Source: Escherichia phage phiWec190. From it: a DNA stretch of 64,000 nucleotides. The notes under the pieces were generated by a model. That model was not told the origin of the DNA, ran no database searches, and saw nothing but the letters and a program-made list of their open reading frames with translations. Position 1 is the stretch's first letter, and each line of letters opens with the position of its first letter. Made by a program: the position numbers and the translations under genes. This document shows positions 1 through 64,000 of the stretch, piece after piece. Where the stretch lies: sequence record LC739539.1. One strand, written 5' to 3'.

Positions 1-2361
1 CTTCTGCTCTTTCTCATCATCCACTTTAACCCAGCCCAAAGATTCTTTAGAGAACCATTTAAATTCTACCAGGTTACGAGATACTTCAAGCTGCGCTTCA
101 TCGTGGTAAGCAATCATTTGCTGAACGAAGTCTTTATTCTTCCAGTCATCAACGAAGAAGTCAACAGCCAAACCCTCCTCTTCGATCATATCGTCATAAA
201 TCACCATTGCACGTTTAGCACAGATAACCCCGCCACTTTGGAACAGTGAGTTTAAGATTGCATGTGCAGATCGTGTTGGTACTTTACGTCCATCAATACC
301 AAGAACATACTGCTTACCAGTGTTAACCCAGAAAGCATTCAACTTCTCTTTAAGTTGTGCTAACGGGAAAGCTGCTTCCCAGAATGCATCAAACACCAGT
401 TGCCCTGTGTACTTATCACTACCAATTGTCTTAGCAACCTTGTCTGCCTGTGCTCCATATGTAATCCCGTACTTAACAGATTTAGCTGGACTACGTTCAA
501 ACTTACGTCCAATAGTTTCTGTGATACGCCTTGCCATCATGGTATGAACATCGTTAGGCTTCTCTAACAAGAGGGCGTTACAGTATTCATGAGGCTCCGG
601 CTCGTAGCGCCAACAATAATGCGACTCAATCTTTGCTTCCAAGGAGTCAAAGTCATAACCGATCTGGAAGTAACGTGGTGTTTCTACCCCAAACAAGTTA
701 CGCATTTCGTACCCAAACAACGATGTAACGCGAGGAACGTTCGCAACAGAGCGATGCTTCATACGAGACGTTGCAGCGTCACACGTAGCCGCTGGAGTCG
801 ATATACGACCATCGGCACGAACTGCTGCTAAGAAGCCTTTATCGTATTCTTGATCTTCCTCATCGTCTTCCCAATCTGCACCACCGCCCAAAATAGAGTT
901 TCGACGATGTTTGTACGTCAGGTACTGCACAATCTGCGTGGCATACGGGAACTTCTCGCCCAGTGCTTCAAGATTAGGACAAATCTCTTTCTCCTGTCCC
1001 TTCGTGAAGCATGGGTTGGTCAGCACTTTAAGACCACGACCTTTCCCTTTAGCCAGACGTTCACGGATTCTAAGCTCCAATGTTTCAGCATCAGCTTGTA
1101 AGTGTTCGCAACGATCATTACAGAAGTTGCTTTCCAGAGTTTGTTTGACATAAGACAGAATACCTTTCTCTAAGTCGTCAGGATCTTTCTTGATCTTCGA
1201 ACCAGATTTAAGCGTCAAGTCTTTGTCTTTATATTCAGACGGAACCCAACCCAAACCTACAAGCCAGTTTTTAATGTGTGTCGTATCATTCAGTGTAGAC
1301 GGAATGGTAGGTTCACAAATAGGTTCTTCACTTGAGATCGGTAACTTAAACTCTTTATCTAAAACAAGCAGCCACCAATCACCTTCACGTTCTTCAAGGC
1401 TACCGCCATGTTTCTCCGCAAACCTGATGATATGGTTTGTTGGCTCACCGTTCTTCTTGATCTGAAGTTTCGGTGGAATAAAATCTTTCAGATAACCTTT
1501 AGTTGCTGGCTTAGGTGGAAGAATAGGCTCTACCAACAAACGTAGACGTTCCATTTCTTTGTCCAAGAATTCCAGGTTCTGTTCAGCTTGTTGCATGTTG
1601 AACTTAAAGCCACGGTGTTCTTGACGGGTGATGATATCCGCAATACGTTGCTCCAAGTCGAACGGCTCTTGCCACTTCTTATAATCACCCCATTCTTCCA
1701 TGAGGTAATAATATACTGCTGTAGTTGCCTTGTTGTCGTAGATACAGTAGTACAACATATCTGCGGCGAACGTCTTGAATCGCTCTCCTTCTGGAATCTC
1801 TTTACGGAAATCGATCTTAACATCCCCGCCAGCTTTTTTAGAAAGGGCGTTCAAGTTGTGTCCAGGTTTACCATCAACCTTGCGATCAGGGTTCAATACT
1901 TTACTAAGGATTAAGGTATCAATAATCTTAACTTTCGAATCACCCCAAGTGTTGTATTTAACGCTGTAATTCAGCCCGTAGTAAAGCTTAACTGCCAAGT
2001 GGTCATAGTTGATGCCGTTATGGGCTACAGCCATTTCTACGAGGTATTCAGGCTTATCTGCGAACTTACCTGTATGGTTGACAAAATCTGGAAAATCTGC
2101 CAGAGGGAAGTGTGTGTATTCCTGTGCCACATACTCCTTCAGTACATAAGTGTACTTACCGTCAGACTCTTCATAAGGACGACCATCGAAAATGTACTTA
2201 GGACCATCGTGAAAAGCAATGATCTCTCCTGTTTCGTGGTTTTCCAGACAAATACAATGCATACCAAAAGTGTCTTTCAATCGATAAGGGCTTGCCAGGT
2301 AATCAATTGTGTCATTGTTCAGTAATGCGGTTGCTTCAATATCCCATGTAAACTTACTCAT
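1..2361 (-). CDS. DNA polymerase, family A (Pol I/T7-like); about 787 codons in window, C-terminus beyond left edge
   Basis: Absent from ORF track (no stop inside window) but minus frame is open 2361->1. Hand translation starts MSKFTWDIEA, contains exo-like DTLILSKVL and Pol A-like DFDSLEAKIESHY and KSVKYGITYGAQADKVAKTIG. GGAGG RBS just upstream. Confidence 0.7.
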   Translation of the reverse strand, partial: MSKFTWDIEATALLNNDTIDYLASPYRLKDTFGMHCICLENHETGEIIAFHDGPKYIFDGRPYEESDGKYTYVLKEYVAQEYTHFPLADFPDFVNHTGKFADKPEYLVEMAVAHNGINYDHLAVKLYYGLNYSVKYNTWGDSKVKIIDTLILSKVLNPDRKVDGKPGHNLNALSKKAGGDVKIDFRKEIPEGERFKTFAADMLYYCIYDNKATTAVYYYLMEEWGDYKKWQEPFDLEQRIADIITRQEHRGFKFNMQQAEQNLEFLDKEMERLRLLVEPILPPKPATKGYLKDFIPPKLQIKKNGEPTNHIIRFAEKHGGSLEEREGDWWLLVLDKEFKLPISSEEPICEPTIPSTLNDTTHIKNWLVGLGWVPSEYKDKDLTLKSGSKIKKDPDDLEKGILSYVKQTLESNFCNDRCEHLQADAETLELRIRERLAKGKGRGLKVLTNPCFTKGQEKEICPNLEALGEKFPYATQIVQYLTYKHRRNSILGGGADWEDDEEDQEYDKGFLAAVRADGRISTPAATCDAATSRMKHRSVANVPRVTSLFGYEMRNLFGVETPRYFQIGYDFDSLEAKIESHYCWRYEPEPHEYCNALLLEKPNDVHTMMARRITETIGRKFERSPAKSVKYGITYGAQADKVAKTIGSDKYTGQLVFDAFWEAAFPLAQLKEKLNAFWVNTGKQYVLGIDGRKVPTRSAHAILNSLFQSGGVICAKRAMVIYDDMIEEEGLAVDFFVDDWKNKDFVQQMIAYHDEAQLEVSRNLVEFKWFSKESLGWVKVDDEKEQK

Positions 2362-2411
2362 TAGTCCTCCATATTATGTAACTCAACCTGAAGGGTATCA
2401 CATTCCTCAAT

Positions 2412-2433
2412 CAAAAGTCAAGAGGGGCTTGCG
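2412..2433 (-). other. GC hairpin (GGGGC-TTGC-GCCCC) between polymerase and primase-helicase genes
   Basis: Inverted repeat read directly; no clear U-run, so terminator role uncertain. Confidence 0.3.
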
Positions 2434-2444
2434 CCCCTTCTGAA

Positions 2445-4226
2445 TCAATACGCGCCTTCTGCACCACCTGCATTATCAGGGTTAGCAAAATACTGTGCTT
2501 TGTCGTGTAGCGTGGCAGTTTTAATATCGTAATAAAACTCCCCAGCCGGACCAGTTTCCGAAAATTCTCGGTTTTTGAGGATGTAGCACATAGTGGTGTT
2601 TCTCATAACGGGGTCTTCATGACTCTTATCTCGTTCCAGTGCCAGTGTAATACCTGCCCCTTTAGCCAAGAAGCTACTACCCATTGCATCATCTTCGGTT
2701 AAGTGCTCATTACCATTGTTCGCAGCTTTCTTAACATGGGAGATCACGATGATTGTAATGCCGTATTCTTTCATGATGCGCTTCAACCACGTTGCCAACT
2801 CTTCTTGTTCCTGAACACTCATCCCCGACAACAGATCCGAGTATGGGTCAATTACCAAGATGGTAATGCCAAAGTAGATAATCATCTCCAGCACCTTCTC
2901 CTTGATTGAATCAATGTCTGCACCACGGTCATCACAAACAAAGAAACGAGGAGAGCCATCTTCACGAACGTAGAAGTTATTAATAGCTTCCTTGTTCTCT
3001 TCCAGGATCGCAGCCTTTTCTTCCTTAGTCTTACGATGCAAAGGAATATGCAGGAACGAAGAAAGAAGGTTACGTGAGTATTTCTTATACGTTGCTTCCA
3101 GGGACAGAATACCCAACACATGTTCTGGATGGGCTACGATAATGTGTTTGGTGATCTCATTCACCATCAACGTCTTACCGATACTCGTTTTAGCCAGAAT
3201 AACTGTGATCTCTTCTTCTACCAGACCACCACCCAACATGTTCGCAGCAGTACGCATGAACGGAGGAAGGGTGATCACTTGTGCATCCAGACAGTCCATT
3301 GCAGCTTCATAGAGTTCGTTCGAAGCATAAACACCCGCTGGGGTATAAAGTTTTGCAGCCCAATAAGCCTTCACAAAATCTTTTGCTTTATCTTGCAACA
3401 GGTATTCATTGGCATCTTTCAGTTCCATCTTCATCAGGTAAACTTTATTACGAGGCAACACTTTTACAATGTTCTCAAAAGCTTCCTTACCTGCCTTATC
3501 ATTATCCATGCAGACGATGATCTTCTTGAACTTCTCAAAGAAAGGGTACTGTGCCTGTACCTGTTTATACATACTGGTTTCACCAGTTGTGCCACTAACT
3601 ACCGCTGGTAATTCATATTTTCTGTCAAGACCTTCTGCCAACATTTGATATGCTGCCAAGGCATCATGTTCACCACCAGTAATGATCACGGTGTGGGAAC
3701 GTTCAAGGAAACGAAATTGTCCAAACAAATCTACATCTTTACCTACTTGACCAATGGGCTTGGAGAAGTCTTTAGGATGGATACGACGCTTAAAACCTAC
3801 CAGTTCTTTACCGATAGTTGTTGGATACAAAGTATGTTCCACAACAACACCAGATTCTTCTTGTTTATACTGGTAACGAACACCGTAGAATTTAGAATAT
3901 TCTTCCTTGATCCCACGGTAGCCTCGTGGGTTAGTGCCTGTTTCTTCTACAATCTTACGATGAATCTCTTTATTAAATTCCGAACCCACAATATCCTCCT
4001 CTTCTTCTAAAACTTCACCATTCTCTCTTAACCATTCAACGCTGGGGATTGTGTACTCACACGCAAAGCATTTGGCTCCTTTATGCTCACCGTTAGAATC
4101 CAATCCATAAACCATCAGGTTATTACGAGAGCGATCCTTGCCATTTTTCATGCAGCGTGGACAGCCAGTGTGCCCTTCCCTGCTAAGATCAACATCAAAT
4201 CCATATTTCGTTATAATGTGTGTCAC
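2445..4226 (-). CDS. DNA primase-helicase (T7 gp4-like: Zn-ribbon + primase + DnaB-like helicase)
   Basis: 593 aa; N-terminal CPRC...CFAC zinc ribbon, central ITGGEHDALAAYQ, C-terminal Walker-A-like LAKTSIGKT. Confidence 0.7.
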   Translation of the reverse strand: MTHIITKYGFDVDLSREGHTGCPRCMKNGKDRSRNNLMVYGLDSNGEHKGAKCFACEYTIPSVEWLRENGEVLEEEEDIVGSEFNKEIHRKIVEETGTNPRGYRGIKEEYSKFYGVRYQYKQEESGVVVEHTLYPTTIGKELVGFKRRIHPKDFSKPIGQVGKDVDLFGQFRFLERSHTVIITGGEHDALAAYQMLAEGLDRKYELPAVVSGTTGETSMYKQVQAQYPFFEKFKKIIVCMDNDKAGKEAFENIVKVLPRNKVYLMKMELKDANEYLLQDKAKDFVKAYWAAKLYTPAGVYASNELYEAAMDCLDAQVITLPPFMRTAANMLGGGLVEEEITVILAKTSIGKTLMVNEITKHIIVAHPEHVLGILSLEATYKKYSRNLLSSFLHIPLHRKTKEEKAAILEENKEAINNFYVREDGSPRFFVCDDRGADIDSIKEKVLEMIIYFGITILVIDPYSDLLSGMSVQEQEELATWLKRIMKEYGITIIVISHVKKAANNGNEHLTEDDAMGSSFLAKGAGITLALERDKSHEDPVMRNTTMCYILKNREFSETGPAGEFYYDIKTATLHDKAQYFANPDNAGGAEGAY

Positions 4227-4238
4227 AATCCTCTCCTG

Positions 4239-4517
4239 TTAAAATGATTCGTTAGTTTCCATCATGTACGCGGCTTCTAATGCCTCCATATGTTTTTTGA
4301 ATTGGTATGCGATTTCTGTTACGGTCACGTTAATATCTTCCGCATCAAGTTGTTCCAGACCCGCATAGAAACGGATACCGTCGATCAGTAACCCACCGTG
4401 GTAATCCCAATCACTTTCCCGTGAGTGTGGATCAGGTTCTTCGTAGTAATAATCAACTTCCACCACAACATTAAAACCACTTTTCGTAGTGTACTCAAAA
4501 TCAAAAGTATTCAGCAT
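4239..4517 (-). CDS. hypothetical protein (acidic, 92 aa)
   Basis: ORF track; co-oriented and tightly packed; no recognisable motif. Confidence 0.45.
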   Translation of the reverse strand: MLNTFDFEYTTKSGFNVVVEVDYYYEEPDPHSRESDWDYHGGLLIDGIRFYAGLEQLDAEDINVTVTEIAYQFKKHMEALEAAYMMETNESF

Positions 4518-5467
4518 TATAGCTCCTCAAATAATAATCTACGGCGTTCATTCAGCACATCAATGTGATAATGCTTACGAACATATTTAGCTAAAGCCAA
4601 TCCCTTCTCGATCCCCACATCAGGTTCTTGGATCAGGTAATTAACAATATCTTCCCATTCACTTCTTGATTCTGCAAAGAACAGTAAATCCTTAAACTCT
4701 TCTGTGAAGTAATTCTCACGAGGAGAACAGACCAAAGGCAGACCCTTGGCACCAGCCTCCAGAATCTTAAGGTTACTTTTGGCGTTATTAAACAGGTTAT
4801 CGGTCAAAGGCGCAAGCATTATTTGATGACCATCATAAGATTCCATGTAGCTCTCATATGGTCTAACAGCCTCATAATTGCAGCTTGGAGCCACTTTTTC
4901 ACGTATGTCAGTCCATTGCTGACTACTTAGTACTTCACTATCTCTACGGAATCCGCAGATTGTTAAATCCCTTCCAAAATTCGGCAGTAGAGCTAAATCT
5001 TGTTTATGTGTTTCACTTCCAGCCCATACTATCGGTGATTTGGAATAGCGATCACGAGTTAACGTGAACTGATCCTCATCAAACGGTAAGCCATTTGGAA
5101 TAATATGTACGTTAGGATTGTACTGGGACAGTTCCACCTGGAGAGCAGGTGTTGTTGTCGTCACAAGATCACTACGTTCAAGAAACCATTGCAAGTCTTC
5201 TCGAATACCTGCATCAAAAATGTCTTCCAGCATGTGTCCTTGAGGAATGTTTAAGGAGTCATCCAAATCCATTACCATCTTAAAACCCATGCTCTTAAGG
5301 GCTATGAAACCTTGTTTCCCTTTTGTAGGGACACCGTTAAAGACATATACGTTCTGTGACGGTTGCGCCGAGAACTGCCTTGTGTAAGGCAGCATTACTC
5401 GGTGATAATCGCAGACACTATATTCTTTTCCAGCACGATTGTCAAGAATAATTTGTCCCATAGACAC
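4517..5467 (-). CDS. glycosyltransferase-like protein (GT-B-type), paralog A
   Basis: 316 aa; CDYHRV, LPFDEDQFTL and KSNLKILEAGAKGLPLV (E..A.G.P motif); clear paralog of 5468..6454. Confidence 0.5.
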   Translation of the reverse strand: MSMGQIILDNRAGKEYSVCDYHRVMLPYTRQFSAQPSQNVYVFNGVPTKGKQGFIALKSMGFKMVMDLDDSLNIPQGHMLEDIFDAGIREDLQWFLERSDLVTTTTPALQVELSQYNPNVHIIPNGLPFDEDQFTLTRDRYSKSPIVWAGSETHKQDLALLPNFGRDLTICGFRRDSEVLSSQQWTDIREKVAPSCNYEAVRPYESYMESYDGHQIMLAPLTDNLFNNAKSNLKILEAGAKGLPLVCSPRENYFTEEFKDLLFFAESRSEWEDIVNYLIQEPDVGIEKGLALAKYVRKHYHIDVLNERRRLLFEEL

Positions 5468-6454
5468 CTACAGACTTTCGATCACTTGACGACGCAATTC
5501 GTTTGCATCCTTCAAGTTGTAATGAGTACGAACATGTTCAGCCAAGAACAGTCCACGATCTTCACGGTAGTTTGGATTACGAAGTAGTTTTACAACTTCA
5601 TAGTGCCACTCTGCCTTGCTATCTGCGAAGGTTACTGCACGGGCATCGATCGGGTTGTAGTAAGGTAATACCTTAGAACAAACGATTGGAATACCTTTAG
5701 CACCAGCTTCTAATACTTTTAGGTTGCTCTTGCAATGGTTGAAGTCATTATCAACTAACGGAGCTACAGCCATAGCATGACCATCGTATGCAGACATATA
5801 ATCATTCAAAGAATCTACAGCAGGTTTATACTGCGCATTAGGCAAACTACGGCGGATCTTAACCCACTCTTGCCCTGTCACTGTGCTGCTCGCTTCATAC
5901 CCTGCGATAGACAACAGACTATCATCAAAAGTATTTGAAAGCAAACGTAGATCCGGTTCATGACTTGCACCTCCAGCCCAGATAATAGGCGTACCCGAAG
6001 TACGATCGTTCGACAGAGTGAACTGGTCATCATCGAACGGTAGAGCATTTCGGATCACAACAACATTAGAGTTTAAGTGACGAATTTTATATGCCAAGTA
6101 TTCTGTTGTCACGATAACCACATCTGCCAGTTTAACCATTTCCACAATGGTGCGGGTGTTTGGCGCGTACAGATGCGCCAGGTAGTGCTCTGGATTCAAC
6201 TGATAGAAATCATCCAAATCTACAACAATCTTAACACCTTGACGCTTAAGCTTTGCTACTTCGTCAGCACCTTTCGAGAAGATGCGATTAAAGACCAGTA
6301 CATCGGTACGTGGTTTTATCTCTACATTAGAAAACGGCATAACGACGCGATGATAATCACAACCACTGTTGAATTTGTTGTCACACAGTAGGGTGGGTTT
6401 TTTATTTAGCGCCATATCCTTCAGCCTCTTCAAAAGAGATGTGTGTTTTGCCAT
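5468..6454 (-). CDS. glycosyltransferase-like protein (GT-B-type), paralog B
   Basis: 328 aa; same three motifs as 4517..5467; true start may be the internal Met near 6415. Confidence 0.5.
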   Translation of the reverse strand: MAKHTSLLKRLKDMALNKKPTLLCDNKFNSGCDYHRVVMPFSNVEIKPRTDVLVFNRIFSKGADEVAKLKRQGVKIVVDLDDFYQLNPEHYLAHLYAPNTRTIVEMVKLADVVIVTTEYLAYKIRHLNSNVVVIRNALPFDDDQFTLSNDRTSGTPIIWAGGASHEPDLRLLSNTFDDSLLSIAGYEASSTVTGQEWVKIRRSLPNAQYKPAVDSLNDYMSAYDGHAMAVAPLVDNDFNHCKSNLKVLEAGAKGIPIVCSKVLPYYNPIDARAVTFADSKAEWHYEVVKLLRNPNYREDRGLFLAEHVRTHYNLKDANELRRQVIESL

Positions 6455-7085
6455 TATTGATATCCTCCAAAGACAGTTTGTATTCTTCCCAGTTAACCCC
6501 GATCGCTGCTTCTTTCTCTTCTTTTGTCAGGTTAGCAAAAGGCAGAGGGTTGTCACCGAAAACATCGTCAGGGTGAATATATGCCATAATGCGCATCGGA
6601 CAAGGTACGCCCTGAAGTCCTTTATTCAAACCTGAAGCTTTCAGACGGTTAGTCCATTCTGCATCTTCGAAACCATATCCATGTGTGTACGGACGGAAGT
6701 AGCCCATTGTCTCAACAGTTGCACGAGAATACATTGCAAACTGACACATAGCCAGTTCCCAGAAAACTACTTCTCCCGAACAACCGATCACGGTATCTTT
6801 GAAGTATTCTGGCATACCAAAGAAGTCCCAACCATTTTCAACAGCTTGCTTAACGAAGTATTCTTCCCAACCACGTTTGACTGGATAGCAATCATCATCG
6901 AAAATAAACCAGTAATCAAAACCTTCGTCATAAAACTGTTTCATCAGTTGGTTGCGAGCATAGGCTACACCTTTACGATCTGGATCGTGGAACACTTTGA
7001 AGTCTACACCAGGTGCAACCATGTAATCTTTAAGTGGACGAACGCCTACAGTGATAACGCCAACCCCAATTTTAACATTTTCCAT
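6402..7085 (-). CDS. glycosyltransferase-like protein (GT-A-type, DxD)
   Basis: 227 aa; FDYWFIFDDDCYP acidic DxD-like motif. Confidence 0.45.
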   Translation of the reverse strand: MENVKIGVGVITVGVRPLKDYMVAPGVDFKVFHDPDRKGVAYARNQLMKQFYDEGFDYWFIFDDDCYPVKRGWEEYFVKQAVENGWDFFGMPEYFKDTVIGCSGEVVFWELAMCQFAMYSRATVETMGYFRPYTHGYGFEDAEWTNRLKASGLNKGLQGVPCPMRIMAYIHPDDVFGDNPLPFANLTKEEKEAAIGVNWEEYKLSLEDINNGKTHISFEEAEGYGAK

Positions 7086-7093
7086 CTTTCCCC

Positions 7094-7657
7094 CTAAATA
7101 GTTTTCCTGTGATCATGACAGTGCATGAGGTGTGATATTGCCCGTTGAGGATCTTTTTGACCTAAACGGTAAATGTGGAAGAGATACATCCCACGCATCA
7201 ATCCTAACCTTTTTCCTCGTTCATGTAAAGTGTTTGAGAAGATTATATCGAACTGGATGCTACGTTCTTCAAAAGGGATCTCCTTCCATAATGATTTCCT
7301 GAACAACAGGAAGAAACCTGCCAAGGGAGTGCCTTGCGGGACTTCTTCAATTTCATCGCCATAGTAATCACGAGCAACTTTGGCATGAGAAATATGGTTC
7401 AGAATGTCAGGATCATCATTAATCTTTCCGCCGAGGAGTTGATAACTACTGCCTAAACGGTTACAGGATGCACCTATTACATCGAACGGTGGGTTGGTTG
7501 CTACCAAATCTTCCAACATAGAAGGTTGGTCTGGCAGTAAGAACATGGTGTCGGTATCACGTAAACACACCCAACTATCTTCATGAAGAACGGCAATAGC
7601 ATCGTTAATTGCTTTGCCGATATCTCCAGTCAGATAAGGGGTAATATAATAAATCAT
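7094..7657 (-). CDS. hypothetical protein, possible GT-A-like glycosyltransferase
   Basis: 187 aa; VCLRDTDTMFLLPD DxD-like motif; weak. Confidence 0.35.
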   Translation of the reverse strand: MIYYITPYLTGDIGKAINDAIAVLHEDSWVCLRDTDTMFLLPDQPSMLEDLVATNPPFDVIGASCNRLGSSYQLLGGKINDDPDILNHISHAKVARDYYGDEIEEVPQGTPLAGFFLLFRKSLWKEIPFEERSIQFDIIFSNTLHERGKRLGLMRGMYLFHIYRLGQKDPQRAISHLMHCHDHRKTI

Positions 7658-7666
7658 ACTAACCCC

Positions 7667-7888
7667 TTACTTAGAATCCACTACCATTCCGCGTTTAACC
7701 ATTGCTTGACGAATCTCAAGCACACGATCCCGTGCTTCCATATATTCCTTGAAGGAGTCTTGAAGATGATCCAAAGCTACATCTCGCATTTTAATCAGTT
7801 TGTCGTTTGTTACGTTCTCAAGAGAAAGTTCCCCTGTATTATTTATCCCATTCGTTTTCATCAACAACCCCCTTAATCTGAACAGCAC
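7667..7888 (-). CDS. hypothetical protein (73 aa)
   Basis: ORF track; co-oriented. Confidence 0.4.
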   Translation of the reverse strand: MLFRLRGLLMKTNGINNTGELSLENVTNDKLIKMRDVALDHLQDSFKEYMEARDRVLEIRQAMVKRGMVVDSK

Positions 7889-8069
7889 AAGCTTTACAAA
7901 TGCAACTACCGTTGCTCTTGGAGAGTTCGATATACGGTTCGTTACCGTCTTCGCCCTTTCTTGAATCGTAGATTACACTGTTGAAACAAACAACGCAAAC
8001 ACTTTTCAGTATCGTGTATTTCTCTACTTTCTTCCGAGTACGGAAGTTTACTTCGATGATATCTGCCAT
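7839..8069 (-). CDS. small Cys-rich (zinc-ribbon-like) protein
   Basis: 76 aa; CVVC...CICKAC cysteine pairs. Confidence 0.4.
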   Translation of the reverse strand: MADIIEVNFRTRKKVEKYTILKSVCVVCFNSVIYDSRKGEDGNEPYIELSKSNGSCICKACAVQIKGVVDENEWDK

Positions 8070-8353
8070 TAGTGAATCACTCCTAAAATGTTGTTTTGTG
8101 CCATAACCATTGAAGATTCAACAGCATCGTGACTTCTTGCAAAACGCTCCCACAGAACAGCATCTACTTTAAGAGCTATGCAAGGATAAATACTGTCGTT
8201 GAGCAACTCCACGGAATATTTATCAACATCGCTTTCGTCTTCCATGAAGAGGGTAGCGTAAGCTTCCAAACCTTTACGAATGTAGTACACATCTTCTTCG
8301 GTTAAACCGATAACGAGATAGCTCGCAACAACAACAGTATTATCTTCTCGCAT
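8069..8353 (-). CDS. hypothetical protein (94 aa)
   Basis: ORF track; ATGA-type overlap with neighbour. Confidence 0.45.
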   Translation of the reverse strand: MREDNTVVVASYLVIGLTEEDVYYIRKGLEAYATLFMEDESDVDKYSVELLNDSIYPCIALKVDAVLWERFARSHDAVESSMVMAQNNILGVIH

Positions 8354-8354
8354 A

Positions 8355-8936
8355 TTAGCTCCTTGTCGGTGAGTAGAACTGATGTTCTTTATAACGATAC
8401 ACTAAGACCATATCTTTTGTCCAGTGTGCACGGGTTTTTACTTTCTTAAAAAATGTCGCACCTTTTGTCATGTCCTGGGCTTCTCTAAGTGTAGGGAAGT
8501 TTGTATCCAGGTATATAAGTCGTTTTGCGATAGCTTTAGCTTCTTTCCATCGCTCTGCTTCAGTAACGTTAAACTTCTTCCTGTAAGAGAATTGTCCCCG
8601 TTGGAAGAGAATATCTTTAATATTGTCAGGGAAGTAATCATCACCTTTCCTGTTCAATACTACGTTACCTACAGCATACATTCCACGTTTACCCTGATTA
8701 CGACTTTCAGCGTAAATTGCACAAGCTAAGAGATTTTCTTTAGTATCTTGCTTTGCACATTTGTGAACTACTTTAGCAGTCTTTACGTTTGCAGCTTCGG
8801 CGGTTGCCGTGACAGGTGTAAATGTAAAAGCAGTTAAGGATAGTAACGCAACTGTTACAAAGTTTTTTATCAGCAAATTTTGCCTCCTTTTGGGTGAATG
8901 AACTACCAGTATAACACATGAGAGGCGTTTTTGCAA
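8355..8936 (-). CDS. cell-wall hydrolase, SleB/CwlJ-like (Hydrolase_2-type), with hydrophobic N-terminus
   Basis: ACAIYAESRNQGKRGMYAVGNVVLNR resembles the SleB signature; hydrophobic VTVALLSLTAFTFTPVTATA segment; true start probably internal. Confidence 0.55.
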   Translation of the reverse strand: MQKRLSCVILVVHSPKRRQNLLIKNFVTVALLSLTAFTFTPVTATAEAANVKTAKVVHKCAKQDTKENLLACAIYAESRNQGKRGMYAVGNVVLNRKGDDYFPDNIKDILFQRGQFSYRKKFNVTEAERWKEAKAIAKRLIYLDTNFPTLREAQDMTKGATFFKKVKTRAHWTKDMVLVYRYKEHQFYSPTRS

Positions 8937-8973
8937 TGGGGGATTTCTCCCCCAACAACATTTCAGTTAAATC

Positions 8974-9576
8974 TTACGGGCAATCATACCATTCTTTCTG
9001 ACCACCGAAGGCCATAACCACATCACAGATATCCATACCTGCTTTACCAACACCGTAAGCTTTCAGTTTCCATTCACCGTCTTCACGAACCAAGGAAGCT
9101 ACGTGGCAGATCGTGTTACCAGCTACTTCAGGAGCCAGGAAGTCGAAGTCCAGGATCTCAACGTTACGCTCGGCATCAAAAATCTTCAGCATACCTTCAG
9201 TAGCATGGCCCAGACGTTTCTGGCCCGTTTCATCATCAATAGTCAGGACAAAAGCAATCTCTTCGGCTTTATCGGAGATCTTAGCTAAGGTTACATCAAT
9301 CTGTTCCATTTGACCAGTACCATCACGAACATCATCACCTGCGAATACAGAACGTTCTGGATCAAACTTGTTAGCATAACAAACCAGATGACGTGCAGAC
9401 AGCATTTCAGGGTTGCCAGAAGCGTTGTGTCGGCATACAAGTGCGCTTACATCCAAATCCAGTTTAGAGTTTGATTTCCAGGAGAACTCCAGACGCAGTT
9501 CTTTCAGTGCCGGAGCAACTTTCTTCAGGGAAATCTTGTCAGTGGAACCTTTTTTCAGGGAAATTTTATCGCTCAT
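8974..9576 (-). CDS. terD: TerD-domain protein
   Basis: 200 aa; duplicated N-terminal DKISLKK, DLDVSAL, GDDVRDGTG, GEWKLKAYGVG; matches TerD family layout. Confidence 0.85.
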   Translation of the reverse strand: MSDKISLKKGSTDKISLKKVAPALKELRLEFSWKSNSKLDLDVSALVCRHNASGNPEMLSARHLVCYANKFDPERSVFAGDDVRDGTGQMEQIDVTLAKISDKAEEIAFVLTIDDETGQKRLGHATEGMLKIFDAERNVEILDFDFLAPEVAGNTICHVASLVREDGEWKLKAYGVGKAGMDICDVVMAFGGQKEWYDCP

Positions 9577-9591
9577 TATATGTCTCCTCTA

Positions 9592-9873
9592 TTATTTAAG
9601 TTTAATTTCGTTAACTGTTAACTCTACCTGCACCAACTCTGCCGTATGGTGTATTGAACACAACATTGCATTGTAATTCATTTCTACCGCATTGTATGGG
9701 TGCTTGGTGTCTTCGTCTCGCCGCAATACCATATAAACGATGACTGCTTCTGGGTCAAGACCGTCTTCATCGTAGGCGCTTTTCAGAACAAACAAATCCC
9801 GATGTGTAAGATTTGCAATGCGACAAGTCTGAATCTCTGGTTTGCTATCTTTCTTAATAGCGAAATTTAACAT
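9592..9873 (-). CDS. hypothetical protein, paralog of 10895..11167
   Basis: Shares M.F.IK.DSKP and SAY(D/E)E(D/N)GLD with 10895..11167. Confidence 0.5.
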   Translation of the reverse strand: MLNFAIKKDSKPEIQTCRIANLTHRDLFVLKSAYDEDGLDPEAVIVYMVLRRDEDTKHPYNAVEMNYNAMLCSIHHTAELVQVELTVNEIKLK

Positions 9874-10096
9874 CTTGTCCTCCTGTCGTGATTTCTGGTT
9901 TGTTGATACGCATTATAACAGCTTTATTTGCTTTGTCAATCCATTCTTCATAAAAAGGATACTGATGGATCTCAACGCGTAGCTTGAGTTCTTCCAAAGA
10001 AAGAGTCCCAAAGTAATCTTTAAGACCCTTCATGATGAAAGCTTCTCTCTCGCGCATCACTTGTAACACCGTTTGAGAGATCAGCGTATCGATCAT
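9854..10096 (-). CDS. hypothetical protein (80 aa)
   Basis: ORF track; co-oriented. Confidence 0.4.
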   Translation of the reverse strand: MIDTLISQTVLQVMREREAFIMKGLKDYFGTLSLEELKLRVEIHQYPFYEEWIDKANKAVIMRINKPEITTGGQDVKFRY

Positions 10097-10893
10097 TTCT
10101 TAGCACCAACCTTTTCGACCCACTCACCGAACTCTTCAGACAAGAGTTTATCGTAAAGCTGCTCGTCTGTCAAGGAAAGATCGTTCAGACCAATGAATGC
10201 TACGTTGTCGTAAGCTTCAGCCAAATCTTTCAGGAAAGAGAAACGAGCACTACCAACACCCACCATGAACCAGTAGATAGGTTTACCCTTGTTCTTTTCC
10301 AGTACGGAGAGTACACGGCTCGGATCATCGTTCTCACCATCTGTCTGGAAGAACACAACTGCCGGAGTAACGTCTACACCAGGCACAGCAACGGCTACAG
10401 TTTTTTCTACAACAGCTTCTACAGTTTCAGTTTTACCCAACAGACGGTTGAAGAAACCTTTCTTAGGGATTTCTTTCGTTACTTGAGTTTCTACAGTTTC
10501 ATACTTGGTAGTGCTACCGAAGTAAGAATCGTAGATATCTTGCATAACAGGGGCGTAGCTTGTACCACCCTGAACTGTTACACGACCATTAATGCATTTA
10601 CCAACGTAATCATCATACACATCAGCAGTTGCCGGAGTGATTTCACGAGAGCTATTGTTGAAAGCCCACATATCGATCTGTGCATTATCGTCAAAGATCA
10701 TACCGAAGGGCAGCAGCTTACCTACGAAATCACTGACGGTGCCGTTACGATACAAGCTGGACATACTACCGGAGATATCCAGTGCGCTTGCAACACGCAG
10801 AACGATCTTTTGATCTTCGTTGACGATTTTCTTTTTCTTCAGTGAAATGGTCAGGGTGTCTTGGCGTTTCTTCAGGCTAATTTTATTGGACAT
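10093..10893 (-). CDS. von Willebrand factor A (vWA) domain protein with TerD-like ISLKK N-terminus
   Basis: 266 aa; LDISGSM (DxSxS MIDAS), TSYAPVM, FFQTDGENDD; N-terminal KISLKK...TISLKKK. Confidence 0.65.
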   Translation of the reverse strand: MSNKISLKKRQDTLTISLKKKKIVNEDQKIVLRVASALDISGSMSSLYRNGTVSDFVGKLLPFGMIFDDNAQIDMWAFNNSSREITPATADVYDDYVGKCINGRVTVQGGTSYAPVMQDIYDSYFGSTTKYETVETQVTKEIPKKGFFNRLLGKTETVEAVVEKTVAVAVPGVDVTPAVVFFQTDGENDDPSRVLSVLEKNKGKPIYWFMVGVGSARFSFLKDLAEAYDNVAFIGLNDLSLTDEQLYDKLLSEEFGEWVEKVGAKK

Positions 10894-10894
10894 A

Positions 10895-11167
10895 TTATTT
10901 CTCCTCTGTAAGTGTGATATCGGTAACTACTAAACGAACTGCAACCATCGGTACATCTGGGGATACGGTATGGACACTCCCTCTTGATGAACTATTCAAA
11001 CAAACAGCAGTCGCGCCGCCGCTTTTAATAAATACTAAGTTTGCAAACGTATCCAAACCATTTTCTTCATATGCTGAATAATACATGAAAGTTTCACCAA
11101 TCCCCAACTCTTCGAAACGAAGTGCTACATCTTGGGGTTTTGAATCTTTTATTTTAAAATCAAACAT
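10895..11167 (-). CDS. hypothetical protein, paralog of 9592..9873
   Basis: Shared N-terminal and SAYEENGLD motifs. Confidence 0.5.
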   Translation of the reverse strand: MFDFKIKDSKPQDVALRFEELGIGETFMYYSAYEENGLDTFANLVFIKSGGATAVCLNSSSRGSVHTVSPDVPMVAVRLVVTDITLTEEK

Positions 11168-11729
11168 TCCCTCCTCCTTTACCAGTTTTGAAGCCCAAAT
11201 CGTAAGCTTCTTTGATGATTTTTTGTAACTCGCTTGTAGGCAGTGTTACAAGAGGATCATCTTCTTCAATTCCCATTTTGTCGTCTTCTGTTTCAATGAG
11301 GACATTATGCACTTTATGATAAGGATTGTCAACACGTTTGAAAATATTATTTTCGGTACTGTAGAAATAATCCTCTTCTTCCTCTTCTTCTCCATCTCCC
11401 CAACCTTGATTAGGATCGTCCTCGGATCGCTTTGTAGGGACTTCTCCTGTAAAGTGTTCTGCTAAAACCATAGCAATACCGTCTCCACGGTTTACAGAGA
11501 ACATAAGATCACAAACGTCGCTCCAAGGCATAGTCCATTTAAAGCTTTCTCTGTTCCCGTGAGCATCCTGCTTACTGCTGAAGACACGTCCATAACTATC
11601 ATAGTTGCCATACATCTCTTCAATAACCTTCCCATCTTTCAACAGGAAAAGATAGCAAGGAGAACCATCGAAAGATGTGGAGAGGGCAGCTTTGCCCGAC
11701 TCCTTACACAGAAAACTAAAGCAACCCAT
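11160..11729 (-). CDS. hypothetical protein with poly-Glu tract
   Basis: 189 aa; GDGEEEEEEDYFY. Confidence 0.5.
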   Translation of the reverse strand: MGCFSFLCKESGKAALSTSFDGSPCYLFLLKDGKVIEEMYGNYDSYGRVFSSKQDAHGNRESFKWTMPWSDVCDLMFSVNRGDGIAMVLAEHFTGEVPTKRSEDDPNQGWGDGEEEEEEDYFYSTENNIFKRVDNPYHKVHNVLIETEDDKMGIEEDDPLVTLPTSELQKIIKEAYDLGFKTGKGGGNV

Positions 11730-12127
11730 TACAGACCTGCCTTAATATCATCAATGGCAAGAGTAGTCTCACTACACTCGTCATATTCTTTATGAAGACG
11801 CAGGAAGTCTTCTGGACCACTCCAATCATAGTTTTGAGTCTTCCACCCATCGATAAAAGCATCTTCCATGATGGTGATCAGTTCTTGTCGAGTTAATTGG
11901 ATAATATCAGGATTCTTAACAACCTCTACACGGAAACCTGGTTCTTCGTATTCTCCCAAGGTGATAATAGATACCAACTCATCAGATTCACAGAGATAAT
12001 AACCTTTAAGGAAGCAAGAACCATCCTCGTCTGTGATAACTTCGTAAATTTCACCGCTTGTGAGATTGATGAAAAGAGTCGGATCTGTTACCGTTAATTT
12101 CAAATGTACGTTTGTGTGGTTAATCAT
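11729..12127 (-). CDS. hypothetical protein (132 aa)
   Basis: ORF track. Confidence 0.5.
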   Translation of the reverse strand: MINHTNVHLKLTVTDPTLFINLTSGEIYEVITDEDGSCFLKGYYLCESDELVSIITLGEYEEPGFRVEVVKNPDIIQLTRQELITIMEDAFIDGWKTQNYDWSGPEDFLRLHKEYDECSETTLAIDDIKAGL

Positions 12128-12293
12128 CTTCTTCCTCCCCTAAAATATGGAACCCGTAATTACAATAATCCTGAAATGTTTCTTTTGCAAGATCTTCGAT
12201 ATCTTCTTGAGACATATCGTCTTCAATTTCGATATCCACAACCTCGGTACATCCAGCCCAGGCAGTTTCGATGTTCACACGCAATGTTTTCAT
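12120..12293 (-). CDS. small acidic hypothetical protein (57 aa, not in track)
   Basis: Hand-read ORF MKTLRVNIETAWAGCTEVVDIEIEDD... preceded by GGAGGAAG RBS; fills a gap in the gene string. Confidence 0.35.
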   Translation of the reverse strand: MKTLRVNIETAWAGCTEVVDIEIEDDMSQEDIEDLAKETFQDYCNYGFHILGEEEDD

Positions 12294-12484
12294 TCTTCCT
12301 CCTCATTAAATTCTACGTCTGAAAGAATCTCAAAACCAAAACTATTACAAGCTTCATAAGAATAATCTTTCCGTAAACTTGCTAAGACGCTTGGAGAATA
12401 TACGCTGCACATAGGTGCGAATCGACGTTCCTCGTCATAGCGTACACCAAAATAATCTTCAACTACATAGACACGGATTCTCAT
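12290..12484 (-). CDS. hypothetical protein (64 aa)
   Basis: ORF track. Confidence 0.4.
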   Translation of the reverse strand: MRIRVYVVEDYFGVRYDEERRFAPMCSVYSPSVLASLRKDYSYEACNSFGFEILSDVEFNEEEE

Positions 12485-13593
12485 TTACCAAGCCCCTTCT
12501 TAACAGCGTCAACCATCCCATCTTCGAGAGATTGAACTTCATTGATGTAATCAACACGGGCAGCACGGGCTTCCGTATTGATGCGGTTAGTTTCTTCCAA
12601 CATCTTAACCAAGTTTTCCTGATCGTGACGCAGGGTTTCAATATCCAGTACTTGGCGGTTAGCCAGTGCTGCTGCTTCGATCTGATTCTGTGTGGCAAGA
12701 TCGCTACCCAGTTTGATTGCCAGGTTGAACTCGTCCAGAACGTTGTTCTGTGTTTCTGCTGCTTTCTTCTGGCGCAGACTTTCAATATACATTGAGAAGT
12801 TTGCCGAGTAAGCAGGAATCACATTGTTCACAATATTACGAGCAGAACGCATGAGGCTGGCAGATACTTTCTGCATACCCAATACACGCGGTCCCATTTG
12901 CACGCACAGCAAGCGTAATGCCTTCAAGTCAGCAATACGTATCTCCAAGAGATCAAGCGTGTCACGGACGCGTTGACGGGCTTCTACGTCATCTTCTGGT
13001 GTGGCTTCAAAAGTAGCCAGTTCTTGCTCATAAGCTGCTGTGAGTAATTCCATATCACGATTCAGGCTTGCGGCGTACTGTCCGATCGCCTGGTGCAGCT
13101 TATCCAGGTACACCAGAGAATCTTCTTCTTTACGGATATCCATTTGAAGATTCTTAACGAGTTCTTCGATACGGTTGTTCACGTTATCGAACTCACCGAA
13201 GAGATCTTCTTTCATCCCCATCAGTTTCTTGATGAGTTTACCTACACCTTTACTCTGCTTAATGGAGGCAGGATCAAGCTGTTTGGCTTGTTTAATCAAA
13301 GCTGTAAGGCGTTGACTCATTTCGTCACCTTGATTGCTACGTTGGTGCTTCAGCACTTCAGCATTCAGAGAACGGAGAGTTAAACCTGCTTCTGCACCTA
13401 CTTCTTCAATCTCTTTACGAGACATTGTTGGCAGGGTAGGCACAGCTTTTGGCGCTGCTGGAGCATACACCGGACTTGCATCCAGGACACTCGGAGCGAA
13501 CACGGACTTGCTTGCGTCTGTAGTAGCAGTCAGTACACTCGTTTCAGATTTCTTTTGACCACCAGTTGCCGCTTTCAAAAATGGACTTGTCAT
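12481..13593 (-). CDS. telA: TelA-like (toxic anion resistance family) protein
   Basis: 370 aa, largely helical, in Ter-type context; assignment by family resemblance, needs HMM confirmation. Confidence 0.55.
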   Translation of the reverse strand: MTSPFLKAATGGQKKSETSVLTATTDASKSVFAPSVLDASPVYAPAAPKAVPTLPTMSRKEIEEVGAEAGLTLRSLNAEVLKHQRSNQGDEMSQRLTALIKQAKQLDPASIKQSKGVGKLIKKLMGMKEDLFGEFDNVNNRIEELVKNLQMDIRKEEDSLVYLDKLHQAIGQYAASLNRDMELLTAAYEQELATFEATPEDDVEARQRVRDTLDLLEIRIADLKALRLLCVQMGPRVLGMQKVSASLMRSARNIVNNVIPAYSANFSMYIESLRQKKAAETQNNVLDEFNLAIKLGSDLATQNQIEAAALANRQVLDIETLRHDQENLVKMLEETNRINTEARAARVDYINEVQSLEDGMVDAVKKGLGK

Positions 13594-14180
13594 TCTTCAT
13601 TCTCCTCTTCTATTTCTCTTGTGTAAGGTGAAACACCATATTCTTTAGCTACTTTAACCCAATCTTCCCATTTATACAACCATATTTTTCCTTCTGTCCC
13701 CTCTTTATCACTCTTCAACCAAATATGTGGTTGTTTCCCTGGGGTCATACGGTTAGGTTTACGATTATACCCTCTAACACATCTTGTGGCAAATCTGTCT
13801 ACCAAAACAAGAACATATTTGTATTCATGATTGAACGGTTCTTTGGAAGTAGCTTTAGGATTGGCTCCCAACTCTGCTGCCAGTTTTTGCCAGTGTGGTC
13901 CATGACGACTGAACTTACCCATACAACCATCAATAGCATGAGCAATTTCATGCTTCATTGTGTCCACTATCATATCCCTTGTGGAGTTTTTATGCAAGTG
14001 CCAATTCACAACAACAATCTTTTCTCGGTAGTTGCACCAACCGAAAGAGTTATTCACTTTGTTCCTAACGCAAGCCGTATATCCAGCTTCACGTAGCATG
14101 TTGTAGTAAACAGGGAAATCCTCCTTGATCTCCTGCATCACTTCCCACCACAAGAGTTTTAAATCTCTCTCGGTATTCAT
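13590..14180 (-). CDS. SprT-like zinc metallopeptidase
   Basis: 196 aa; HEIAHAIDGCMGKFSRHGPHWQKLAAELG (HExxH plus HG..W...ELG). Confidence 0.55.
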   Translation of the reverse strand: MNTERDLKLLWWEVMQEIKEDFPVYYNMLREAGYTACVRNKVNNSFGWCNYREKIVVVNWHLHKNSTRDMIVDTMKHEIAHAIDGCMGKFSRHGPHWQKLAAELGANPKATSKEPFNHEYKYVLVLVDRFATRCVRGYNRKPNRMTPGKQPHIWLKSDKEGTEGKIWLYKWEDWVKVAKEYGVSPYTREIEEENEE

Positions 14181-14183
14181 GCA

Positions 14184-15050
14184 TTACACCTTGAAGTTAA
14201 AGCTTGTTGTGGTAGTTTCGAAATCTGGTGCTGTCAAGTGTGCACTGAAATCAGAGATTTGGTTAATAATGAAACTCTTATGTACACCTAAAACAACAAC
14301 ACTTTTAATATCTTCTACAGACATTTCCCACATATTGGAAAAACGGATAAAAGTTTCTCCTTCTTCTGCAACTGTGAAGAACATAAGGTTTCCGCCAGCA
14401 GTGTAACCCACTTCTTTAAAACCTTTGATCGTATATTGCTCACCGCTGGTAAAGAAAACTGTCGCCTTATTTACGGTGCGCTTACGTTCTGGAATACCTT
14501 TGGCACGTTTACCTTTAACCTTTTTAACTTTGGCTACAGGTTCTTCTTTCTTCTTTTTCTGTTCAGCTACGGCATACATTACGCTCATGAAATCTTTAGG
14601 AGATAACAGGAGATAATCCTGCTCTTCTGTCAATTCAGAAACATCATAGTTTACAGCATCCACATAATCGGAAAAACCATGACTTTTCTCTGCTACAAAG
14701 TGAGGGAAATTATCCCCTGCGAAAAGGTTAGATCTCTTTACATCCACATAAGTATCTGCCATAAAAGCAGAGAACCCTTCAAACAAAGGAGATTTTTTAA
14801 GATCGTCAATATTTACCGCAATCTTATACTCGTCTGCCAACGGGCGGAAAGGTTGCTGGAAGCAGCTACGCATCTCTGCATACTGAAGAACTCCGTTAGT
14901 AATACCTTCGAAAACAATTTCATTACATTCTTCTCTTATTTCTTTCACTCGGAAGACGTTCTTGTTAACTTCTAATGCTTCTGGGGAATAACCCGTACCA
15001 GATAAGAAATACAAATCCCCAACTACAGGTAATGGCTGAATATTTTTCAT
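14184..15050 (-). CDS. hypothetical protein (288 aa) with Lys-rich linker
   Basis: ORF track; KKKKEEPVAKVKKVKGKRAKG segment. Confidence 0.5.
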   Translation of the reverse strand: MKNIQPLPVVGDLYFLSGTGYSPEALEVNKNVFRVKEIREECNEIVFEGITNGVLQYAEMRSCFQQPFRPLADEYKIAVNIDDLKKSPLFEGFSAFMADTYVDVKRSNLFAGDNFPHFVAEKSHGFSDYVDAVNYDVSELTEEQDYLLLSPKDFMSVMYAVAEQKKKKEEPVAKVKKVKGKRAKGIPERKRTVNKATVFFTSGEQYTIKGFKEVGYTAGGNLMFFTVAEEGETFIRFSNMWEMSVEDIKSVVVLGVHKSFIINQISDFSAHLTAPDFETTTTSFNFKV

Positions 15051-15059
15051 ATTTTCTCC

Positions 15060-15302
15060 TCATCTTAAGTTATTAAGTAGTGACCACCAATCAAAATCTT
15101 CTCTTGACTTCTGGTGTGGAGTTTCTTCTTTCTGCATATTAACACAGGTGTGTTTGAAATCTCCAGAGAAGCAGTAAATCTGCTCCCCGTCTTTGTATAG
15201 GGATACTTTACTACCATTGATCACGTTTGTCAACACAAAAAGTATGACGAACAAACCTATTGCAAAACAAATATTTTCAAACACAACCCAAACAACTTTC
15301 AT
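15060..15302 (-). CDS. small membrane protein
   Basis: 80 aa; N-terminal hydrophobic helix. Confidence 0.4.
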   Translation of the reverse strand: MKVVWVVFENICFAIGLFVILFVLTNVINGSKVSLYKDGEQIYCFSGDFKHTCVNMQKEETPHQKSREDFDWWSLLNNLR

Positions 15303-15652
15303 TACAGAAATACCTCATCATCTGTCTCATTATCCCAGAAGAATAAATCCCAAGTGTCAGAGTTATCCCATTTAGCGTAAGGAGAGGTCCAGAAGCCATA
15401 CACCTTAATTTCTGTAATAATATCATCGACATTTGCACTTGCTGCTTGTAGTTCGTAACGCAGAACTGGGGTGACTGTACCCTCACCTGAACCACAACAA
15501 GCTTCAACATTAGGTGGAAGATCCATAGGAGGTGTCTGTTTAACTTCTACATAAGCATAAGGAAAAACCTCTTGAATCGCAGCTTCTACCTCTTGGATTG
15601 TGCCAGAAAGACACCAAACATATTCCTGAACATCATCAAAATATACAGACAT
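15302..15652 (-). CDS. hypothetical protein (116 aa)
   Basis: ORF track. Confidence 0.45.
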   Translation of the reverse strand: MSVYFDDVQEYVWCLSGTIQEVEAAIQEVFPYAYVEVKQTPPMDLPPNVEACCGSGEGTVTPVLRYELQAASANVDDIITEIKVYGFWTSPYAKWDNSDTWDLFFWDNETDDEVFL

Positions 15653-15700
15653 AATTCCTCCTATATTAGTAAGAAACCTCCCGAAGGAGGTTCATTGGTA

Positions 15701-16675
15701 TTAAGCGGTAGCTTCTTCTTTTTCAGGGAAGATGAAACTTGCAATCACGCCCAGGGCCAGAGTACCAAGCACGATATACATGCTGATCGTCGGGTCAATA
15801 TGCGCTGGCAGGAAGCTCACTTTTGCGTGCAGCGTTTCTGCAAACGGGTGATACATCAGTTTCACACCAACAAACACCAGGACTGCGATAACTGCTTTCT
15901 CCAGGTGAACCAGATACTTCAGGGCCACACTAAGAACAAAGAACAGAGCACGTAAGCCTAAGATTGCACAGAGCATCGAAGAGAATACAAGCAGTGGTTC
16001 TTGTGTCACTGCAATTACAGCCGGAACCGAGTCTACTGCAAAGATCACATCTACCATTTCCATCACGAACACACAAACCAGAGCCGGAGTTGCTACACGA
16101 ACACCATTCTTAATCGTGAAGAACTTCTCACCATCCATCTGATCCGATACTGGGAACAGTTTACGAACGACGCGGGTAGCCCAATGTTTAGAGTAATCAA
16201 CTGCTGCGTCATCGTCTTGTTTAAACAACATCTTCGCCGCACAAAAAAGAATCACAATACCGAAGAAAATATTAACATACCATCCAATACTTAGCAGATA
16301 AGTCCCTGCTGCTACAAACACACCTCGGAAGACAATCGCACCTGCAATACCCCAGAGTAGAATTTTGTGTTGTAAGTGTGTGCTCTTAATCCCGAAACTG
16401 GAGAACACTGCTACAAACACTACCAAGTTATCTACCGAGAGCGACTTCTCTAACACATACCCGCTCAAGAACAAGTTTGCAAAATCTGCGCCGTGCTGGA
16501 AGTATACAAAACCATAGTAGGCTAAAGACACACCAATCCAGAAGATTGACCAAGCCACAGCAGATTTGAAAGAGATTTCCTTGTTCTCACGATGCCCGAA
16601 AAAGTCAATACCGATGGACAGAACAAGAATACCTACCAACACCACTACATCAATAATGGGGAAACCAAGTTGCAT
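15701..16675 (-). CDS. terC: TerC-family integral membrane protein
   Basis: 324 aa, multi-pass; LSVDNLVVF and AVDSVPAV signature motifs. Confidence 0.85.
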   Translation of the reverse strand: MQLGFPIIDVVVLVGILVLSIGIDFFGHRENKEISFKSAVAWSIFWIGVSLAYYGFVYFQHGADFANLFLSGYVLEKSLSVDNLVVFVAVFSSFGIKSTHLQHKILLWGIAGAIVFRGVFVAAGTYLLSIGWYVNIFFGIVILFCAAKMLFKQDDDAAVDYSKHWATRVVRKLFPVSDQMDGEKFFTIKNGVRVATPALVCVFVMEMVDVIFAVDSVPAVIAVTQEPLLVFSSMLCAILGLRALFFVLSVALKYLVHLEKAVIAVLVFVGVKLMYHPFAETLHAKVSFLPAHIDPTISMYIVLGTLALGVIASFIFPEKEEATA

Positions 16676-16693
16676 TATTTTCTCCTTTCTCTT

Positions 16694-16752
16694 TGCGGGG
16701 AACCACTCCCCGCCTCATGTGATACATCTTACTCTATTCTAAAACTTTGTCA
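16694..16752 (-). promoter_or_regulatory. cassette-type promoter plus leader stem-loop upstream of terC
   Basis: Minus strand reads TTGACA-16nt-TAAGATGTATCACATGAGGCGGGGA-GTGGT-TCCCCGC then RBS and ATG; same architecture as the 35.8-47 kb array. Confidence 0.55.
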
Positions 16753-16756
16753 ACAC

Positions 16757-16978
16757 TTATTTTGAAGAACTTGAGGAAAAGATCCCACGTAGTACAGCCA
16801 TGATAAATGCCACACACACCACAGTCCAGAAGGTGATAGGAACAGTGATATCTGTGTGACCCATCATTTCAACAACGTAGTTATAAGCCAGCAGCAGAAG
16901 CCATGCTGGAATCATACTGATCAGGAAAGCCAGAACAAACACGATAACTACTGCCAGAACACCTGCAACAACACCCAT
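16757..16978 (-). CDS. small membrane protein (73 aa)
   Basis: Almost entirely hydrophobic. Confidence 0.45.
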   Translation of the reverse strand: MGVVAGVLAVVIVFVLAFLISMIPAWLLLLAYNYVVEMMGHTDITVPITFWTVVCVAFIMAVLRGIFSSSSSK

Positions 16979-16991
16979 ATTATTTCTCCTC

Positions 16992-17465
16992 TTAAAGTTT
17001 ATAAATAGTCACATCGTGACCTGTTTTTACTAAAGTTTCTTCAATCATCACTTCGATGATAGCCCAATTACCTCCCGCAAAACCTGCTCCGATCATAGGC
17101 AGACCAATTTTAAGCCCTTTTGCCTGGAGGAGCAAATCATTAGCCATAGCTATCAGTGCGTCATAAAGAGCATCGTAGTCCAACTGACGACCTTTAGCGT
17201 TGTACCCGTAACGATACTGTCCGTACAGGTTATACACCAAAGGATCAGAGGAATTCTCTGGCACCCCTAAACTAAAAGAACCCAGTTTACTTTGATCACC
17301 TGCTGCTGTGTCCAAGTCGGCTGCATATGCATAAGGAAATGCTTTTTTAATCTGTGGAGCAATCCCTTTACCCATATTACACATGCAGTTACAACAGTGG
17401 GCTATAACGTTCACTTCCCCGCTCTTAGCTGCATCGATCAGATTACCAGTAACAACCTTCAACAT
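16992..17465 (-). CDS. Macro-domain protein (ADP-ribose binding/processing)
   Basis: 157 aa; VVTGNLIDAAKSGEVNVIAHCCN, MGKGIAPQIKK, IGLPMIGAGFAGGNW. Confidence 0.7.
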   Translation of the reverse strand: MLKVVTGNLIDAAKSGEVNVIAHCCNCMCNMGKGIAPQIKKAFPYAYAADLDTAAGDQSKLGSFSLGVPENSSDPLVYNLYGQYRYGYNAKGRQLDYDALYDALIAMANDLLLQAKGLKIGLPMIGAGFAGGNWAIIEVMIEETLVKTGHDVTIYKL

Positions 17466-17474
17466 TTTCCCTCC

Positions 17475-18323
17475 TTACAGGATATGTTGGTTAAAGTAAC
17501 GGTTCAGGAAGACGAAGTTTTCAGAATACTTCTCGATCTTGTCATAACCTTCCCCAAGACACCCAAAGAACAGTGCTTCTACATAACGGTGTGGCAGACG
17601 GGAGAGAATGATTTTAAACTCTTCCGGTGCTTGCCCCATCAGATACTTGATAGGACGAACCAAACACTGTGCATCTTGTTCGGTGTTGATCATATTAACG
17701 AAAGCATCTGTCGTGTTAATATAATTGAAGTTCAGTTTAGCTTCTGTGTCTGCTTGATTACCAGTATACTTGGCAAAGTACAGGAAGTAAACATCGTTCG
17801 TAACTTTATTTTCATCCAGGATCTCAATCAGTTTATCTTCATGAGTCCCCGTGATGTTCACATCATCAATGAAGATCAGCTTCTTGTTGCCCCAAAAATC
17901 TTTGTTGCAATAGAATGTGTCCCCATCAATCAGTTTCTTACGGCTTGCTTTGTCCAGGAAACCATAATCGTTAATGTAGCTTACCTTACGGTGAATCGTA
18001 TCCAACTCTACTGCACGACTACCTTTGTGATTCAGCAGCAACAGGTTCAAGAAATTGATGAACTGGTTGGTCATCATGGTTGCTGCGTTATGCACATGGT
18101 TGTAAGGTGAAGGAATCACCACAAACTCTTCTTCCGGCATATTCTTGACTACCAAGTCATAGAAAGAGACTGCCAATGTTTGCCCCATACGGCGTGCCGC
18201 CTGGTTGCTGCCAAACTTCAGTTTGGAATAGTCACGAATATCAAAACGAGCAGTTTCCAGACTATCAAATTTGTGAGCAAAGATTTGAGTTTGATTACGC
18301 ATTAACAAGTTCTCCTTTAGCAA
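17475..18323 (-). CDS. phosphoribosyltransferase (PRTase)-like protein
   Basis: 282 aa; KKLIFIDDVNITGTHEDK PRPP-binding-loop-like. Confidence 0.55.
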   Translation of the reverse strand: MLKENLLMRNQTQIFAHKFDSLETARFDIRDYSKLKFGSNQAARRMGQTLAVSFYDLVVKNMPEEEFVVIPSPYNHVHNAATMMTNQFINFLNLLLLNHKGSRAVELDTIHRKVSYINDYGFLDKASRKKLIDGDTFYCNKDFWGNKKLIFIDDVNITGTHEDKLIEILDENKVTNDVYFLYFAKYTGNQADTEAKLNFNYINTTDAFVNMINTEQDAQCLVRPIKYLMGQAPEEFKIILSRLPHRYVEALFFGCLGEGYDKIEKYSENFVFLNRYFNQHIL

Positions 18324-18951
18324 GTTTATCTAACAAGTCGTTAGGGTTCTTAATATGACAGAAGTTAAATCCTAAGTCAACACATTTTCCATCATATTCT
18401 TCACTATCGCCTACGTGCAATACTTCGTGCCCTAACAAAGGGATGGGAGAATACGTCAGCGTGCGAGCAAAGAATCGCGGATCTGGTTTACAAAGTAAAG
18501 CTTCATCCGAGAAATGGGTGAACTCAAAACAATTCCAACCATCAAACTTACAAGCCCGGCGCAGGATATCCCCTGATATGAAGTTGGTATTACTCTTGAT
18601 GCTCAAATCATAACGCCCCGAAAGATACAGCAAGTGCATCGGTAAATCCACAGCCACATGTGGTGGAAACTTAAGGAACCACTGTTCACACTCGAAACGA
18701 AGCTTTGCAGACTTCAAAGGTGTTATCCCAAGTTCGTAACCAAGTCTTTCCCAGGCATATGCTGCACACTCGGCTGTTCCCTGAAGTGCCGCATTATCCA
18801 GTTCCTTTTTGATCTTCTTGTAAGCTGCTCTTGCTTCTACTTCCGAAATATCTCCGTATTTTGCGATAGTCCAAGCTCGCATATCCGCGTAATTTGGGTT
18901 TGCTGTGATCAGTGTGTTCCATACATCAAAAGAGATATGTTTAATAGTCAT
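18295..18951 (-). CDS. HAD-superfamily hydrolase/phosphatase
   Basis: 218 aa; motif I FDVWNTL, motif III CKPDPRFF, motif IV GDSEEYD. Confidence 0.6.
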   Translation of the reverse strand: MTIKHISFDVWNTLITANPNYADMRAWTIAKYGDISEVEARAAYKKIKKELDNAALQGTAECAAYAWERLGYELGITPLKSAKLRFECEQWFLKFPPHVAVDLPMHLLYLSGRYDLSIKSNTNFISGDILRRACKFDGWNCFEFTHFSDEALLCKPDPRFFARTLTYSPIPLLGHEVLHVGDSEEYDGKCVDLGFNFCHIKNPNDLLDKLAKGELVNA

Positions 18952-18952
18952 A

Positions 18953-19555
18953 TTAAGCCCACCATGCGTCTAAGTTAAGATTACTGTCTACTACCACTTG
19001 TTCTACATGGTAGCCCTTTATTTCAACACCATTTGTCAGAAGCATATCATAAGCTTTCTTGAACTGCAACTTATCTTCTTCGGTATACAGACGGGCATTA
19101 TAGAAACGATAATCCACCTCTTCTGCATTAGAAGAGATACGGAAGAAGCCAGTGTCAATCTCCGGCATAGAAGCAGGAGTCTTGATGTGTACCTCTCCGT
19201 AGTGCTCTTTGCTTAGGTTCATCTGCATTACATGTTCTACATCCTTGAACATTTGTTCCAGTTTATAGCGTAACACTTTGAAGCCAGCAGCTTTTAACTT
19301 TGCCACACATTCCAACATCAAGCCTGTGTCAATGCCACCCTGATACTTAGTTAACATACGATCGCGTTGTGATTGCGTGTCACGATGTAGATCGATAGTT
19401 GTGCATTTTGCACCGATAATCTTTGCTGCTCGCATAAGCTCTTCACTACTTACCTCGGCTAAGGTCAGATGAAAGTGTGCTTTCCAAACTTTGTCTACTG
19501 GTACACCAAAAACTTCATTACCAGTGCGAGGCATATTAACGATCAGTTGTTGCAT
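18953..19555 (-). CDS. hypothetical protein (200 aa)
   Basis: ORF track; within Macro/PRTase/HAD block. Confidence 0.5.
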   Translation of the reverse strand: MQQLIVNMPRTGNEVFGVPVDKVWKAHFHLTLAEVSSEELMRAAKIIGAKCTTIDLHRDTQSQRDRMLTKYQGGIDTGLMLECVAKLKAAGFKVLRYKLEQMFKDVEHVMQMNLSKEHYGEVHIKTPASMPEIDTGFFRISSNAEEVDYRFYNARLYTEEDKLQFKKAYDMLLTNGVEIKGYHVEQVVVDSNLNLDAWWA

Positions 19556-19567
19556 TGTTAGTCTCCT

Positions 19568-19801
19568 TTAGAATGGCAGTCGTTGAAGTTCGTCACCGCC
19601 GATGCCAAGTAGATTAGCAATATCTCGATCAGAAAGCAACTCTTTTCTTTGTAAAATATCAATCAGGGTACAAATAACCTCACGAGTGTCTCGATCGCTG
19701 TCCATAATCAGCTTCCCAGCCGTTCCTACTTCGTTTTTCACTGCAAAATACGTAACCATATCACCTCCAAAGAAAAAGGGCGCAGAGAGCGCCCTATGCA
19801 T
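19568..19801 (-). CDS. hypothetical protein (77 aa)
   Basis: ORF track. Confidence 0.4.
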   Translation of the reverse strand: MHRALSAPFFFGGDMVTYFAVKNEVGTAGKLIMDSDRDTREVICTLIDILQRKELLSDRDIANLLGIGGDELQRLPF

Positions 19802-21333
19802 TATTTAGAAAGGAACTGTCGTCCCATCAGCTTACCACCTTTAACGGCAGTACCATCATGACCTTGGTAATCCCAAGAACCGTCGATGTTAGCTAAGAAG
19901 TTATCACGGTGTCCATTCTCTTCAATCACCACCGCGAGAAGCAGATTGCTGTCGATCTCGGAAACAACAGACTCAACAATACCTTCTGCAATATTACGCG
20001 CATATTGGATATACACTTTCTCGCCTGTAACCTGCACACTGTCCACATTCTTAAACATGTAGGTTTGTTGTGTGGTGTAGAGAATACGCACAACTGGCTT
20101 CTTGCCTACAGGAGGTTTTTGGCGAGTCTTGCGATAACGTGGTTTAGGTGCATATACCGGAGCAACCACATCATCTCGAACAGCCCCCACTTTAGCTACA
20201 CGCGGAACAATCATGTATTTCACCAGATCCCAATTATCAGGATGGTTCTCATCGACTCTCCAACCCATGTCGTCGGCTGGGCCTGTGAAAGTTTGCCCGT
20301 TACGGCAGACGATCTTCACGTAAGGATTACCCTCTGGAGGGAACCCAGGGTTCGGAAGGTATTCTTCCACATATTCTTCAACTTCAAAAGTATTCTCTTC
20401 CACTTCTTCTCCTTCTTTTGTTAAGTCAGCAATGATATCTTCCAATGATTTCTCGGTATTGTCAATACCTAAATGTTTCAAAAACATCTCGATAAATTCG
20501 TCAACACCTACTTTTGATCCTTGTGGAGAGTTGTGACCATCAATCCCCGACTTAGAACTATAAAAAGAGTAGTGTTCGGACAGACCACGACTGTAAGATA
20601 GGAAGTGTTCAGCATCTTTCCAATATCCTTCACCAGTAACTAAGCTGAAAATCTTTAAAAGAGACTCCACTTGACTTGTGGAGATCTTTCTGGTAGGTAC
20701 GCACACTTCGTGAATAGATCGCCCTGCCACTTTAGCTAAAATAAGATCTAACATTTCTTCTCCATCAATGATTTCTGGTTTTGTCCCTAAGCGTGGAATA
20801 TTTTCATAGGCGATAGAATCCACCCCTAAAACTTCAGAGAAAATAACAACGTCACGCCCACCACGTCCTTCTTCCCAAGCTTTTTGGAGTTGATCGGCAG
20901 TCCAACCATTACCGTAAAGTTCGGCTACAGCCGTATATAAGCGGGAGTTCCCGTCATACAGGCGACTTGCTGCCATACGAAGCGTATCCTTCATGCAGTA
21001 GTAGATAGGCTTCGAATCACACCAGGCTGTCTCCAAAAGCAGATCAATAAAATGTTCGGTAGTGGTAACAGAAGAAACACCTGCTGGCAGATAATCCTCG
21101 GAGTGTGTAGCATCAATACCATTAGACGGATCAAAGAACAAAAACCCTGTCTCTGCGCCTACATCATTACGAAAATCTTCTTCGTTGTCCCACGGACCTT
21201 GCTGAATCTGCTCGCAAAGATCATAGATCTTGGTAAACTCTGCATCTGTCAGGTCTTCTGTGTGGACATAATATTTAACCAATTCTTCCATCGACTTATT
21301 CATAAATAAACCCCTCTCTGTGGTTAAGAGCAA
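19801..21333 (-). CDS. large hypothetical protein (510 aa)
   Basis: ORF track; no motif recognised by eye. Confidence 0.55.
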   Translation of the reverse strand: MLLTTERGLFMNKSMEELVKYYVHTEDLTDAEFTKIYDLCEQIQQGPWDNEEDFRNDVGAETGFLFFDPSNGIDATHSEDYLPAGVSSVTTTEHFIDLLLETAWCDSKPIYYCMKDTLRMAASRLYDGNSRLYTAVAELYGNGWTADQLQKAWEEGRGGRDVVIFSEVLGVDSIAYENIPRLGTKPEIIDGEEMLDLILAKVAGRSIHEVCVPTRKISTSQVESLLKIFSLVTGEGYWKDAEHFLSYSRGLSEHYSFYSSKSGIDGHNSPQGSKVGVDEFIEMFLKHLGIDNTEKSLEDIIADLTKEGEEVEENTFEVEEYVEEYLPNPGFPPEGNPYVKIVCRNGQTFTGPADDMGWRVDENHPDNWDLVKYMIVPRVAKVGAVRDDVVAPVYAPKPRYRKTRQKPPVGKKPVVRILYTTQQTYMFKNVDSVQVTGEKVYIQYARNIAEGIVESVVSEIDSNLLLAVVIEENGHRDNFLANIDGSWDYQGHDGTAVKGGKLMGRQFLSK

Positions 21334-21859
21334 TAGATGCTCGTGGTTCTGCTATGCCTGTGGCATACATATACGGATGACCTTTCGGAGAATTCCTCAT
21401 TCCGAATGACCCTAATTCTAACCCATATTTGTCTTCCACGTCAAACCCTATTTCAGTTTTTACTATACGTGTTTCCAGACTATAATAGGTCCAAAGAAAA
21501 TTACACATATCCTTTGCATATGCTATAGGTCCATGTTTCGGATAAAACTCAATCAATTCCAGTTTCAGAAAGATGTTAAAATGACTTTCATCAAGAACAT
21601 CTTCTGTGCGATAACATGGGGTCAATGCCATATAAGGGTGTTCTGCTACAAACTCAAAACCATCTTTCTCCATCTGGAGGAAGGATTGTTCTGCGCTGGC
21701 AACATAGAATCTCCCATTAGGATGCCCCAAAGGGCGATCCTCTTTACCTTCTGGTAGTGTGTATGCAAGAATATCTGCATCTACCAGGTAAGGTACTTGA
21801 ATCATTTGTGCGTAGCGTCCGTAATAGTGGATCGCATTGGCAATGACTTCCCCATTCAT
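21296..21859 (-). CDS. hypothetical protein (187 aa)
   Basis: ORF track. Confidence 0.5.
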   Translation of the reverse strand: MNGEVIANAIHYYGRYAQMIQVPYLVDADILAYTLPEGKEDRPLGHPNGRFYVASAEQSFLQMEKDGFEFVAEHPYMALTPCYRTEDVLDESHFNIFLKLELIEFYPKHGPIAYAKDMCNFLWTYYSLETRIVKTEIGFDVEDKYGLELGSFGMRNSPKGHPYMYATGIAEPRASIALNHREGFIYE

Positions 21860-22167
21860 GATCTTCCTCCTGTGCGGAAAGCACGTTTGGTAAGATCTGA
21901 CATAGTGATCAAATCTTGCAACGTCATCCCAGGAAACTGTGTCTCCAGCACACCTTCAACAGCACCCACAATATCAGACAATTCAACCAATTGCATAAGT
22001 CTGCAATCCTGTTCGACAGCATCAAAAAGTTCATAAACTTCTTCTTGAATCTTTTCAATACTGCCGTAAGGTTGTTTCTCAATATCTATTAAATGATAAC
22101 CCGCCATATTAATACTCCTCACATCGAATCTGCTTGATCTTACGAGCCAATGCTGCAACCATCTCAT
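21856..22167 (-). CDS. hypothetical protein (103 aa)
   Basis: ORF track. Confidence 0.45.
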   Translation of the reverse strand: MRWLQHWLVRSSRFDVRSINMAGYHLIDIEKQPYGSIEKIQEEVYELFDAVEQDCRLMQLVELSDIVGAVEGVLETQFPGMTLQDLITMSDLTKRAFRTGGRS

Positions 22168-23740
22168 CTTCTTCAGTCATTTTAGGAGATGTGTCTCCCC
22201 CTAATTGCTGCATGGTTAAGATCTCATGCACTGTCTCATTCCACTGCAAACATTTAATACAACGTGTGTGAGCAACATATAGAAGGTTACGTTCAGATTC
22301 TTCCAGTCCTACCCACTCGCGTGTCTTCTTATCATAGTTCGAAGGGAAGTCATTTGCAACGATAACTTGGTCCCATTCCAAACCTTTCGATTTGTGTGCT
22401 GTGGTCAGCGTCACCTTTGCTGTAGGTGAGTTACGGTGCATACGGAGTGTGTACGCAATGTTGTTAGCTTTACCTGAAACAACAATATTCAGTAGACGTT
22501 TAGCGTCTGGATCTGATTCTGCACAATCCACAAACTCCTGCCAGTCTGCATAAGGGAGGACAGTCTCATGCTTCACTTTATCAATATCTCCGCGACGCAA
22601 TGCATTCACACTGTCCACCATAGCAATAAAATCTTTGGTATCAACGTTAATATTGATATCTTCTCCGTTCGCAATACGATCCATTGCATCCATAAGCAAC
22701 GTCAGGTTTTTACGGAAGATGATTGTGTACGGCTTGGAGAAGTCCACTATATCCGAGTGGAAGCTACCTGTCACCGTGTTATACCCTTTCCCTACCAGCG
22801 GATGGGCCAGCGGAGTTTTATCGCTAAGGATCGCATTAGCAATGTCTGCCACTTTAGGACCAAAACGGAAACATGCTGTCAATGGTAATTCTACACCATA
22901 TTGAGCCGTCTCTTTCATCATGTTCTGACTACCTCGGAACTGATAAATACTCTGGAACTCATCACCTACAACCACAATACGACTGGCCTTTTCTGCGTTA
23001 CGCAGGATAGACAGAAACGCAGGGTTAACATCCTGGAACTCATCCCCAAAGATGATATCATACCCTAAATCTTCGCCCGATAGTTCGAACAGTTTCACAT
23101 AGGTGTCATGAGTCATGATCGTTTCCGAGTTAGGATCAATACGCTCACGCCACAATTGTTTTGCATATTTAACGACTTCTGCGATCAGCTTATTCTCATT
23201 CACATTCTTACGTTTAAGGTCAGAAATGTGCATTTTAGGGAAGTGTTTCAAAGAGATATGCTCATCATCTGAAAACTCATATTTAGCCAAAGTTTGTTTA
23301 ACCATTAAACCGATCATAGCACGAGTGACCAAAGTCTTTCCGTTTTTATCAATAAGGTTTTGGATCTTAAACTTCTTGGCGATTTCGCTACCTGTTCCCG
23401 CCACATTCACATATTTTCCTTCAGGACGTGAGAGTTTGTGACGTAAATTTTGCGGAAGCTTCTGATAGCAGATTGAGTGCAGAGTTCGACACTCTACATT
23501 ACTCGGCATCTTACGACGCGCTTCTTCTGCCATGCTTTTGTTGAATGCCAGGTACAGGATGCTCTTGTCTGTGCCATTTGCCAGCATGTATAGGGTAGAT
23601 GTTTTCCCCGAACCAGATTTTGCTTGAATAGTTACAAAACGGTTTTCCCCGAAAGCACGCTCAATAGCAAATTGCTCTTCGGTTGGAGTGAAACTCAAAT
23701 TATTAGACACTAAATCCTCCTTAGTAAAAACTCTTGACAA
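22109..23740 (-). CDS. SF1 DNA helicase, UvrD/Rep-like
   Basis: 543 aa; Walker A QAKSGSGKTS, motif II FGDEFQDVNP, VGDEFQSIYQFRG, TTAHKSKGLEWDQVIV. Confidence 0.75.
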   Translation of the reverse strand: MSRVFTKEDLVSNNLSFTPTEEQFAIERAFGENRFVTIQAKSGSGKTSTLYMLANGTDKSILYLAFNKSMAEEARRKMPSNVECRTLHSICYQKLPQNLRHKLSRPEGKYVNVAGTGSEIAKKFKIQNLIDKNGKTLVTRAMIGLMVKQTLAKYEFSDDEHISLKHFPKMHISDLKRKNVNENKLIAEVVKYAKQLWRERIDPNSETIMTHDTYVKLFELSGEDLGYDIIFGDEFQDVNPAFLSILRNAEKASRIVVVGDEFQSIYQFRGSQNMMKETAQYGVELPLTACFRFGPKVADIANAILSDKTPLAHPLVGKGYNTVTGSFHSDIVDFSKPYTIIFRKNLTLLMDAMDRIANGEDININVDTKDFIAMVDSVNALRRGDIDKVKHETVLPYADWQEFVDCAESDPDAKRLLNIVVSGKANNIAYTLRMHRNSPTAKVTLTTAHKSKGLEWDQVIVANDFPSNYDKKTREWVGLEESERNLLYVAHTRCIKCLQWNETVHEILTMQQLGGDTSPKMTEEDEMVAALARKIKQIRCEEY

Positions 23741-24230
23741 TATTCATTAAATGAAAGGCCCGACTCGCATACGGCTCTCTCAAGTTTGGTGGGAGATGGG
23801 AACGTATATAACGTTCCTGTTTCTCCCATGACCATTTTGTTTTGACTTTTGGTATTGTATCACCTGCATGGTTATTTTCAACTCTTATTTGCACTGTCCA
23901 ATTGGAAGGAAAATGTTCACCACCTTTTTTGAACGGTATGTAGTGACCCAGGGTAAACTCTTTCTTGTTCTTGAGCCTCCCAGCAAGATTAAGGTTGACA
24001 ATCATATTACGGAATACAAAATACTGATAAAGATTGTCAAGAGTATATACAGCGTAGTATGCCCTAAACGCACTATCCCTGCTCATACCTTTGATATCCA
24101 TACGGCACCAGTTTAGGTTTGTAGGATCATAGTTATGAGCATCAATCCACGCCTCCCTTTCTTCAAACTCTGCGTTAACCGCAGATTGTCCAGCAGTGGC
24201 AACGAATAAGGAATCTACGTCAAAGAACAT
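23721..24230 (-). CDS. hypothetical protein, possible HNH-type nuclease
   Basis: 169 aa; LGHYIPFKKGGEHFPSNWTVQIRVENNHAG resembles an HNH core; weak. Confidence 0.35.
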   Translation of the reverse strand: MFFDVDSLFVATAGQSAVNAEFEEREAWIDAHNYDPTNLNWCRMDIKGMSRDSAFRAYYAVYTLDNLYQYFVFRNMIVNLNLAGRLKNKKEFTLGHYIPFKKGGEHFPSNWTVQIRVENNHAGDTIPKVKTKWSWEKQERYIRSHLPPNLREPYASRAFHLMNIVKSFY

Positions 24231-24241
24231 ACTACCTCCTG

Positions 24242-24616
24242 TTATTTCACATCGTGCAGTGCATTACCTACTTTCAGGACGATCACATCATTAATAGCAC
24301 CTTCTCCGTTCAGATCGCTGAACACAGGGGTGACAAAGGTAATGATATAATACGCGTCAACTTGAATCACTGCAATCTTCCCATCAAGCTTTACATCTCG
24401 TCTGAATTTGAAGCCGTATAGCTTCTCTGTTAAAGGTAGATCACCCTCTTTCAACAAAGCCAAATCAAAGATACGATACTTTTCTGACCCGACATAAATG
24501 TACGTAAGCTTGTCTTCTTCATAGTGGTACAGTAGAGCTTGCTTGTCTTGCAAGACGCTTGCACCAAATACATCCACCGCAACAATGTTCTTCATAGATT
24601 CTCCTCCCAGTTCCAA
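24242..24616 (-). CDS. hypothetical protein (124 aa)
   Basis: ORF track. Confidence 0.45.
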   Translation of the reverse strand: MELGGESMKNIVAVDVFGASVLQDKQALLYHYEEDKLTYIYVGSEKYRIFDLALLKEGDLPLTEKLYGFKFRRDVKLDGKIAVIQVDAYYIITFVTPVFSDLNGEGAINDVIVLKVGNALHDVK

Positions 24617-24960
24617 TACCCATCCACAAACGGTGGATTACGTCTATCGTATTCCCTTCTCGCCCATGTCACGGCTGCAACGAGCACATCTCCGTGGCAC
24701 GGTTGTGGCGAGCAAAAGCAGACTACATCTTTACCTTCCAACTCCAACAAATCTTCAAGAGTTATCTTACCAGAACGAATCTGATCCCACAACCACTCTT
24801 TGTATCTTTGAATGGTAGCACCTCTTGGTTCGTCCTCTTTCAGTTTGAACGGGTTGGCAAACTTTGACGCTTTCAACCCGAAGTGGGGCATCGCGCGTCC
24901 AATGTATGTTGCAGTGTCGGGAACAACTTTACCTAAATGGTAGAAGTTCAAGACTTTCAT
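24592..24960 (-). CDS. hypothetical protein with conserved Cys/His cluster
   Basis: 122 aa; GRAMP...NPF...CFCSPQPCHGDVL. Confidence 0.45.
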   Translation of the reverse strand: MKVLNFYHLGKVVPDTATYIGRAMPHFGLKASKFANPFKLKEDEPRGATIQRYKEWLWDQIRSGKITLEDLLELEGKDVVCFCSPQPCHGDVLVAAVTWARREYDRRNPPFVDGYWNWEENL

Positions 24961-24961
24961 A

Positions 24962-25324
24962 TTACCCCAAACACATACGTGAAATTAGACCTTGAATAAG
25001 TTTATCTGCTTCTTCACGATCATAATCAGTATCTTCTATACCGCCATCTTCGTCACGATAAACTTTACCCTCCAGGTAGCCAGCATCGATCAAACCGATA
25101 ATCAAATCGAACTGCCAGCAAGAGTTACCAAAAGGTCGTTTTCCACTGAAACTGTCTTCTTCTTCCCAAAGTGTAGAGAGCAGTCGTCTGAAATATTCAC
25201 GTACAGTAACAGTGCCAAGATCATCATCCTCAAAGACAACATCTAAAGCGTCTGGTTCAGCTTTCTCTACAACAGGCACATAACGTTGACCATTAATAAC
25301 AACATCTACGATTGTTTCTCTCAT
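24962..25324 (-). CDS. hypothetical protein (120 aa)
   Basis: ORF track. Confidence 0.45.
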   Translation of the reverse strand: MRETIVDVVINGQRYVPVVEKAEPDALDVVFEDDDLGTVTVREYFRRLLSTLWEEEDSFSGKRPFGNSCWQFDLIIGLIDAGYLEGKVYRDEDGGIEDTDYDREEADKLIQGLISRMCLG

Positions 25325-25683
25325 TTTTCCTCCTTTTTGTATTCAATGAACATATCTGCATAATAAGCTTTACGTTCTTCAAACTTAGCAGGGTTTATCA
25401 CAATAAACAACACTTTTCGGTTATCTTGTGGTTCTTTGACCGTAATGTAGATTTCTTTGGTGCAATAAAAACCTGTTGCTTTATAAGCGTCGCCCCAATT
25501 ATCTACTCCACGATCTATACGATCAAACTTACAGTTATACTTTTTATCATCCACCTGGTAGACAGCTTCACCACCGTACCAAGTGAAGAATTGGCTACCT
25601 TCCACCCCAATCTTGAAACCGTCACGGGCGGCTGTAGCATTGGTGGCAATCATCAACATCAGGACACAAAGTAGCTTTTTCAT
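25321..25683 (-). CDS. secreted/periplasmic protein
   Basis: 120 aa; signal-peptide-like MKKLLCVLMLMIATNATAA. Confidence 0.5.
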   Translation of the reverse strand: MKKLLCVLMLMIATNATAARDGFKIGVEGSQFFTWYGGEAVYQVDDKKYNCKFDRIDRGVDNWGDAYKATGFYCTKEIYITVKEPQDNRKVLFIVINPAKFEERKAYYADMFIEYKKEEK

Positions 25684-25989
25684 TTAGAATTCCTCTTCAG
25701 TCTTCTGTCGGTTTTTGAAGAATACTACGTCATATACATCTCCGTAACCATCGTTTACAGAGAACATGATAAAACGATCATCTTCTGCTGTTGGTGCGCG
25801 ATGTTCAAGTTCAAAACTTTCAATAAAACCACGCGAATTTACGTAGTAGATTTCATCCTCACCAGAGAACATCCAATCCCTGTCTATCAGATAGAAAGCT
25901 AAACTCACAGGCGACAACTCATCCTTCACAGAATCATTGTACAGCATGTGGGCTGCAACTGCCAAACTTAAAGTCGTATTGTACTGCAT
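25684..25989 (-). CDS. hypothetical protein, paralog of 25989..26408
   Basis: Shared E(I)Y..........ELE(H/Y)R.P...D..FIM(F/Y).VN.G.G....VVF.K. Confidence 0.5.
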   Translation of the reverse strand: MQYNTTLSLAVAAHMLYNDSVKDELSPVSLAFYLIDRDWMFSGEDEIYYVNSRGFIESFELEHRAPTAEDDRFIMFSVNDGYGDVYDVVFFKNRQKTEEEF

Positions 25990-26408
25990 TACACCTCCTC
26001 GTCAGACTCATCTGCTTTAGAGAATACAACATTAAACGTTTCACCGCAACCATTATTTACGAAATACATGATAAAGTTTTCATCTTCGTCTACAGGGCCA
26101 CGGTATTCCAGTTCGTAGCTATACAGAGAACTATTGCTTGTGGCTCCCTGCGGATACCAGAAATAGATCTCATCGAAAGATTTAACCCACTTTAAACCTG
26201 TACGATCCTCAAACACTAACGAGGAAGGATTGTCAGCATCTTTGACAGCTTCTTCATAATCCTGGTGAAACTTGACTGCTGTTGATAATGTGCTCATTAT
26301 GCCTCCTCGTAATGTTTGCAAACAACGTGTCTCCACGTCTTCTTGTAATATTCTCGCTTCGTCATAGCTTCTTGATAAGAGGGAATACGCTGTAACAGAA
26401 GTCTCCAT
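25989..26408 (-). CDS. hypothetical protein, paralog of 25684..25989
   Basis: Tandem paralog. Confidence 0.5.
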   Translation of the reverse strand: METSVTAYSLLSRSYDEARILQEDVETRCLQTLRGGIMSTLSTAVKFHQDYEEAVKDADNPSSLVFEDRTGLKWVKSFDEIYFWYPQGATSNSSLYSYELEYRGPVDEDENFIMYFVNNGCGETFNVVFSKADESDEEV

Positions 26409-26489
26409 TCGCAGTCTACGCCCATACGTCCGTACAAAGCATAACGAACATTATTTTTCTTGTCTTGCATACTCCCTCCGATCAGTTAA

Positions 26490-26687
26490 TTACACTTTTT
26501 CCCAAGTGCCGAATGCACACTCAGGGTAAATCCCCACCTGCATATTACCATTGTCATCTTTGAATGTAAAGCTATTGTTCTCTTTATTCAAAGTGGTAGA
26601 GTAGGTTTTACCGATCGTCACACAACCTGCACTGTGCCCCAGTTGAGTCAGTGACAGACATTTCATTTTTTGTTTCTTCGTAGCCAT
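26490..26687 (-). CDS. hypothetical protein (65 aa)
   Basis: ORF track; candidate leftward promoter at about 26700-26735. Confidence 0.4.
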   Translation of the reverse strand: MATKKQKMKCLSLTQLGHSAGCVTIGKTYSTTLNKENNSFTFKDDNGNMQVGIYPECAFGTWEKV

Positions 26688-26765
26688 TTAAATCTCCTTT
26701 TGTTTAGTGAGATTGCATTCTATCAGAATACAACCTCGTGATCAAGACTTATTTGCAGATTAAGA

Positions 26766-27302
26766 TTATTCTCGGATAGGGCTGACAGTCAGATGCGCTT
26801 TCAAGATTTTCCACACACGATCTTGAGAGAAGGTATCTTGCGGAGAAGTGATCCCCGTATCAAACATAACTGCTAAACCGCCATCTACTTTCTGCCAGAT
26901 AGGAGGCTCACCAGAAGCGTCAGCACCGCCATAGACAAAGAAAGTGCCTTCTGGAATATCCCGCAGGAAGTAAAGCTTAGGTGGCTTCTCTGTGTAAGAG
27001 ATGGTATTCAATGTTCCCAATGTATTTGCCAGGTTGCTATCTGACCCACTCTCTTGGTAGTCACGGATTGCTTGCAAGTTGATAATAGAGTGGAACCAAT
27101 CTTCAGCAGTTTCCAAGCTACGTGGCGCTGGGTAGTAATCCAGGAAGTTGCTATCACCCCAACCGTAAGTTGTAACTGGGCCATGATTACGTGGATAGGC
27201 AGAATACAGGTTTAAGGTGCCATCCTGGTTCTGTGTCATGTATTGAGCATCGTCACGAAGCACACTAAGATCCATAACCATCGCATAGTCTAACAATTTC
27301 AT
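26766..27302 (-). CDS. hypothetical protein (178 aa)
   Basis: ORF track. Confidence 0.5.
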   Translation of the reverse strand: MKLLDYAMVMDLSVLRDDAQYMTQNQDGTLNLYSAYPRNHGPVTTYGWGDSNFLDYYPAPRSLETAEDWFHSIINLQAIRDYQESGSDSNLANTLGTLNTISYTEKPPKLYFLRDIPEGTFFVYGGADASGEPPIWQKVDGGLAVMFDTGITSPQDTFSQDRVWKILKAHLTVSPIRE

Positions 27303-27496
27303 TCTTTATCTCCTAAGTTTAAACAGTTTAAGAAGTCACGAAGGATAATCATTTGTTCTGTAGACAATGAGAGCACACCTTCACCATAAATATCACCAGC
27401 CCATTCAGCAGTAAGATCTAATACGCCAGTCCCAGGGAACCAATCCACAGTGATCCTATTACCATTCGAGTCGGGCAGTATACCATTAATTAACAT
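27299..27496 (-). CDS. hypothetical protein (65 aa)
   Basis: ORF track. Confidence 0.4.
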   Translation of the reverse strand: MLINGILPDSNGNRITVDWFPGTGVLDLTAEWAGDIYGEGVLSLSTEQMIILRDFLNCLNLGDKE

Positions 27497-27599
27497 AGCA
27501 CCTCCTCTATATTATGTTCTTGATCTTACGATCATCTAACGATAAGAACAAGATCTAAGTTTCTGTTCTTCGAACAATCTAACGATAGAAACTATAATT

Positions 27600-27670
27600 A
27601 CTACCCTCTACCCTAACGGGAGGGTAACACTTATACCTCGCTCCCGCTCGGCACTTCGTGGGTAGGGTAG
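27600..27670. other. GC-rich structured intergenic element (long imperfect stem enclosing internal hairpins)
   Basis: CTACCCTCTACCC...GGGTAGGGTAG outer arms, inner GGGAGGG/CCTCGCTCCC; within a 200 bp gap that also has direct repeats ATCTAACGATA(A/G)AAC. Confidence 0.35.
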
Positions 27671-27696
27671 CATACTTCGTATATCAAAGTCAACAA

Positions 27697-27993
27697 CTAT
27701 TTTAAATAATTCTCTATGCTGTCTGGATTGTAGATCGATCCGGTAGTTCCATCATAAAAGTGCAACAACCCTGTTTGGATAGTTACTGTGCGTGCAAGCT
27801 TTGTGCCACGGATGTAAGCATCCATTTCAGAGATACGGTTACGAAACTCTTTTAACGTGGCATCAAAGGCTGAATGAGGCATGTAGGCACGATTGATCTT
27901 GTTACGTTTAAAGCTACGGAAATCTTCGATCAAAAGATTACGTTGATTGTTAAATAGTTTGAGCAGTGTTTTGTGCATAGTGGTAAGGCTCAT
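27697..27993 (-). CDS. hypothetical protein (98 aa)
   Basis: ORF track. Confidence 0.45.
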   Translation of the reverse strand: MSLTTMHKTLLKLFNNQRNLLIEDFRSFKRNKINRAYMPHSAFDATLKEFRNRISEMDAYIRGTKLARTVTIQTGLLHFYDGTTGSIYNPDSIENYLK

Positions 27994-28199
27994 TTGTTAG
28001 TCTCCTCTTCATAAGTTGGTAGTTCATGATATGCGATCACAGGTGCCAAGTCAAAATAAAAATGACCATTGATAACAGCTATCGTGCCATTGCGTGTTTT
28101 GTTAACTTCACAGAATCCCTTCTTACCGTTTGCCATGATTACAAACCACTCTCCGACAGGAACATCCTCGGTGCCAGATACTTTAATCCATCCACTCAT
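27990..28199 (-). CDS. hypothetical protein (69 aa)
   Basis: ORF track. Confidence 0.4.
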   Translation of the reverse strand: MSGWIKVSGTEDVPVGEWFVIMANGKKGFCEVNKTRNGTIAVINGHFYFDLAPVIAYHELPTYEEETNK

Positions 28200-28456
28200 T
28201 TTACTTCCCCTTTGTAATCGGACACTATACCAGGTCTTACTTTTGCCTTAAGATGTTTCAACTCTGCCACAGGAGTTGCCACTTGTATAAGGTTAATAAT
28301 TTCAACCTCGTAGATAGTATACTCATAACCCGCATACTTCCCGATGGAATGCAGGTATTTGATAGCATGTTCAGGTGAATCTGCTTCAACATACCCCAAA
28401 TCTTTTGTAGTGCGGCCTTCACAGTCACCTTCTGTAGTTACGTGATAAAGTGTCAT
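28196..28456 (-). CDS. hypothetical protein (86 aa)
   Basis: ORF track. Confidence 0.45.
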   Translation of the reverse strand: MTLYHVTTEGDCEGRTTKDLGYVEADSPEHAIKYLHSIGKYAGYEYTIYEVEIINLIQVATPVAELKHLKAKVRPGIVSDYKGEVK

Positions 28457-28776
28457 AAAACCTCCTTCTTGTTGGCTGCTTCAATCATAGCGTTAAGAGT
28501 CTCCATACCGCTTTCAACTGCTTGAGCAATCTCTTGGAACACAGACTTCTTAAAGATGTATAAAGACCCTGCCTGTAAGCGTTGCACACAACATAAGATC
28601 GCTTGGTGATCCATCAGGAAGTCGCCGTAGGCTGAATCAATCTTACCTGTAATTGGGTTCTCTCGTGAACGAGGATCATACTCTAAAGTAATGTGTGTCA
28701 CGCCTGGTAAGGTAACAAACTGGCAGCGAATATTAACACGCGGTGCGATTGACACGCTAAACAGATTGTTGGACAT
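28453..28776 (-). CDS. hypothetical protein (107 aa)
   Basis: ORF track. Confidence 0.45.
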   Translation of the reverse strand: MSNNLFSVSIAPRVNIRCQFVTLPGVTHITLEYDPRSRENPITGKIDSAYGDFLMDHQAILCCVQRLQAGSLYIFKKSVFQEIAQAVESGMETLNAMIEAANKKEVL

Positions 28777-28923
28777 TTAAACCTCCTCGTAGTAAGGCAG
28801 AGCCTTGATCAATTGTTCTGAAGTCCCATTCTGCACCCATGTAGTCCCGTTGTCAAGCGAAACATAACCTTTCTTATCGACAAACTTACGTAGACAACCA
28901 GTGAACTTGTTTTTGTAGATCAT
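28777..28923 (-). CDS. small hypothetical protein (48 aa, not in track)
   Basis: Hand-read ORF MIYKNKFTGCLRKFVDKKGYVSLDNG... with ATGA overlaps to both neighbours. Confidence 0.35.
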   Translation of the reverse strand: MIYKNKFTGCLRKFVDKKGYVSLDNGTTWVQNGTSEQLIKALPYYEEV

Positions 28924-29336
28924 TTCTTCTTTCCTTTCTTCAGTTTGTTATGACCTTTACCTTTGTAAAGCTTGTGATTACGGGCAGACGGTTTATTTTG
29001 GTTATCGACACGGGACACCGGAGTTTGCCACATTGTATCTCCAGTAGCGAAAGATGCTGCCACAAGAAGTTCCAGGCAATGGTAGTCCAGTTCAGGCATC
29101 TTTGTTTCACGCATTTCGCGTTCTTCCTTATTGTCTTCTTCCTCAATTACAGACCAACCCTCTTCCTGCCAAGCTTCCCCTCTGAACCAAGTTTCCATGT
29201 TATAACCTTGTTCGTCGAGAATAACACCATCTCGCATCTCAAACCATTCGCCACCACAAAAATGGCGGTGCTCCACACGTCTACCTTCCTTCATTGCTTC
29301 TTTAGCTTCGGTCCAAGTCAGTTTGATGTTTTGCAT
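28920..29336 (-). CDS. hypothetical protein (138 aa), first gene of leftward block
   Basis: ORF track; RBS GAGAGGAGAAAACAA then ATG. Confidence 0.5.
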   Translation of the reverse strand: MQNIKLTWTEAKEAMKEGRRVEHRHFCGGEWFEMRDGVILDEQGYNMETWFRGEAWQEEGWSVIEEEDNKEEREMRETKMPELDYHCLELLVAASFATGDTMWQTPVSRVDNQNKPSARNHKLYKGKGHNKLKKGKKK

Positions 29337-29366
29337 TTGTTTTCTCCTCTCATTTGGTATGAGCTA

Positions 29367-29394
29367 ATCATAACAGAACCAAAAAGCTTGTCAA
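29367..29394 (-). promoter_or_regulatory. leftward sigma70-like promoter
   Basis: Minus strand TTGACA (29394-29389), 16 nt, TATGAT (29372-29367). Confidence 0.5.
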
Positions 29395-29397
29395 CAC

Positions 29398-29425
29398 TTG
29401 ACCTGAAATATTTTTAGTGTACAAT
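29398..29425 (+). promoter_or_regulatory. rightward sigma70-like promoter
   Basis: TTGACC 29398-29403, 16 nt, TACAAT 29420-29425; back to back with the leftward promoter. Confidence 0.5.
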
Positions 29426-29453
29426 AGCCCTACATTATTAAGAGAGGTGAACA

Positions 29454-29744
29454 ATGAATATTACATTAGCAACTAAGAACATTTCACAAACTATCAACGG
29501 TTTTGGTGTTATCGTGGCTTTGCACGGGAATAATGAGAAGTGGTTAGCATCTTTCGAAGAAGATGAAAAGCACAATGTTATCCTGAATGCTCCTATCAAG
29601 GTGATGCACATCGTTGGTGAGAGTAAGGTACTTACTTCTTCTCGTTCAGAGGAACAAATTACAAATGAATTAGTAAAACTGCTTGACAACGTTCTTCGGA
29701 TGTTTGATAATGCACCCATCGACACAAAACGTGTCTTAATGTGA
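29454..29744 (+). CDS. hypothetical protein (96 aa)
   Basis: ORF track; GAGAGG RBS. Confidence 0.5.
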   Translation: MNITLATKNISQTINGFGVIVALHGNNEKWLASFEEDEKHNVILNAPIKVMHIVGESKVLTSSRSEEQITNELVKLLDNVLRMFDNAPIDTKRVLM

Positions 29745-29757
29745 GAGGAGAAATACA

Positions 29758-30249
29758 ATGGCTTACCCTGACTACATCGACGAACGTGCTACTGGCTTCT
29801 TCCGTAACTTCTTGGTTGGTCGTTCTCACGGGGATGGTGGTTCCAGTTATAAAACAAGCTGGGATAGTCAATGTGGTGCTAAGGCCACCAAAACTTTGAA
29901 AATGCCAGGTCGTCCATTGTGCGCGTATTGCGGAAATGAAGCCTTATCCCTTCAGCCTGGTATTGAGCATGGGGATTATGATATTAAAGGTTACACTTGT
30001 GTCTGCAAAGGCGCAATGGACGAGGCGGATTGGGTGAAAGAAAAGGCAGAGATGGAGGAACGTCACAGACGAGAAGTTTATGAAATGGAAAAACGTATGC
30101 CTATTCCAGATCTTCAAGTTAAGAAAGATATTGTTGCAAAAATGATGGAAAAAGTTCAGAAAGCAGAGACTGAACAAGAATTAAACCGTGCGATCGAGAA
30201 CTTACGTAATTTTAAAGAAGAAAAAGAGTTGCGCGAGATTATGTGGTAA
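29758..30249 (+). CDS. hypothetical protein with Cys cluster
   Basis: 163 aa; CAYCGNEAL...CVCKGAMD. Confidence 0.5.
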   Translation: MAYPDYIDERATGFFRNFLVGRSHGDGGSSYKTSWDSQCGAKATKTLKMPGRPLCAYCGNEALSLQPGIEHGDYDIKGYTCVCKGAMDEADWVKEKAEMEERHRREVYEMEKRMPIPDLQVKKDIVAKMMEKVQKAETEQELNRAIENLRNFKEEKELREIMW

Positions 30250-30286
30250 GGTATACTACTTCCATCAACTAAGAGAGGAGAACAAA

Positions 30287-30574
30287 ATGTACTATTCACA
30301 AGACGAAGTGGCAAACATCAAATTAGCAGTTGGCGATCTTATTGTATCCCCTAAATATCACTGGGATAACACGGACATGGTTGAAGTAGTAACCCATGTC
30401 GGGGTTGAAGGCGTTGTTCTCTACACTCTGGGCGGAGGTGTTGTTGGGGAAATGGAACGTTATACGACAACGAAGAAACTGGTGAGTTCTTATCGTATGT
30501 TCTTACACAAAGGCTCGGAAGAGTATGCAGCCTTCTTATTGAAATTGGACGCAGAACGAGGAGAAACAAAATGA
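30287..30574 (+). CDS. hypothetical protein (95 aa)
   Basis: Track ORF 30188..30574 trimmed to Met with GAGAGGAG RBS. Confidence 0.45.
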   Translation: MYYSQDEVANIKLAVGDLIVSPKYHWDNTDMVEVVTHVGVEGVVLYTLGGGVVGEMERYTTTKKLVSSYRMFLHKGSEEYAAFLLKLDAERGETK

Positions 30575-30903
30575 AACTTATCCATGATGAATTACAGTTT
30601 GACGTAGAAGATCTGCAAGATTTGGACGATACGTTCTCCGCGATTATCTGTGCTGGACTGTATGCGTTCAAGGCACGTATTGTGGAACGAGGGGATATCC
30701 TTATCCCATCTAAGATTTGGGCTAAATATGTGTCAGATTACCGTAAACTAACAGAAGAGCAGGAGCGGGAAGCTACAGTGGAGTGGTTATCCATTATTGA
30801 TCAAATGATCGAAGGTTTTAAACCTGAATCAGTTATGACCAAAACAGATAAAATGGAAGGTCGTTGCCTGTTTGCTGAATACTTTCATAACTTGTGGAGC
30901 TAA
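30571..30903 (+). CDS. hypothetical protein (110 aa)
   Basis: ORF track. Confidence 0.5.
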   Translation: MKLIHDELQFDVEDLQDLDDTFSAIICAGLYAFKARIVERGDILIPSKIWAKYVSDYRKLTEEQEREATVEWLSIIDQMIEGFKPESVMTKTDKMEGRCLFAEYFHNLWS

Positions 30904-30905
30904 CT

Positions 30906-31082
30906 ATGTCTGAATTTTTTACAGTGGTTTTCTTAGGGATTTATCTGGTTATTAATGCTGTTGGCTTAATCATGTCTCTAATAGAGAATATGGGAATTAA
31001 GTGGGCTTGTACATTCGGTATAGCTCTTATGCTTAGTCCTGTTTGGATTTACATCTGCAAGGCAGTTCAACTAATTAGTTAA
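30906..31082 (+). CDS. small membrane protein
   Basis: Track ORF trimmed to MSEFFTVVFLGIYLVINAVGLIM...; two hydrophobic helices. Confidence 0.4.
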   Translation: MSEFFTVVFLGIYLVINAVGLIMSLIENMGIKWACTFGIALMLSPVWIYICKAVQLIS

Positions 31083-31091
31083 GGAGGGAAT

Positions 31092-31430
31092 ATGTTTAGT
31101 AAAGAAATGAAAGATGTGATTGCTACCCTGGTAGTTGATCACGGTATTGAGGTTGAGCGCCAGGTTTGGAAAGATGAAGCACCTTTCTTTGACTTGGCAT
31201 CACGAGCTAAAAGTCATATGCACCTGTTGGAAGACGGTAATGAGTTTGTTCTCCGTATGCGTTATGATCGAGAATTTCGAATTCCTCTTGACACTGAACC
31301 AGATGGTGTAGTATTGTGGTTGGCAGAACATTTCGCCTACGATGCACTACACGGACGGGGTTTCGGTAGTGAACGTTGGGATGCTGTTTGTCGTAAACAC
31401 CATATTGAACCAGACTACGGGAGTATGTAA
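31092..31430 (+). CDS. hypothetical protein (112 aa)
   Basis: ORF track; GGAGGG RBS. Confidence 0.5.
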   Translation: MFSKEMKDVIATLVVDHGIEVERQVWKDEAPFFDLASRAKSHMHLLEDGNEFVLRMRYDREFRIPLDTEPDGVVLWLAEHFAYDALHGRGFGSERWDAVCRKHHIEPDYGSM

Positions 31431-31681
31431 TGTTAAGCGTTAAGCCTAAGATGATTAGTGAAGACCAGAAAGATTTCATTTATAAGTGTGGACGAATCTG
31501 GAGAGAGTATACCAAGGGTAACGAGGTCGTGGTGGTTACTGAACACCAGATTGAAATCTCTGATCTTTTCGGTGATTATTTGCAAGTGATCAAATTAGGC
31601 ATTGACAGAGGTTTGGTTGAAGTGCTAACCTTATCTCAAGTTGAGGCACACCACTTAGATAAAACTATTGTGGAATTGTAG
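31430..31681 (+). CDS. hypothetical protein (83 aa)
   Basis: ORF track. Confidence 0.45.
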   Translation: MLSVKPKMISEDQKDFIYKCGRIWREYTKGNEVVVVTEHQIEISDLFGDYLQVIKLGIDRGLVEVLTLSQVEAHHLDKTIVEL

Positions 31682-31689
31682 GAGGTAAT

Positions 31690-31851
31690 ATGTTAGATCT
31701 TATTATCAAATCAAGTTTGACAGGTTGTTTGCTAAGTGCGTTGTCTGCACCTATCATAGGCGAATTTCATTCTCAATTAGGAATGTTTATCGCTTTAAGC
31801 GTGGCTACTCTGTTCTTGGTTGTAGCTGCATTGTGTATGTTGTTGGAATAA
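31690..31851 (+). CDS. small membrane protein (53 aa, not in track)
   Basis: Hand-read MLDLIIKSSLTGCLLSALSAPIIGEFHSQLGMFIALSVATLFLVVAALCMLLE after GGAGG RBS. Confidence 0.35.
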   Translation: MLDLIIKSSLTGCLLSALSAPIIGEFHSQLGMFIALSVATLFLVVAALCMLLE

Positions 31852-31863
31852 GAGGAGATCACC

Positions 31864-32223
31864 ATGAAAAAGATTATTTTAGCTGTAGCCCTGCTGTCTG
31901 CAAGTTTCGTAGCATCTGCTGCGCCGTTTGTGGCTGCACAGTCCACAAGCACCGGAGAAGTTGCAGTAACTGCTAAAGGCCACTTTGCTTATACTGATCC
32001 TGATGGCAAGTTCTTTACTTGCACGGATGTAACCCCGTCTGTGGATGTGGATAATTCTAATCGCCCATACGTGGCTATCGGCGCTGTGTGTGGCAACAAC
32101 TTCATCATCATGAAGCAGTATAAGGATGATCAAGGCGGTAGCCTCCTGATCCGTCAAGATGTTCAACAGAAGAAGAAAGCTGTGGTGATGGAAGCTATCA
32201 TCACTAAAGGCGAAGGGATCTAA
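31864..32223 (+). CDS. secreted/periplasmic protein
   Basis: 119 aa; signal peptide MKKIILAVALLSASFVASAAP. Confidence 0.5.
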   Translation: MKKIILAVALLSASFVASAAPFVAAQSTSTGEVAVTAKGHFAYTDPDGKFFTCTDVTPSVDVDNSNRPYVAIGAVCGNNFIIMKQYKDDQGGSLLIRQDVQQKKKAVVMEAIITKGEGI

Positions 32224-32231
32224 AATAAGTA

Positions 32232-32266
32232 TTGACAAGACGTATTAGACAAGAGATAATACGTCT
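32232..32266 (+). promoter_or_regulatory. sigma70-like promoter with overlapping 9-bp inverted repeat (operator-like)
   Basis: TTGACA 32232-32237, 17 nt, GATAAT 32255-32260; GACGTATTA...TAATACGTC flanks the -10. Confidence 0.5.
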
Positions 32267-32291
32267 ATTCCAACAGAAGAGGAGAGATTAA

Positions 32292-33431
32292 ATGAAATAC
32301 ACAGTGTACGGGGATGTTGCTATTGTTAATAAAGACTTCGGTGTAGAGGTTGATAAACTCCCCGCTGGCGTTTGGACTGTCAATTGTGATCCACATGGTA
32401 ACTACTCTCTTAGTCGTGCTGATAAGTTCACGATTCCTGATCGCCTGTACGGGGAAACCAAAGAACGTGCAGCCCACGTTATCCGTACCTTCGCTCGTCG
32501 TAGTAAAGAAGGTAAGAACACAGGTGTCCTGTTGTCGGGTACAAAAGGCAGTGGCAAGACAATGCTGGCAAAACTGATCAGTAACACTCTGTTGGAAGCG
32601 GAAGACCTGGGAATCCCAACTATTCTGGTAACGCAGCCATATTCTGATGCCAACTTCCTGGAGTTCATGAGTAAGATCTCTGAACGCGCAGTAGTACTGT
32701 TCGATGAGTTCGACAAAGTGTATTCCAAGAAGGAAGATCAGGAAGCACTGCTGACTCTGCTGGATGGCACAGGTAGCGGTAACAAACTGTTCATGCTGAC
32801 AAAGAACAGTGGATACATCTCGGAATACTTCGTCAACCGTCCGAGCCGTATCTTCTATAGCTTCAACTACGACAAGCTGTCTATTGAAACTATGCTGGAC
32901 TACTTGGACAAGAATCTGAAGAATCGCAAACATGTTGAAAGCTTCCAACGTTTGTGGGATGTTAGCACTGAACTGTCTTTCGATGTTATTCAAGGGATCG
33001 TAGAAGAGTTAAACTTCTATCCGAAAATGACGTTCAAGACCTGTCTGGAGATGATGGGTATCTCTCTGGGTAACGATGCACGCTGGACGATTAGCTCTAT
33101 TGTTGTCAACGGTAAAGCTATCAAGCCTAACTGGGTCAACAACTGGCATGAGTTCACTCCTACCAAGTTCTTGTCTGGTGCATGTGAACTGAACATCTAC
33201 CTGGAAGCAGTGAAGGACGAAGAACTGGAGCCTCTCGAAGATAGCAGCTACGTCATCCTGGATGATGATGGTGATCCACGCATCGACCTGAAAGCTACCG
33301 CCGAAGGTTTGAAGTGTGACCTGATTGAAGGTGGTAAGATTGTAGTAGTGAGCGATAAACCTGGAGATACGTTCCGCGTGGTTCTGGAACCAACCACTAC
33401 ACGATCTGCAACACTGAGCAGTGTGTTCTGA
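32292..33431 (+). CDS. AAA-type ATPase
   Basis: 379 aa; Walker A LLSGTKGSGKTMLAK, Walker B AVVLFDEFDKV. Confidence 0.6.
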   Translation: MKYTVYGDVAIVNKDFGVEVDKLPAGVWTVNCDPHGNYSLSRADKFTIPDRLYGETKERAAHVIRTFARRSKEGKNTGVLLSGTKGSGKTMLAKLISNTLLEAEDLGIPTILVTQPYSDANFLEFMSKISERAVVLFDEFDKVYSKKEDQEALLTLLDGTGSGNKLFMLTKNSGYISEYFVNRPSRIFYSFNYDKLSIETMLDYLDKNLKNRKHVESFQRLWDVSTELSFDVIQGIVEELNFYPKMTFKTCLEMMGISLGNDARWTISSIVVNGKAIKPNWVNNWHEFTPTKFLSGACELNIYLEAVKDEELEPLEDSSYVILDDDGDPRIDLKATAEGLKCDLIEGGKIVVVSDKPGDTFRVVLEPTTTRSATLSSVF

Positions 33432-33476
33432 TAAAGATGCCCCGCAAGGGGCATTTCTCATATACGGAGGAAAATT

Positions 33477-33842
33477 ATGTTAGTTGATGTTCAAATCATG
33501 CGTAACGAAAAAATGGATTTCTTTGAAGCAGTAGAGAAACATCTGATTCGATGGGACTATGAATTTATTCCTGCTGGGTGTGGACCAGTAGAGCACTTAA
33601 CGGAAGACGATGACGTATACATGATCATCCGTCAAGTGTACCAGACAGACCAATGTGAAGAAACTCCAGAACTGATTTTGTTTGAGTGTAAAGATCTTGC
33701 AAAATATTTTGACTATGGCGGAAAAGAGGGTCATAATCTCTCCAGATACAATAAACGTCTACTTATCTTAGACTACATGCGGAACAACAAACACAAACTC
33801 ATCGACGCAGACGCAGTTTATGGCTACTGGTGGATGGACTAA
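33477..33842 (+). CDS. hypothetical protein (121 aa)
   Basis: ORF track. Confidence 0.5.
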   Translation: MLVDVQIMRNEKMDFFEAVEKHLIRWDYEFIPAGCGPVEHLTEDDDVYMIIRQVYQTDQCEETPELILFECKDLAKYFDYGGKEGHNLSRYNKRLLILDYMRNNKHKLIDADAVYGYWWMD

Positions 33843-33855
33843 CAAAGGAGAAACT

Positions 33856-34044
33856 ATGGCACGTTTAGCAGATCATGAAATCTTTAAACCTATTCTGAAC
33901 CACTATAATGAACTTAAGGCAGTGTTGGATTGTTATAAAGAGGATGAAGAACGCTTGGAAGTCAATCTTAAGATAGTTCTGATGAAAGCTTTTCAAGACG
34001 GGCAAGCTGAAGTCTTAAGAGGTATGAAAAATGCGAATAACTGA
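33856..34044 (+). CDS. hypothetical protein (62 aa)
   Basis: Track ORF trimmed to MARLADHEIF... with AAGGAG RBS. Confidence 0.4.
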   Translation: MARLADHEIFKPILNHYNELKAVLDCYKEDEERLEVNLKIVLMKAFQDGQAEVLRGMKNANN

Positions 34045-34558
34045 TGAATATGTATTCTTCTTTTCACATAAAGATGTGTTTAGCAATTGGTACATTGCGC
34101 CATTTACAGAGACGGAACCAGGGTACAGTGACACTTTCTGTTGTGTAGAGCAATACATGATGTGGCGTAAGGCTTTGCTGTTCAAGGATCAGGTAATCGC
34201 AGCAGCTATCCTTTATCACTCAATGAAGCGTGACGACGAGAAGGGACAGGCGTACTACAAACGTATGGGTCGAGCGGTGTCTGGTTTTAATAATGACGTG
34301 TGGGAAGAGCACCGAGAGCGTATCGTAATGCGAGGCTTATGCTTGAAGTATACACAGAACCCTGATCTTTACTCTGACTTGCGCCTGTATCAATTCAAAA
34401 CATTCGTTGAGGCCAGCCCTTACGATAAGGTTTACGGAATTGGAATGGGTATGTATGAACCAGGGGTGCTTAATCCTGCCAACTGGAAAGGGCAGAATCT
34501 TTTAGGACAATACCACAACAATCTGATTAAAATCCTGTTCCCAGCCAAAATACCATAA
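34031..34558 (+). CDS. NADAR-like (DUF1768/YbiA-type) protein
   Basis: 175 aa; FFFSHKDVFSNWYIAPFTETEPGYSDTFCCVEQYMMWRKALLFKD fits the NADAR N-terminal signature. Confidence 0.55.
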   Translation: MRITDEYVFFFSHKDVFSNWYIAPFTETEPGYSDTFCCVEQYMMWRKALLFKDQVIAAAILYHSMKRDDEKGQAYYKRMGRAVSGFNNDVWEEHRERIVMRGLCLKYTQNPDLYSDLRLYQFKTFVEASPYDKVYGIGMGMYEPGVLNPANWKGQNLLGQYHNNLIKILFPAKIP

Positions 34559-34627
34559 AGGCGATATTCGTGATATTTTGAAAAAATTCGTTTTTAAAAA
34601 GAATACGTCAACTTTGTGCCACAGAAA

Positions 34628-34665
34628 AAGGCTCCTACAACCTCCGTAGAGAGCCTTTTTCTCTT
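34628..34665 (+). terminator. rho-independent terminator
   Basis: AGGCTCCTAC-AACCTCC-GTAGAGAGCCT followed by TTTTTCTCTTT. Confidence 0.65.
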
Positions 34666-35010
34666 TAGCTACACCAACACTCATCTTTTAGAGTTAACCT
34701 CGTTAGACGAGCATTCAGGTAGGTTGTAGGCTGCGTAGCATCTTCAGGAAAGATTATCTCAAATCTTACAAGCAAACTATCTCAAAAATCCCTACAATTA
34801 TTTAAACTTTTTATGAGTTTACAAAAACGAGAATCCAAAACCAAATTCTAAAGTTTACACACATTATCTCAAATGGGTGGACCAGATTGCAAAACAAAAA
34901 ACCGAGAAAAATTTTTAAAAAAGTCGCGCGCACCAGGTATTTAAAGTTTTTTTGCTTTTACAAAAGTGAAAGTTGAAAAGCAAATTCTAAAGTTTGCGTG
35001 AAAATTACCG

Positions 35011-35210
35011 AAATGAGAATTATTCTCACTTAAAATCGAAATACGAATGAGAATGATAATGATTCTCATTTAACATGGTAAATACGAATGATTCGCATTC
35101 AATAGCGTAAATGAGATTTATTCTCACCTTGCGAATGAGATTGATTCTCATTCAACTATCCAAATAAGATTGATTTTTATTCAATAAGGTAAATGATAAT
35201 CATTCTCATT
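35011..35210. repeat. array of about 7 imperfect palindromes resembling Fur-box hexamer repeats
   Basis: AATGAGAAT-n-ATTCTCATT type units about every 30 bp, e.g. GAATGAGAATGATAATGATTCTCATT and AATGATAATCATTCTCATT. Confidence 0.55.
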
Positions 35211-35471
35211 TAGAGAATGACGGGCAGGTCCGGTGATTATCTCGCGCTCCCGTGTCCCCTCGCCATGTAATAAGAATAACAGATCCAGCCAGGAAAGCAA
35301 GCGATTATTTTATCTTTACATTTCTTTACAAATATATAGCGCCCAGCCTCCCGGCGATCGACCTTCCAACCGGTGCCCCTGGTATGTTAGCCCCGCCTTT
35401 ACGCCGTGGGGGGTGGCGCTTCCTCTTCTGTATGTAAAACAGTATAAGCCCGATCCCTGGGCTTGTCAAGA

Positions 35472-35738
35472 CTATTTTTTGTCTTCTTGCCAGGCAAGAA
35501 CGCCTAACCAAAAATACATATCACCCCGCGCCCCTGGCGGTATCTTGTTTTCACCGCCGCCACTGCAAGCCCATAAATAACCATCAGCGAACGGATCAAA
35601 ATGGTCTATATCTTCCACTTTATGATCGCCCAAGGTGAGAACGGTTTCAACCTTTAAGCCCGTTGCGCTTGCTACCTGGTGGACCGTGCCGCCTTGCCAG
35701 CCTAAAGAGTGCATAAGGTGTAATGTAGTAGTTGTCAT
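35472..35738 (-). CDS. hypothetical protein in GC-rich island (uncertain)
   Basis: 88 aa track ORF, opposite orientation to neighbours, in a locally GC-rich 0.5 kb segment. Confidence 0.3.
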   Translation of the reverse strand: MTTTTLHLMHSLGWQGGTVHQVASATGLKVETVLTLGDHKVEDIDHFDPFADGYLWACSGGGENKIPPGARGDMYFWLGVLAWQEDKK

Positions 35739-35847
35739 GGTGTCGCCCTTTCTTTGTTGTGCGCCCTGGTTGGCGCGGTAGAAAGATAATAGCCCTTTCC
35801 TTTATATATAGCAAGCAAAAAAGAAATGAAAAAGATTGAAAAAGTGG

Positions 35848-35904
35848 TTGACGTTCGCCAGGTGGCGGCGTACTATTCATCACGTAGGGCGGCAATGGTG
35901 CTGC
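35848..35904 (+). promoter_or_regulatory. cassette promoter plus leader stem-loop (copy 1)
   Basis: TTGACG 35848-53, 17 nt, TACTAT 35871-76, leader CACGTAGGGCGGCAATGGTGCTGC (stem 35889-35904). Confidence 0.6.
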
Positions 35905-35925
35905 TCACTATCTGGAGTTAAGATC

Positions 35926-36123
35926 ATGGCAACATTGCACATAGTAGCGAAAGCAGGACAAATCAACGTAGTGGTAAACGGCTTTACTGAATTTAGTCAT
36001 CCTCAAGATGATCATGAAACGGTGCTATCTTTCATTGATTCCCTGTTAGAAATGGGAGTCATTACAGAAGACCAACACGCTACTAAATCCGAACGTGTCC
36101 GCCGTATCGCGGGTGAAGAATAA
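35926..36123 (+). CDS. small hypothetical protein (65 aa)
   Basis: Track ORF trimmed to first Met after leader; RBS GGAG. Confidence 0.5.
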   Translation: MATLHIVAKAGQINVVVNGFTEFSHPQDDHETVLSFIDSLLEMGVITEDQHATKSERVRRIAGEE

Positions 36124-36129
36124 AAAGTA

Positions 36130-36190
36130 TTGACAATACGCAACAACCTGATAAGATGTATCACGTAGAGCGGCGGAATGGTCCACCGCT
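36130..36190 (+). promoter_or_regulatory. cassette promoter plus leader stem-loop (copy 2)
   Basis: TTGACA 36130-35, 16 nt, TAAGAT, leader GTAGAGCGGCGGAATGGTCCACCGCTC. Confidence 0.6.
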
Positions 36191-36213
36191 CACAACTAAG
36201 AGAGATTATCATC

Positions 36214-36486
36214 ATGGCATCATATAGCGCAACAATGATCGTAACTGGCACCACTGGCAAACCTATGAGCGGTGGCGGATCTTTCGCTAACATCAATATT
36301 GACGGGCGCTTATCCCTGGACGCAGCGATCGCCGTAGCGCGGGAAACATTTAAGAAAGAATGTAATTTCAACAAGCAAGATTATTTAGGTTTCGCTATTG
36401 AAAAAACCGCGCGCTTTGTGGATTATAAAAGCCCGAAAATGGTTGATACTACATTAACAGCAAGACAAGTAAACTTTTTGCTGTAA
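36214..36486 (+). CDS. small hypothetical protein (90 aa)
   Basis: Track ORF trimmed to MASYSATM... after RBS AAGAGAGA. Confidence 0.5.
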   Translation: MASYSATMIVTGTTGKPMSGGGSFANINIDGRLSLDAAIAVARETFKKECNFNKQDYLGFAIEKTARFVDYKSPKMVDTTLTARQVNFLL

Positions 36487-36496
36487 GGGGGCTAAC

Positions 36497-36757
36497 GTGC
36501 ACTTTCTTAAGGTATGCGGGAAGATCATAGCCTTTCGTAATGAGGAATTTTATAACCTTGCTCGTTATGTTATGATCTACCCTGGCAAGGTATATAAAAA
36601 CAGTCCGACAAGTTACACTATTTACAATGTGCTATCAGGTAAAACCACGGAGATCATAAAAGGAGGGGTGAGAGATTATCGTACATCTTTCTATCCTTGC
36701 CGTGATTCCGCCAGCTTATTTTTTGTGTGTGAAATGATTGTTAAAAGGGGTGTATAA
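36497..36757 (+). CDS. hypothetical protein (86 aa, GTG start)
   Basis: ORF track; RBS AAGGGGG. Confidence 0.45.
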   Translation: MHFLKVCGKIIAFRNEEFYNLARYVMIYPGKVYKNSPTSYTIYNVLSGKTTEIIKGGVRDYRTSFYPCRDSASLFFVCEMIVKRGV

Positions 36758-37314
36758 TGGGGCGCGAATATGTGATCCAGTCCTGGGTAAAACATGACGT
36801 TAATGATCCGCGCATTATACCGGACGACATGATCGATCATGCTCCTGGCTATAGTGGCGAGCAAGTAGGCAACAGATCGGCGCGTAGTCATGGGAATACC
36901 AAAACACGCAGCGATCGCCCTGGTTGGCTGGCAAATGGTAACGCTGACATTGCAAGCGCCGCAGATGATAGCGACGGCGCGAAAGATAATCCGCTGTACA
37001 AGGTAGATCCGGCTTTTCGTGTCCTGGATGAATACCCCAGCAAGATAGCGGCGCTTGATGCCGCGCTCGAAAGTAAGCGCATCACCTGGACGGCGTACAG
37101 TACTGCAAAAAGCGTATTAGATGGTAAGCTGATCCAAGCTGAAAGGAAATTGGCCAAAATTGCAGCCATAGCCCAGGAGGAAGACCAGGAAGAGGAAGAC
37201 GATCACGCGGTTGAGTGCATCACCTTTGATCACTTCCTTCCAGTCTTTGAGGCATCACAAGAAGAGAAGAAAGAAGCCGAAAAAAATTATCTTTATTTTG
37301 ATGATTTAGGTTGA
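36757..37314 (+). CDS. hypothetical protein (185 aa) with acidic C-terminus
   Basis: ORF track; stop/start overlap with upstream gene. Confidence 0.5.
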   Translation: MGREYVIQSWVKHDVNDPRIIPDDMIDHAPGYSGEQVGNRSARSHGNTKTRSDRPGWLANGNADIASAADDSDGAKDNPLYKVDPAFRVLDEYPSKIAALDAALESKRITWTAYSTAKSVLDGKLIQAERKLAKIAAIAQEEDQEEEDDHAVECITFDHFLPVFEASQEEKKEAEKNYLYFDDLG

Positions 37315-37368
37315 CAGGTAAAACGTGATCACTTATAGTTAACTCATAGGGCGGCAACGGTGCCGCTC
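37311..37368 (+). promoter_or_regulatory. cassette promoter plus leader stem-loop (copy 3)
   Basis: TTGACA 37311-16, 17 nt, TATAGT 37334-39, leader CATAGGGCGGCAACGGTGCCGCTCACAAC. Confidence 0.6.
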
Positions 37369-37388
37369 ACAACCGAAAGGATAGAAAA

Positions 37389-37472
37389 ATGTTTACTACT
37401 TCCCTGTTTTTTGCAATCAATTTTATTCCTGGTTTCCGTGCTGCACTTGAAATCATTCTTTGGACACTGTAA
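37389..37472 (+). CDS. micro-ORF hydrophobic peptide (27 aa)
   Basis: Hand-read MFTTSLFFAINFIPGFRAALEIILWTL right after leader and RBS AAAGGA; not in track. Confidence 0.4.
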   Translation: MFTTSLFFAINFIPGFRAALEIILWTL

Positions 37473-37479
37473 GGAAAAC

Positions 37480-37590
37480 ATGATGATCAAGAAAGAAAAC
37501 AGTTTGACAGTTGGAACGATTAACGCTATTATCTTGGTTGTTCCATTTTGGATCACCGTAGCAGTTATCACAACAATCATTTTCAAGTAA
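37480..37590 (+). CDS. micro-ORF membrane peptide (36 aa)
   Basis: MMIKKENSLTVGTINAIILVVPFWITVAVITTIIFK; in-frame tail of track ORF 37360..37590, whose annotated start lies inside the stem-loop. Confidence 0.4.
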   Translation: MMIKKENSLTVGTINAIILVVPFWITVAVITTIIFK

Positions 37591-37600
37591 GGGGCACACC

Positions 37601-37792
37601 ATGTTTAAAAATATCACTGGCAACGTAGCAACATTGAAAGCAGGTGACAAGGTAGAATTGCACCGGATCACAATGACAGTAGCGCACATTGAAAAAGTGC
37701 CACCGCATCACCGCAAGATCTCGCTAACTTGCAACAAGGGGCGTAACATTACCGCCACATTGCACGAAAAAGATAACGTAGTCATTCTATAA
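37601..37792 (+). CDS. small hypothetical protein (63 aa)
   Basis: ORF track; RBS AAGGGG. Confidence 0.45.
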   Translation: MFKNITGNVATLKAGDKVELHRITMTVAHIEKVPPHHRKISLTCNKGRNITATLHEKDNVVIL

Positions 37793-37802
37793 GGCGGACA
37801 CT

Positions 37803-38084
37803 ATGAGCAAGGTAATTAGTCACGAAAAACTAAGCCCTACCCTATCGATCAGTGAATGCAACGATGGTTATTGGCTATACGATGAAACGCGCGGCATGAA
37901 TTTATCGATGCAAGCGAAAACCGAACAAGCGGCATATGTGCAAGCCCTGGAATATTACCAGCGACGACTACAGGAAGTTGAGAACAATTATAAAAGCCTG
38001 AAATCAAAGGTTGATCACTTTATCAGCCAGGCGGCAGATGACGACGATGATCACTATTGCGAGCGGTGCGGATCATACAGTTAA
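37803..38084 (+). CDS. small hypothetical protein (93 aa)
   Basis: ORF track; C-terminal CERCGS. Confidence 0.45.
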   Translation: MSKVISHEKLSPTLSISECNDGYWLYDETRGMNLSMQAKTEQAAYVQALEYYQRRLQEVENNYKSLKSKVDHFISQAADDDDDHYCERCGSYS

Positions 38085-38092
38085 AAATATCC

Positions 38093-38154
38093 TTGACAAC
38101 GTTTCAAAAAGTAGTAAGCTGTATCACATAGGGCGGCGGAATGGTCCACCGCTC
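38093..38154 (+). promoter_or_regulatory. cassette promoter plus leader stem-loop (copy 4)
   Basis: TTGACA 38093-98, TAAGCT, leader CACATAGGGCGGCGGAATGGTCCACCGCTC. Confidence 0.55.
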
Positions 38155-38174
38155 AAAACAGAAGAGAGAATATC

Positions 38175-38420
38175 ATGAAACACTTATCATCTATCACCAA
38201 TCACAATGAAATCTTTGTTAATGAAAAAGGTTACGCCTGGATTCAGTTAAAAGAGATGAAAAATAACCGTCGTGTAACGGTTGTTCGTAAAATTAAAAGC
38301 AAGCCTTTTAGTAACTTCTCGATTGATACCGTGCGGATCAAGAATGAAGAATACTTGATCGATAGCCAAATCACTTGGAGCTTAACGGCATCAGCCGCCG
38401 CACCATATTTCGCAAACTAA
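38175..38420 (+). CDS. small hypothetical protein (81 aa)
   Basis: ORF track. Confidence 0.5.
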   Translation: MKHLSSITNHNEIFVNEKGYAWIQLKEMKNNRRVTVVRKIKSKPFSNFSIDTVRIKNEEYLIDSQITWSLTASAAAPYFAN

Positions 38421-38431
38421 GAAAAAAACGT

Positions 38432-38488
38432 TTGACACTGTTTAAAATTCTGTTATAGTTTATCACGTAGGGCGGCAATGGTGCCGCC
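38432..38488 (+). promoter_or_regulatory. cassette promoter plus leader stem-loop (copy 5)
   Basis: TTGACA 38432-37, 16 nt, TATAGT, leader CACGTAGGGCGGCAATGGTGCCGCC. Confidence 0.6.
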
Positions 38489-38509
38489 AACAATAAAAAG
38501 GTTATCATC

Positions 38510-38689
38510 ATGGCTATCATTGCAAAAACTGAAATCGTGGGCTTAGATTCCATTCTTCTGACATATAAGGAAACGTTAGGAATGTATGTAGTAACCTATG
38601 GGGATTATGTGCATGAATACGAATATATTGATCTTGCTTTCGAATGTTACATTCGTCAGGTCAATCAAGCCTATAATGATTATCGTTAA
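38510..38689 (+). CDS. small hypothetical protein (59 aa, not in track)
   Basis: Hand-read MAIIAKTEIVGLDSILLTYKETLGMYVV... Confidence 0.4.
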   Translation: MAIIAKTEIVGLDSILLTYKETLGMYVVTYGDYVHEYEYIDLAFECYIRQVNQAYNDYR

Positions 38690-38708
38690 AAGTTTTAGTC
38701 TTGTGCTA

Positions 38709-38761
38709 TTGACAATAGGCGATAGTACAAGCATAATAACTTTTATCGGGAATACTTCCCA
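38709..38761 (+). promoter_or_regulatory. cassette promoter with variant leader hairpin (copy 6)
   Basis: TTGACA 38709-14, 17 nt, CATAAT 38732-37, hairpin GGGAA-TAC-TTCCC. Confidence 0.5.
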
Positions 38762-38786
38762 CTAACCAAAAAGAGAGAGTAAGAAC

Positions 38787-39152
38787 ATGGCTAAAAATAT
38801 CAATGTGTCCGCTTATGCTACCCTGGCTAACACTGCTAAAATCGAACTATCCAGCATTGAAGCAGTGCACATTAGCGCCCGTCGCTGGTTTCAACAGTCC
38901 TACGGTAATACATATTTTTCTTTAAGTGTGGACGTCGAGATCTGCGGTAAATTGATTGAAGTGGTTAACGTTCCGTTTCAATATGGCTATGGTGATCATT
39001 TTGATACCGTCGCCCTGGAAGAATTTAGCAAGGTTATCAACCTTGAAGGCAAAGAATTTTCACGCGGCAGCTATCTTTCCCGTTTTTGCCGTGACAATGG
39101 GATCGCTGTATACAGTCATGCAAGCGATGTTAAGCGTAAAAAAGATTTATAA
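38787..39152 (+). CDS. hypothetical protein (121 aa)
   Basis: ORF track. Confidence 0.5.
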   Translation: MAKNINVSAYATLANTAKIELSSIEAVHISARRWFQQSYGNTYFSLSVDVEICGKLIEVVNVPFQYGYGDHFDTVALEEFSKVINLEGKEFSRGSYLSRFCRDNGIAVYSHASDVKRKKDL

Positions 39153-39158
39153 AAGACG

Positions 39159-39220
39159 TTGACAGCACGAATAAAAAGAGTAAACTGTATTACATAGGGC
39201 GCGGGAATAGTTCCCGCCCC
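39159..39220 (+). promoter_or_regulatory. cassette promoter plus leader stem-loop (copy 7)
   Basis: TTGACA 39159-64, 16 nt, TAAACT, leader ACATAGGGCGCGGGAATAGTTCCCGCCCC. Confidence 0.6.
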
Positions 39221-39241
39221 ACTCAAAGAGAGATTAACATC

Positions 39242-39481
39242 ATGGCTAAATCAAAAATGTTCTTAGGTCACAAAAATAAAAATCATTGGAATGTAAGCCT
39301 TTGGATTAACAACGATGAATCATTGTATCGGTTGGCCCTGGACTTTATTAACGATAGCACTAATCGCAATGATGCGGCCCGTCATATGATGCTATTTTTA
39401 CAAGAGACTGGACAAGATAAGACTCCAGACGGTTTCAAATATAGCACTACTGCGATCCGCGCCGCGATGGTCGGAATGTAA
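39242..39481 (+). CDS. small hypothetical protein (79 aa)
   Basis: ORF track. Confidence 0.5.
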   Translation: MAKSKMFLGHKNKNHWNVSLWINNDESLYRLALDFINDSTNRNDAARHMMLFLQETGQDKTPDGFKYSTTAIRAAMVGM

Positions 39482-39490
39482 TAAAAACAG

Positions 39491-39548
39491 TTGACAACGT
39501 TTTAAATTAGTGTAAGATGTATCACATAGGGGCGACAAGCGCCCCGCC
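39491..39548 (+). promoter_or_regulatory. cassette promoter plus leader stem-loop (copy 8)
   Basis: TTGACA 39491-96, 16 nt, TAAGAT, leader CACATAGGGGCGACAAGCGCCCCGCC. Confidence 0.6.
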
Positions 39549-39568
39549 TAACAGAAGAGAGAAAAATC

Positions 39569-39796
39569 ATGGCTATCAATATTGTTCGCGTATCCGGCAC
39601 CGTTGGCACTTCCCAGGTTATAGCCGTTGTAACAAATAAAAAGATTAATGATGTATGTGAGATCTTGAATAAGTGGGCTATTGCTAATTTTGGGGAATAT
39701 GCGAGCGTTGAGTACATCGAATCTTATCAGGTGCCAACCATCAGCCTGACCGATCTCAACGTTGATCGCCTGTTATGCCTGGACGAATTAATCTGA
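39569..39796 (+). CDS. small hypothetical protein (75 aa)
   Basis: ORF track. Confidence 0.5.
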   Translation: MAINIVRVSGTVGTSQVIAVVTNKKINDVCEILNKWAIANFGEYASVEYIESYQVPTISLTDLNVDRLLCLDELI

Positions 39797-39805
39797 AAAA
39801 GATTG

Positions 39806-39862
39806 TTGACACGGGAAAGAAAAAGAGTAAACTGTATTACGTAGGGCGGCAATGGTGCCGCC
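39806..39862 (+). promoter_or_regulatory. cassette promoter plus leader stem-loop (copy 9)
   Basis: TTGACA 39806-11, 16 nt, TAAACT, leader ACGTAGGGCGGCAATGGTGCCGCC. Confidence 0.6.
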
Positions 39863-39881
39863 AGCAAGAAGAGAGATTATC

Positions 39882-40097
39882 ATGATGGCTAATATCCGCA
39901 CACTGTTAAAAAATGCAAGTCGAGTTTTATTTTCCGATCACGATTATTTCAATAAAGACATTACAGGCGTTAAGAACATCAAAGATGTAAAAAGTGTTAT
40001 GGGTATATATTGCAATGTGAAACGTGTTGGAACTTTTAGCAACAAGGTAGTATATCAGGCAGGGGATTACAATTTTACACTAACAATCTTAAATTAA
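39882..40097 (+). CDS. small hypothetical protein (71 aa)
   Basis: Track ORF trimmed to MMANIRT... after leader. Confidence 0.45.
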   Translation: MMANIRTLLKNASRVLFSDHDYFNKDITGVKNIKDVKSVMGIYCNVKRVGTFSNKVVYQAGDYNFTLTILN

Positions 40098-40100
40098 AGC

Positions 40101-40162
40101 TTGCAATCCCCATAAAATAAAGTAAACTGTATTACATCAAGGCGGCGGAATGGTCCACCGCC
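40101..40162 (+). promoter_or_regulatory. cassette promoter plus leader stem-loop (copy 10)
   Basis: TTGCAA 40101-06, 16 nt, TAAACT, leader ACATCAAGGCGGCGGAATGGTCCACCGCC. Confidence 0.55.
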
Positions 40163-40186
40163 TAACAAAGAGAAGAGGAAAACATC

Positions 40187-40354
40187 ATGATTACTTTTAC
40201 TACCCGTGAAGCCGCTCGCAACGTTGCACGTAAAGTTAACGCCGCCAACCTGGGCGCTACGCTTAAAGCCCCTGTAAAAGATACATCAGGCGCGTGGATC
40301 TTCCCTGGTCTGCGTCATGCTGATAACTTGGGCACGTTAAGCCGTAACAAATAA
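40187..40354 (+). CDS. small basic protein (55 aa, not in track)
   Basis: Hand-read MITFTTREAARNVARKVNAANLGATLKAPVKDTSGAWIFPGLRHADNLGTLSRNK. Confidence 0.4.
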   Translation: MITFTTREAARNVARKVNAANLGATLKAPVKDTSGAWIFPGLRHADNLGTLSRNK

Positions 40355-40368
40355 GGTTAGCCCTTCGT

Positions 40369-40396
40369 AATAGCGCCCCGCTCAATAGGCGCTATT
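40369..40396 (+). other. intercistronic 9-bp-stem hairpin
   Basis: AATAGCGCC-CCGCTCAATA-GGCGCTATT, immediately upstream of RBS for 40435. Confidence 0.45.
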
Positions 40397-40434
40397 GAGA
40401 AGAGAAACCACTTATCACAAAGAGAGAAAACATC

Positions 40435-40656
40435 ATGATCACTTTCGCTATTGTCGCCGTTGTCGCTGGTCAAGTTTACGTGAACGATACATTCACCACC
40501 GAAGACAAAGCAGCAGGAGATATCACCGCCGCTTATAACGAGTGCAAGGAAGTAGGAAGGATGTTAGCGCCTTGCTTCCTTATGAGTGAACGCCAGGACG
40601 GGATCACGGTGTTTACTAACATTGAAACAGGATATCAAATGATAGTAGAAAAATGA
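40435..40656 (+). CDS. small hypothetical protein (73 aa)
   Basis: ORF track. Confidence 0.45.
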   Translation: MITFAIVAVVAGQVYVNDTFTTEDKAAGDITAAYNECKEVGRMLAPCFLMSERQDGITVFTNIETGYQMIVEK

Positions 40657-40718
40657 TTGACAAGTTTTAAAAATCCGGTAAGATGTAACACGTAGGGCGG
40701 CAATGGTGCCGCTCACAA
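40656..40718 (+). promoter_or_regulatory. cassette promoter plus leader stem-loop (copy 11)
   Basis: TTGACA 40656-61, 16 nt, TAAGAT, leader ACACGTAGGGCGGCAATGGTGCCGCTCACAAC. Confidence 0.6.
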
Positions 40719-40733
40719 CAGAAGAGAGACACC

Positions 40734-41087
40734 ATGAAAGCACAAAATGCAATTAAACTTTATATTCTGGCCTCAATTGATTATAGCGAGTATAGCATCA
40801 CAGAAGAGAAAGAGAAGATCGCGGAATTGATGCGACGTTTTAAGAATGAGTACTGGTATCCCTATAACCAAGAATACTACAATCATAACGTTATCAGAGC
40901 AATAGCCTCATGGTTACAAGGTTTACCGTCAGATATCAATATCGCTTTCGAATATTGGGAAGTAGATCGGTTGTTAACATCCTGGGGATACATTAGCGAG
41001 CGTAGCAGCGAAAGCAAGATCCAGAAAGAAAGGGAAAACTATTGGCTATACCTTGCAGGAGTGATCCTTGCACTTTCCCACGAATAA
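40734..41087 (+). CDS. hypothetical protein (117 aa)
   Basis: ORF track. Confidence 0.5.
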   Translation: MKAQNAIKLYILASIDYSEYSITEEKEKIAELMRRFKNEYWYPYNQEYYNHNVIRAIASWLQGLPSDINIAFEYWEVDRLLTSWGYISERSSESKIQKERENYWLYLAGVILALSHE

Positions 41088-41103
41088 AAAGTTTTAAAAG
41101 TAG

Positions 41104-41165
41104 TTGACAGGCATCAAACAATAAAGTAAATTTAAACACGTAGGGCGGCAATGGTGCCGCTCACA
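41104..41165 (+). promoter_or_regulatory. cassette promoter plus leader stem-loop (copy 12)
   Basis: TTGACA 41104-09, TAAATT, leader ACACGTAGGGCGGCAATGGTGCCGCTCACAAC. Confidence 0.55.
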
Positions 41166-41183
41166 ACAAAAAGAGGAAACATC

Positions 41184-41330
41184 ATGAATACATCTAATCG
41201 CGCCGAAAAAATCCAATCTTCCAAAACTCGCGCAGCGTGGAATGAAGAAGTGGTCCGCAAGGGCGACAAGCGCAACAAGACTAAGCGCGACCGCACCGAT
41301 AAACGTGCATGGCTGGACCTGGAAGACTAA
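41184..41330 (+). CDS. small highly basic protein (48 aa, not in track)
   Basis: Hand-read MNTSNRAEKIQSSKTRAAWNEEVVRKGDKRNKTKRDRTDKRAWLDLED. Confidence 0.4.
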   Translation: MNTSNRAEKIQSSKTRAAWNEEVVRKGDKRNKTKRDRTDKRAWLDLED

Positions 41331-41338
41331 CAAAACAA

Positions 41339-41361
41339 GGGCGCAAATAGCGCCCTTTCTT
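41339..41361 (+). terminator. rho-independent terminator
   Basis: GGGCGC-AAATA-GCGCCC then TTTCTT. Confidence 0.6.
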
Positions 41362-41386
41362 ATATCTAACGAGAGGATAACAGCAC

Positions 41387-41572
41387 ATGACCTTAAACGA
41401 GATTAAAACCGCCTACAACGCAACGAACAAAGTAGCAGCCCGTTACCGCGACGAATACGGATTTATTGCGCAAGGCGTGATCCTGGGCTTATCTAATGAT
41501 GGTTTGATTTACATTGATGCTTATCATAACCAGGTTAAACCTGAAAATGTTATCAGTATAAAATATCTTTAA
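41387..41572 (+). CDS. small hypothetical protein (61 aa)
   Basis: ORF track; RBS GAGAGGA. Confidence 0.45.
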   Translation: MTLNEIKTAYNATNKVAARYRDEYGFIAQGVILGLSNDGLIYIDAYHNQVKPENVISIKYL

Positions 41573-41578
41573 AAGTGG

Positions 41579-41638
41579 TTGACACCATAATCAGACCTGA
41601 TAAGATGTATCACGTAGGGCGGCAATGGTACCGCGCTC
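41579..41638 (+). promoter_or_regulatory. cassette promoter plus leader stem-loop (copy 13)
   Basis: TTGACA 41579-84, 16 nt, TAAGAT, leader CACGTAGGGCGGCAATGGTACCGCGCTC. Confidence 0.55.
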
Positions 41639-41654
41639 GTTTGAGGATCAAACT

Positions 41655-41939
41655 ATGGTTAAAGCTAACACGGTGCTACTGTTTTCCCTGGTTAATGATG
41701 CCGCTTACTTGTCCAACATGACGCAAGATGATAGCACATTAACGGCAACGTTTACCGATGGACTTAACCGAGTGATCATCGTTTCACTGAAAACAGGGAG
41801 TAAAGGCTTTTACTCGTTGGCTTATCATTGGGTAACAGACAGCGACGAGACAAGCCAGGACTATAGCGCCCCGTTCCCTGAATCAATGGCACGGGAGATC
41901 ATCGCCGCCGTTGTAAACGATGGTTTATTTACTGCATAA
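41655..41939 (+). CDS. hypothetical protein (94 aa)
   Basis: Track ORF trimmed to MVKANTV... Confidence 0.45.
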   Translation: MVKANTVLLFSLVNDAAYLSNMTQDDSTLTATFTDGLNRVIIVSLKTGSKGFYSLAYHWVTDSDETSQDYSAPFPESMAREIIAAVVNDGLFTA

Positions 41940-41958
41940 AAATAATTTAGAAAAAGGT

Positions 41959-42020
41959 TTGCAATCATTTTGAGATAGTGTATATTTAATTCATAGGGCG
42001 GCGGGAATAGTTCCCAAAGC
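41959..42020 (+). promoter_or_regulatory. cassette promoter plus leader stem-loop (copy 14)
   Basis: TTGCAA 41959-64, 16 nt, TATATT, leader CATAGGGCGGCGGGAATAGTTCCC. Confidence 0.5.
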
Positions 42021-42038
42021 AAGCGAGAGGATAACACA

Positions 42039-42158
42039 ATGAACAAATACACAGTAGAATACACGGTAGAGAATCCGGCAGTATCCGAAGGGCGTAAGAC
42101 TACGATCGCCGTTGGTGTTATCGCTTTCGTTATCACTATCTTATCAATCATCTTATAA
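42039..42158 (+). CDS. micro-ORF membrane peptide (39 aa)
   Basis: Hand-read MNKYTVEYTVENPAVSEGRKTTIAVGVIAFVITILSIIL; C-terminal TM helix. Confidence 0.4.
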   Translation: MNKYTVEYTVENPAVSEGRKTTIAVGVIAFVITILSIIL

Positions 42159-42168
42159 GGTGCACACC

Positions 42169-42348
42169 ATGAAAACAGTAAACGTTATCAGATCATCAAA
42201 CATCATTAAAGAGATCGCCCTTGCCACTGGTATTGAGATCGAGGAAGTGATCGCGCTCAATCTTACAGAAAACGATCTGCGCAACTATGAAGCGGAAAGC
42301 GTGAAAGCAAGTGGCGCGGTCCTGGCATATAATCCGGCTAACAAATAG
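42169..42348 (+). CDS. small hypothetical protein (59 aa)
   Basis: In-frame tail of track ORF 42112..42348 from MKTVNV... Confidence 0.4.
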   Translation: MKTVNVIRSSNIIKEIALATGIEIEEVIALNLTENDLRNYEAESVKASGAVLAYNPANK

Positions 42349-42408
42349 TTTGACAAGCTGAATCAACCTGATAAGATGTATCACATAGGGGCGACAAGCG
42401 CCCCGCCT
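42349..42408 (+). promoter_or_regulatory. cassette promoter plus leader stem-loop (copy 15)
   Basis: TTGACA 42349-54, 17 nt, TAAGAT, leader CACATAGGGGCGACAAGCGCCCCGCC. Confidence 0.6.
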
Positions 42409-42428
42409 AACAGAAGAGAGAAAAAATC

Positions 42429-42707
42429 ATGACCATCGTTAAATTAACAACCGAAGAAATGAAAACAATGTTAACCACTAATTTACAAAATTGGAAAATT
42501 GGTGTTGACGTTGAAACAGTGTGCAAGTTGAACGACAAACTAACACCGGACGACATTGAAACGATCATCCGTGCAGATTTCTATGATGCTTTATACGATG
42601 ATTCCACAGTCCTTGAAACGATGTTGGATAACGCTTGGATCAATCCCGATTTGGCGGCTTATGGTCATCTTGCCTTTGAAGCCATCCATAATGTTTATAA
42701 TCGTTAA
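42429..42707 (+). CDS. hypothetical protein (92 aa)
   Basis: ORF track. Confidence 0.5.
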   Translation: MTIVKLTTEEMKTMLTTNLQNWKIGVDVETVCKLNDKLTPDDIETIIRADFYDALYDDSTVLETMLDNAWINPDLAAYGHLAFEAIHNVYNR

Positions 42708-42717
42708 GGGGGATAAC

Positions 42718-42849
42718 ATGAATCCGAAAGATATGCAAGCATGGAAAGGGTACGACGATCTAAGCGCCTTGCGCAATAAGTCAAGCCGTAACCTTAGACG
42801 GTTGGAAGCAAAGAAAAAGAAAAATATTAAGGGGGTGCACCATGTATAA
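42718..42849 (+). CDS. small basic protein (43 aa)
   Basis: In-frame tail of track ORF 42556..42849 from MNPKDMQAWKGY..., RBS AAGGGGG. Confidence 0.35.
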   Translation: MNPKDMQAWKGYDDLSALRNKSSRNLRRLEAKKKKNIKGVHHV

Positions 42850-43069
42850 CAATATCATTGCAGATCGTGCCGCTACTATTCGCCCAGGAGATCGGGCGCG
42901 TTTACAGGTTGGCGTTTATCCGTTCCCGTCTTATGACTTCTGCAAGGTAACGGCTATCGAAAACAATCCGTTTGATCCTGACACCGTGATCATCTGGTAC
43001 GAAGGAAGGGGAAACAGATATGAAGATATCTTGGGGCGTGATGAATCCGTAAACATTTTACGCTATTAA
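42842..43069 (+). CDS. small hypothetical protein (75 aa)
   Basis: ORF track. Confidence 0.45.
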   Translation: MYNNIIADRAATIRPGDRARLQVGVYPFPSYDFCKVTAIENNPFDPDTVIIWYEGRGNRYEDILGRDESVNILRY

Positions 43070-43202
43070 CAGCCTGTAAGCTGTACGGCTGTATTACAGC
43101 CTAAAAGGTGTAAGGCAATGCAATCCCCTACCTGATTTAATTAGTGCGCCCTGGCTTATACTGGGGCGTTATACATTGTAGAAAATAATTTTAAAAATAT
43201 GC

Positions 43203-43263
43203 TTGACGCCTGGAACGTTGGCGCGTATAGTTTATCACATAGGGCGGCGGAATGGTCCACCGC
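43203..43263 (+). promoter_or_regulatory. cassette promoter plus leader stem-loop (copy 16)
   Basis: TTGACG 43203-08, 17 nt, TATAGT, leader CACATAGGGCGGCGGAATGGTCCACCGC. Confidence 0.6.
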
Positions 43264-43283
43264 AAAACAGAAGAGAAAACATC

Positions 43284-43469
43284 ATGACTACTTACAAGAA
43301 AACGAAAGAATTGGTAAAAGGCGATCTGGTTAGAAATATCCTGAATGGTAAGTTTTATGCAATGGTATCTATTGAACGTTATCAAACTGGTTACATTGTT
43401 AAACTTGATAGTCGTGACGATGGTTGCGAGTTTTACACTGAATATAATGATCGTCACATAGTCAAATAA
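43284..43469 (+). CDS. small hypothetical protein (61 aa)
   Basis: Track ORF trimmed to MTTYKKT... Confidence 0.45.
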   Translation: MTTYKKTKELVKGDLVRNILNGKFYAMVSIERYQTGYIVKLDSRDDGCEFYTEYNDRHIVK

Positions 43470-43480
43470 ACCATAAACCA

Positions 43481-43497
43481 GGGGCGACAAGCGCCCC
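43481..43497 (+). other. intercistronic hairpin GGGGCG-ACAAG-CGCCCC
   Basis: Same hairpin as in leaders of copies 8 and 15, here without a promoter. Confidence 0.45.
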
Positions 43498-43517
43498 ATA
43501 ACAAGAAAGGTAACAAG

Positions 43518-43700
43518 ATGAAAAAGATTGATTCTTCCCGTGTATTGTGTGAAATTGATGTTATCATCGGCAACGGCACCGGACACCATAAACTGATTAA
43601 GGGTAAGGCTTATCGCCTGGCAACGCTCAAAGCAGATATGCGCCTAACAGCAAGCCAGATCAAAAAGTTTTTTCGCCCCTTGTTGACAACAGCAAAGTAA
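43518..43700 (+). CDS. small basic protein (60 aa)
   Basis: ORF track. Confidence 0.45.
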   Translation: MKKIDSSRVLCEIDVIIGNGTGHHKLIKGKAYRLATLKADMRLTASQIKKFFRPLLTTAK

Positions 43701-43740
43701 GCGCGTAGTATTCATCTTGTAGGGCGGCAATGGTGCCGCC
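43683..43740 (+). promoter_or_regulatory. cassette promoter plus leader stem-loop (copy 17)
   Basis: TTGACA 43683-88 (inside 3' end of previous gene), 17 nt, TAGTAT, leader TTGTAGGGCGGCAATGGTGCCGCC. Confidence 0.55.
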
Positions 43741-43758
43741 GATGGTGAGGGTAATATA

Positions 43759-43896
43759 ATGAAAACTTTCAATGCAACAGCCTCGACAATTGGTTATATT
43801 ATTACAGTGCAAGCCGTGGACCTGGTAGCAGCAGCAAACAAGATTAAAAGAATGATCCCGCCAGGTAGTGAATTTTCCGTTTGGGAAGTAAAATAA
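43759..43896 (+). CDS. small hypothetical protein (45 aa, not in track)
   Basis: Hand-read MKTFNATASTIGYIITVQAVDLVAAANKIKRMIPPGSEFSVWEVK. Confidence 0.4.
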   Translation: MKTFNATASTIGYIITVQAVDLVAAANKIKRMIPPGSEFSVWEVK

Positions 43897-43898
43897 AT

Positions 43899-43961
43899 CT
43901 TGACAGTATTTTGTTTTCTGGTAAAGTGTATCACGTAGGGCGGGGCAATAAGGCAACGCCC
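43899..43961 (+). promoter_or_regulatory. cassette promoter plus leader stem-loop (copy 18)
   Basis: TTGACA 43899-904, 16 nt, TAAAGT, leader CACGTAGGGCGGGGCAATAAGGCAACGCCC. Confidence 0.55.
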
Positions 43962-43979
43962 ATTAAAGAGGGTAGCATC

Positions 43980-44084
43980 ATGTTAGAGAAAATTTTCACG
44001 GTTGCAATAGTTGGCCTGGCGTTATCGGTTGGAGTGGTTGCAACTATGGCTAATATGATCCTATCTTCTCACGGTATCGGTTAA
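43980..44084 (+). CDS. micro-ORF membrane peptide (34 aa)
   Basis: In-frame tail of track ORF 43881..44084: MLEKIFTVAIVGLALSVGVVATMANMILSSHGIG. Confidence 0.4.
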   Translation: MLEKIFTVAIVGLALSVGVVATMANMILSSHGIG

Positions 44085-44094
44085 GGTGAAACAA

Positions 44095-44310
44095 ATGTTC
44101 ACGAACAAAGCAGGCAAAACGGAATTTTTACGCGGCTTACAAGTTGGTAAGCCTGAGATCTGGCATTGCAGCAAGTCCGCACATAACGAAATGAAAGACT
44201 TTACCGCATCGTTGCAACGTGTTAAAATAACTATCACGCAGAAAAAAGCCCTGATAGTGGCAGAAAACGAGATCCCACAGACCATTATCATAATTGAGCG
44301 CACATCATAA
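44095..44310 (+). CDS. small hypothetical protein (71 aa)
   Basis: Track ORF 44086..44310; ATG at 44095 has AAGGTG RBS. Confidence 0.45.
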   Translation: MFTNKAGKTEFLRGLQVGKPEIWHCSKSAHNEMKDFTASLQRVKITITQKKALIVAENEIPQTIIIIERTS

Positions 44311-44325
44311 TTTTATTTATATTGA

Positions 44326-44387
44326 ATAAATAGTATTGACACAGATCACCAGTGTGATAATATTTACCACGTAGGGCGGCAATGGTG
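44326..44387 (+). promoter_or_regulatory. cassette promoter plus leader stem-loop (copy 19)
   Basis: TTGACA 44326-31, 16 nt, TAATAT, leader ACCACGTAGGGCGGCAATGGTGCCGCTCACC. Confidence 0.6.
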
Positions 44388-44412
44388 CCGCTCACCATTT
44401 GGAGTTATAACC

Positions 44413-44814
44413 ATGAACATTACGATCCTTTCTTATACTGACGTTGTTAACATTGCTAAAACTTTCGGCGCTGAAGCCCTGAAATATGCGGTTTCCAATG
44501 GTAATCTGACAAAGGAACAATGCTACCTGATTGGAGGCTGTAAACGTTGGGCGGTGTCTCGCAACATTGAGATCGAAAACGTCAACGATGGCAACACTGA
44601 ATATAGTGTTGATGCCGTTTTCCAGTCGGTTGATTTAGGCGGGATCTATAACACTAATCTGAATGATGTGCGTATCGTTCGCACTGGTTTCGGTGCTTAT
44701 GATGTACCAGTCCGCGAAGCTATGGAGAAAGGTTATATTAATCCGACCATTTTAAATATGATCATGACTGAGACTAAACAGCGTAACGATGCACGGGCTA
44801 TCTTGGGCCTGTAA
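44413..44814 (+). CDS. hypothetical protein (133 aa)
   Basis: ORF track. Confidence 0.5.
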   Translation: MNITILSYTDVVNIAKTFGAEALKYAVSNGNLTKEQCYLIGGCKRWAVSRNIEIENVNDGNTEYSVDAVFQSVDLGGIYNTNLNDVRIVRTGFGAYDVPVREAMEKGYINPTILNMIMTETKQRNDARAILGL

Positions 44815-44834
44815 GTAAAAACTCCAAAAAACTA

Positions 44835-44896
44835 TTGACACGGATCGTCAATATGATAATATTTACCACGTAGGGCGGGAATAGTTCCCGCTTCCT
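44835..44896 (+). promoter_or_regulatory. cassette promoter plus leader stem-loop (copy 20; near-duplicate of copy 19)
   Basis: TTGACA 44835-40, 16 nt, TAATAT, leader ACCACGTAGGGCGGGAATAGTTCCCGC. Confidence 0.6.
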
Positions 44897-44914
44897 GGAA
44901 AAAGGTAAAACATC

Positions 44915-45160
44915 ATGTACCAGACAACTAAAATTGGCAATATCTACCACGACCCGAAAAATTCGCGCGGTATGGCTTGGATCAAAATGCCTAACAACAT
45001 TTGGTATTATGCGTTAAAAGGGAATACTTTGATGGGTAATCGTTGGACCTGGATCAAAGAGAATAACAACATTATCAACGATGAAAAAATCAGCGAAATG
45101 GTAGCAACAGGTAAGGTTGTAAAGGAAGAAAACACCGATCGCGTAACGCGTCAATTCTAA
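44915..45160 (+). CDS. small hypothetical protein (81 aa)
   Basis: ORF track. Confidence 0.5.
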   Translation: MYQTTKIGNIYHDPKNSRGMAWIKMPNNIWYYALKGNTLMGNRWTWIKENNNIINDEKISEMVATGKVVKEENTDRVTRQF

Positions 45161-45163
45161 AAA

Positions 45164-45178
45164 GGGCGGCAACGCCCC
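45164..45178 (+). other. intercistronic hairpin with GCAA tetraloop
   Basis: GGGCG-GCAA-CGCCC between stop of 44915..45160 and RBS of 45200. Confidence 0.45.
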
Positions 45179-45199
45179 ACTATCAGAAAGGAAAAGATT

Positions 45200-45424
45200 A
45201 TGAGTATTGTTAGAATGTTACAAGCTATTAAACTGGCTGAATTGTCGGATCTCAAGGTAGAAATAACTGAATATGATTATGGGGATCTAAGCGTGCATAT
45301 CTTCCCGCTTCCAGTTGATGGCGCTTATGCCTGGTGCTATGCTGATAACTTCCCGCCGGATGACACAAAGGGCGTAACTGACTTTATTTTAAAGTCGATA
45401 GTAGAAAACAGCCAACGTAATTAA
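45200..45424 (+). CDS. small hypothetical protein (74 aa)
   Basis: ORF track. Confidence 0.45.
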   Translation: MSIVRMLQAIKLAELSDLKVEITEYDYGDLSVHIFPLPVDGAYAWCYADNFPPDDTKGVTDFILKSIVENSQRN

Positions 45425-45429
45425 TCAGC

Positions 45430-45445
45430 GGGGCGGCAACGCCCC
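45430..45445 (+). other. intercistronic hairpin with GCAA tetraloop
   Basis: GGGGCG-GCAA-CGCCCC upstream of 45476. Confidence 0.45.
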
Positions 45446-45475
45446 ATTAAACGCAATAGGAAGAGGATAGACAAC

Positions 45476-45766
45476 ATGAAAAAGATGATCGCAGTAGTTG
45501 CCCTGGTTGTTGGTATTAACGCGCCTGTAATGGCTAACGATTTGCCTGAATCGATCACGTTAACCGATATCAACGCAGTAAACCGGATCGGGGTTAATTA
45601 TCGCCTATGCCTTGCCGCTAAAACTTTTAAGGACGGGGAAACAGAATACCACGGATTCGAGGGTGTCCGGTGCGGTGAGCTTGCACGCGACCTTAAGGAA
45701 GATCCAGACCTTGAGGCCATACCGATGACCGTAAACGGTAAAGCTTACGTAAACCGCCAACAATGA
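45476..45766 (+). CDS. secreted/periplasmic protein (96 aa)
   Basis: Signal peptide MKKMIAVVALVVGINAPVMA. Confidence 0.5.
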   Translation: MKKMIAVVALVVGINAPVMANDLPESITLTDINAVNRIGVNYRLCLAAKTFKDGETEYHGFEGVRCGELARDLKEDPDLEAIPMTVNGKAYVNRQQ

Positions 45767-45777
45767 GAAAGGTAATC

Positions 45778-45897
45778 ATGACAATGGGGATCATAGTAGC
45801 AACGCTGGCGCTAATCCCCTTCCTGGTTAAATATGTGCTAATCGGTGTTGTTCTGGTAGTCAGTGACCTATTGGAAACGGTTGGCACCTGGTTTTAA
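45778..45897 (+). CDS. micro-ORF membrane peptide (39 aa, not in track)
   Basis: Hand-read MTMGIIVATLALIPFLVKYVLIGVVLVVSDLLETVGTWF. Confidence 0.4.
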   Translation: MTMGIIVATLALIPFLVKYVLIGVVLVVSDLLETVGTWF

Positions 45898-45909
45898 GGA
45901 GTAATAAAA

Positions 45910-46101
45910 ATGAATGCAGAACAAGTTAGAAAGGTATTAGCAGCGTTGCGTTATCACAACCATAGCAAGGTAAAGAATGATCCTGATTATGTGGATTCAA
46001 GCCTGGAAGAAGACACATTGCAAGCTATAAGCCATATGCAGGAATTGCTTAAGCGTATGACAGAGAAGAACAGATCTGATTATATAGGTGACGAAGTATA
46101 A
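45910..46101 (+). CDS. small hypothetical protein (63 aa)
   Basis: ORF track. Confidence 0.45.
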   Translation: MNAEQVRKVLAALRYHNHSKVKNDPDYVDSSLEEDTLQAISHMQELLKRMTEKNRSDYIGDEV

Positions 46102-46105
46102 AATA

Positions 46106-46168
46106 GCTTGCATGATGTGCCGGATAGTGTAAGATGTATTTCGTAGGGCGGCAATGGTGCCGCTCACA
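46106..46168 (+). promoter_or_regulatory. cassette promoter plus leader stem-loop (copy 21)
   Basis: TTGCAT 46106-11, 16 nt, TAAGAT, leader TCGTAGGGCGGCAATGGTGCCGCTCACAAC. Confidence 0.6.
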
Positions 46169-46186
46169 ACTGGAAGGAAAAACACC

Positions 46187-46390
46187 ATGACTACAGCTAA
46201 CCGCCTGATCGCCGTCCTGAATAAAGCAAAGGCTAACCGCCTGGATGTTCAAATCAAAGAGCAAGCAAATGGCGAGATCCTTGCTACGGTGTCCGATGGC
46301 GGTTATGTATCGGAATCATTTTTATCAGGGAGCTTAGATCATCTTGTTTGGAAATTAGAAATTATCGTGGAGGATATGCAGATCATCTAA
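46187..46390 (+). CDS. small hypothetical protein (67 aa)
   Basis: Track ORF trimmed to MTTANRL... Confidence 0.45.
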   Translation: MTTANRLIAVLNKAKANRLDVQIKEQANGEILATVSDGGYVSESFLSGSLDHLVWKLEIIVEDMQII

Positions 46391-46400
46391 TCTTTACAAA

Positions 46401-46430
46401 ACAGGGCTTGTTTTTGTCCTGTTTTTTGTT
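46401..46430 (+). terminator. rho-independent terminator
   Basis: ACAGGG-CTTGTTTTTG-TCCTGT then TTTTTT. Confidence 0.55.
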
Positions 46431-46564
46431 ATGCTTATTGAACGGGCGGCACTGGCAACGGGGGAGGTAATCACCGGACGACCCCGCTATATATTGATAG
46501 CTAACACCTATCAAACAACAAAACATCAAAGAGATAAACTATCAAATCTTTACAATTCTACCTA

Positions 46565-46623
46565 TTGACACCGGATCACGCTTATATTATTATTTATCAC
46601 GTAGGGCGGGAATGTTTCCCGTC
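46565..46623 (+). promoter_or_regulatory. cassette promoter plus leader stem-loop (copy 22)
   Basis: TTGACA 46565-70, about 17 nt, TATTAT, leader CACGTAGGGCGGGAATGTTTCCCG. Confidence 0.55.
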
Positions 46624-46641
46624 TAATATAGGAATAACACC

Positions 46642-46875
46642 ATGATCGGACAAATTAAAAGCACTAAATCGAACGTTAACGGCAATGTTTCACACTTTAT
46701 CGGTGATAATGAGAGAGGTACACCCTACGCCGCCGTAACCGTTCAACCTGACGGGGATTATTGGTTTACCGTTTATGGATCTTATTCCTTTGGACGTCCG
46801 GCGCATGATAAGATCTTGCAAGCGGTTAAGCCTACAGGGAAGAATATCACAGCAGAAAAATTTTATAAAAAATAG
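46642..46875 (+). CDS. small hypothetical protein (77 aa)
   Basis: ORF track. Confidence 0.5.
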   Translation: MIGQIKSTKSNVNGNVSHFIGDNERGTPYAAVTVQPDGDYWFTVYGSYSFGRPAHDKILQAVKPTGKNITAEKFYKK

Positions 46876-46936
46876 CTTGCTTTATACACCCTGTTAACTT
46901 ATAGTTATTGCGTAGGGCGAGCAATACAGCAAGCCC
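46876..46936 (+). promoter_or_regulatory. cassette promoter plus leader stem-loop (copy 23)
   Basis: TTGCTT 46876-81, 17 nt, TATAGT, leader GCGTAGGGCGAGCAATACAGCAAGCCC. Confidence 0.5.
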
Positions 46937-46953
46937 ACAAAGAGGAAAAGAAG

Positions 46954-47322
46954 ATGAGCAAATCAGCAATTAAAGCAGTTGAAAAAGCGCAAGAAGTGAT
47001 CGCAACGTCCACCACTGGCGCAAAGGTTGATCTCGTTGGTTATCTGAAAGATGAAACTATCCGTAAAAATTGGCGCAACGCTGATCTACTGGCTTGCTTA
47101 TTGATTAATAGTGTCGCTGATGCTTTCCAGTGTGAAACAGCCGAGAGCCTGGAGGCAAACTTGTTCGACAATATGGATCAAGCCATTGAAACCTATATTC
47201 AATCAAATTTAGATAGCTGGAACAATAAAACATGGCCTGACAGCTTACGCGATACAACTGATCAACTGATCCGCCTTGCCTTGATGGTTGAACGCGATAA
47301 CGTTTACAACCGCACAAAGTAA
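46954..47322 (+). CDS. hypothetical protein (122 aa)
   Basis: ORF track. Confidence 0.5.
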   Translation: MSKSAIKAVEKAQEVIATSTTGAKVDLVGYLKDETIRKNWRNADLLACLLINSVADAFQCETAESLEANLFDNMDQAIETYIQSNLDSWNNKTWPDSLRDTTDQLIRLALMVERDNVYNRTK

Positions 47323-47333
47323 GATTGTACAAG

Positions 47334-47353
47334 GGCGCACTAAGCGCCCTTTA
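47334..47353 (+). terminator. terminator-like hairpin
   Basis: GGGCGC-ACTAA-GCGCCC then TTTAA. Confidence 0.45.
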
Positions 47354-47387
47354 ACGTAAAGAAATGTAAATAATGCGCTATCCCCTA

Positions 47388-47416
47388 TTGACAGGGGATC
47401 GGCGTTATATTATATT
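47388..47416 (+). promoter_or_regulatory. sigma70-like promoter (no leader stem-loop); -35 inside palindrome CCCCT-ATTGAC-AGGGG
   Basis: TTGACA 47388-93, TATATT about 47411-16. Confidence 0.45.
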
Positions 47417-47461
47417 TAACTCACTGGCAGCAAACAACGAAACGAAACAAAGGACAACACC

Positions 47462-47881
47462 ATGAACATTAAATCAAATAATCCAGCTTACTCCTTCGAC
47501 AACGCTTTTTGTCACGGTAGCGCCGCTAAAGGCTTCGAAATTGATGGTAAACTGGTTATCGTGAACGTTGACGGGGAAGAGGTTGCAGTATATCCGGTGG
47601 CAGACGTTAAAAGCCGTTTACAATGCCGCATGGATGTTACCGCGTATCAGCTTGATCCGATCCGTGTAGTTGCCCTGGTCCTGGAAGAAGAGATCAAAGC
47701 AATGCATCATAGCAATAAGTTTATTGGTGACGCGCAGGACAATATGAAAGTATGCCGCAGTAAAGTTAACGAAGCATTGAAAGAATGCGGTTTTAAGGAT
47801 CTGATGATTAAACGTGATGAAAAATTCCGCTTTCGTAATGACCTGGCGAACCGGATATACTCAATCTATGAAGCTTTATAA
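47462..47881 (+). CDS. hypothetical protein (139 aa), last gene of array
   Basis: ORF track. Confidence 0.5.
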   Translation: MNIKSNNPAYSFDNAFCHGSAAKGFEIDGKLVIVNVDGEEVAVYPVADVKSRLQCRMDVTAYQLDPIRVVALVLEEEIKAMHHSNKFIGDAQDNMKVCRSKVNEALKECGFKDLMIKRDEKFRFRNDLANRIYSIYEAL

Positions 47882-47896
47882 TCGACAACAAAACAA

Positions 47897-47924
47897 GGGG
47901 CGCACTAAGCGCCCTTTCTTTTTG
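47897..47924 (+). terminator. strong rho-independent terminator closing the array
   Basis: GGGGCGC-ACTAA-GCGCCC then TTTCTTTTTG. Confidence 0.7.
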
Positions 47925-48039
47925 TCCAAATAATGTTGATAGCTTCCGCCTATGAAAAACCGACACAGAACAAAAATGAATAAATCGCGGTATCGAGCTA
48001 ATCAACCAGCAAACGAATAACCATACCTCCCAGGGCAAC

Positions 48040-48420
48040 AGGCTGTTAGAGAGCTATTTAGAGCGGTTAAAATCGATCAACAACCAACAACAAACAACCG
48101 AAAAAGGCTGTTTTCCTCCTTTCCAGTGCAATGATAACCATTATCATCTAACCTTGCGTATCTATGCAATATAAGTGCATAACTATAATGTTGATAATAG
48201 TTCGCAACAACTAACCAACCAACAACCTAAAACAATAAGCAAACTAATCATAATCAAAGGAATAATAGAAAGATGATTGATAACGACAAACAATCAAACC
48301 ATGATGAATACTAAGCAAGATAACGATAACACGACAAAACAACCAACTAACTAACGATAACAAATGAAATCATTAAAATAACAACTATTAGTAAAATAGT
48401 GCCTATTGCCGAAATAGTGA
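48040..48420. repeat. A+C-rich, G-poor low-complexity tract with CAACAA/ACGATAAC-type short repeats
   Basis: Read directly: strong strand compositional skew, no plausible ORF. Confidence 0.5.
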
Positions 48421-48463
48421 AGACTGTAATAATTGTAAAATGAATCATTCCAAGCCTCATCAT

Positions 48464-48496
48464 TAGCACGCTACGCCGGACACGTAGCGAGCTAAT
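48464..48496. repeat. 13-bp-arm hairpin/palindrome
   Basis: TTAGCACGCTACG-CCGGACA-CGTAGCGAGCTAA (one mismatch). Confidence 0.5.
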
Positions 48497-48560
48497 AATA
48501 AGCCAACTACACCCCCACAATCATAACTATCGGTGATAGTTATTTCTTGTGATTATGTAG

Positions 48561-48577
48561 CTTGCAATTATTGCAAG
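48561..48577. repeat. perfect 17-bp palindrome CTTGCAATTATTGCAAG
   Basis: Read directly. Confidence 0.55.
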
Positions 48578-48655
48578 CGTATTACGCTTACACTAATTAC
48601 GCTGGCTTATTATTAGCATTGTATGTAAGAATAGTTAAGCGTAATATAATAATCA

Positions 48656-48670
48656 ATGTAATTATTACAT
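48656..48670. repeat. perfect 15-bp palindrome ATGTAATTATTACAT
   Basis: Read directly. Confidence 0.55.
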
Positions 48671-48913
48671 GAGTTATCACTATCGTTCAGTGTGATCATC
48701 ATTAGCATGGTGAAGGATTAGCACGTAGCAACATGAGCGAATAGCGACAGGTTGCATAGTGTACAGATATACAGAAAGATGAAAGATAAAGGCTTAATGT
48801 TTGCGGGGGAAAGATAGCCGCCTATGGCGGATATGTTGAGCACGTTCTCTTAAACGTAAATAAAATCAGAAAAATCTTGATTTATTGGTCGATTTGTTGT
48901 AAGAATTGTCTGA

Positions 48914-48932
48914 ATAATAATCATTCTCATTT
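48914..48932. repeat. Fur-box-like palindrome copy
   Basis: AATAATAATCATTCTCATT, same unit as 35011-35210 array. Confidence 0.5.
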
Positions 48933-49083
48933 ATTTTATAGGTAGTCTGTTATGGGCGGCACCTTTACACCGTAGTAATCATATGTTTAGGTTGTTAAGT
49001 AGTTGATTGATAAAGGATTGTTTAAAAAGTAGTGCTTAAGTTAGGCCCAACCTTATAGCAGGGGAAAAGATCGCCTAAGTTAT

Positions 49084-49116
49084 TGAATGCGAATGATAAT
49101 GATAATTATTCTCATT
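49084..49116. repeat. Fur-box-like palindrome copy
   Basis: GAATGCGAATGATAATGATAATTATTCTCATTG. Confidence 0.5.
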
Positions 49117-49462
49117 GATATTTGAAGATTCCGGCGCGCAGAAGTGGAGGGGCCGGAAAATTCGCGTTCAGCAGTCCTGACGTACTCGCCATAAATCCTT
49201 GCTACCAAAGGCTTTTCTGTCTCTTTGCCGATGATATTCTTGCCGATAAATCGCAGGAACAGAGGGTATCGAAATAATCTCTCCCCCCAGATATTTTGCC
49301 GATTAATATTTGACCAAAGGGGTGTCAAAAATAACAGGTATATATGGAATAATTGATAGGGAATACCAATGATAAATGAATTGTAATTGCCGAGGATTGA
49401 TCGTAAGATGTTCCTCGTTGAGAGTTACGATGTTTGTCATGAAACCAAGAGAGGAGATTATC

Positions 49463-49843
49463 ATGCAAGAGAGTAAAAATGTTCCGTTGAGTAGTCCAAT
49501 GTTGTTAGCCTTCTATGAAAGTTGGCTTGCTGATCATCATACCAAAGAGCGCACAAGGAATGGGTTATGTGTATGCTTGGATACCTTTATCTGGGATGAG
49601 ATGTGGGACCGTAATTTCAGTGAGGAACAGGCAAAACAGCTTTGTGCCATAAGTGATGCAACATTAAAAGAAATGAAGAAACAATTCCGTTGCGCAGGAT
49701 TGTCTGTCAGTGTTCCCTTTAATGTGAACTACGAAGAATATGTGCGAGAGTATAACCACAGCAGAGCGCATGAAAACAAGCTTCGTGTAGAGTGGGTGCA
49801 AGAACGAGTGAAAGATTGTTTGCATAATCGTAAAGGAGCCTGA
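49463..49843 (+). CDS. paralogous small-protein family X, member 1
   Basis: Track ORF trimmed to MQESKNV... (RBS AGAGAGGAG); motifs FY..W...NGLCVCL, VPFN, LRVEWV. Confidence 0.55.
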   Translation: MQESKNVPLSSPMLLAFYESWLADHHTKERTRNGLCVCLDTFIWDEMWDRNFSEEQAKQLCAISDATLKEMKKQFRCAGLSVSVPFNVNYEEYVREYNHSRAHENKLRVEWVQERVKDCLHNRKGA

Positions 49844-49844
49844 T

Positions 49845-50207
49845 ATGAAAAATATTCCCTTGAGTAGTGATACTCTTCTGATGTTCTATAAGAATTGGAT
49901 GGCTAACCGTAGTGAGTTGGCGAACACAGCGAATGGCTTGTGCGTATGTTTAGGCAATTTTGCATGGGAAGTATTATATCCGAAGCATGGGGCTGATGTG
50001 GATATGTTCTGGGAGATGCGTGAAGCTTTAGGTGATGAAATGATGATACAGTTTATCTATGCAGGGTTGTCTAAAAGCACACCTTTCAATACTGACTTCT
50101 TCGACTACGAGGAAGAATGTGAAAACAGAAAATGTCATCTCAACAAACTGCGTGTGCAATGGGTGGAAGATCGTATCGAAGATGTAAATAATGCTTGCAT
50201 TGAATAA
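49845..50207 (+). CDS. family X, member 2
   Basis: FYKNWMA...NGLCVCL...TPFN...LNKLRVQWV. Confidence 0.55.
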   Translation: MKNIPLSSDTLLMFYKNWMANRSELANTANGLCVCLGNFAWEVLYPKHGADVDMFWEMREALGDEMMIQFIYAGLSKSTPFNTDFFDYEEECENRKCHLNKLRVQWVEDRIEDVNNACIE

Positions 50208-50266
50208 AAATGTCTGTATAGTGGTTTGCATACCGCGCATAACAGATAGCCAATGAGGAGATTGAA

Positions 50267-50476
50267 ATGTCAAATATGAAAACTGTATCCTTGTATTTAG
50301 CTAACACTGATCGTGTGCACACCCTTGCTAACGCAAGTCGTGTACTCGTGCAGTTCCGAAACTTCGCACCGTCCGTTGTGACAGGCAGTGAAACGTGTGT
50401 GATCGATTTCATCAATGAATATTTCTACGGGAATCCTGTTGCTCGTCACTTCGTGGAGAATATGAAAGATGCATAA
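50267..50476 (+). CDS. small hypothetical protein (69 aa)
   Basis: ORF track; RBS GAGGAG. Confidence 0.45.
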   Translation: MSNMKTVSLYLANTDRVHTLANASRVLVQFRNFAPSVVTGSETCVIDFINEYFYGNPVARHFVENMKDA

Positions 50477-50699
50477 CATGAAACGTATGAAAATTCGTAT
50501 TGAAACCGCTTGTGGGTATGTAGGTCTGATTGGTGCAGAGTTACCCGTTGTGCTGAATGCACAAATAGGGTATAGTGGGCTGGCCCATGTGCGCTTTTCG
50601 AAGATGATTGAGATACCAGGTTTCTTCTGGGATGAAGAAGATGCAGGTGAAGGGGAAGATTATGTTTTCCTTCCTCATGAATATGAAATTGTTCACTAA
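50469..50699 (+). CDS. small hypothetical protein, paralog of 55526..55747
   Basis: Shared MKI.I......GYVG...LP.V and DYVF motifs. Confidence 0.45.
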   Translation: MHNMKRMKIRIETACGYVGLIGAELPVVLNAQIGYSGLAHVRFSKMIEIPGFFWDEEDAGEGEDYVFLPHEYEIVH

Positions 50700-50708
50700 G
50701 GAGGGATT

Positions 50709-50948
50709 GTGATCACTGCAAAGCAGAATGAGAGAGCAAACAATTATCTGAACAATCTGTACTTCGATGCAGGGCACGACTGTCGTCCTGAACATAATTG
50801 CCAGTCTCTGCAAGAGAAGACACTGGCGTTGGTATTGACAGATCGTTTGTTCGATGGCTACGAAGAAGCCAATCGTATGTTAGCATCTCGTGCACGACGC
50901 GCTTCCATCTTTAATAAAATGGTGGCATTATGGGGAGGTAGAAAATGA
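50709..50948 (+). CDS. small hypothetical protein (79 aa, GTG start)
   Basis: ORF track; RBS AAGGAGGG. Confidence 0.45.
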   Translation: MITAKQNERANNYLNNLYFDAGHDCRPEHNCQSLQEKTLALVLTDRLFDGYEEANRMLASRARRASIFNKMVALWGGRK

Positions 50949-51403
50949 GCGAAAAACCAGTGAGAGCTTCCACAATATTGGGAGCATATGTGCAATGTGT
51001 TACAGATTATGTCAAGAGAAACTCCAGCCTACTGGAAGTGTATAGTGTAATTTCAGAAGATACTGGTGCTGTCTGTGTGAAACACATTCTATCCGAAACA
51101 CGTTATGAAGTGTTCCGTGCCACTTTGTTAGAATGTAATCGTGTTCGTGTGAACTACATGGACCCCAATTATCGCCGTGCCTTGGAAGATATTGAAGACT
51201 ATCTTCCTCGCTGCCCGACAGGTAATGTAAAAGTGGCAGAAGAAGCACCACAAGGTGTTGATTATCGTGTAGCCTTGTGGAAAAAGGCACGTCAACTACA
51301 AGTGCTGAATGAAATGAAAGAGGAGTTGGAGCAGGAACTGCTCAACGACTTCGATAAATCTCCAGAAGAGGCTTTAGCGTGGTTGCGTGAAGTAGAACAA
51401 TAA
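50945..51403 (+). CDS. hypothetical protein (152 aa)
   Basis: ORF track. Confidence 0.5.
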   Translation: MSEKPVRASTILGAYVQCVTDYVKRNSSLLEVYSVISEDTGAVCVKHILSETRYEVFRATLLECNRVRVNYMDPNYRRALEDIEDYLPRCPTGNVKVAEEAPQGVDYRVALWKKARQLQVLNEMKEELEQELLNDFDKSPEEALAWLREVEQ

Positions 51404-51425
51404 TTTAACATAAGAGGAGACACTA

Positions 51426-51944
51426 ATGTTTAAACCAGGTAATATCTATCGTTTCAGACAAGGCACGTACCAAGAGTTGTTTCAATCAATTTCTAAAAAG
51501 TTGGCTGAAGCGATCGGAGAGTTTTGGTTTGAAGTAGTCAAAACAGACGCTTACGGGAATGTCCTATCTCTTATCATCTTCGTAGAAGATAAGAAGCTGT
51601 TCTGGGATCAGGGAGTAGGTGATGCTCAAATGGATCGCTTCCTTATTGGGCACGATGAGATCGGATATTTCTTTGACGGAGGTCCGTTGTTAATGGTGGG
51701 CTTGCCGCCGCTGGCACCGCAGCCAGGCAAGGAGGTTTCCGCACACGACGATCGCCCTGATGCAGATATTGTGCCTAAAAAGTTTGCAGTTATTGTTGAC
51801 TACGTAGTAGTGCATACTGTATCATCTTTTTCAGAGGCGCAAGAAAGAGCCACGAAAGCGAAGAAAGAGAGTCCAGGGAAGCTTGTGGAGATTTATACTC
51901 TGCGTAGCACAGCGAAACTCGTAAGTAATGTGATATTTGACTAA
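51426..51944 (+). CDS. hypothetical protein, paralog of 51957..52469
   Basis: Similar N- and C-terminal segments. Confidence 0.5.
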   Translation: MFKPGNIYRFRQGTYQELFQSISKKLAEAIGEFWFEVVKTDAYGNVLSLIIFVEDKKLFWDQGVGDAQMDRFLIGHDEIGYFFDGGPLLMVGLPPLAPQPGKEVSAHDDRPDADIVPKKFAVIVDYVVVHTVSSFSEAQERATKAKKESPGKLVEIYTLRSTAKLVSNVIFD

Positions 51945-51956
51945 GAGGAGACTATT

Positions 51957-52469
51957 ATGTTTATTCAAGGGCATTCCTATAAATTCAAAAATACAAAAGA
52001 GTACAATGCGTTCCGTGAAGCTGTCAATCTGAACCGTAAGATTTCAGATCTGCTGGGTCCAAAACACTTCCTGGTGTTGGAGACAACAGAAAAAGGGGAT
52101 GTGGTTAAGTTCCAAACATTTGAAGGACATGTCTTTGAAGCTAATGCAGGTGCTTTCGTTGATTGTGGTATGTTGCTGTCCAAACATGAGTTAAAGCATT
52201 TTAACGATATCACTTGGTTTGACTCTTATGTTGAGGCAGAGGTTGGTTTGCCACCAGAACCAAAGGAAGAGCCAGTACAAGAGCCTTCTCAAGAGAGTCC
52301 AGAAGATAAAAAATATCTTGTAATGGTGGATCTTGTTCTCGTGGGTGTTGCCGGAAATATCCGAGATGCGGAAGATCTGGCACAATCCTATAAAGAAGAT
52401 AACGCTAAAGCCGTGGTTGAGATTTACAATCGCTACAGCACGGCACAAGTTAAAGTTTATTTTGAATAA
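51957..52469 (+). CDS. hypothetical protein, paralog of 51426..51944
   Basis: Tandem paralog. Confidence 0.5.
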   Translation: MFIQGHSYKFKNTKEYNAFREAVNLNRKISDLLGPKHFLVLETTEKGDVVKFQTFEGHVFEANAGAFVDCGMLLSKHELKHFNDITWFDSYVEAEVGLPPEPKEEPVQEPSQESPEDKKYLVMVDLVLVGVAGNIRDAEDLAQSYKEDNAKAVVEIYNRYSTAQVKVYFE

Positions 52470-52474
52470 ATAGC

Positions 52475-52503
52475 TTGACATAAGGATCACGTTGGTAGAT
52501 AAT
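52475..52503 (+). promoter_or_regulatory. sigma70-like promoter
   Basis: TTGACA 52475-80, 17 nt, GATAAT 52498-503. Confidence 0.5.
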
Positions 52504-52534
52504 CATTGCATACACAAATGAGAGGAGAAATGAA

Positions 52535-52834
52535 ATGAATTTGACTGATCAACTGCGCCGTATTGCAAAAGAGGCTTCCTTCCAATTCCCTATTGAAGAG
52601 GTGATTGAAACCTGTTTTTCTGAAGCACGGGCGGGAAACTTCTCAAAGAATTTCACGCCCTCTGATTTTGGTTTGGCTAATTCGCCTATCCATCCAGAGG
52701 CGATCTCCAATCAAGTGAAGTGGATGGATGAAGCAGTAGCAATTCTTCGTGAGCGTGGGCTTGTTGTTTATAGAGAAATGGACTCTGATGGAGCATATGA
52801 GTGGATCACTGTTGATTGGTCGGAGGTGAAATAA
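52535..52834 (+). CDS. hypothetical protein (99 aa)
   Basis: ORF track. Confidence 0.5.
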   Translation: MNLTDQLRRIAKEASFQFPIEEVIETCFSEARAGNFSKNFTPSDFGLANSPIHPEAISNQVKWMDEAVAILRERGLVVYREMDSDGAYEWITVDWSEVK

Positions 52835-53067
52835 TGAAAGGTAACAAGATGAAAGTTAATCAAGTGCCGAGCGCATACACTTTGTGGCTTGCGCGAGCGT
52901 TAAACCAGACGATCAAAGATCCTAAGAAGCCAATGAAGAGTGGGAAGAAGTTTATGTCTAAGGGCAAAAAAACCTTTGGCTTCACTCGTATGTCTGTTAA
53001 GATGAAAAGGCTGGGGTATAAGCCAAACTATGCGCGTTACCCTTCCGAATATAACTGGTTCGACTAA
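52834..53067 (+). CDS. small Lys-rich basic protein
   Basis: Track ORF trimmed to MKGNKMKV...; KKPMKSGKKFMSKGKK. Confidence 0.4.
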   Translation: MKGNKMKVNQVPSAYTLWLARALNQTIKDPKKPMKSGKKFMSKGKKTFGFTRMSVKMKRLGYKPNYARYPSEYNWFD

Positions 53068-53079
53068 AAGGAGAAAGCA

Positions 53080-53553
53080 ATGGCAGGTTTGAAACTGGAA
53101 ATGTTGACAAAGCAAGAATTTGTTCCCGAACATGGTGAAACTTACATTGCTTTCTTGATCAGTGATTTTTATGGGGATTTAGAGTACGTTGAACTGGGAT
53201 GTGAATTTCACTACCAAATGATCGACGCAGAAACTGGCTATTGCCTTCCTACTTCCGCAGTGTATAATGGGGATAACGGTATTCCTTTTAACACAGCAAT
53301 GCGTTGGGAAGGAAAGAATCGCTTCAAACTTCTCACCGAAGAAGAGAAAGAGGCATACAGGTATCACGAAGAAGAGGATCAACGCTTCTGGTGGGAGAAA
53401 ACTTGGTTCCTGTCTGATCGCCGTAATCTCCAGATCCACCCAGAAGAACTGGATGAAATGTCCATCGGGATTATGAAGAAGAAAGACTTCATGTTCCAGG
53501 TGAGAGAAGCTAATAAGTTCCGTGTTGCAACTAAAGAGGAGAACAAAACATGA
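53080..53553 (+). CDS. hypothetical protein (157 aa)
   Basis: ORF track. Confidence 0.5.
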   Translation: MAGLKLEMLTKQEFVPEHGETYIAFLISDFYGDLEYVELGCEFHYQMIDAETGYCLPTSAVYNGDNGIPFNTAMRWEGKNRFKLLTEEEKEAYRYHEEEDQRFWWEKTWFLSDRRNLQIHPEELDEMSIGIMKKKDFMFQVREANKFRVATKEENKT

Positions 53554-53747
53554 AAACATCTATTCGCGTAAAACATGATCCGAACACCAGTTACCCATAC
53601 GCATATGTTGAACGTCATGCAGGGGACTATTACACCATAACACGTAAAGTACCAACTGATACAGGGTTTAACTTTGATGTTATTGCACTGGATGATCAAG
53701 GTGTTGATAATCTGGTGAACGCACTAATCGCACTGAAGGAGGCATGA
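53550..53747 (+). CDS. small hypothetical protein (65 aa)
   Basis: ORF track. Confidence 0.45.
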   Translation: MKTSIRVKHDPNTSYPYAYVERHAGDYYTITRKVPTDTGFNFDVIALDDQGVDNLVNALIALKEA

Positions 53748-53748
53748 T

Positions 53749-53940
53749 ATGAAAATCCGACTGATTGAAAAGGGTGATACCATCTTCGAAACCCGTAAAG
53801 GGGAGATCACAGAGATTCCAGAAGAAAGATCAACAATCCTTGTGGACGGTGTTTTGAAATATTGCTGTAGTGTCTACAAATCTTACGAGAAGGATCAGTA
53901 TGGCGATCCAGAAATCTGGTTTGTAGGTGATGTGTATTAA
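53749..53940 (+). CDS. small hypothetical protein (63 aa)
   Basis: ORF track. Confidence 0.45.
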   Translation: MKIRLIEKGDTIFETRKGEITEIPEERSTILVDGVLKYCCSVYKSYEKDQYGDPEIWFVGDVY

Positions 53941-53949
53941 GGAGAGAAA

Positions 53950-54222
53950 ATGATCGGACATTTCTGTAAGGTGAAAGATATCTCCCTCTTCGAGGGAGAC
54001 GTTGTTAAGTTCGACTGTTTCACCTTGGTCTTTGAAAGATTTTTAGGTGGGGACATGGTGATCTTCAAGGTAGAAGGGACTGTTGACAATTACACAGCTT
54101 ACGGGGTGCATTCTGAAGTTTATTTTCATGGTTATGTGGAAAGACCTCTTGTAACTAAGATGTGGGAGGAGTATCATATAGACATTACAGACAAACGTGG
54201 TGTTTTCTGGAACGTTGAATAA
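53950..54222 (+). CDS. small hypothetical protein (90 aa)
   Basis: ORF track. Confidence 0.45.
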   Translation: MIGHFCKVKDISLFEGDVVKFDCFTLVFERFLGGDMVIFKVEGTVDNYTAYGVHSEVYFHGYVERPLVTKMWEEYHIDITDKRGVFWNVE

Positions 54223-54234
54223 GAGGAGAGAACA

Positions 54235-54393
54235 ATGGAGAGTAAGAACGCATTCGATAAAGGCTACGCACAGGGTTATAAATTCGGTATGTTTTGCCGC
54301 CACAATCCTTACGATCCCAATAAACATCCTGAAAAGTTTCAAGAGTGGGAAGAAGGGTTTTCTAAAGGTTATCAAGATAAGGGGTGGTTATGA
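54235..54393 (+). CDS. small hypothetical protein (52 aa, not in track)
   Basis: Hand-read MESKNAFDKGYAQGYKFGMFCRHNPYDPNKHPEKFQEWEEGFSKGYQDKGWL after GAGGAGAGAA RBS. Confidence 0.35.
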   Translation: MESKNAFDKGYAQGYKFGMFCRHNPYDPNKHPEKFQEWEEGFSKGYQDKGWL

Positions 54394-54701
54394 AAACATT
54401 AGAAGGGTATTACAAGGCATACGCAGATTGGTTAGATAATGGCGCTCCGCCTTACCGACCTTTCTCCCGTGGTGTAGGGCTGTGTAGCAATCTTCGATAT
54501 TACACTGGCGCTGACAATATCTCGATACTTACTCGCTTAGAGCGTCAACTTGCCGATCAGTTTGAAGATGCGGGACTCTCTGCTGCCTATCCTTTCGGGG
54601 AAGAAGCTTTTGATTTATGTTTGGACCAAAACAACATGCACCTTGACCTTAATCGTATTGCTTGGGTAAGAAACCACTTAGAAAAAGGAGAAAACCAATG
54701 A
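54390..54701 (+). CDS. family X, member 3
   Basis: Track ORF trimmed to MKTLEGYYKAYADWLDNGAP...GLCSNL...LNRIAWV. Confidence 0.55.
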   Translation: MKTLEGYYKAYADWLDNGAPPYRPFSRGVGLCSNLRYYTGADNISILTRLERQLADQFEDAGLSAAYPFGEEAFDLCLDQNNMHLDLNRIAWVRNHLEKGENQ

Positions 54702-55054
54702 AAACATTAGCTTACTACGAAAACCTACGTGATGCTTATATGAGCCTCTCAAATCCATCGGTCACTGCACAGCTTTTAATTGAAACCCTGGAAGACCTGA
54801 TCGCTCTTTATCAAGAACCTGCGAAGGATCTGCCATTGTTTCTCGGCGTTCCTGTAGATTTGCCGCCAGGTTGGAGGATTCTGATCGATGATATTAAGGT
54901 TATCCGTCTGATTGATAACTACGATCTGATTCGTGGGGTCATTCACCCTTGTATTCAGGGCGGTTACAATATAAATTGGGATAAAGAGTACCTGGATCAC
55001 CGTCAAGACCAGGCAGAGGCTATCAAATTTTTGATGGAGAACATTAAACGATGA
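54698..55054 (+). CDS. hypothetical protein (118 aa), possibly a divergent family X relative
   Basis: Track ORF trimmed to MKTLAYYENL... Confidence 0.45.
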   Translation: MKTLAYYENLRDAYMSLSNPSVTAQLLIETLEDLIALYQEPAKDLPLFLGVPVDLPPGWRILIDDIKVIRLIDNYDLIRGVIHPCIQGGYNINWDKEYLDHRQDQAEAIKFLMENIKR

Positions 55055-55338
55055 AAACATTACGAGAGTTCTATCAAGCTTACGCAGATTGGGTGGACGC
55101 GGGAGCGCCAGACGGCAATCCTTTCCGCCGTGAATGGGGTTTATGCACTAATCTCTATTTCTTCGGTTATTGTGATGATGATTTGCTATATGAAATGTCA
55201 AAGCAGTTCGAAGCTGCGGGGTTGGACCCAGAACTCCCGTTCAATAAAGATTGGGATGATTACGCGAGAGAGTATAAGGAAGATGGTTCTCATCTCAATG
55301 CTGTCCGTATCCAATGGGTAAGGGATCATCTCAAATGA
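55051..55338 (+). CDS. family X, member 4
   Basis: MKTLREFYQAYADWVDAGAP...GLCTNL...LPFN...VRIQWV. Confidence 0.55.
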   Translation: MKTLREFYQAYADWVDAGAPDGNPFRREWGLCTNLYFFGYCDDDLLYEMSKQFEAAGLDPELPFNKDWDDYAREYKEDGSHLNAVRIQWVRDHLK

Positions 55339-55529
55339 TTATAGAGATTAAACTGGAGTACGCCGGAGCGGTAGCTTTAGTTGCACAAATGCTTGACGCA
55401 AAGATCAACGAAGTGTATATTAATGCTTGGAGTGTGGAGATAGACGTGTCTATGGACAATCAAGCTAACCGTCTATTGGTTGCGGAATGTGAACTAAGAG
55501 GTTTACTTTATAAAGGAGAACCCTCATGA
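55335..55529 (+). CDS. small hypothetical protein (64 aa)
   Basis: Track ORF trimmed to internal Met. Confidence 0.4.
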   Translation: MIIEIKLEYAGAVALVAQMLDAKINEVYINAWSVEIDVSMDNQANRLLVAECELRGLLYKGEPS

Positions 55530-55747
55530 AGATTAAAGTTATCGATGTTACAGGTTACGTAGGTTTTGAAAATGTTCAACTTCCTTTTGTTGTTGAAGCA
55601 CACCTTTTCAGCGATGATTTGCAAACATTCTTCGTTTCCCAAGAGGAGATGGCTAAAGTGGAAGGTTGTGAGATCCTGGAAGATGATGTTTGGGAAGGTT
55701 GCGACTATGTATTCTTCTCTTGGGATGTGGAAGTGATCGAGGAATAA
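55526..55747 (+). CDS. small hypothetical protein, paralog of 50469..50699
   Basis: Shared motifs. Confidence 0.45.
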   Translation: MKIKVIDVTGYVGFENVQLPFVVEAHLFSDDLQTFFVSQEEMAKVEGCEILEDDVWEGCDYVFFSWDVEVIEE

Positions 55748-55751
55748 CGCG

Positions 55752-55907
55752 ATGACAGTACAAGAAGCTATGAAACTTACAGATAAAGAGTTGATAGCCC
55801 TTGGTAGAGAAGAACTCCAAAAGTGGTCAACAGCTTACGTCCACTTCCAGTCTACACGAGAGTTTGCCTTAAGGTGTAAAGAATTAATTAATCAAGCAGA
55901 AGGATAG
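55752..55907 (+). CDS. small hypothetical protein (51 aa, not in track)
   Basis: Hand-read MTVQEAMKLTDKELIALGREELQKWSTAYVHFQSTREFALRCKELINQAEG. Confidence 0.35.
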   Translation: MTVQEAMKLTDKELIALGREELQKWSTAYVHFQSTREFALRCKELINQAEG

Positions 55908-55910
55908 GAA

Positions 55911-56123
55911 ATGTCTTACTTTACAAGAGTTATTTCGTTGTGTGAAAAGCAATATGAGAGTGATTATGGGCTTTTTGATGTTCCTCTGGACCTAACAGGG
56001 TATTGTTCATGTGGGAATAAGTTGAAAGAAGCCTTGATTTACGCAGAATGTAGTGATAATCTTGTTAAAGTGAAAGTGTGCAGGAAGTGTCACTCGATTC
56101 TTCCTGCTTCTATGAATAAGTGA
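55911..56123 (+). CDS. small zinc-ribbon-like protein
   Basis: 70 aa; CSCGNK...CRKCHS. Confidence 0.45.
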   Translation: MSYFTRVISLCEKQYESDYGLFDVPLDLTGYCSCGNKLKEALIYAECSDNLVKVKVCRKCHSILPASMNK

Positions 56124-56204
56124 GAATGTGGTATGATAGAGACTATTATTTTCGTTGTCCTGATTATTATTTTAGGTTTCTTAATGTACGAGTAGGAGGT
56201 TTAA

Positions 56205-56651
56205 ATGAGTAAAGTGAAACATTATGGTGTAAATCCCAACGACGCTTGGCTTATGTGTTCGGATGATCCGACAGAAGGGACATATGTGAAGTATGAAGAT
56301 TATGAAACCCTGTCGAAGGCAGTGATCGCACTGTTAACAGATATTCGCTCCCGTTATCCAGGGCAAGACTTCACTTGTCCACATATTCAGCTTCTTGCCC
56401 TTCTGGTGGAAGGGGAGGAACAAGTGGAAGATGGCTTCAAGCGTGTAGAGTATCAAGGTGAAACTTTAGATGTGCCAGAGTTTGTCAATTACATCGCAAC
56501 AGACTCAAGTGGTGATCGCTATGGCTACAGCCATAAGCCGGAGGTTCCTGATTGGATTCATGCTTGGCGTACTTCTGTTAGTACCTCAGACTATTACTTC
56601 CTTGGCGTGGGTAGCAGTAAAGATTGGCGTGATTCCTTGGTTCAGGTTTAA
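56205..56651 (+). CDS. hypothetical protein (148 aa)
   Basis: ORF track; RBS GGAGG. Confidence 0.5.
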   Translation: MSKVKHYGVNPNDAWLMCSDDPTEGTYVKYEDYETLSKAVIALLTDIRSRYPGQDFTCPHIQLLALLVEGEEQVEDGFKRVEYQGETLDVPEFVNYIATDSSGDRYGYSHKPEVPDWIHAWRTSVSTSDYYFLGVGSSKDWRDSLVQV

Positions 56652-56655
56652 TACT

Positions 56656-56937
56656 ATGAAAGAAACATTACCAGCAGCATATCGTCTGAATGATGAACGT
56701 GTTTGGGAGTGGACTGACGTTTCTTGTTTTTACCCTGAAATAGTTCAGTATTGGCGAGCAAAAGGGTGTGTTGTAGTTATCAATCCTTGTGGACCAGTAG
56801 ATGAAGATTGCCTCTACTTGGATGGAAAGTGGCATAGCTATTGTCGCTGGCCTTTTGAGTGGATGCTTAACGAAGATCTCCCAGAGGGTTGGGAGTATCC
56901 CAAAGCAAAGGAGAGAAAGAATGTCTTACGGAAATAA
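56656..56937 (+). CDS. hypothetical protein (93 aa)
   Basis: In-frame tail of track ORF 56470..56937 from MKETLPAAY... Confidence 0.4.
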   Translation: MKETLPAAYRLNDERVWEWTDVSCFYPEIVQYWRAKGCVVVINPCGPVDEDCLYLDGKWHSYCRWPFEWMLNEDLPEGWEYPKAKERKNVLRK

Positions 56938-57166
56938 AACCCGTTTATTCCATGTAGTACGTTTCCTGGATACAAAGAAAGAATACCTTCTGCCTTTCAT
57001 TACCGAACCGGATCAAGAAGTGTTTCGCCTTACCGAAGATGGTGATTTTGCCACTACCAGTTTGGTAAGTTATATGATTAACGAAGCTATTGACGAGGGG
57101 CGAGCAATCTCTGTAGGTTTAGCTACGCTCTCTTTGTCTGTAATCTCCAATGAGGAGGTAGAATGA
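56921..57166 (+). CDS. hypothetical protein (81 aa)
   Basis: Track ORF trimmed to MSYGNKT... (RBS GGAGAGAAAG). Confidence 0.4.
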   Translation: MSYGNKTRLFHVVRFLDTKKEYLLPFITEPDQEVFRLTEDGDFATTSLVSYMINEAIDEGRAISVGLATLSLSVISNEEVE

Positions 57167-57687
57167 GCAAGGTATTCGCTGTTTACTGTAGTCTCTCTAA
57201 GCATTCCTTTGTTACCACTGGTAAAACTTACGAGGCTGAATGGGAGGACAAGGAAGGAGAGGTATTCCGATTTACTTGTGACGATGGGGACTATGCGTGG
57301 GATACATTGAAAGATAGTAAGCTGGGGCGTTGGTCTATTGTGGGAGAGAAAGAAGAACCTTTCATTCTTGTTCCTGCTGACACTTCTGTGAACTGGGAAG
57401 TATCTAAGGCTGAACAGGAGAAAGCTACCCTTCTCCGTAGTCTGGAACATGCCGTTGAACAATGGAAGGAAGCGCAGCGCAACTACGATATTTCTCGTAA
57501 ACACAACCGTGTGCTTGAAGCACGTATAGAATTGCTGGCTCTTAGTTTGCGAAGCCTTATTCTCACTATTGAGCAAGGACTTTCCAGTCCTGATGGGTTC
57601 CCGATCAGCGATGTAGAACACGAAGTGTATCTGGCACGGGGTGCCTATTATCATATTAAGCAAGAATCTGTAGAAGGAGAGAAATGA
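57163..57687 (+). CDS. hypothetical protein (174 aa)
   Basis: ORF track. Confidence 0.5.
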   Translation: MSKVFAVYCSLSKHSFVTTGKTYEAEWEDKEGEVFRFTCDDGDYAWDTLKDSKLGRWSIVGEKEEPFILVPADTSVNWEVSKAEQEKATLLRSLEHAVEQWKEAQRNYDISRKHNRVLEARIELLALSLRSLILTIEQGLSSPDGFPISDVEHEVYLARGAYYHIKQESVEGEK

Positions 57688-57884
57688 TGGAAGAAAAACT
57701 GGAACGTATTATCGAGTTAGCCATGTCTATCGGCTACGACGATTGTTTTCTCCAAACCATTGGGGAAACACAGAGTGATTACGACTCTTGGGTGAAAGAG
57801 TTGGAAGAACTCAAAACTTCCTTGATTGCTGACTTTGCTGAAGCAGAGGATAAAGCAGATCGTTACAACTATCTGTGTCGATAA
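57684..57884 (+). CDS. small acidic protein (66 aa)
   Basis: ORF track. Confidence 0.45.
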   Translation: MMEEKLERIIELAMSIGYDDCFLQTIGETQSDYDSWVKELEELKTSLIADFAEAEDKADRYNYLCR

Positions 57885-57887
57885 AGC

Positions 57888-57915
57888 TTGACACCTGATT
57901 TCTGTATGGTATGCT
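57888..57915 (+). promoter_or_regulatory. sigma70-like promoter (extended -10)
   Basis: TTGACA 57888-93, 16 nt, TGgTATGCT. Confidence 0.4.
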
Positions 57916-57944
57916 TACCACATCAAGACAATAAGGAGAGAAAA

Positions 57945-58289
57945 ATGACTAAACTTTTGTGCGTATCATCTTCCGTTCCATATTTCACTGTTGGTAAGCA
58001 ATACCCTGTGACAAATACGGACGAGGATGTAGATTACTACTGGATCAATAGTGATGACGGAACAGATTGTGTTATTGAGTTGAGAATGGGGTGCGCCACT
58101 TTTGAGGTGGTAGCTGAAGATGTGATGCGTCTCTTCGAAATCCGATATACAAAAGATAACGGCAGTATTAAAACTTATCAGATCCCAGCCCTTTCTATCT
58201 ACGACGCATGTGTACGTTTGGGTCAGATTTACGGGGATGATAAATACTACCGTGACGATGTGTCCATTCATGTGGTAGAGGTGGTGTAA
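57945..58289 (+). CDS. hypothetical protein (114 aa)
   Basis: Track ORF 57888..58289 begins on the -35 TTG; trimmed to MTKLLCV... after AAGGAGAG RBS. Confidence 0.45.
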   Translation: MTKLLCVSSSVPYFTVGKQYPVTNTDEDVDYYWINSDDGTDCVIELRMGCATFEVVAEDVMRLFEIRYTKDNGSIKTYQIPALSIYDACVRLGQIYGDDKYYRDDVSIHVVEVV

Positions 58290-58290
58290 C

Positions 58291-58542
58291 ATGAATAAAG
58301 ATCGGTTTCTTTCTTTAGTCGCGGAAGCGCCTTTTGATGTTGTTGGGGTCAGATTATGGAAAGACAGAAACTACGGGTTAGATGTTCAAACATATTCTCT
58401 TTGGTTGGTCGGGGAGCACAGTTTAGATGAAAGCTTGTGCATGGGTATGGATACTCTTTCCCTTTGTTCAAAGTTTAGAAGCTTAGAACGCGCAAACAAA
58501 GAGCAAGAAAAACTGACGAGGTGGCTAAATGAAAACAAGTAA
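58291..58542 (+). CDS. small hypothetical protein (83 aa)
   Basis: ORF track. Confidence 0.45.
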   Translation: MNKDRFLSLVAEAPFDVVGVRLWKDRNYGLDVQTYSLWLVGEHSLDESLCMGMDTLSLCSKFRSLERANKEQEKLTRWLNENK

Positions 58543-58855
58543 AGATCTGATGAAGTTTTACAAAAAGTACCTTGCCTGGATCGAAGATGGTGCCCCTTAC
58601 GGTAGACCGTTTCTGCCAAATTGTGGTTTGTGTGCCAATTTGTTCGATTACGTGCACAGAGATAATTACAATCCTATTATAACAACCTTATCAGATGAAA
58701 TGCACGCGCAGTTCCACTATAAAGGGTTGAGTCAAGAACTCCCTTTCAATGAGAACTATGATGCATATGTTTTAGAGTCAGACGCAGATGCCTGTCACCT
58801 GAACGTGGACAGGATTAATTGGGTGAGAGATCGTATTGCAGAGGAGGATGAATAA
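58529..58855 (+). CDS. family X, member 5
   Basis: FYKKYLAWIEDGAP...GLCANL...LPFN...HLNVDRINWV. Confidence 0.55.
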   Translation: MKTSKDLMKFYKKYLAWIEDGAPYGRPFLPNCGLCANLFDYVHRDNYNPIITTLSDEMHAQFHYKGLSQELPFNENYDAYVLESDADACHLNVDRINWVRDRIAEEDE

Positions 58856-59082
58856 TGGCTGCTTATAATTGGTATGAACTTGAAGCTGTTTGTCAGTTTT
58901 ATGATTCAATAGTGTTGCGCGACCCGATCTGTCAAGAATTGAGTCGTCGTGCAAGTGCATTGGCGATCAATGTTAAAGTGCATGATTGGAACGCAGATCT
59001 GGAAAAAGAATTGGAATTCCTTTTGGAAACAACCCGTGTCTTCCGTAAAGTGTTCCCTGAATGGTTTGAGATGGAGGAATAA
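58855..59082 (+). CDS. small hypothetical protein (75 aa)
   Basis: ORF track. Confidence 0.45.
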   Translation: MAAYNWYELEAVCQFYDSIVLRDPICQELSRRASALAINVKVHDWNADLEKELEFLLETTRVFRKVFPEWFEMEE

Positions 59083-59084
59083 GC

Positions 59085-59297
59085 ATGTGGATTGTCCGTC
59101 TTAAGTATGATGGCAAGTTTCCGTGGGAGAAAGATGTTTGTGCCTGTGATTCGGCAGCACATGCCAAAGCAGCGGGTCAGGCAGTAGTTGACATATATAA
59201 CAACACTTCCGTTGATCCAGAAATGGGAGGTGTTACAATGAGCATGTTCACTTACTATTCTTTTGAGGTTTACTATCACGAAGGAGAGTGGAAATGA
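59085..59297 (+). CDS. small hypothetical protein (70 aa)
   Basis: ORF track. Confidence 0.45.
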   Translation: MWIVRLKYDGKFPWEKDVCACDSAAHAKAAGQAVVDIYNNTSVDPEMGGVTMSMFTYYSFEVYYHEGEWK

Positions 59298-59614
59298 GCG
59301 AAGAACTATTAACATTTTACCGCACGTATTTGGCATGGTTGGAAGCTGGTGCTCCTGAAGGTAAACCGTTCACCCGTTGCACAGGTTTGTGCACGAACCT
59401 CTATGATTTTTACGATATGGGAGAAAGCGAACGATACGAACCTGTACTGGATGAAATGCATGAGCAGTTCTACCACAAAGATTTGGTTATGGTGTTGCCT
59501 TTCAATAGTAATTTTGGAAAGTACACCTTAGAAGCGGAAAAAAGCCGTTGTCATTTGAATGTGGATCGTGTGAACTGGGTAAAAGAACGTGTAGCAGAAG
59601 AAATAATTGGTTGA
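59288..59614 (+). CDS. family X, member 6
   Basis: FYRTYLAWLEAGAP...GLCTNL...LPFN...HLNVDRVNWV. Confidence 0.55.
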   Translation: MEMSEELLTFYRTYLAWLEAGAPEGKPFTRCTGLCTNLYDFYDMGESERYEPVLDEMHEQFYHKDLVMVLPFNSNFGKYTLEAEKSRCHLNVDRVNWVKERVAEEIIG

Positions 59615-59639
59615 CAGAAGGATCTGTCTTTGGCATAAT
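59611..59639 (+). promoter_or_regulatory. sigma70-like promoter with inverted repeat GACAGA-AGGA-TCTGTC over -35/spacer
   Basis: TTGACA 59611-16, 17 nt, CATAAT 59634-39. Confidence 0.5.
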
Positions 59640-59668
59640 CATCTCATCGAAACAGAGAGGAGAAAATC

Positions 59669-60223
59669 ATGAAACAGTTTATCTGCACCCGTTCCACCAA
59701 CAGCGATATCCAGAGAGGCAAGGTTATCAAAGGAGAACTCTTCCACGCAAATGGTAAGAAATACATTTTGCTGAAGGACTCTTTCAACGGGGAACTTCCA
59801 CGTTGCACCTTCTTCAACTACAACACCACGTTTGCTTTAGAGGGAGATGTTTGGGAGTGGGCTGAACTTCATCCTTTTTACGAAGAAGAGCAGGAAGAAG
59901 GTCAGGAAGCGTATGTGGGAAGTTTACGTGATAAACTGCGTAATAAAGCACTGCAAGCAAATTCTCATTTTACAGAGATGGTAGACTCCGTTCTGTTAGA
60001 GATCGAAGATTGTGCGGAGCAAGGGAAGTTTGAAAAATACTTTGAACCTTCCAGTTTTGGTTTGTGCAATAGCCCTTCTTCTTATGAGCAGATAAGTGAA
60101 CAGAAAAGAGGGGTAAATGTTGTAGCTACAATGTTACGTGCAAAAGGTTTGGATGTAACGTTGGCAAACGCAGAGCACAGTATTTTTGGGATTATCAAAC
60201 ACATCATTATAAGTTGGAACTAA
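59669..60223 (+). CDS. hypothetical protein (184 aa)
   Basis: ORF track. Confidence 0.5.
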   Translation: MKQFICTRSTNSDIQRGKVIKGELFHANGKKYILLKDSFNGELPRCTFFNYNTTFALEGDVWEWAELHPFYEEEQEEGQEAYVGSLRDKLRNKALQANSHFTEMVDSVLLEIEDCAEQGKFEKYFEPSSFGLCNSPSSYEQISEQKRGVNVVATMLRAKGLDVTLANAEHSIFGIIKHIIISWN

Positions 60224-60235
60224 GAGGAGATAAAA

Positions 60236-60451
60236 ATGCAAATCGAAGAGTCGGAAGAAGAACTGATGTTCATGGGTTTGAATATGTATCGTGTAGATTA
60301 CACCATGTGTGGTGTGGAATACTCTGTCCGAGTGGGAGCTTCGTCCAAATTCCAAGCCCCTTTCCGAGCAGGTCTTATCTTAGGGACTTGTCTTGCAAAC
60401 ATTGATGATGTGCAGATCCAGAGAGTAGTACTGGAAGCAGAAAACATTTGA
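60236..60451 (+). CDS. small hypothetical protein (71 aa)
   Basis: ORF track. Confidence 0.45.
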   Translation: MQIEESEEELMFMGLNMYRVDYTMCGVEYSVRVGASSKFQAPFRAGLILGTCLANIDDVQIQRVVLEAENI

Positions 60452-60476
60452 CAGAGAGTGTCAGACATATTATAGT
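60448..60476 (+). promoter_or_regulatory. sigma70-like promoter with inverted repeat TGACA-GAGAG-TGTCA over -35
   Basis: TTGACA 60448-53, 17 nt, TATAGT 60471-76. Confidence 0.5.
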
Positions 60477-60506
60477 GATTGCATCAACAACAAGAGGAGA
60501 GAGAAC

Positions 60507-60821
60507 ATGCAAATAGAAGAATTAGAAGTGATCCTGAAAGCGGCTGTTGAGAAAGGTGCAATCGCTAAGTATGAGCGTCAGAAAGAGAAGCACGACACCC
60601 ATTTCGCTCGTGAGTTTTACATCACAGGTGTAGACGGCACAGAAGTGACGCTGGAATGGTATGTAAACATTATGACCTTACATATCGGCAGTTTCGAGAT
60701 GTGGGTGAAGAATGTGGGGATCTCTGATACCCACCCTGGCTTCCGAGTGAGTTTGGATTTCACCTCTTATGAAGGTGATCGCTGTGCCCGTATTGGTCGT
60801 CGCAATTCATTTCAAGGCTAA
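60507..60821 (+). CDS. hypothetical protein (104 aa)
   Basis: ORF track. Confidence 0.5.
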   Translation: MQIEELEVILKAAVEKGAIAKYERQKEKHDTHFAREFYITGVDGTEVTLEWYVNIMTLHIGSFEMWVKNVGISDTHPGFRVSLDFTSYEGDRCARIGRRNSFQG

Positions 60822-60842
60822 CCAAAGGTTACTGGAGGGTTT

Positions 60843-61082
60843 ATGAAAAAGGCATTACTGATCGCATTGTTTCTGGTGACTCCTGCTGTTATGGCAGACA
60901 CTGTGCCGGAAGTTAACGGCTTCTCGGACTCAAAAGTTGTAACCAAGGATCGCTTTGTTCAAACTGGCATGACTGGGGCTTTAGATTACATCATCACAGA
61001 CACAAAGACAGGGTGCCAGTTTGCTATCGTCTATAATGGCGGGGTCATCTCTTTGGGTTGCTTTTCGGAGTTTAAGAAATGA
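60843..61082 (+). CDS. secreted/periplasmic protein (79 aa)
   Basis: Signal peptide MKKALLIALFLVTPAVMA. Confidence 0.5.
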   Translation: MKKALLIALFLVTPAVMADTVPEVNGFSDSKVVTKDRFVQTGMTGALDYIITDTKTGCQFAIVYNGGVISLGCFSEFKK

Positions 61083-61465
61083 AAAACATTCGTGTGAAGT
61101 TTCTTGCCTCTAAGTTTATTAATGTCCGAGACTATTTGACCATAGGTCGGATTTACAACGCCAAAGTAGCAGATGAGAACTGTTTCATTGTCGTGGATGA
61201 TGAAGGATCTGAACTCTATTGTTTGTTCGAGAATTGCAGCTACGGAGTGTGGCAAGTTATGTCGGAAGAAGCTGAAAAGAAAGCGAGTGGAATGTGTATC
61301 CCAGAAGGGTATGTCTTGGTCCCGAAAGAGCCTACCCCAGAAATGTTGGAGGCAGCGAAGGACTGGACGGGGCTAACCCGAACAGCCGAAGTTGTCTATA
61401 AGTCGATGATCGCGGCTTCGCCGCTTATTGGAAAAGGGGGAGGGGAAGAAAATGAGGTCAAGTGA
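61079..61465 (+). CDS. hypothetical protein (128 aa)
   Basis: ORF track. Confidence 0.5.
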   Translation: MKNIRVKFLASKFINVRDYLTIGRIYNAKVADENCFIVVDDEGSELYCLFENCSYGVWQVMSEEAEKKASGMCIPEGYVLVPKEPTPEMLEAAKDWTGLTRTAEVVYKSMIAASPLIGKGGGEENEVK

Positions 61466-61796
61466 AGCTTTACTGGAATTTTATGAGTGGTGGTTGGATC
61501 AGGCTATGAGCCAAGATCCGAACGAAAACATCAAAGCTTGCGGTTTGTGTCATGCAGTGGAAGTGTATTGCGGGGAAGACCAAGATTTGTATCTTTCCCT
61601 CTCTGATGAAATGGTAGAGCAGTTTGAAGCGGAAGGTTTAGAATGGAACTATCCGTTCGATGGCGAGTGGGATCTGTCAGGTTGGATTCCTTGTTATTGG
61701 ATTGAGAAGAAGTCCGGCACCCAACACAAAAACTTCGATCGTCTTGCTTGGGTGTATGACCGTCTGGAGGAGGTGCAGCATGGCGAAGAAGAATAA
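61452..61796 (+). CDS. family X, member 7 (divergent)
   Basis: Track ORF trimmed to MRSSEALLEFYEWWLD...CGLCHAV...YPFDG...FDRLAWV. Confidence 0.5.
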   Translation: MRSSEALLEFYEWWLDQAMSQDPNENIKACGLCHAVEVYCGEDQDLYLSLSDEMVEQFEAEGLEWNYPFDGEWDLSGWIPCYWIEKKSGTQHKNFDRLAWVYDRLEEVQHGEEE

Positions 61797-62034
61797 AATG
61801 GGGCATAGTCAAGAGGGAGAACCGCACTATTTACACCCGTTTGACCCCAAAAACAAGGCAACGATTCATCGTCAATGGGTTGAGACACGTATGACAAAGT
61901 GTCCGATCCCAGCAGCGGAGCAATACAACAAAAAGTATACAGCGGAGTTCATAGAATACACTTTCATCAATAACAAAGGTAAAGAGGTTTACGTTGAAGA
62001 AATGATTCTGTGGATCAAATGGGAGGATGTATGA
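61780..62034 (+). CDS. small hypothetical protein (84 aa)
   Basis: Track ORF trimmed to MAKKNKMGH... Confidence 0.4.
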   Translation: MAKKNKMGHSQEGEPHYLHPFDPKNKATIHRQWVETRMTKCPIPAAEQYNKKYTAEFIEYTFINNKGKEVYVEEMILWIKWEDV

Positions 62035-62237
62035 GTTTTCAAACTTTCTTTAATCTGTTATTGATGTTGGTCTTTTTTGGATTTCTGATCCTCTTTGCTA
62101 ATGCGGTATCAGACGTGCAGAATGAGCAGATAGCCCTTAAAGAACAATGCACCGTTTGGAAACAGGAAAAAGATGCCAATAAATTCCTTGACAATAACTG
62201 CTTCAAGTTTGTAAAATGGAATCCTGATAACGATTGA
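62031..62237 (+). CDS. small protein with N-terminal membrane anchor
   Basis: Track ORF trimmed to MSFQTFFNLLLMLVFFGFLILFANA... Confidence 0.4.
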   Translation: MSFQTFFNLLLMLVFFGFLILFANAVSDVQNEQIALKEQCTVWKQEKDANKFLDNNCFKFVKWNPDND

Positions 62238-62247
62238 GGAGTTGATC

Positions 62248-62922
62248 ATGAAAAAGTTTGTTGTTTACAGCCGTTTGTCTAAACAGAAGAAAGGTGAAGC
62301 CCAGTATGGTATGCAGAGCCAGGAAAACGATATCCGTTATTTCTTGGAATCTGTGCCGGAGGCTGAAGTGATCGGAGAGTTTTCTGAATTTTATTCAGGT
62401 AAAGGCGACTGGAAGCAACGTAAAGAACTTGTCAAGGCTGTTGAGATGTGTAAAGCTACAGGAGCAACGCTTTTGGTAGCTAAAGTGGACCGTTTAGGTC
62501 GTAACAACGCCTCGGTAGCAATCCTCTTGGAAATGATTGACGTTAAGATTGCGATCATGCCGGATGCAGACAAGATGGTTATTCAGCTTCTATCTGTCCT
62601 TGCAGAACAGGAAGTACGTGGTATGGCAGATCGTATCAAAAAAGGTTTGGCAGTAGCTAAGAGCAAAGGTATTCTCTTAGGATCTGCATCTCCAAAATAT
62701 AAAGAGTCTCGTAAAGATTACAGACAATCTCGAAAAAATGATAAAAGCACCTTGTATGCCGAGAAGCTTCGTGATAAAGTTACGTTAATGAGGAAAGCAG
62801 GAGCATCTCTGACTCGAATCGCAGAGATCTTTACTGAAGAGAAAATTGAAACTGTTCGTGGCAGTACCACATGGCACCCTTATACGGTTCAACGTCTGCT
62901 TAACAAACTGAACATTAAATAG
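62248..62922 (+). CDS. serine recombinase (resolvase/invertase family)
   Basis: VVYSRLSKQKKG (Y.R.S..Q with catalytic-Ser position), LLVAKVDRLGRN, LLSVLAEQEVRGMADRIKKGLAVAKSKG, C-terminal HTH-like tail. Confidence 0.75.
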   Translation: MKKFVVYSRLSKQKKGEAQYGMQSQENDIRYFLESVPEAEVIGEFSEFYSGKGDWKQRKELVKAVEMCKATGATLLVAKVDRLGRNNASVAILLEMIDVKIAIMPDADKMVIQLLSVLAEQEVRGMADRIKKGLAVAKSKGILLGSASPKYKESRKDYRQSRKNDKSTLYAEKLRDKVTLMRKAGASLTRIAEIFTEEKIETVRGSTTWHPYTVQRLLNKLNIK

Positions 62923-62930
62923 GAGCTAAA

Positions 62931-63260
62931 ATGACAAAGAACGAAGTGATTATCCAACAATTTCTTAAGGCATGGTTAGCCTGGGCTGAAGTGGCTCCGA
63001 AAAGAGAGAATGTCAAACCCTTCAGCACACTTGTTGGGCTTTGCGACTCTTTGTCTTACTGGTTACTGGAACAAGGGTTTTCATTAAAAGAAATTGACGA
63101 AGTTACCGAAGCATTTGCAGAAATGCTTTTCAAAGATTTCCAAGACACCTTGTACCCATTTGGTGACTTAGCTTATATGCAGGATTATGAGCACGGCACG
63201 CAACATATGAACAAAGAACGGTTGGCATGGGTTAAATCAAAACTGAAAGGGGGTAAATAA
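62931..63260 (+). CDS. family X, member 8 (divergent)
   Basis: FLKAWLAWAEVAP...LVGLCDSL...YPFGD...NKERLAWV. Confidence 0.5.
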   Translation: MTKNEVIIQQFLKAWLAWAEVAPKRENVKPFSTLVGLCDSLSYWLLEQGFSLKEIDEVTEAFAEMLFKDFQDTLYPFGDLAYMQDYEHGTQHMNKERLAWVKSKLKGGK

Positions 63261-63262
63261 CA

Positions 63263-63592
63263 ATGAGTGCAATTCTACAAGAACTCTATTTTAACATTGT
63301 GGTTGTTGCTGTAGCGGTATGTGTCATAGGAAGCATCTACGCCTTAGACCGCACTTTTAAGAAGCGTAACAAACATCAAAAACTCTCCTACAATACGGTT
63401 TTTGTGTACAACTACAGGCCGAGGGAGGGTAAGAGTCTGGGTGTGGGGAATATTGATGTACAATTTACAAATTGGCCTCCCACTCTGGATGATATTCGGG
63501 AAGTAGAGACTCAAATTAACGATACTTATGATTATAACGGTGTAGTTATGATCAACATCCTTCCAGTATCCAAAAACAAGGAGAAAACATGA
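63263..63592 (+). CDS. membrane-anchored hypothetical protein (109 aa)
   Basis: N-terminal TM helix ILQELYFNIVVVAVAVCVIGSIYAL. Confidence 0.45.
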   Translation: MSAILQELYFNIVVVAVAVCVIGSIYALDRTFKKRNKHQKLSYNTVFVYNYRPREGKSLGVGNIDVQFTNWPPTLDDIREVETQINDTYDYNGVVMINILPVSKNKEKT

Positions 63593-63924
63593 CAGAATAT
63601 GGAGTAATGAGTGATTTTGAAATCAACAAGCGTGTGTTTGCAGCAGTCCACGGTGTCAAGCCTTTAGGTTATCCGCACAATGCAGATGGACGATCAGTGG
63701 GAAATGACTGCAACGGCAATTACACTTGGTATGATTACTGCAATGATCCAGCAGATGCTTGGGCTATCATAGTAAAACACAGGATTTGTATCAGTCCTGT
63801 AACAGGGGAAGATGGTTTTCCTCGCGGTTGGCTTGCGAAAACAGAAGGTGTACCGTCCCGTGGAGACGATAAGCCCCTGCGTGCAGCTATGATTGTATTT
63901 TTAATGAAACTCGATCGTTCTTGA
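63589..63924 (+). CDS. hypothetical protein (111 aa), tentatively NinX-like
   Basis: WYDYCNDPADAWAIIVKHRICISPV recalls NinX-type phage proteins; unverified. Confidence 0.4.
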   Translation: MTEYGVMSDFEINKRVFAAVHGVKPLGYPHNADGRSVGNDCNGNYTWYDYCNDPADAWAIIVKHRICISPVTGEDGFPRGWLAKTEGVPSRGDDKPLRAAMIVFLMKLDRS

Positions 63925-63933
63925 GGAGGTAAC

Positions 63934-64000
63934 ATGGACGCATATTCTTTACACGCTTTGGCAGACTCTGTGAACTTTGAGTATATCCAACGAGCAAAAA
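63934..64000 (+). CDS. hypothetical protein, N-terminal fragment (runs off right edge)
   Basis: ATG at 63934 after GAGGAGG RBS; open to window end. Confidence 0.35.
   Translation, partial: MDAYSLHALADSVNFEYIQRAK

Follow-up and report, generated by a model that had tools for sequence, protein, structure and literature searches.

In the PeSL cassettes of T4-type phages, a sigma70-type promoter preceded by an AT-rich tract is combined with a stem-loop, an SD/ATG and ORFan cargo genes unrelated to one another; one such stem-loop was roughly as effective as rrnB T1 in lowering lacZ read-through (PMC2839356). All of these components are present in a 12-kb stretch of small genes adjoining one genome end of a phAPEC8-type coliphage, analyzed here within 64,000 nt of Escherichia phage phiWec190 (LC739539.1; hereafter the window, to which all coordinates refer), a Phapecoctavirus with 99.7-100% identity to phiWec188. 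The units of this array behave similarly to T4-type PeSLs but have another geometry and belong to another lineage: PeSL stem-loops function as terminators and vary in placement, with five positions that coincide with the start site or lie upstream of it, whereas the array hairpins are fixed within the leader. As a model for the role of the latter we propose the 5'-terminal stem-loops of ompA and papA; in E. coli, 5'-terminal stem-loops stabilize mRNA (review PMC3997798, its references 92-95). The motif itself is already on record: an annotation from 2012 calls it a "PHIRE promoter".

An array of small genes with repeated promoter-leader units

The array of tiny genes with repeated promoter-hairpin units was confirmed as real and occupies 35848-47924 (+), from the first -35 box to the terminal terminator, exactly as originally predicted. 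It comprises 41 co-oriented small genes (about 40 were expected), 23 promoter-leader units, two leaderless promoters, three promoter-less hairpins and three terminators. Gene products range from 27 to 185 aa; the predicted lower limit of 27 aa held, and the upper limit of 139 aa was too low, since the second gene of one unit encodes 185 aa. With a strict leader motif (ATCACRTAGGGCGG, up to two mismatches), 19 plus-strand copies were found at 35879-46609 and one minus-strand copy at 16710, against a chance expectation of 0.35, and 20 copies were reached in none of 100 shuffles. Four degenerate units, which precede the genes with start positions 38787, 40187, 42039 and 46954, bring the total to 23, the predicted number of units with a common grammar. 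When a motif model was used to search the genome and its relatives, 17 of 17 matches in the whole 150-kb phiWec188 genome fell inside the array on one strand, and 115 leader copies, all co-oriented, were collected from the window and seven relatives. The sole unit copy outside the array (16676-16758, -) drives a 324-aa TerC-family gene (15701-16675, -), and the leader element is limited to one regulon-like array and this terC gene.

Each unit follows the order A-tract, TTGACA, 16-17 nt spacer, TAAGAT-like -10 box (TAAGAT/TAAACT/TATAGT-type variants), ATCAC(G/A)TAGGGCGG leader, GC hairpin, purine-rich RBS and ATG. The leader hairpins are GC-rich (dG -11 to -19 kcal/mol), and the ATG lies 45-54 nt from the motif start. 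All units of the array are on the plus strand. Unit 1 (35848-35928) has a TTGACG/TACTAT promoter, a hairpin at 35884-35909 and its ATG at 35926. It is followed by Unit 2 (36130-36216; TTGACA/TAAGAT; long hairpin GAGCGGCGGAATGGTCCACCGCTC at 36168-36193; ATG 36214), Unit 3 (37311-37391; TTGACA/TATAGT; hairpin 37349-37369; ATG 37389), Unit 4 (38093-38177; TTGACA/TAAGCT; hairpin 38131-38154; ATG 38175) and Unit 5 (38432-38512; TTGACA/TATAGT; hairpin 38471-38491; ATG 38510). The leader of Unit 6 (38709-38789; TTGACA/CATAAT; ATG 38787) is divergent, with its hairpin GGGAATACTTCCC (38748-38761) at the usual distance from the -10 box. Next come Unit 7 (39159-39244; TTGACA/TAAACT; hairpin GGGCGCGGGAATAGTTCCCGCCCC at 39197-39221; ATG 39242), Unit 8 (39491-39571; TTGACA/TAAGAT; hairpin GGGGCGACAAGCGCCCC at 39529-39546; ATG 39569), Unit 9 (39806-39884; TTGACA/TAAACT; hairpin 39845-39865; ATG 39882) and Unit 10 (40101-40189; hairpin 40140-40163; ATG 40187), whose -35 box is a degenerate TTGCAA. 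The helix of Unit 11 (40657-40736; TTGACA/TAAGAT; hairpin 40692-40717; ATG 40734) extends to the predicted +1. Downstream lie Unit 12 (41104-41186; TTGACA/TAAATT; hairpin 41140-41165; ATG 41184), the chimeric Unit 13 (41579-41657) and the degenerate Unit 14 (41959-42041; TTGCAA/TATATT; ATG 42039), which has a truncated hairpin at 41998-42016. The series continues with Unit 15 (42350-42431; TTGACA/TAAGAT; hairpin 42388-42405; ATG 42429), Unit 16 (43203-43286; TTGACG/TATAGT; hairpin 43244-43263; ATG 43284), Unit 17 (43683-43761; TTGACA/TAGTAT; hairpin 43723-43741; ATG 43759), Unit 18 (43900-43982; TTGACA/TAAAGT; hairpin GGGCGGGGCAATAAGGCAACGCCC; ATG 43980), Unit 19 (44336-44415; TTGACA/TAATAT; hairpin 44374-44394; ATG 44413) and Unit 20 (44835-44917; TTGACA/TAATAT; hairpin GGGCGGGAATAGTTCCCGC at 44873-44893; ATG 44915). 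Unit 21 (46108-46189; hairpin 46143-46168; ATG 46187) has TTGCAT as its -35 box, Unit 22 (46565-46644; hairpin 46604-46625; ATG 46642) has TTGACA/TATTAT, and Unit 23 (46877-46956; leader TTGCGTAGGGCGAGCAATACAGCAAGCCC; ATG 46954) has a degenerate -35 box, TTGCTT.

The three promoter-less hairpins belong to the leader-hairpin family and are intergenic. One, GGGGCGACAAGCGCCCC at 43481-43497 (+), has a stop codon on its 5' side and the RBS of gene 43518 on its 3' side; the others, GGGCGGCAACGCCCC (+, approximately 45168-45182, within 45160-45199) and GGGGCGGCAACGCCCC (+, approximately 45436-45451, within 45425-45475), precede genes 45200 and 45476, respectively. Leaderless sigma70-type promoters are found at 37504-37532 (+) and at 47388-47416 (+), the latter serving the last gene (47462-47881). 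Stems that flank the -10 box or spacer do occur at a few promoters of these phages (Schickermooser L001 at ~7230; window 35469, -). A terminator scan identified true intrinsic terminators within the array at 41337-41357 (bidirectional) and 46398-46425 (+), and a further one (AAGGGGCGCACTAAGCGCCCTTT followed by a T run) closes it at 47895-47924 (+); such occasional terminators and translationally coupled follower genes had both been anticipated. Most cassettes have no such terminator.

No paralogy was found among the 41 cargo proteins and the ten largest all fall in PHROG families of unknown function; judged by sequence, the cargo genes are unrelated ORFans. Unrelated cargo behind a common element points to portability. 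In relatives, the region matching window 1-12201 carries annotations for DNA polymerase I and primase/helicase, in agreement with the PolA/gp4-type replication that had been proposed.

Structure and position of the leader hairpin

Across the 44 distinct hairpin alleles the distal stems differ (CA/TG, GAA/TTC, CGGA/TCCA, GGGGA/TCCCC). When arms were swapped between alleles, folding weakened from -14.3 kcal/mol (native) to -10.2 kcal/mol (chimeric), and none of 2000 permutations was equally good. Cells were paired in 90% of cases, with both-side changes in 31 cells, which none of 500 shuffles matched. This covariation supports the view that the leader hairpin is an RNA structure. Its stem starts 9-11 nt 3' of the -10 box, and this holds for leaders of divergent sequence and for Vequintavirus as well. 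Because this start is fixed ~10 nt past the -10 box, the hairpin would lie in the transcribed leader, at the transcript's predicted 5' end; roughly one copy in three has a helix that reaches the predicted +1. The divergent leaders (units at 38709, 39491 and 42350; Vequintavirus GGGGCAAAAGTGCCC) keep this geometry and not the sequence. The expectation that a hairpin begins every transcript was therefore borne out in its fixed placement and failed at the promoters at 37504 and 47388, which lack a leader, while covariation and predicted 5'-end position favor the shared post-transcriptional role that had been suggested.

Leader positions 0-13 hold 1.0-2.1 bits each, at least as much as the -10 hexamer, compared with ~0.1-0.4 bits in the promoter spacer, and this high conservation was also seen when sites were selected by promoter only. 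Likewise, with sites picked by promoter alone, a hairpin of at least -9 kcal/mol in strength accompanied 105 of 124 array promoters vs 10 of 65 promoter-like sites elsewhere in the genome, an excess that is thus not due to ascertainment bias. The loop reads AAU(G/A)G, its AAU start being common to most of the 44 alleles, and the spacing between conserved outer half-sites ranges from ~8 to 14 nt. When leaders were folded together with their own coding starts, the hairpin survived in ~20 of 22 and the RBS had a mean P(unpaired) of 0.65. In the array, no T-tract follows a leader hairpin and the terminator scan called none of them, indicating that they are not intrinsic terminators.

Exchange of cassettes among related phages

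Three indels between relatives were resolved at sequence level, and all crossovers lie within the element. An 853-bp cassette not present in phiWec188 (42381-43233, +; genes 42429-42707 and 42842-43069 together with the promoter that follows) is bounded by Unit 15 as left and Unit 16 as right partner, with the crossover in shared AACAGAAGAGA, which sits in the RBS tract and not in the core. A 208-bp single-gene cassette not present in phiWec179 (43728-43934, +; 45-aa gene 43759-43896 and the following promoter) has Unit 17 as left partner, and its junction, like that of Schickermooser, crosses over in a 9-nt core, GTAGGGCGG. Comparison with relatives, which carry an extra one-gene cassette at Unit 13, marks this unit as a recombination scar: its promoter corresponds to one of their elements and its hairpin, RBS and gene to the next. 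Breakpoints fell in elements in 19 of 41 cases, elements filling 18% of the array (p=3e-5). These comparisons indicate that related phages gained and lost genes by recombination between units, and the predicted PeSL-like reshuffling of small early-gene content was upheld. Relatives occupy 17-39 of the 41 cargo slots in conserved order; gain, loss and replacement of cassettes were all seen, but no reordering within the genus. Shared array DNA is ~89% identical where core replication genes are ~77% identical, and Vequintavirus has some cassettes in common at 80-88% identity. The adjacent small-gene region at 50-62 kb, which is devoid of elements, and the array are equally patchy among relatives (42-44% coverage), so plasticity does not require the elements. 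Any mosaic phage would be expected to show breakpoints at gene borders.

A proposed portable early expression unit and its alternatives

Overall, the original interpretation is supported at the sequence level, and we favor, with a probability of roughly 0.58, a portable unit for immediate-early expression: the hairpin at the 5' terminus would protect or insulate the mRNA, and the repeats would double as substrate for recombination. Each self-contained module would be read by host sigma70 RNA polymerase, with strong initiation from the UP-like A-tract, consensus -35 box and TAAGAT-type -10 box. Transcripts are predicted to start 8 nt past the -10 box, at the R of CAC-R-TAGGG, a conserved purine, and the first 25-30 nt of the mRNA would fold into the GC hairpin, beginning 0-4 nt from the 5' end, where it may act like the ompA/papA stem-loops by impeding RppH and the 5'-end-dependent attack of RNase E. 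Being an autonomous domain, the hairpin would in addition hold the A/purine-rich ribosome site open for any attached gene. A start at the A 6 nt past the -10 box would leave 5 nt unpaired and weaken 5'-end protection, the hairpin-free promoters of the same phage are predicted to work without it, and no homologue of T4 Srd (RNase E stimulator), an obvious reason for self-protection, was found.

Conservation of ATCAC(G/A)TAGGGCGG and the AAU(G/A)G loop beyond structural need hints at sequence-specific recognition. One trans-acting phage or host factor (RNA-binding protein, nuclease or sRNA) might bind the single-stranded RUA at the 5' end, the base of the stem (GGGCGG) and the loop, switching ~23 early transcripts together, e.g., at the early-to-middle transition, like T4 RegA/RegB but hairpin-specific. 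The information content of positions 0-13, persistent under promoter-only selection, the common loop start and the confinement to the array and terC gene are consistent with such a tag, which we nevertheless consider unlikely: no candidate binding protein was found, nor a complementary antisense-type motif elsewhere in the window (the sole minus-strand copy is the terC unit), the divergent leaders fit structure better, and conservation could stem from discriminator/initial transcribed region constraints or common descent. Function as in T4-type PeSLs, with the stem-loop terminating or attenuating transcription of the upstream cassette or protecting the upstream mRNA 3' end and so insulating cassettes, appears quite improbable. 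It would accord with the reduced lacZ read-through in that system, the scarcity of other terminators, the promoter-less family hairpins right after stop codons (43481, ~45170, ~45440) and the stem-flanked promoters at Schickermooser L001 ~7230 and window 35469 (-). However, the leader hairpins lack T-tracts and went uncalled while three canonical terminators stand separately in the array; they are fixed relative to their own -10 box, needlessly for ending upstream transcripts, and, lying 3' of the next promoter, are also within that promoter's transcript.

As DNA, the hairpin is also a palindrome at a roadblock-operator position, and two of the three resolved crossovers share the core GTAGGGCGG, as might be expected of an operator bound by a dimeric repressor immediately past the start site, or of a cruciform or recombination hotspot for a nuclease or recombinase, comparable to integron attC. 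Covarying arms and variable half-site spacing are hard to square with a single DNA-binding dimer, though, the third crossover, in the RBS tract, points to homologous and not site-specific exchange, the array has no flanking integrase or recombinase gene, and the hairpins measure only 20-28 nt, attC sites being far longer; a DNA-level element is accordingly given little credence. Hardly any weight is left for the 20-mer itself being a phage-specific promoter, as stated in the phAPEC8 GenBank record (JX561091), where GTAGGGCGGCAATGGTGCCG-type 20-mers are labeled 'putative promoter determined with PHIRE'. PHIRE detects over-represented 20-mers, for which the leader 20-mer qualifies, but the latter is fixed 7 nt past a sigma70 promoter close to consensus and lies 25-30 nt 5' of the RBS, and its halves covary as a helix; furthermore, the study of rV5 found no homologues of T4 gp33, gp45 and gp55, which act in late transcription, and suggested that host RNA polymerase may stay unmodified (PMC3606486).

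For these phages, the portable expression unit would mean that small, unrelated ORFans, possibly for host takeover or anti-defence, are made at once, uniformly and at high level. The ~23 co-oriented copies, with 30-90 bp of similarity, would in addition offer substrates for homologous recombination, either inside one genome or between genomes infecting the same cell, and such exchange may add, delete and replace cassettes, with surviving genes each retaining a complete promoter-leader.

Promoter–hairpin units of the small-gene array

The best match to window 35800–48000 was phiWec188 (LC739537), a 149.8-kb Phapecoctavirus (Stephanstirmvirinae, phAPEC8/phi92 group) with 99.7% identity over 93% of the length, and the relatives that followed covered just 45–71% of this region at 86–90% identity. 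The window is itself of Phapecoctavirus (Stephanstirmvirinae) origin, and the phage carrying it is not a T4-type myovirus. Its replication genes are of the PolA/gp4 type that had been expected, with DNA polymerase I and primase/helicase annotated in the relatives over window 1–12201.

A search for ATCACRTAGGGCGG allowing up to two mismatches returned 19 plus-strand matches between 35879 and 46609 and one on the minus strand, compared to 0.35 expected, which confirmed that the array (35848–47924, plus strand) is built around a repeated unit. All copies share an A-rich tract, TTGACA, a 16–17 nt spacer, a −10 box of the TAAGAT/TAAACT/TATAGT type and 2 nt ahead of the motif, and continue downstream with a GC hairpin whose folding energy is −11 to −19 kcal/mol and a purine-rich RBS. 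Four extra, degenerate units upstream of genes starting at 38787, 40187, 42039 and 46954 bring the count to the predicted 23 (19 strict and 4 degenerate), serving 41 genes of 27–185 aa. The ATG lies 45–54 nt after the motif start, with a purine-rich RBS, in all units, and TTGACA, the 16–17 nt spacer and a TAnnnT −10 box occur together in 20 of the 23, the others being degenerate. Upstream of the −35 box, A-tract conservation reaches 0.9–1.1 bits at −38 to −36. The array additionally contains leaderless promoters at 37504 and 47388, as well as three hairpins of the leader family that have no promoter; each of these follows a stop codon and precedes the RBS of the gene at 43518, 45200 or 45476.

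A covariance model of the leader run over the window found 17 significant copies, all in the array and on the plus strand, and in the complete phiWec188 genome 17 of 17 matches likewise fell inside the array on a single strand. The one unit outside the array was a variant copy at 16753 (minus strand) driving the gene of a 324-aa TerC-family membrane protein (window 15701–16758, minus strand), which is annotated terC in phiWec188 and is apparently an auxiliary gene recruited to the units' expression module. Rfam gave no match in the 64-kb window at the gathering score, and matches to an alphaproteobacterial L2 leader and a miRNA obtained at E up to 1 were at chance level and were discarded; no tRNA or tmRNA was found in the 64-kb window.

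No similarity was detected among the 41 cargo proteins encoded by the small genes that the units serve, indicating that one regulatory unit has been attached to unrelated ORFans; an origin of the cassettes by gene duplication was rejected for the same lack of paralogy. The ten largest cargo proteins each belong to a different PHROG family, all of unknown function, and Pfam returned for these ten no matches but one DUF1033. The 41 ORFans driven by the units are foremost candidates for a role in host takeover or in counteracting host defences. No regulator turned up when ten genes, located around the divergent promoters at 29.4 kb and upstream of the array, were scanned against PHROG. An Srd homologue in the rV5 paper (PMC3606486) prompted an Srd/RNase E lead, and tblastn of T4 Srd against the window and phiWec188 gave no match (best E = 5.6).

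Both array flanks are non-coding. Upstream, window 34558–35848 forms a gene-poor divergent control region with 58-nt and 82-nt direct repeats; a strong minus-strand promoter lies at 35469, with a G/C-rich leader and then an 87-aa gene of unknown function (35472–35735, minus strand). Downstream, the ends of the Schickermooser record, a relative with a reported 328-bp terminal repeat (PMC6563267), map to window 48839 and 49168 within a 1.5-kb AT-rich gene-free gap. By this homology the array is within ~1 kb of a physical genome end, and it would thus constitute the last ~13 kb before that end and be transcribed toward it. A 19-bp palindrome, AATGAKAATNATTMTCATT, clusters in the two flanks (seven sites at 35012–35210 and four at 48130–49116; 11 matches vs 0.33 expected) and has no match in the rest of the 64-kb window. 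The palindrome is similar to the Fur box of E. coli, GATAATGATAATCATTATC, the best match (49095–49113) having two mismatches, and these clusters could be involved in Fur titration or iron control, or could be operators, origin iterons or packaging signals.

Structure and position of the leader hairpin

Leaders of the window and seven relatives (115 copies, 68 distinct leaders, 44 hairpin alleles) were compared. The hairpin alleles have the stem base GGGCGG/CCGCYC in common and differ in the loop and distal stem, the latter occurring as CA/UG, GAA/UUC, CGGA/UCCA, GGGGA/UCCCC or GGGGCG/CGCCCC. When 3' arms were exchanged between alleles, mean energy changed from −14.3 to −10.2 kcal/mol, and none of 2000 permutations matched the native pairing. 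In the model alignment, 90% of cells pair and 31 are altered on both sides, a degree of covariation that was reached by 0 of 500 shuffles. The GC stem starts 9–11 nt after the −10 hexamer, including in units with a diverged leader sequence, and does so likewise in the Vequintavirus leader (GGGGCAAAAGUGCCC). Covariation, the arm-swap test and this constant geometry in divergent sequences indicate that structure rather than sequence is maintained in the leader hairpin. As a control for ascertainment, units were picked on promoter signature alone and scored for a hairpin of at least −9 kcal/mol strength in the first 45 nt, which was present for 105 of 124 array promoters (seven phages) compared to 10 of 65 promoter-like sites elsewhere in phiWec188.

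Transcription by E. coli RNA polymerase usually begins 6–9 nt downstream of the −10 box, on a purine that follows a pyrimidine. Applied to the conserved CAC-R-TAG, this rule predicts the +1 at R, 8 nt after the −10 box. From this predicted start site, the hairpin occupies one fixed position reaching to ~+27 and would therefore be inside the transcript, only 3–4 nt from its 5' end if +1 is R. In about one third of the copies the helix reaches the predicted +1 itself via G-U-A...(U)-C-A-C pairing. After folding of leaders together with their own coding starts, the hairpin persisted in ~20 of 22 and the RBS had a mean probability of being unpaired of 0.65.

Deposited annotations start several genes at the AUG of the hairpin loop (AAUGG), at window 36178, 39852, 41625 and 46154 and also for CDS starts of phiWec188. 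This AUG was rejected as a real start, since it is in the main-ORF frame in just five AAUGG-loop units, consistent with chance. The true starts likely follow the purine-rich RBS 30–36 nt downstream of the loop AUG, so that these proteins have probably been annotated 10–12 residues too long.

Outside the phage group, the exact 21-mer GTAGGGCGGCAATGGTGCCGC was present in three mutually related IMG/VR contigs (L019, L020 and L022; 36–61 kb, 58% GC) that are unrelated to phiWec188. There, its TAG is the stop of a 781-aa ORF, the hairpin comes after the ORF and no sigma70 promoter precedes it, and this occurrence is probably due to chance or convergence.

Cassette gain and loss among relatives

Three indels between the window and its relatives were resolved at the sequence level, and all three crossovers lie inside the element. 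The array region of phiWec188 differs from the window by a single 853-bp indel, at whose junction phiWec188 has a chimeric unit: promoter and hairpin correspond to the 42350 unit (units are named by their start) and RBS, ATG and gene to the 43203 unit, with the crossover in AACAGAAGAGA, which both share. phiWec179 is without a 208-bp single-gene cassette (43728–43934), and at its junction the promoter and ATCTTGTAGGGCGG of the 43683 unit are followed by hairpin, RBS and gene from the 43900 unit. The 41579 unit of the window is in turn a chimera when compared to Schickermooser and others, which have an extra gene between two units; here the crossover is once more in GTAGGGCGG. Of the 41 distinct homology breakpoints that seven relatives showed, 19 fell in units, which make up 18% of the array (binomial p = 3e-5), bearing in mind that any mosaic phage would be expected to have breakpoints where one gene borders on the next.

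Individual relatives carry between 17 and 39 of the 41 cargo genes, and some slots of the array hold alleles that are merely 47–48% identical. Within the genus, gene order in the array was never inverted, and two genes were transposed in phi92. As gene order is conserved, the changes in array content amount to gain and loss rather than shuffling. Shared array DNA is ~89% identical where the replication genes of the same relatives are only ~77% identical, and the Vequintavirus phages slur16 and FV3 possess the same units and have whole cassettes in common at 80–88% identity, which together indicate that cassettes have been exchanged across genera and subfamilies.

Coverage of the array by 80% or more was seen in a single record, compared to 67 records for the replication module. 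The 50000–62200 region, with ~40 small, tightly coupled genes, few promoters and no units, is as patchy as the array (42–44% coverage), and its plasticity must accordingly rest on something other than units. The units are used as crossover sites, yet are not required for early-region variability.

Some of the matching records call for comment. OR584014 ("Pseudomonas phage PsgM04F") is 92–96% identical across the array, replication and early regions, which is surprisingly close given its stated host genus. About 20 "Campylobacter phage" records (e.g., MG065639, MG065656 and MG065674; ~141–146 kb) match the array and core; they resemble genomes of Stephanstirmvirinae/Vequintavirinae, and their host label is doubtful. 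Finally, in Schickermooser (L001, its record, 1–775) and nieznany (L006, 315–1775) the ATPase gene is separated from the following gene by a 1461-bp "endonuclease" gene, which is missing from the window (~33431–33477) and phiWec188 and is probably a mobile homing-endonuclease insertion.

Relation to known elements and proposed function

Promoter-early stem-loop cassettes (PeSLs) are known from T4-type phages (Arbiol et al. 2010, PMC2839356; Comeau et al. 2014, PMC4122927). The location of their stem-loops varies among five positions, all at the start site or upstream of it (between or over the −35/−10 boxes, within the AT-rich tract further upstream, or immediately ahead of +1), and the stem-loops have been shown in reporters to terminate upstream transcription; excised cassette mini-circles, detectable by inverse PCR, are a further PeSL trait. 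The proposed resemblance of the array to PeSLs is upheld by a common composition (sigma70-type promoter, AT-rich upstream tract, GC stem-loop and SD/ATG), by the many repeats within a variable (hyperplastic) region of small unrelated ORFans, and by indels between close relatives with the crossover in the element that leave chimeric elements behind. In contrast to PeSLs, the array stem-loop sits at one fixed spot in the transcribed leader, covaries as RNA and is without terminator features, gene order is kept while cassettes are gained and lost, and the lineage is Stephanstirmvirinae/Vequintavirinae rather than Straboviridae. With PeSL-like behaviour but a different hairpin geometry and lineage, the array units represent a distinct variant rather than a member of the class. 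The classic PeSL geometry, with a stem flanking the −10 box or within the spacer, does occur at a few further promoters in these phages, as at window 35441–35469 (minus strand), L001 ~7230 and window 40340–40434.

In integrons, the cassettes have no promoter and are mobilised by an integrase whose substrates are attC sites in folded single-stranded form. The array is similar to these in its small, unrelated, co-oriented cassettes, each with a hairpin repeat, and in content that varies while orientation is kept; however, array cassettes each come with a promoter, an integrase is absent, and the place of the crossover differs within the element, as in homologous recombination. An integron cassette array was rejected on the lack of an adjacent tyrosine-recombinase integrase and of promoter-less cassettes, and a MITE-like selfish element was ruled out by the strict co-orientation and constant start-codon distance of the units. 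T5/T4-type early promoters share the A-tract UP element, perfect TTGACA, use of host polymerase and early-region clustering, but to our knowledge have no conserved leader hairpin downstream.

We consider a portable immediate-early expression module with a protective 5' hairpin the best explanation of the units, with a probability of about 0.58. Host sigma70 polymerase would initiate strongly from the UP element, consensus −35 and imperfect −10 boxes, and the first 25–30 nt of the transcript would form an independently folding hairpin and so protect the 5' end against RppH and 5'-end-dependent RNase E. The hairpin would also keep the following A/purine-rich RBS open, whichever gene is attached, and the unit repeats would, secondarily, supply homology for cassette gain and loss. 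Shielding is proposed by analogy to the 5'-terminal stem-loops of ompA and papA, which stabilise E. coli mRNAs (Emory, Bouvet and Belasco 1992, as cited in PMC3997798, refs 92–95). The likeness extends to a stable hairpin a few nucleotides from the predicted 5' end, an accessible RBS after it, and a modularity that would work on heterologous messages. ompA and papA are nevertheless single cellular genes with an experimentally shown effect on half-life, whereas in the array one hairpin family, with an inferred role, is found on ~23 unrelated phage genes.

Leader conservation of 1.0–2.1 bits per position, compared to 0.1–0.4 bits in the promoter spacer, would also suit recognition of the conserved 5' core and AAU(G/A)G loop by a trans-acting factor, a plausible but unlikely alternative given that divergent leaders retain the geometry alone. 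Two further readings were discarded. CsrA binding would call for a GGA in the loop, where it is not consistently found, and a boxA/nut-like antitermination signal was considered for GCUCACAAC, which follows the hairpin in a subset of units only and is without the U-run that boxA carries. A role as PeSL-type terminator or in 3' protection is improbable: the leader hairpins have no T-tract, CACAAC or AACAG comes next, and the terminator scan called none of them while calling three separate canonical terminators within the array (41337, 46398 and 47895, the last at the array end). Covarying arms and variable half-site spacing make a DNA-level operator or recombination site very unlikely. Hardly credible, finally, is the reading that GenBank gives to the hairpin in the congeneric phAPEC8 record (JX561091, 2012), where the hairpin 20-mer GTAGGGCGGCAATGGTGCCG is annotated "promoter determined with PHIRE" and the sigma70 part "host dependent promoter (MEME)". 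As these annotations cover the same two adjacent blocks, the repeat had been noticed before and read as two kinds of promoter; the record does not include the hairpin, its covariation, the leader position or a role in cassette exchange. In the literature searched, neither the leader hairpin nor the exchange of cassettes was described, and transcriptomic studies of Phapecoctavirus, Justusliebigvirus or Vequintavirus were not found.

More speculatively, and in our view doubtful, the leader may be a 5' "address tag" that defines a regulon of ~23 immediate-early mRNAs and is coupled to the direction of DNA entry. A dedicated factor would then treat tagged mRNAs together, beyond passive stabilisation, leading to selective sparing during host mRNA destruction or to synchronous early-to-middle shut-off. 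If the genome end bearing the array enters first, a promoter for each gene would let each cassette fire on entry. Should both ideas be true, the array would encode a post-transcriptional regulon defined by a 5' hairpin and tied to DNA entry; we know of no such regulon described for phages.

Returning to the portable expression module, its unit is compact (~95 bp) and appears context-independent, which would make it a natural, ready-to-use expression part with a strong promoter, 5' hairpin and open RBS. For annotation, motifs recorded in GenBank as phage promoters can now be re-interpreted, and several start codons were probably mis-called because the hairpin-loop AUG was taken as the start. 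Overall, the observation behind the original prediction is confirmed and its interpretation supported, with caveats on geometry, lineage and plasticity. The PeSL idea that repeats both drive accessory genes and serve as exchange seams is thereby extended beyond T4-type phages to Stephanstirmvirinae and Vequintavirinae, two further subfamilies of large coliphages that are used in collections for phage therapy. This suggests that "plug-and-play" cassettes of early genes evolved convergently.

Follow-up and report, generated by a model that had tools for sequence, protein, structure and literature searches.

Bacterial MgrB, AcrZ and KdpF are small membrane proteins that act by binding partner proteins, and Gp11 of phage PhiNM1, a small membrane early protein, binds MurG and DivIC; in both cases the mode of action is like that proposed here. 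In coliphage rV5, gp173 and gp170 were listed in 2013 as "membrane protein, 1 TMD" from TMHMM/Phobius, and the promoters of the corresponding region are of the σ70 type by annotation. Here we analyze five micro-ORFs (O1 to O5; Table 1) in a 64,000-nt window of Escherichia phage phiWec190 (LC739539.1), a Stephanstirmvirinae coliphage with 99.6% identity to phiWec188. O4 and O5 are the homologues of rV5 ORF173 (gp173) and ORF170 (gp170), respectively. We find that O2, O3, O4 and O5 are genuine conserved genes for single-helix membrane peptides of rV5-like E. coli phages; they are ordinary accessory early genes, and most of their families have been catalogued already without a functional assignment.

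Table 1. Micro-ORFs, adjoining genes and cassette signals in the phiWec190 window
Feature	Coordinates	Strand	Description
O1/O2 cassette	37311..37368	+	promoter TTGACA-17-TATAGT, 37311-37339; hairpin GGGCGGCAACGGTGCCGC, 37349-37368
O1, 27 aa, MFTTSLFFAINFIPGFRAALEIILWTL	37389..37472	+	lineage-specific micro-ORF, leads its cassette
O2, 36 aa, MIKKENSLTVGTINAIILVVPFWITVAVITTIIFK	37480..37590	+	predicted single-pass membrane peptide; 35 aa from conserved ATG 37483
63-aa soluble gene	37601..37792	+	10 nt past O2; SD TAAGGGG overlaps O2 stop
O3 cassette	41958..42016	+	weaker promoter TTTGCA/TTGCAA ... TATATT, 41958-41986; decayed hairpin GGGAATAGTTCCC
O3, 39 aa	42039..42158	+	predicted tail-anchored membrane peptide; polar N-terminal motif, then C-terminal TM helix
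59-aa soluble gene	42169..42348	+	10 nt past O3; PHROG 35944, no assigned function
O4 cassette	43900..43961	+	promoter TTGACA-16-TAAAGT with TG extension, 43900-43927; hairpin 43938-43961
O4, 34 aa, MLEKIFTVAIVGLALSVGVVATMANMILSSHGIG	43980..44084	+	one hydrophobic segment and nearly invariant C-terminal tail
71-aa gene	44095..44310	+	10 nt past O4; PHROG 5988, no assigned function
96-aa protein	45476..45766	+	Sec-type signal peptide (MKKMIAVVALVVGINAPVMA↓ND); PHROG 9845
O5, 44 aa, MRKVIMTMGIIVATLALIPFLVKYVLIGVVLVVSDLLETVGTWF	45763..45897	+	predicted single-pass membrane peptide; conserved ATG 45763, MRKVI...
63-aa soluble gene	45910..46101	+	12 nt past O5; PHROG 9599, no assigned function

The five ORFs are part of an early-gene array in which a σ70 promoter, a GC hairpin and an RBS precede small genes; repeat families, promoter scanning and folding identified at least 20 such promoter-plus-hairpin cassettes. 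All five were found where the sequence-only reading had put them, with the translations it gave, and its placement of them behind cassette promoters or RBSs agrees with the map. In the promoter scan O1, O3 and O4 are each the first ORF after a σ70-like promoter, with a leader hairpin following the promoter and an AGGA/GAGG Shine-Dalgarno (SD) sequence 7 to 8 nt before the start. The promoter of the O1/O2 cassette, which belongs to repeat families D2, D3 and D17, has 11/12 matches, and its hairpin folds at −15.5 kcal/mol (z −2.4). The O4 hairpin is similar (−15.8 kcal/mol, z −3.1), and the O3 cassette, of family D17, combines a promoter with 9/12 matches and a weak fold (z −1.2). O2 and O5 are operon-internal, 7 to 11 nt past the preceding ORF. 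The five ORFs tile the gene map exactly, each with its own SD; the downstream SDs overlap ORF stop codons, such that every micro-ORF stops within or beside the SD of the next gene, 7 to 12 nt ahead of its ATG.

The evidence that O2 to O5 are genes is comparative. Each reading frame is open in 7 to 10 distinct diverged homologues, in which frames +2 and +3 of the same strand are closed. The peptides are under purifying selection, with pairwise dN/dS of about 0.1 to 0.45 (single-gene ranges up to 0.67) at dS of 0.4 to >2, and have a patchy distribution. PHROG families match three of them end to end: 10979, "membrane protein," for O3 (residues 1-39 of 39, E 9e-20), 14631 for O4 (1-34 of 34, E 7e-22) and 16005 for O5 (1-44 of 44, E 1e-26). 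As a measure of transmembrane (TM) competence we used the Hessa-scale sum over the best 19-residue window of each peptide; the sums, approximate because the scale values carry no position weighting, are −0.6 to −2.6 kcal/mol for O2 to O5, hydrophobic enough for membrane insertion, and +5.3 kcal/mol for O1. The claim that each ORF encodes one TM helix thus holds for O2 to O5 but not for O1. Of 62 decoy ORFs comparable in size, lying off-frame or antisense, only 1 was TM-like. In addition, Lys/Arg residues are found on the N-terminal side of the helix in each of O2 to O5.

O2 gave tblastn matches in 113 phage records, and its frame is unbroken in 10 distinct homologues, some from Klebsiella phages with 44 to 47% identity; the start kept in this set is the second ATG. 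Its dN/dS is 0.08 to 0.47 against the window sequence and up to 0.67 between other homologues, its Hessa sum of −1.8 kcal/mol is TM-competent, and conservation lies in the N-terminal 23 residues, with a C terminus variable in length. O3, found in 183 phage records, is already annotated in phiWec188 and is labelled "membrane protein" in RefSeq records; homologues occur in Seunavirus, Rosemountvirus (BP63 gp05) and an Enterobacter phage (profile E 1e-15 to 1e-17). Its dN/dS is 0.12 to 0.6, and an AF2 model shows coil at residues 1-12 and helix at 13-38. The polar N-terminal motif, V-E-Y-x-x-x-N-P-A-x-x-E-G-R-K, is better kept across subfamilies and genera (10-12/19 identical) than the TM core (4-9/18). 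A comparable asymmetry is seen in O4, present in 228 phage records: compared with rV5, pN is 0.06 and pS 0.50 over the last 14 codons, pN is 0.45 in the N-part, and identical residues number 12/14 in the tail, ATM(A/S)NMILSS(H/N)GIG, versus 5/19 in the N-part (Fisher P 0.0013).

O5 is present in 114 phage records, with just 2 representative clusters among 1.84 billion proteins. The ORF proposed by the sequence-only reading is real, but the start it chose, 45778, is misplaced by 15 nt: that codon is Ile in tuntematon, FV3 and rV5, and all homologues start at the ATG at 45763, which overlaps the upstream stop as ATGA. An AF2 model of O5 is a single helix, residues 2-43, with pLDDT 94. Although its codon usage is indistinguishable from composition-matched shuffles (P 0.19), the comparative evidence is strong (dN/dS 0.15 to 0.6).

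O1 is hydrophobic, but its best window contains N, P, G, R and E, unlike a canonical TM helix. Searches at the protein and DNA levels confine it to 5 near-identical genomes, where it forms an extra segment of ~85 nt relative to Schickermooser, tuntematon and nepoznato; in these phages O2 directly follows the hairpin. We regard O1 as probably coding, a lineage-specific extra, because it has an RBS, the first-gene position in its cassette and gene-like codon usage. The alternative, that O1 is an untranslated chance frame in a lineage-specific insertion, or that the true product is a 76-aa GTG-initiated ORF (37360-37590), is rather unlikely. ORFs of at least 20 codons abound in this region (190 in 11.5 kb), O1 is unannotated in 4 of its 5 carrier genomes, the fifth, PsgM04F, having the 76-aa ORF annotated across it, and the sole substitution seen in O1, F2S, is non-synonymous. 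However, the GTG lies inside the hairpin stem without an SD, and the part of the 76-aa frame that overlaps O1 scores as non-coding (log-likelihood ratio, LLR, −0.27 to −0.36 per codon, versus +0.31 for the O1 frame). O1 itself begins at an ATG 7 nt after AAGGA, shows the same spacing to the hairpin as the first genes of other cassettes, and ends in a TAA within the O2 SD. By codon usage its own frame scores an LLR of +0.23 to +0.31 per codon, and the two remaining sense frames score −0.36 and −0.47; the own-frame score exceeds all 62 decoys and was reached by 0 of 3000 composition-preserving open shuffles. Divergence also argues against a chance frame (1 difference in 84 nt in two comparisons, versus ~5 expected from the flanks), if weakly, because the two comparisons are not independent.

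Pfam, NCBIfam and PHROG searches gave no functional match for the peptides or their neighbors, a literature search found neither a published function nor expression, localization or interaction results for any of the peptides or their homologues, and gene context offers no hint because the neighboring genes all lack an assigned function. Our preferred reading, to which we assign a probability of roughly 55%, is that O2 to O5, and probably O1, are genuine early accessory genes of the host-takeover type and that O2 to O5 are single-pass peptides that bind specific partners. Host RNA polymerase would transcribe them from the σ70 promoters straight after infection, and translation would start at their own SD sites, with O5 probably stop/start-coupled to the upstream signal-peptide gene. 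The sequences suggest that O2 to O5 insert in the inner membrane of E. coli as single-pass proteins, keeping the Lys/Arg-bearing N-terminal side in the cytoplasm and placing the C terminus outside. Through a short conserved stretch, each would then contact in a sequence-specific manner a larger protein of the host inner membrane or envelope, or else a phage partner, and alter that protein's activity. For O3 and O4 this stretch would be a polar motif that the hydrophobic helix positions at the face of the membrane: the candidates are VEYxxxNPAxxEGRK, predicted to be cytoplasmic, in O3 and TM(A/S)NMILSS(H/N)GIG, predicted to be periplasmic, in O4. The candidate in O5 is the C-terminal VSDLLETVGTWF and, in O2, the N-terminal MIKKENSLTVGTINA together with the helix's first half. 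We favor a specific interaction with envelope proteins of host or phage over generic membrane damage because the best-kept parts are short polar motifs that lie apart from the hydrophobic core. The roles named in the sequence-only reading (membrane-protein inhibitor, superinfection exclusion, toxin-like element) form a generic list.

Superinfection exclusion would be one specific purpose inside this general binding model: at least one inner-membrane peptide would occupy a genome-delivery component and block DNA entry of later phages. T4 Imm and HK97 gp15 exclude at the inner membrane by that route. The peptides are predicted to be early and in the inner membrane, and they are accessory and patchy among competing rV5-like phages. 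Moreover, the inner-membrane protein YhaH has been reported as required for infection in the phiWec188/190 group; therefore an inner-membrane step exists that such a peptide could block. We nevertheless consider this purpose unlikely, given that the functional searches above revealed no similarity to known exclusion proteins and that O4 and O5 are nearly identical in phages of different genera and receptors, unlike a lineage-specific exclusion determinant.

In size (27 to 44 aa), GRAVY (0.8 to 1.7) and single-helix form the peptides resemble type I toxins such as TisB, Hok, Ibs and Ldr, which would suggest that they, or holin-like pores formed by them, depolarize or permeabilize the inner membrane with no specific target, for host shut-off. 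Several observations make this improbable. The polar motifs of O3 and O4 are best conserved and the core drifts; a generic pore former would need the reverse. Pfam and NCBIfam gave no match to Hok, Ldr, Ibs or another toxin family, and the promoter scan found no convincing antisense promoter near the micro-ORFs, the minus-strand sites (9/12 matches) being at background level. Finally, early infection by a lytic phage depends on an energized membrane.

For O4, the borderline Hessa sum (−0.6 kcal/mol) is also compatible with a cleavable signal peptide. Under such a scheme O4 would be a pre-peptide and not an anchor, with a putative Sec signal at residues 1-21 or 1-24, cut by SPase I at VVA21 or TMA24, and the nearly invariant 10 to 13 residues of the tail would be released to the periplasm, and on lysis to the medium, to act as an inhibitor or signal. 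The N-part has an n-h-c layout (MLEK, a 13-residue h-region I5-V17, Gly18), and small residues occupy −3/−1 of both candidate sites, in keeping with the −3/−1 rule; the layout recurs in the rV5 homologue (LIA↓TMS↓N). A fast N-part next to a near-static C terminus is also the usual signal/mature pattern. However, TMHMM/Phobius in the rV5 paper assigned the homologue a TMD and not a signal peptide, the supposed mature peptide is fairly hydrophobic itself, no receptor-like gene adjoins (the neighbors are 45-aa and 71-aa genes without assigned function), and uncleaved small membrane regulators such as MgrB typically have conserved periplasmic tails too. We therefore hold a cleaved O4 to be quite unlikely.

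That translation of these ORFs only opens the mRNA or feeds ribosomes downstream, the peptide sequence being irrelevant, would fit the stop positions and is most relevant to O1, which lies between hairpin and O2 and whose five near-identical genomes yield no comparative evidence of amino-acid selection, but it is very improbable, as the dN/dS well below 1 and the conserved residue motifs of O2 to O5 point to selection on the peptide, O4 is kept where its downstream partner is deleted, and O1 matches neighboring real genes in how gene-like its codon usage is, which a spacer ORF would not need.

Neighbors of the peptides vary in constancy. The product of 37601..37792, after O2, has no function match in PHROG or Pfam. 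The pairing of O3 with the 59-aa gene is retained solely in Phapecoctavirus, and the 71-aa gene follows O4 in 8 of 10 relatives, phi92 and phiWec186 being those that lack it and keep O4. All 7 relatives with O5 have the 96-aa signal-peptide gene directly before it; in phage isim, O5 is absent and both flanking genes appear to be present, going by gene size, gene order and VOG label.

Comparison among related phages indicates that four of the five micro-ORFs, O2–O5, are real genes with purifying selection acting on the peptide, since their frames are open, the other sense frames are closed and dN/dS is low. In homologous ORFs taken from the loci of 14 relatives, O2–O5 are intact in every relative carrying them (7–10 distinct homologues each, all open), sense frames +2 and +3 are closed in essentially all homologues, and dN/dS is ~0.1–0.45 (Nei–Gojobori, pairs with dS from 0.4 to above 2). 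In addition, the codon-usage log-likelihood score per codon (LLR) of all five ORFs exceeds that of the decoys, a set of 62 off-frame or antisense ORFs of similar size, and a codon shuffle test gave P < 0.001 to 0.02 for O1–O3, 0.07 for O4 and 0.19 for O5. Two other accounts of the open frames were rejected. Antisense frame −2 (codon register) is open in most homologues, as expected wherever TTA, CTA, and TCA codons are avoided, and minus-strand genes can be dismissed since the antisense codon usage is non-coding and the promoters, hairpins, and Shine–Dalgarno (SD) sequences are all plus-oriented. Nor are the micro-ORFs split-off N-terminal anchors of downstream genes, as the arrangement, including the stops, is conserved at dS above 1; by coordinate arithmetic, three of the four genes that follow a micro-ORF lie in a different reading frame from it.

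Micro-ORFs and other features of the window. Sums are the best 19-residue totals on the Hessa biological hydrophobicity scale and are approximate; records are tblastn matches among ~50,700 phage records searched.
Feature	Coordinates	Strand	Length	Sum (kcal/mol)	Records	Remarks
O1	37389-37472	+	27 aa	+5.3	5	all at least 96% identical; Asn, Pro, Gly, Arg, Glu within the 19 residues
O2	37480-37590	+	36 aa (35 aa from ATG 37483)	-1.8	113	Klebsiella phages at 44-54% (tblastn 47-54%; local re-alignment 44-47%)
O3	42039-42158	+	39 aa	-2.6	183	lowest ~40%, in Salmonella and Cronobacter phages
O4	43980-44084	+	34 aa	-0.6	228	Vequintavirus at 47-56%
O5	45763-45897	+	44 aa	-1.3	114	Vequintavirus at 64-73%
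Promoter inside O2	37504-37532					TTGACA-17-TATTAT, near-consensus, 11/12
Three-gene cassette	42429-43069		92, 43, 75 aa			absent from phiWec188
Gene ahead of O5	45476-45766		96 aa			PHROG 9845
Palindrome array	35000-35215					~nine copies
Palindrome	48129-48150
Palindrome	48912-48933
Palindrome	49097-49118
Small ORF	30906-31082	+	58 aa			SD + TM segment
Small ORF	31690-31851	+	53 aa			SD + TM segment
Small ORF	56133-56195	+				SD + TM segment
Small ORF	62031-62237	+				SD + TM segment
Small ORF	48183-48293	-				SD + TM segment
Small ORF	48347-48448	-				SD + TM segment

Strand bias switches near 30 kb, and O1–O5 lie in a plus-strand array of small genes extending from ~35.8 to 47 kb. At least 20 cassettes are found in 35800–47000, between units of one to four genes, each combining a near-consensus sigma-70 promoter, a GC-rich hairpin (typically GTAGGGCGGCAATGGTGCCGC, with variants GGGCGGCAATGGTGCCGC, GGCGGCGGAATGGTCCACCGC, and GGGGCGACAAGCGCCCC) and a purine-rich RBS; the hairpin of the O3 cassette is decayed. 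An Rfam scan of the window gave no matches, cassette hairpins included. The "promoter-early stem-loop" shuffling cassettes of T4 are a parallel to this promoter–hairpin–RBS arrangement, and the equivalent region of rV5 contains 88 ORFs, mainly small, with sigma-70-type promoters. A megablast search with 37000–46500 matched phiWec188, which is included in a proposed new genus of Stephanstirmvirinae, at 99.6% identity, and many Phapecoctavirus, Justusliebigvirus, and Vequintavirus genomes at 80–93%. The offset between the window and phiWec188 changes by 857 nt between O3 and O4 because a three-gene cassette is missing from phiWec188, and the window is thus a near relative distinct from that phage. 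The records of PsgM04F, labeled a Pseudomonas phage (OR584014.1), and of "Campylobacter phages" (MG0656xx) are ~96–99% identical to the coliphage group across the early region, and these host labels look doubtful.

When the start with the best SD was kept for each stop codon and non-overlapping ORFs were then tiled, O1–O5 exactly occupied gaps that are otherwise empty on this mechanical gene map. Each has an ATG with an SD core of 4–5 nt lying 4–8 nt upstream, and the next gene begins 7–12 nt after each micro-ORF, its own SD (TAAGG...) overlapping the micro-ORF stop. The sequence-only reading had placed all five behind cassette promoters or RBSs; the RBS is present in every case and a promoter cassette, in a gap of 74–99 nt, precedes O1, O3, and O4, whereas the gap ahead of O2 and O5 is 7–11 nt. 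The five ORFs and their translations were likewise as that reading had them, apart from two starts. At 45778, the proposed O5 start, tuntematon, FV3, and rV5 have Ile. All seven distinct homologues instead keep the ATG at 45763, which either overlaps the upstream stop or lies right next to it (ATGA or TAAnnATG), and the PHROG 16005 alignment spans O5 residues 1–44 of 44 counted from that ATG (E 1e-26). Of the two adjacent ATGs of O2, the second is the conserved start. In phiWec188, the closest public genome, O3 is the sole annotated ORF of the five, and relatives annotate differing subsets or wrong frames and starts, such as a 76-aa ORF over O1/O2 in PsgM04F and a 52-aa O4 in Schickermooser. 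The comparative evidence fixes these models: O2 from 37483, O5 from 45763, and O1 in the coding-like frame.

Two observations concern the DNA at and beside these genes. The sigma-70 promoter inside O2 lies in the conserved N-terminal coding part, and all eight E. coli-phage homologues keep it in register, as TTGACG ... TATCAT or TATTTT; both Klebsiella-phage homologues lack it yet keep the peptide. This promoter may be a second constraint on O2 DNA. The gene ahead of O5 encodes an early protein with two Cys and a Sec signal peptide (cut at ~VMA|ND), and wherever a relative has O5 the two genes are translationally coupled; their products may form a periplasmic protein/membrane peptide pair.

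The claim that each ORF encodes a single transmembrane (TM) helix holds for O2–O5, with approximate sums of −0.6 to −2.6 kcal/mol, and is an overstatement for O1. O2–O5 have the size and helix of small single-pass inner-membrane proteins (≤50 aa, one spanning helix), which O1 does not. Only 1 of the 62 decoys is TM-like, and the hydrophobicity is therefore not a by-product of composition. Single-sequence AlphaFold2 models give one helix for O5 (residues 2–43, pLDDT 94) and, for O3, coil at residues 1–12 followed by a helix at 13–38. Lys/Arg residues lie N-terminal of each helix in O2–O5, from which the positive-inside rule predicts an N-in/C-out topology.

The families are largely catalogued already; what is new is the corrected gene models, the unannotated O1, and the delimited, testable motifs. 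O3 belongs to PHROG 10979 (residues 1–39 of 39, E 9e-20), O4 to PHROG 14631 (1–34 of 34, E 7e-22), and O5 to PHROG 16005, while O1 and O2 have no PHROG profile match. PHROG 10979 is categorized as moron/auxiliary/host takeover and includes Salmonella phage BP63 gp05 and Schickermooser gp148; its name, "membrane protein," also given to O3 in several RefSeq phages, is an annotation label. Like O3, its members are 38–41 aa, with a polar V-x-Y...N-P-A-Y-x-E-G-R N terminus and then a C-terminal hydrophobic helix, although O3 of the window has NPAV in place of NPAY. O2 is labeled "hypothetical protein" in Schickermooser, tuntematon, and nepoznato. O4 is homologous to rV5 ORF173 (gp173) and FV3_00160, and O5 to rV5 ORF170 (gp170) and FV3_00157, all in the early small-gene region. 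The O4/gp173 pair is 53% identical, with matching C-terminal tails and a 71-aa gene next, whereas the N-terminal hydrophobic part is almost wholly replaced and ORF173 is annotated from an upstream start, as 46 aa. The O5/gp170 pair is 57% identical, 44 aa in both, with a signal-peptide gene ahead. Both rV5 proteins were scored "membrane protein, 1 TMD," without assigned function (Kropinski et al. 2013, PMC3606486, Table S3). Searches of Pfam, NCBIfam, and PHROG gave no function for O1–O5 or eight neighbors; the hits were noise below threshold or PHROGs of unknown function. When 1.84 billion representative proteins were searched exhaustively without a profile, O5 matched only two clusters, which leaves it no distant relatives to learn from. 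Degenerate DNA-pattern scans found neither the O3 motif nor the O4 tail outside these same phage groups; the sole "bacterial MAG" contig matched by the O3 motif carries a BP63-like, phage-type copy, and the scans therefore give no host-genome homologue. In the literature on rV5-, phi92-, and phAPEC8-like phages we found no transcriptomic, Ribo-seq, proteomic, genetic, or toxicity- or accessory-gene-screen data on these genes.

In O3 and O4, conservation is concentrated outside the helix. Between O4 and rV5, the C-terminal ATM(A/S)NMILSS(H/N)GIG is identical at 12 of 14 positions (pN 0.06 at pS 0.50), and the preceding 19 residues at 5 (pN 0.45; tail versus N-terminal part, Fisher P 0.0013). 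The polar N-terminal motif of O3, V-x-Y-x-x-x-N-P-A-Y-x-E-G-R-K, reaches Seunavirus, Rosemountvirus, and an Enterobacter phage, while across subfamilies and genera its helix keeps only hydrophobicity. O5 is best kept at its N-terminal MRKVI..MGI and acidic C-terminal VSDLLETVGTWF; in O2 conservation covers the N terminus and runs halfway through the helix (MIKKENSLTVGTINAI..VP.W), and the C-terminal length varies. Because conserved polar motifs adjoin a drifting helix, we favor a reading in which the helix would serve as an anchor, holding a short motif for a specific contact on one side of the inner membrane. By analogy with MgrB and AcrZ, the anchored motif might then bind or modulate a larger membrane protein. 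The distribution of the genes marks them as accessory and dispensable, as is typical of functions in host takeover or in competition between phages: O1 is limited to one lineage, phi92 and phiWec186 keep O4 but lack the gene downstream of it, and O5 is missing in isim, where genes like both neighbors in size, order, and VOG label stay adjacent (assuming that isim_6 corresponds to PHROG 9845).

Phage proteins of this kind have precedents. PhiNM1 Gp11, an early phage membrane protein, acts by binding a specific protein of the host envelope; so, reportedly, does Gp56 of Bacillus phage SPO1, and phage M has a 37-aa lysis protein that blocks MurJ. Like the predicted membrane peptides O2–O5, all three are phage-encoded, small, and membrane-anchored, and Gp11 and Gp56 are early; they differ in having other hosts and no sequence relationship, and Gp11 and Gp56 are larger than the O1–O5 peptides. 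Among host proteins, MgrB (47 aa), AcrZ (49 aa), and KdpF (29 aa) are single helices that function via contacts with a larger membrane protein, the periplasmic tail of MgrB is conserved, and YohP (27 aa) serves as a model for how membrane proteins this small are inserted (PMC12648545, PMC7549839). MgrB, AcrZ, and KdpF resemble O2–O5 in their single helix and overall 27–49 aa size class but are host-encoded, nonhomologous, and have established partners. The functional roles suggested by the sequence-only reading are plausible in kind. Purifying selection maintains the four distinct single-helix peptide families throughout Vequintavirinae and Stephanstirmvirinae (O3 is present in Rosemountvirus as well), and O2–O5 are compact candidates for phage factors acting early on the host inner membrane, each with a delimited motif to mutate. 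The architecture of O1–O5 holds nothing unexpected for a large lytic phage, and the finding is of modest importance.

Superinfection exclusion would be an attractive specific purpose for the peptides, by analogy with T4 Imm and Sp and HK97 gp15, inner-membrane phage proteins that shield an infected cell or a lysogen against other phages; those of T4 are early products. [quoted passage not shown] The peptides have no Pfam or PHROG similarity to these exclusion families, whose members are larger (~80–100 aa, often with two TM segments). Generic pore formation or depolarization by a toxin-like peptide fits less well. Hok, TisB, Ibs, and Ldr are, like O2–O5, small hydrophobic single-helix peptides, but the conservation in polar motifs rather than in the helix argues against this, as does the lack of any Pfam or NCBIfam match at E ≤ 1 to type I toxin families (Hok/Gef, Ldr, Ibs, TisB, ShoB) beyond noise (DUF3377, Tom5, and SecE gamma, all below cut-offs). 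As for an antitoxin RNA, nearby minus-strand promoter-like sites reach 9/12, which is chance level, and Rfam gave no match in the window.

It is unlikely that O4, with rV5 gp173 and FV3_00160, is the precursor of a secreted peptide and not a membrane anchor. Under this alternative, cleavage after Ala21 or Ala24 would take off a rapidly evolving Sec signal peptide and free the almost invariant 10–13-residue TM(A/S)NMILSS(H/N)GIG (in the window, TMANMILSSHGIG or NMILSSHGIG). The freed peptide would have its target in the host envelope, acting from the periplasm, or would be released at lysis and signal between rV5-like phages. The hydrophobic part of O4 has an n-h-c layout and small residues at −3/−1 of two candidate sites (VVA21|T and TMA24|N), which, with the invariant C-terminal 10–13 residues, would be compatible with an arbitrium-type (AimP) precursor, where a short mature peptide at the very C terminus follows an N-terminal signal peptide; the layout is kept in rV5 (LIA|TMS|N). 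Against it, the rV5 authors' predictors scored gp173 as a TMD. No AimR-like receptor gene lies beside O4, the neighbors being 45-aa and 71-aa proteins of no known function; the phage's subfamilies are described as lytic myoviruses, which offers no lysis–lysogeny context. A peptide system of this kind is not known in the rV5-like group. If true, the O4 peptide would be a host envelope effector or a signal between rV5-like phages of Gram-negative hosts.

O1 stands apart from the predicted membrane peptides O2–O5. It represents ~85 nt of additional sequence relative to Schickermooser, tuntematon, and nepoznato, whose O2 comes straight after the leader hairpin. Distant blastn found no source for the insertion, with DNA relatives in five near-identical genomes only. 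Compared with phiWec186 and PsgM04F, O1 has 0 and 1 differences, the lone change being non-synonymous (F2S), while the flanks differ by 2.6–3.6%; so few differences do not allow selection to be tested. Internal evidence from SD, spacing, and codon usage favors O1 as coding: AAGGA lies 7 nt upstream of its ATG, at canonical spacing from the hairpin, and its LLR of +0.23 equals the mean of 14 neighboring soluble small genes (+0.23), tops all 62 decoys (mean −0.31, sd 0.16) and exceeds all 3000 composition-preserving open shuffles. In PsgM04F, the 76-aa ORF begins with a GTG inside the hairpin, and its part overlapping O1 scores −0.27 to −0.36. O1 is probably translated; a smaller possibility is that it is a gene of very recent origin, arisen by insertion or de novo birth as the first of an early cassette.

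Outside the O1–O5 span, other small ORFs (20–68 aa) have an SD and a TM-competent segment on either strand; the 58-aa and 53-aa products at the start of the plus-strand unit are possible two-helix membrane proteins. A non-coding stretch between divergent transcription units holds an array of palindromes, AATGAnAATnATTCTCATT, with three further copies near 48–49 kb. Their sequence is similar to the E. coli Fur box, GATAATGATAATCATTATC, which has four matches with 2–3 mismatches where chance would give 0.04. Host Fur or a regulator of the phage might use them as operators, or they might serve as origin iterons.
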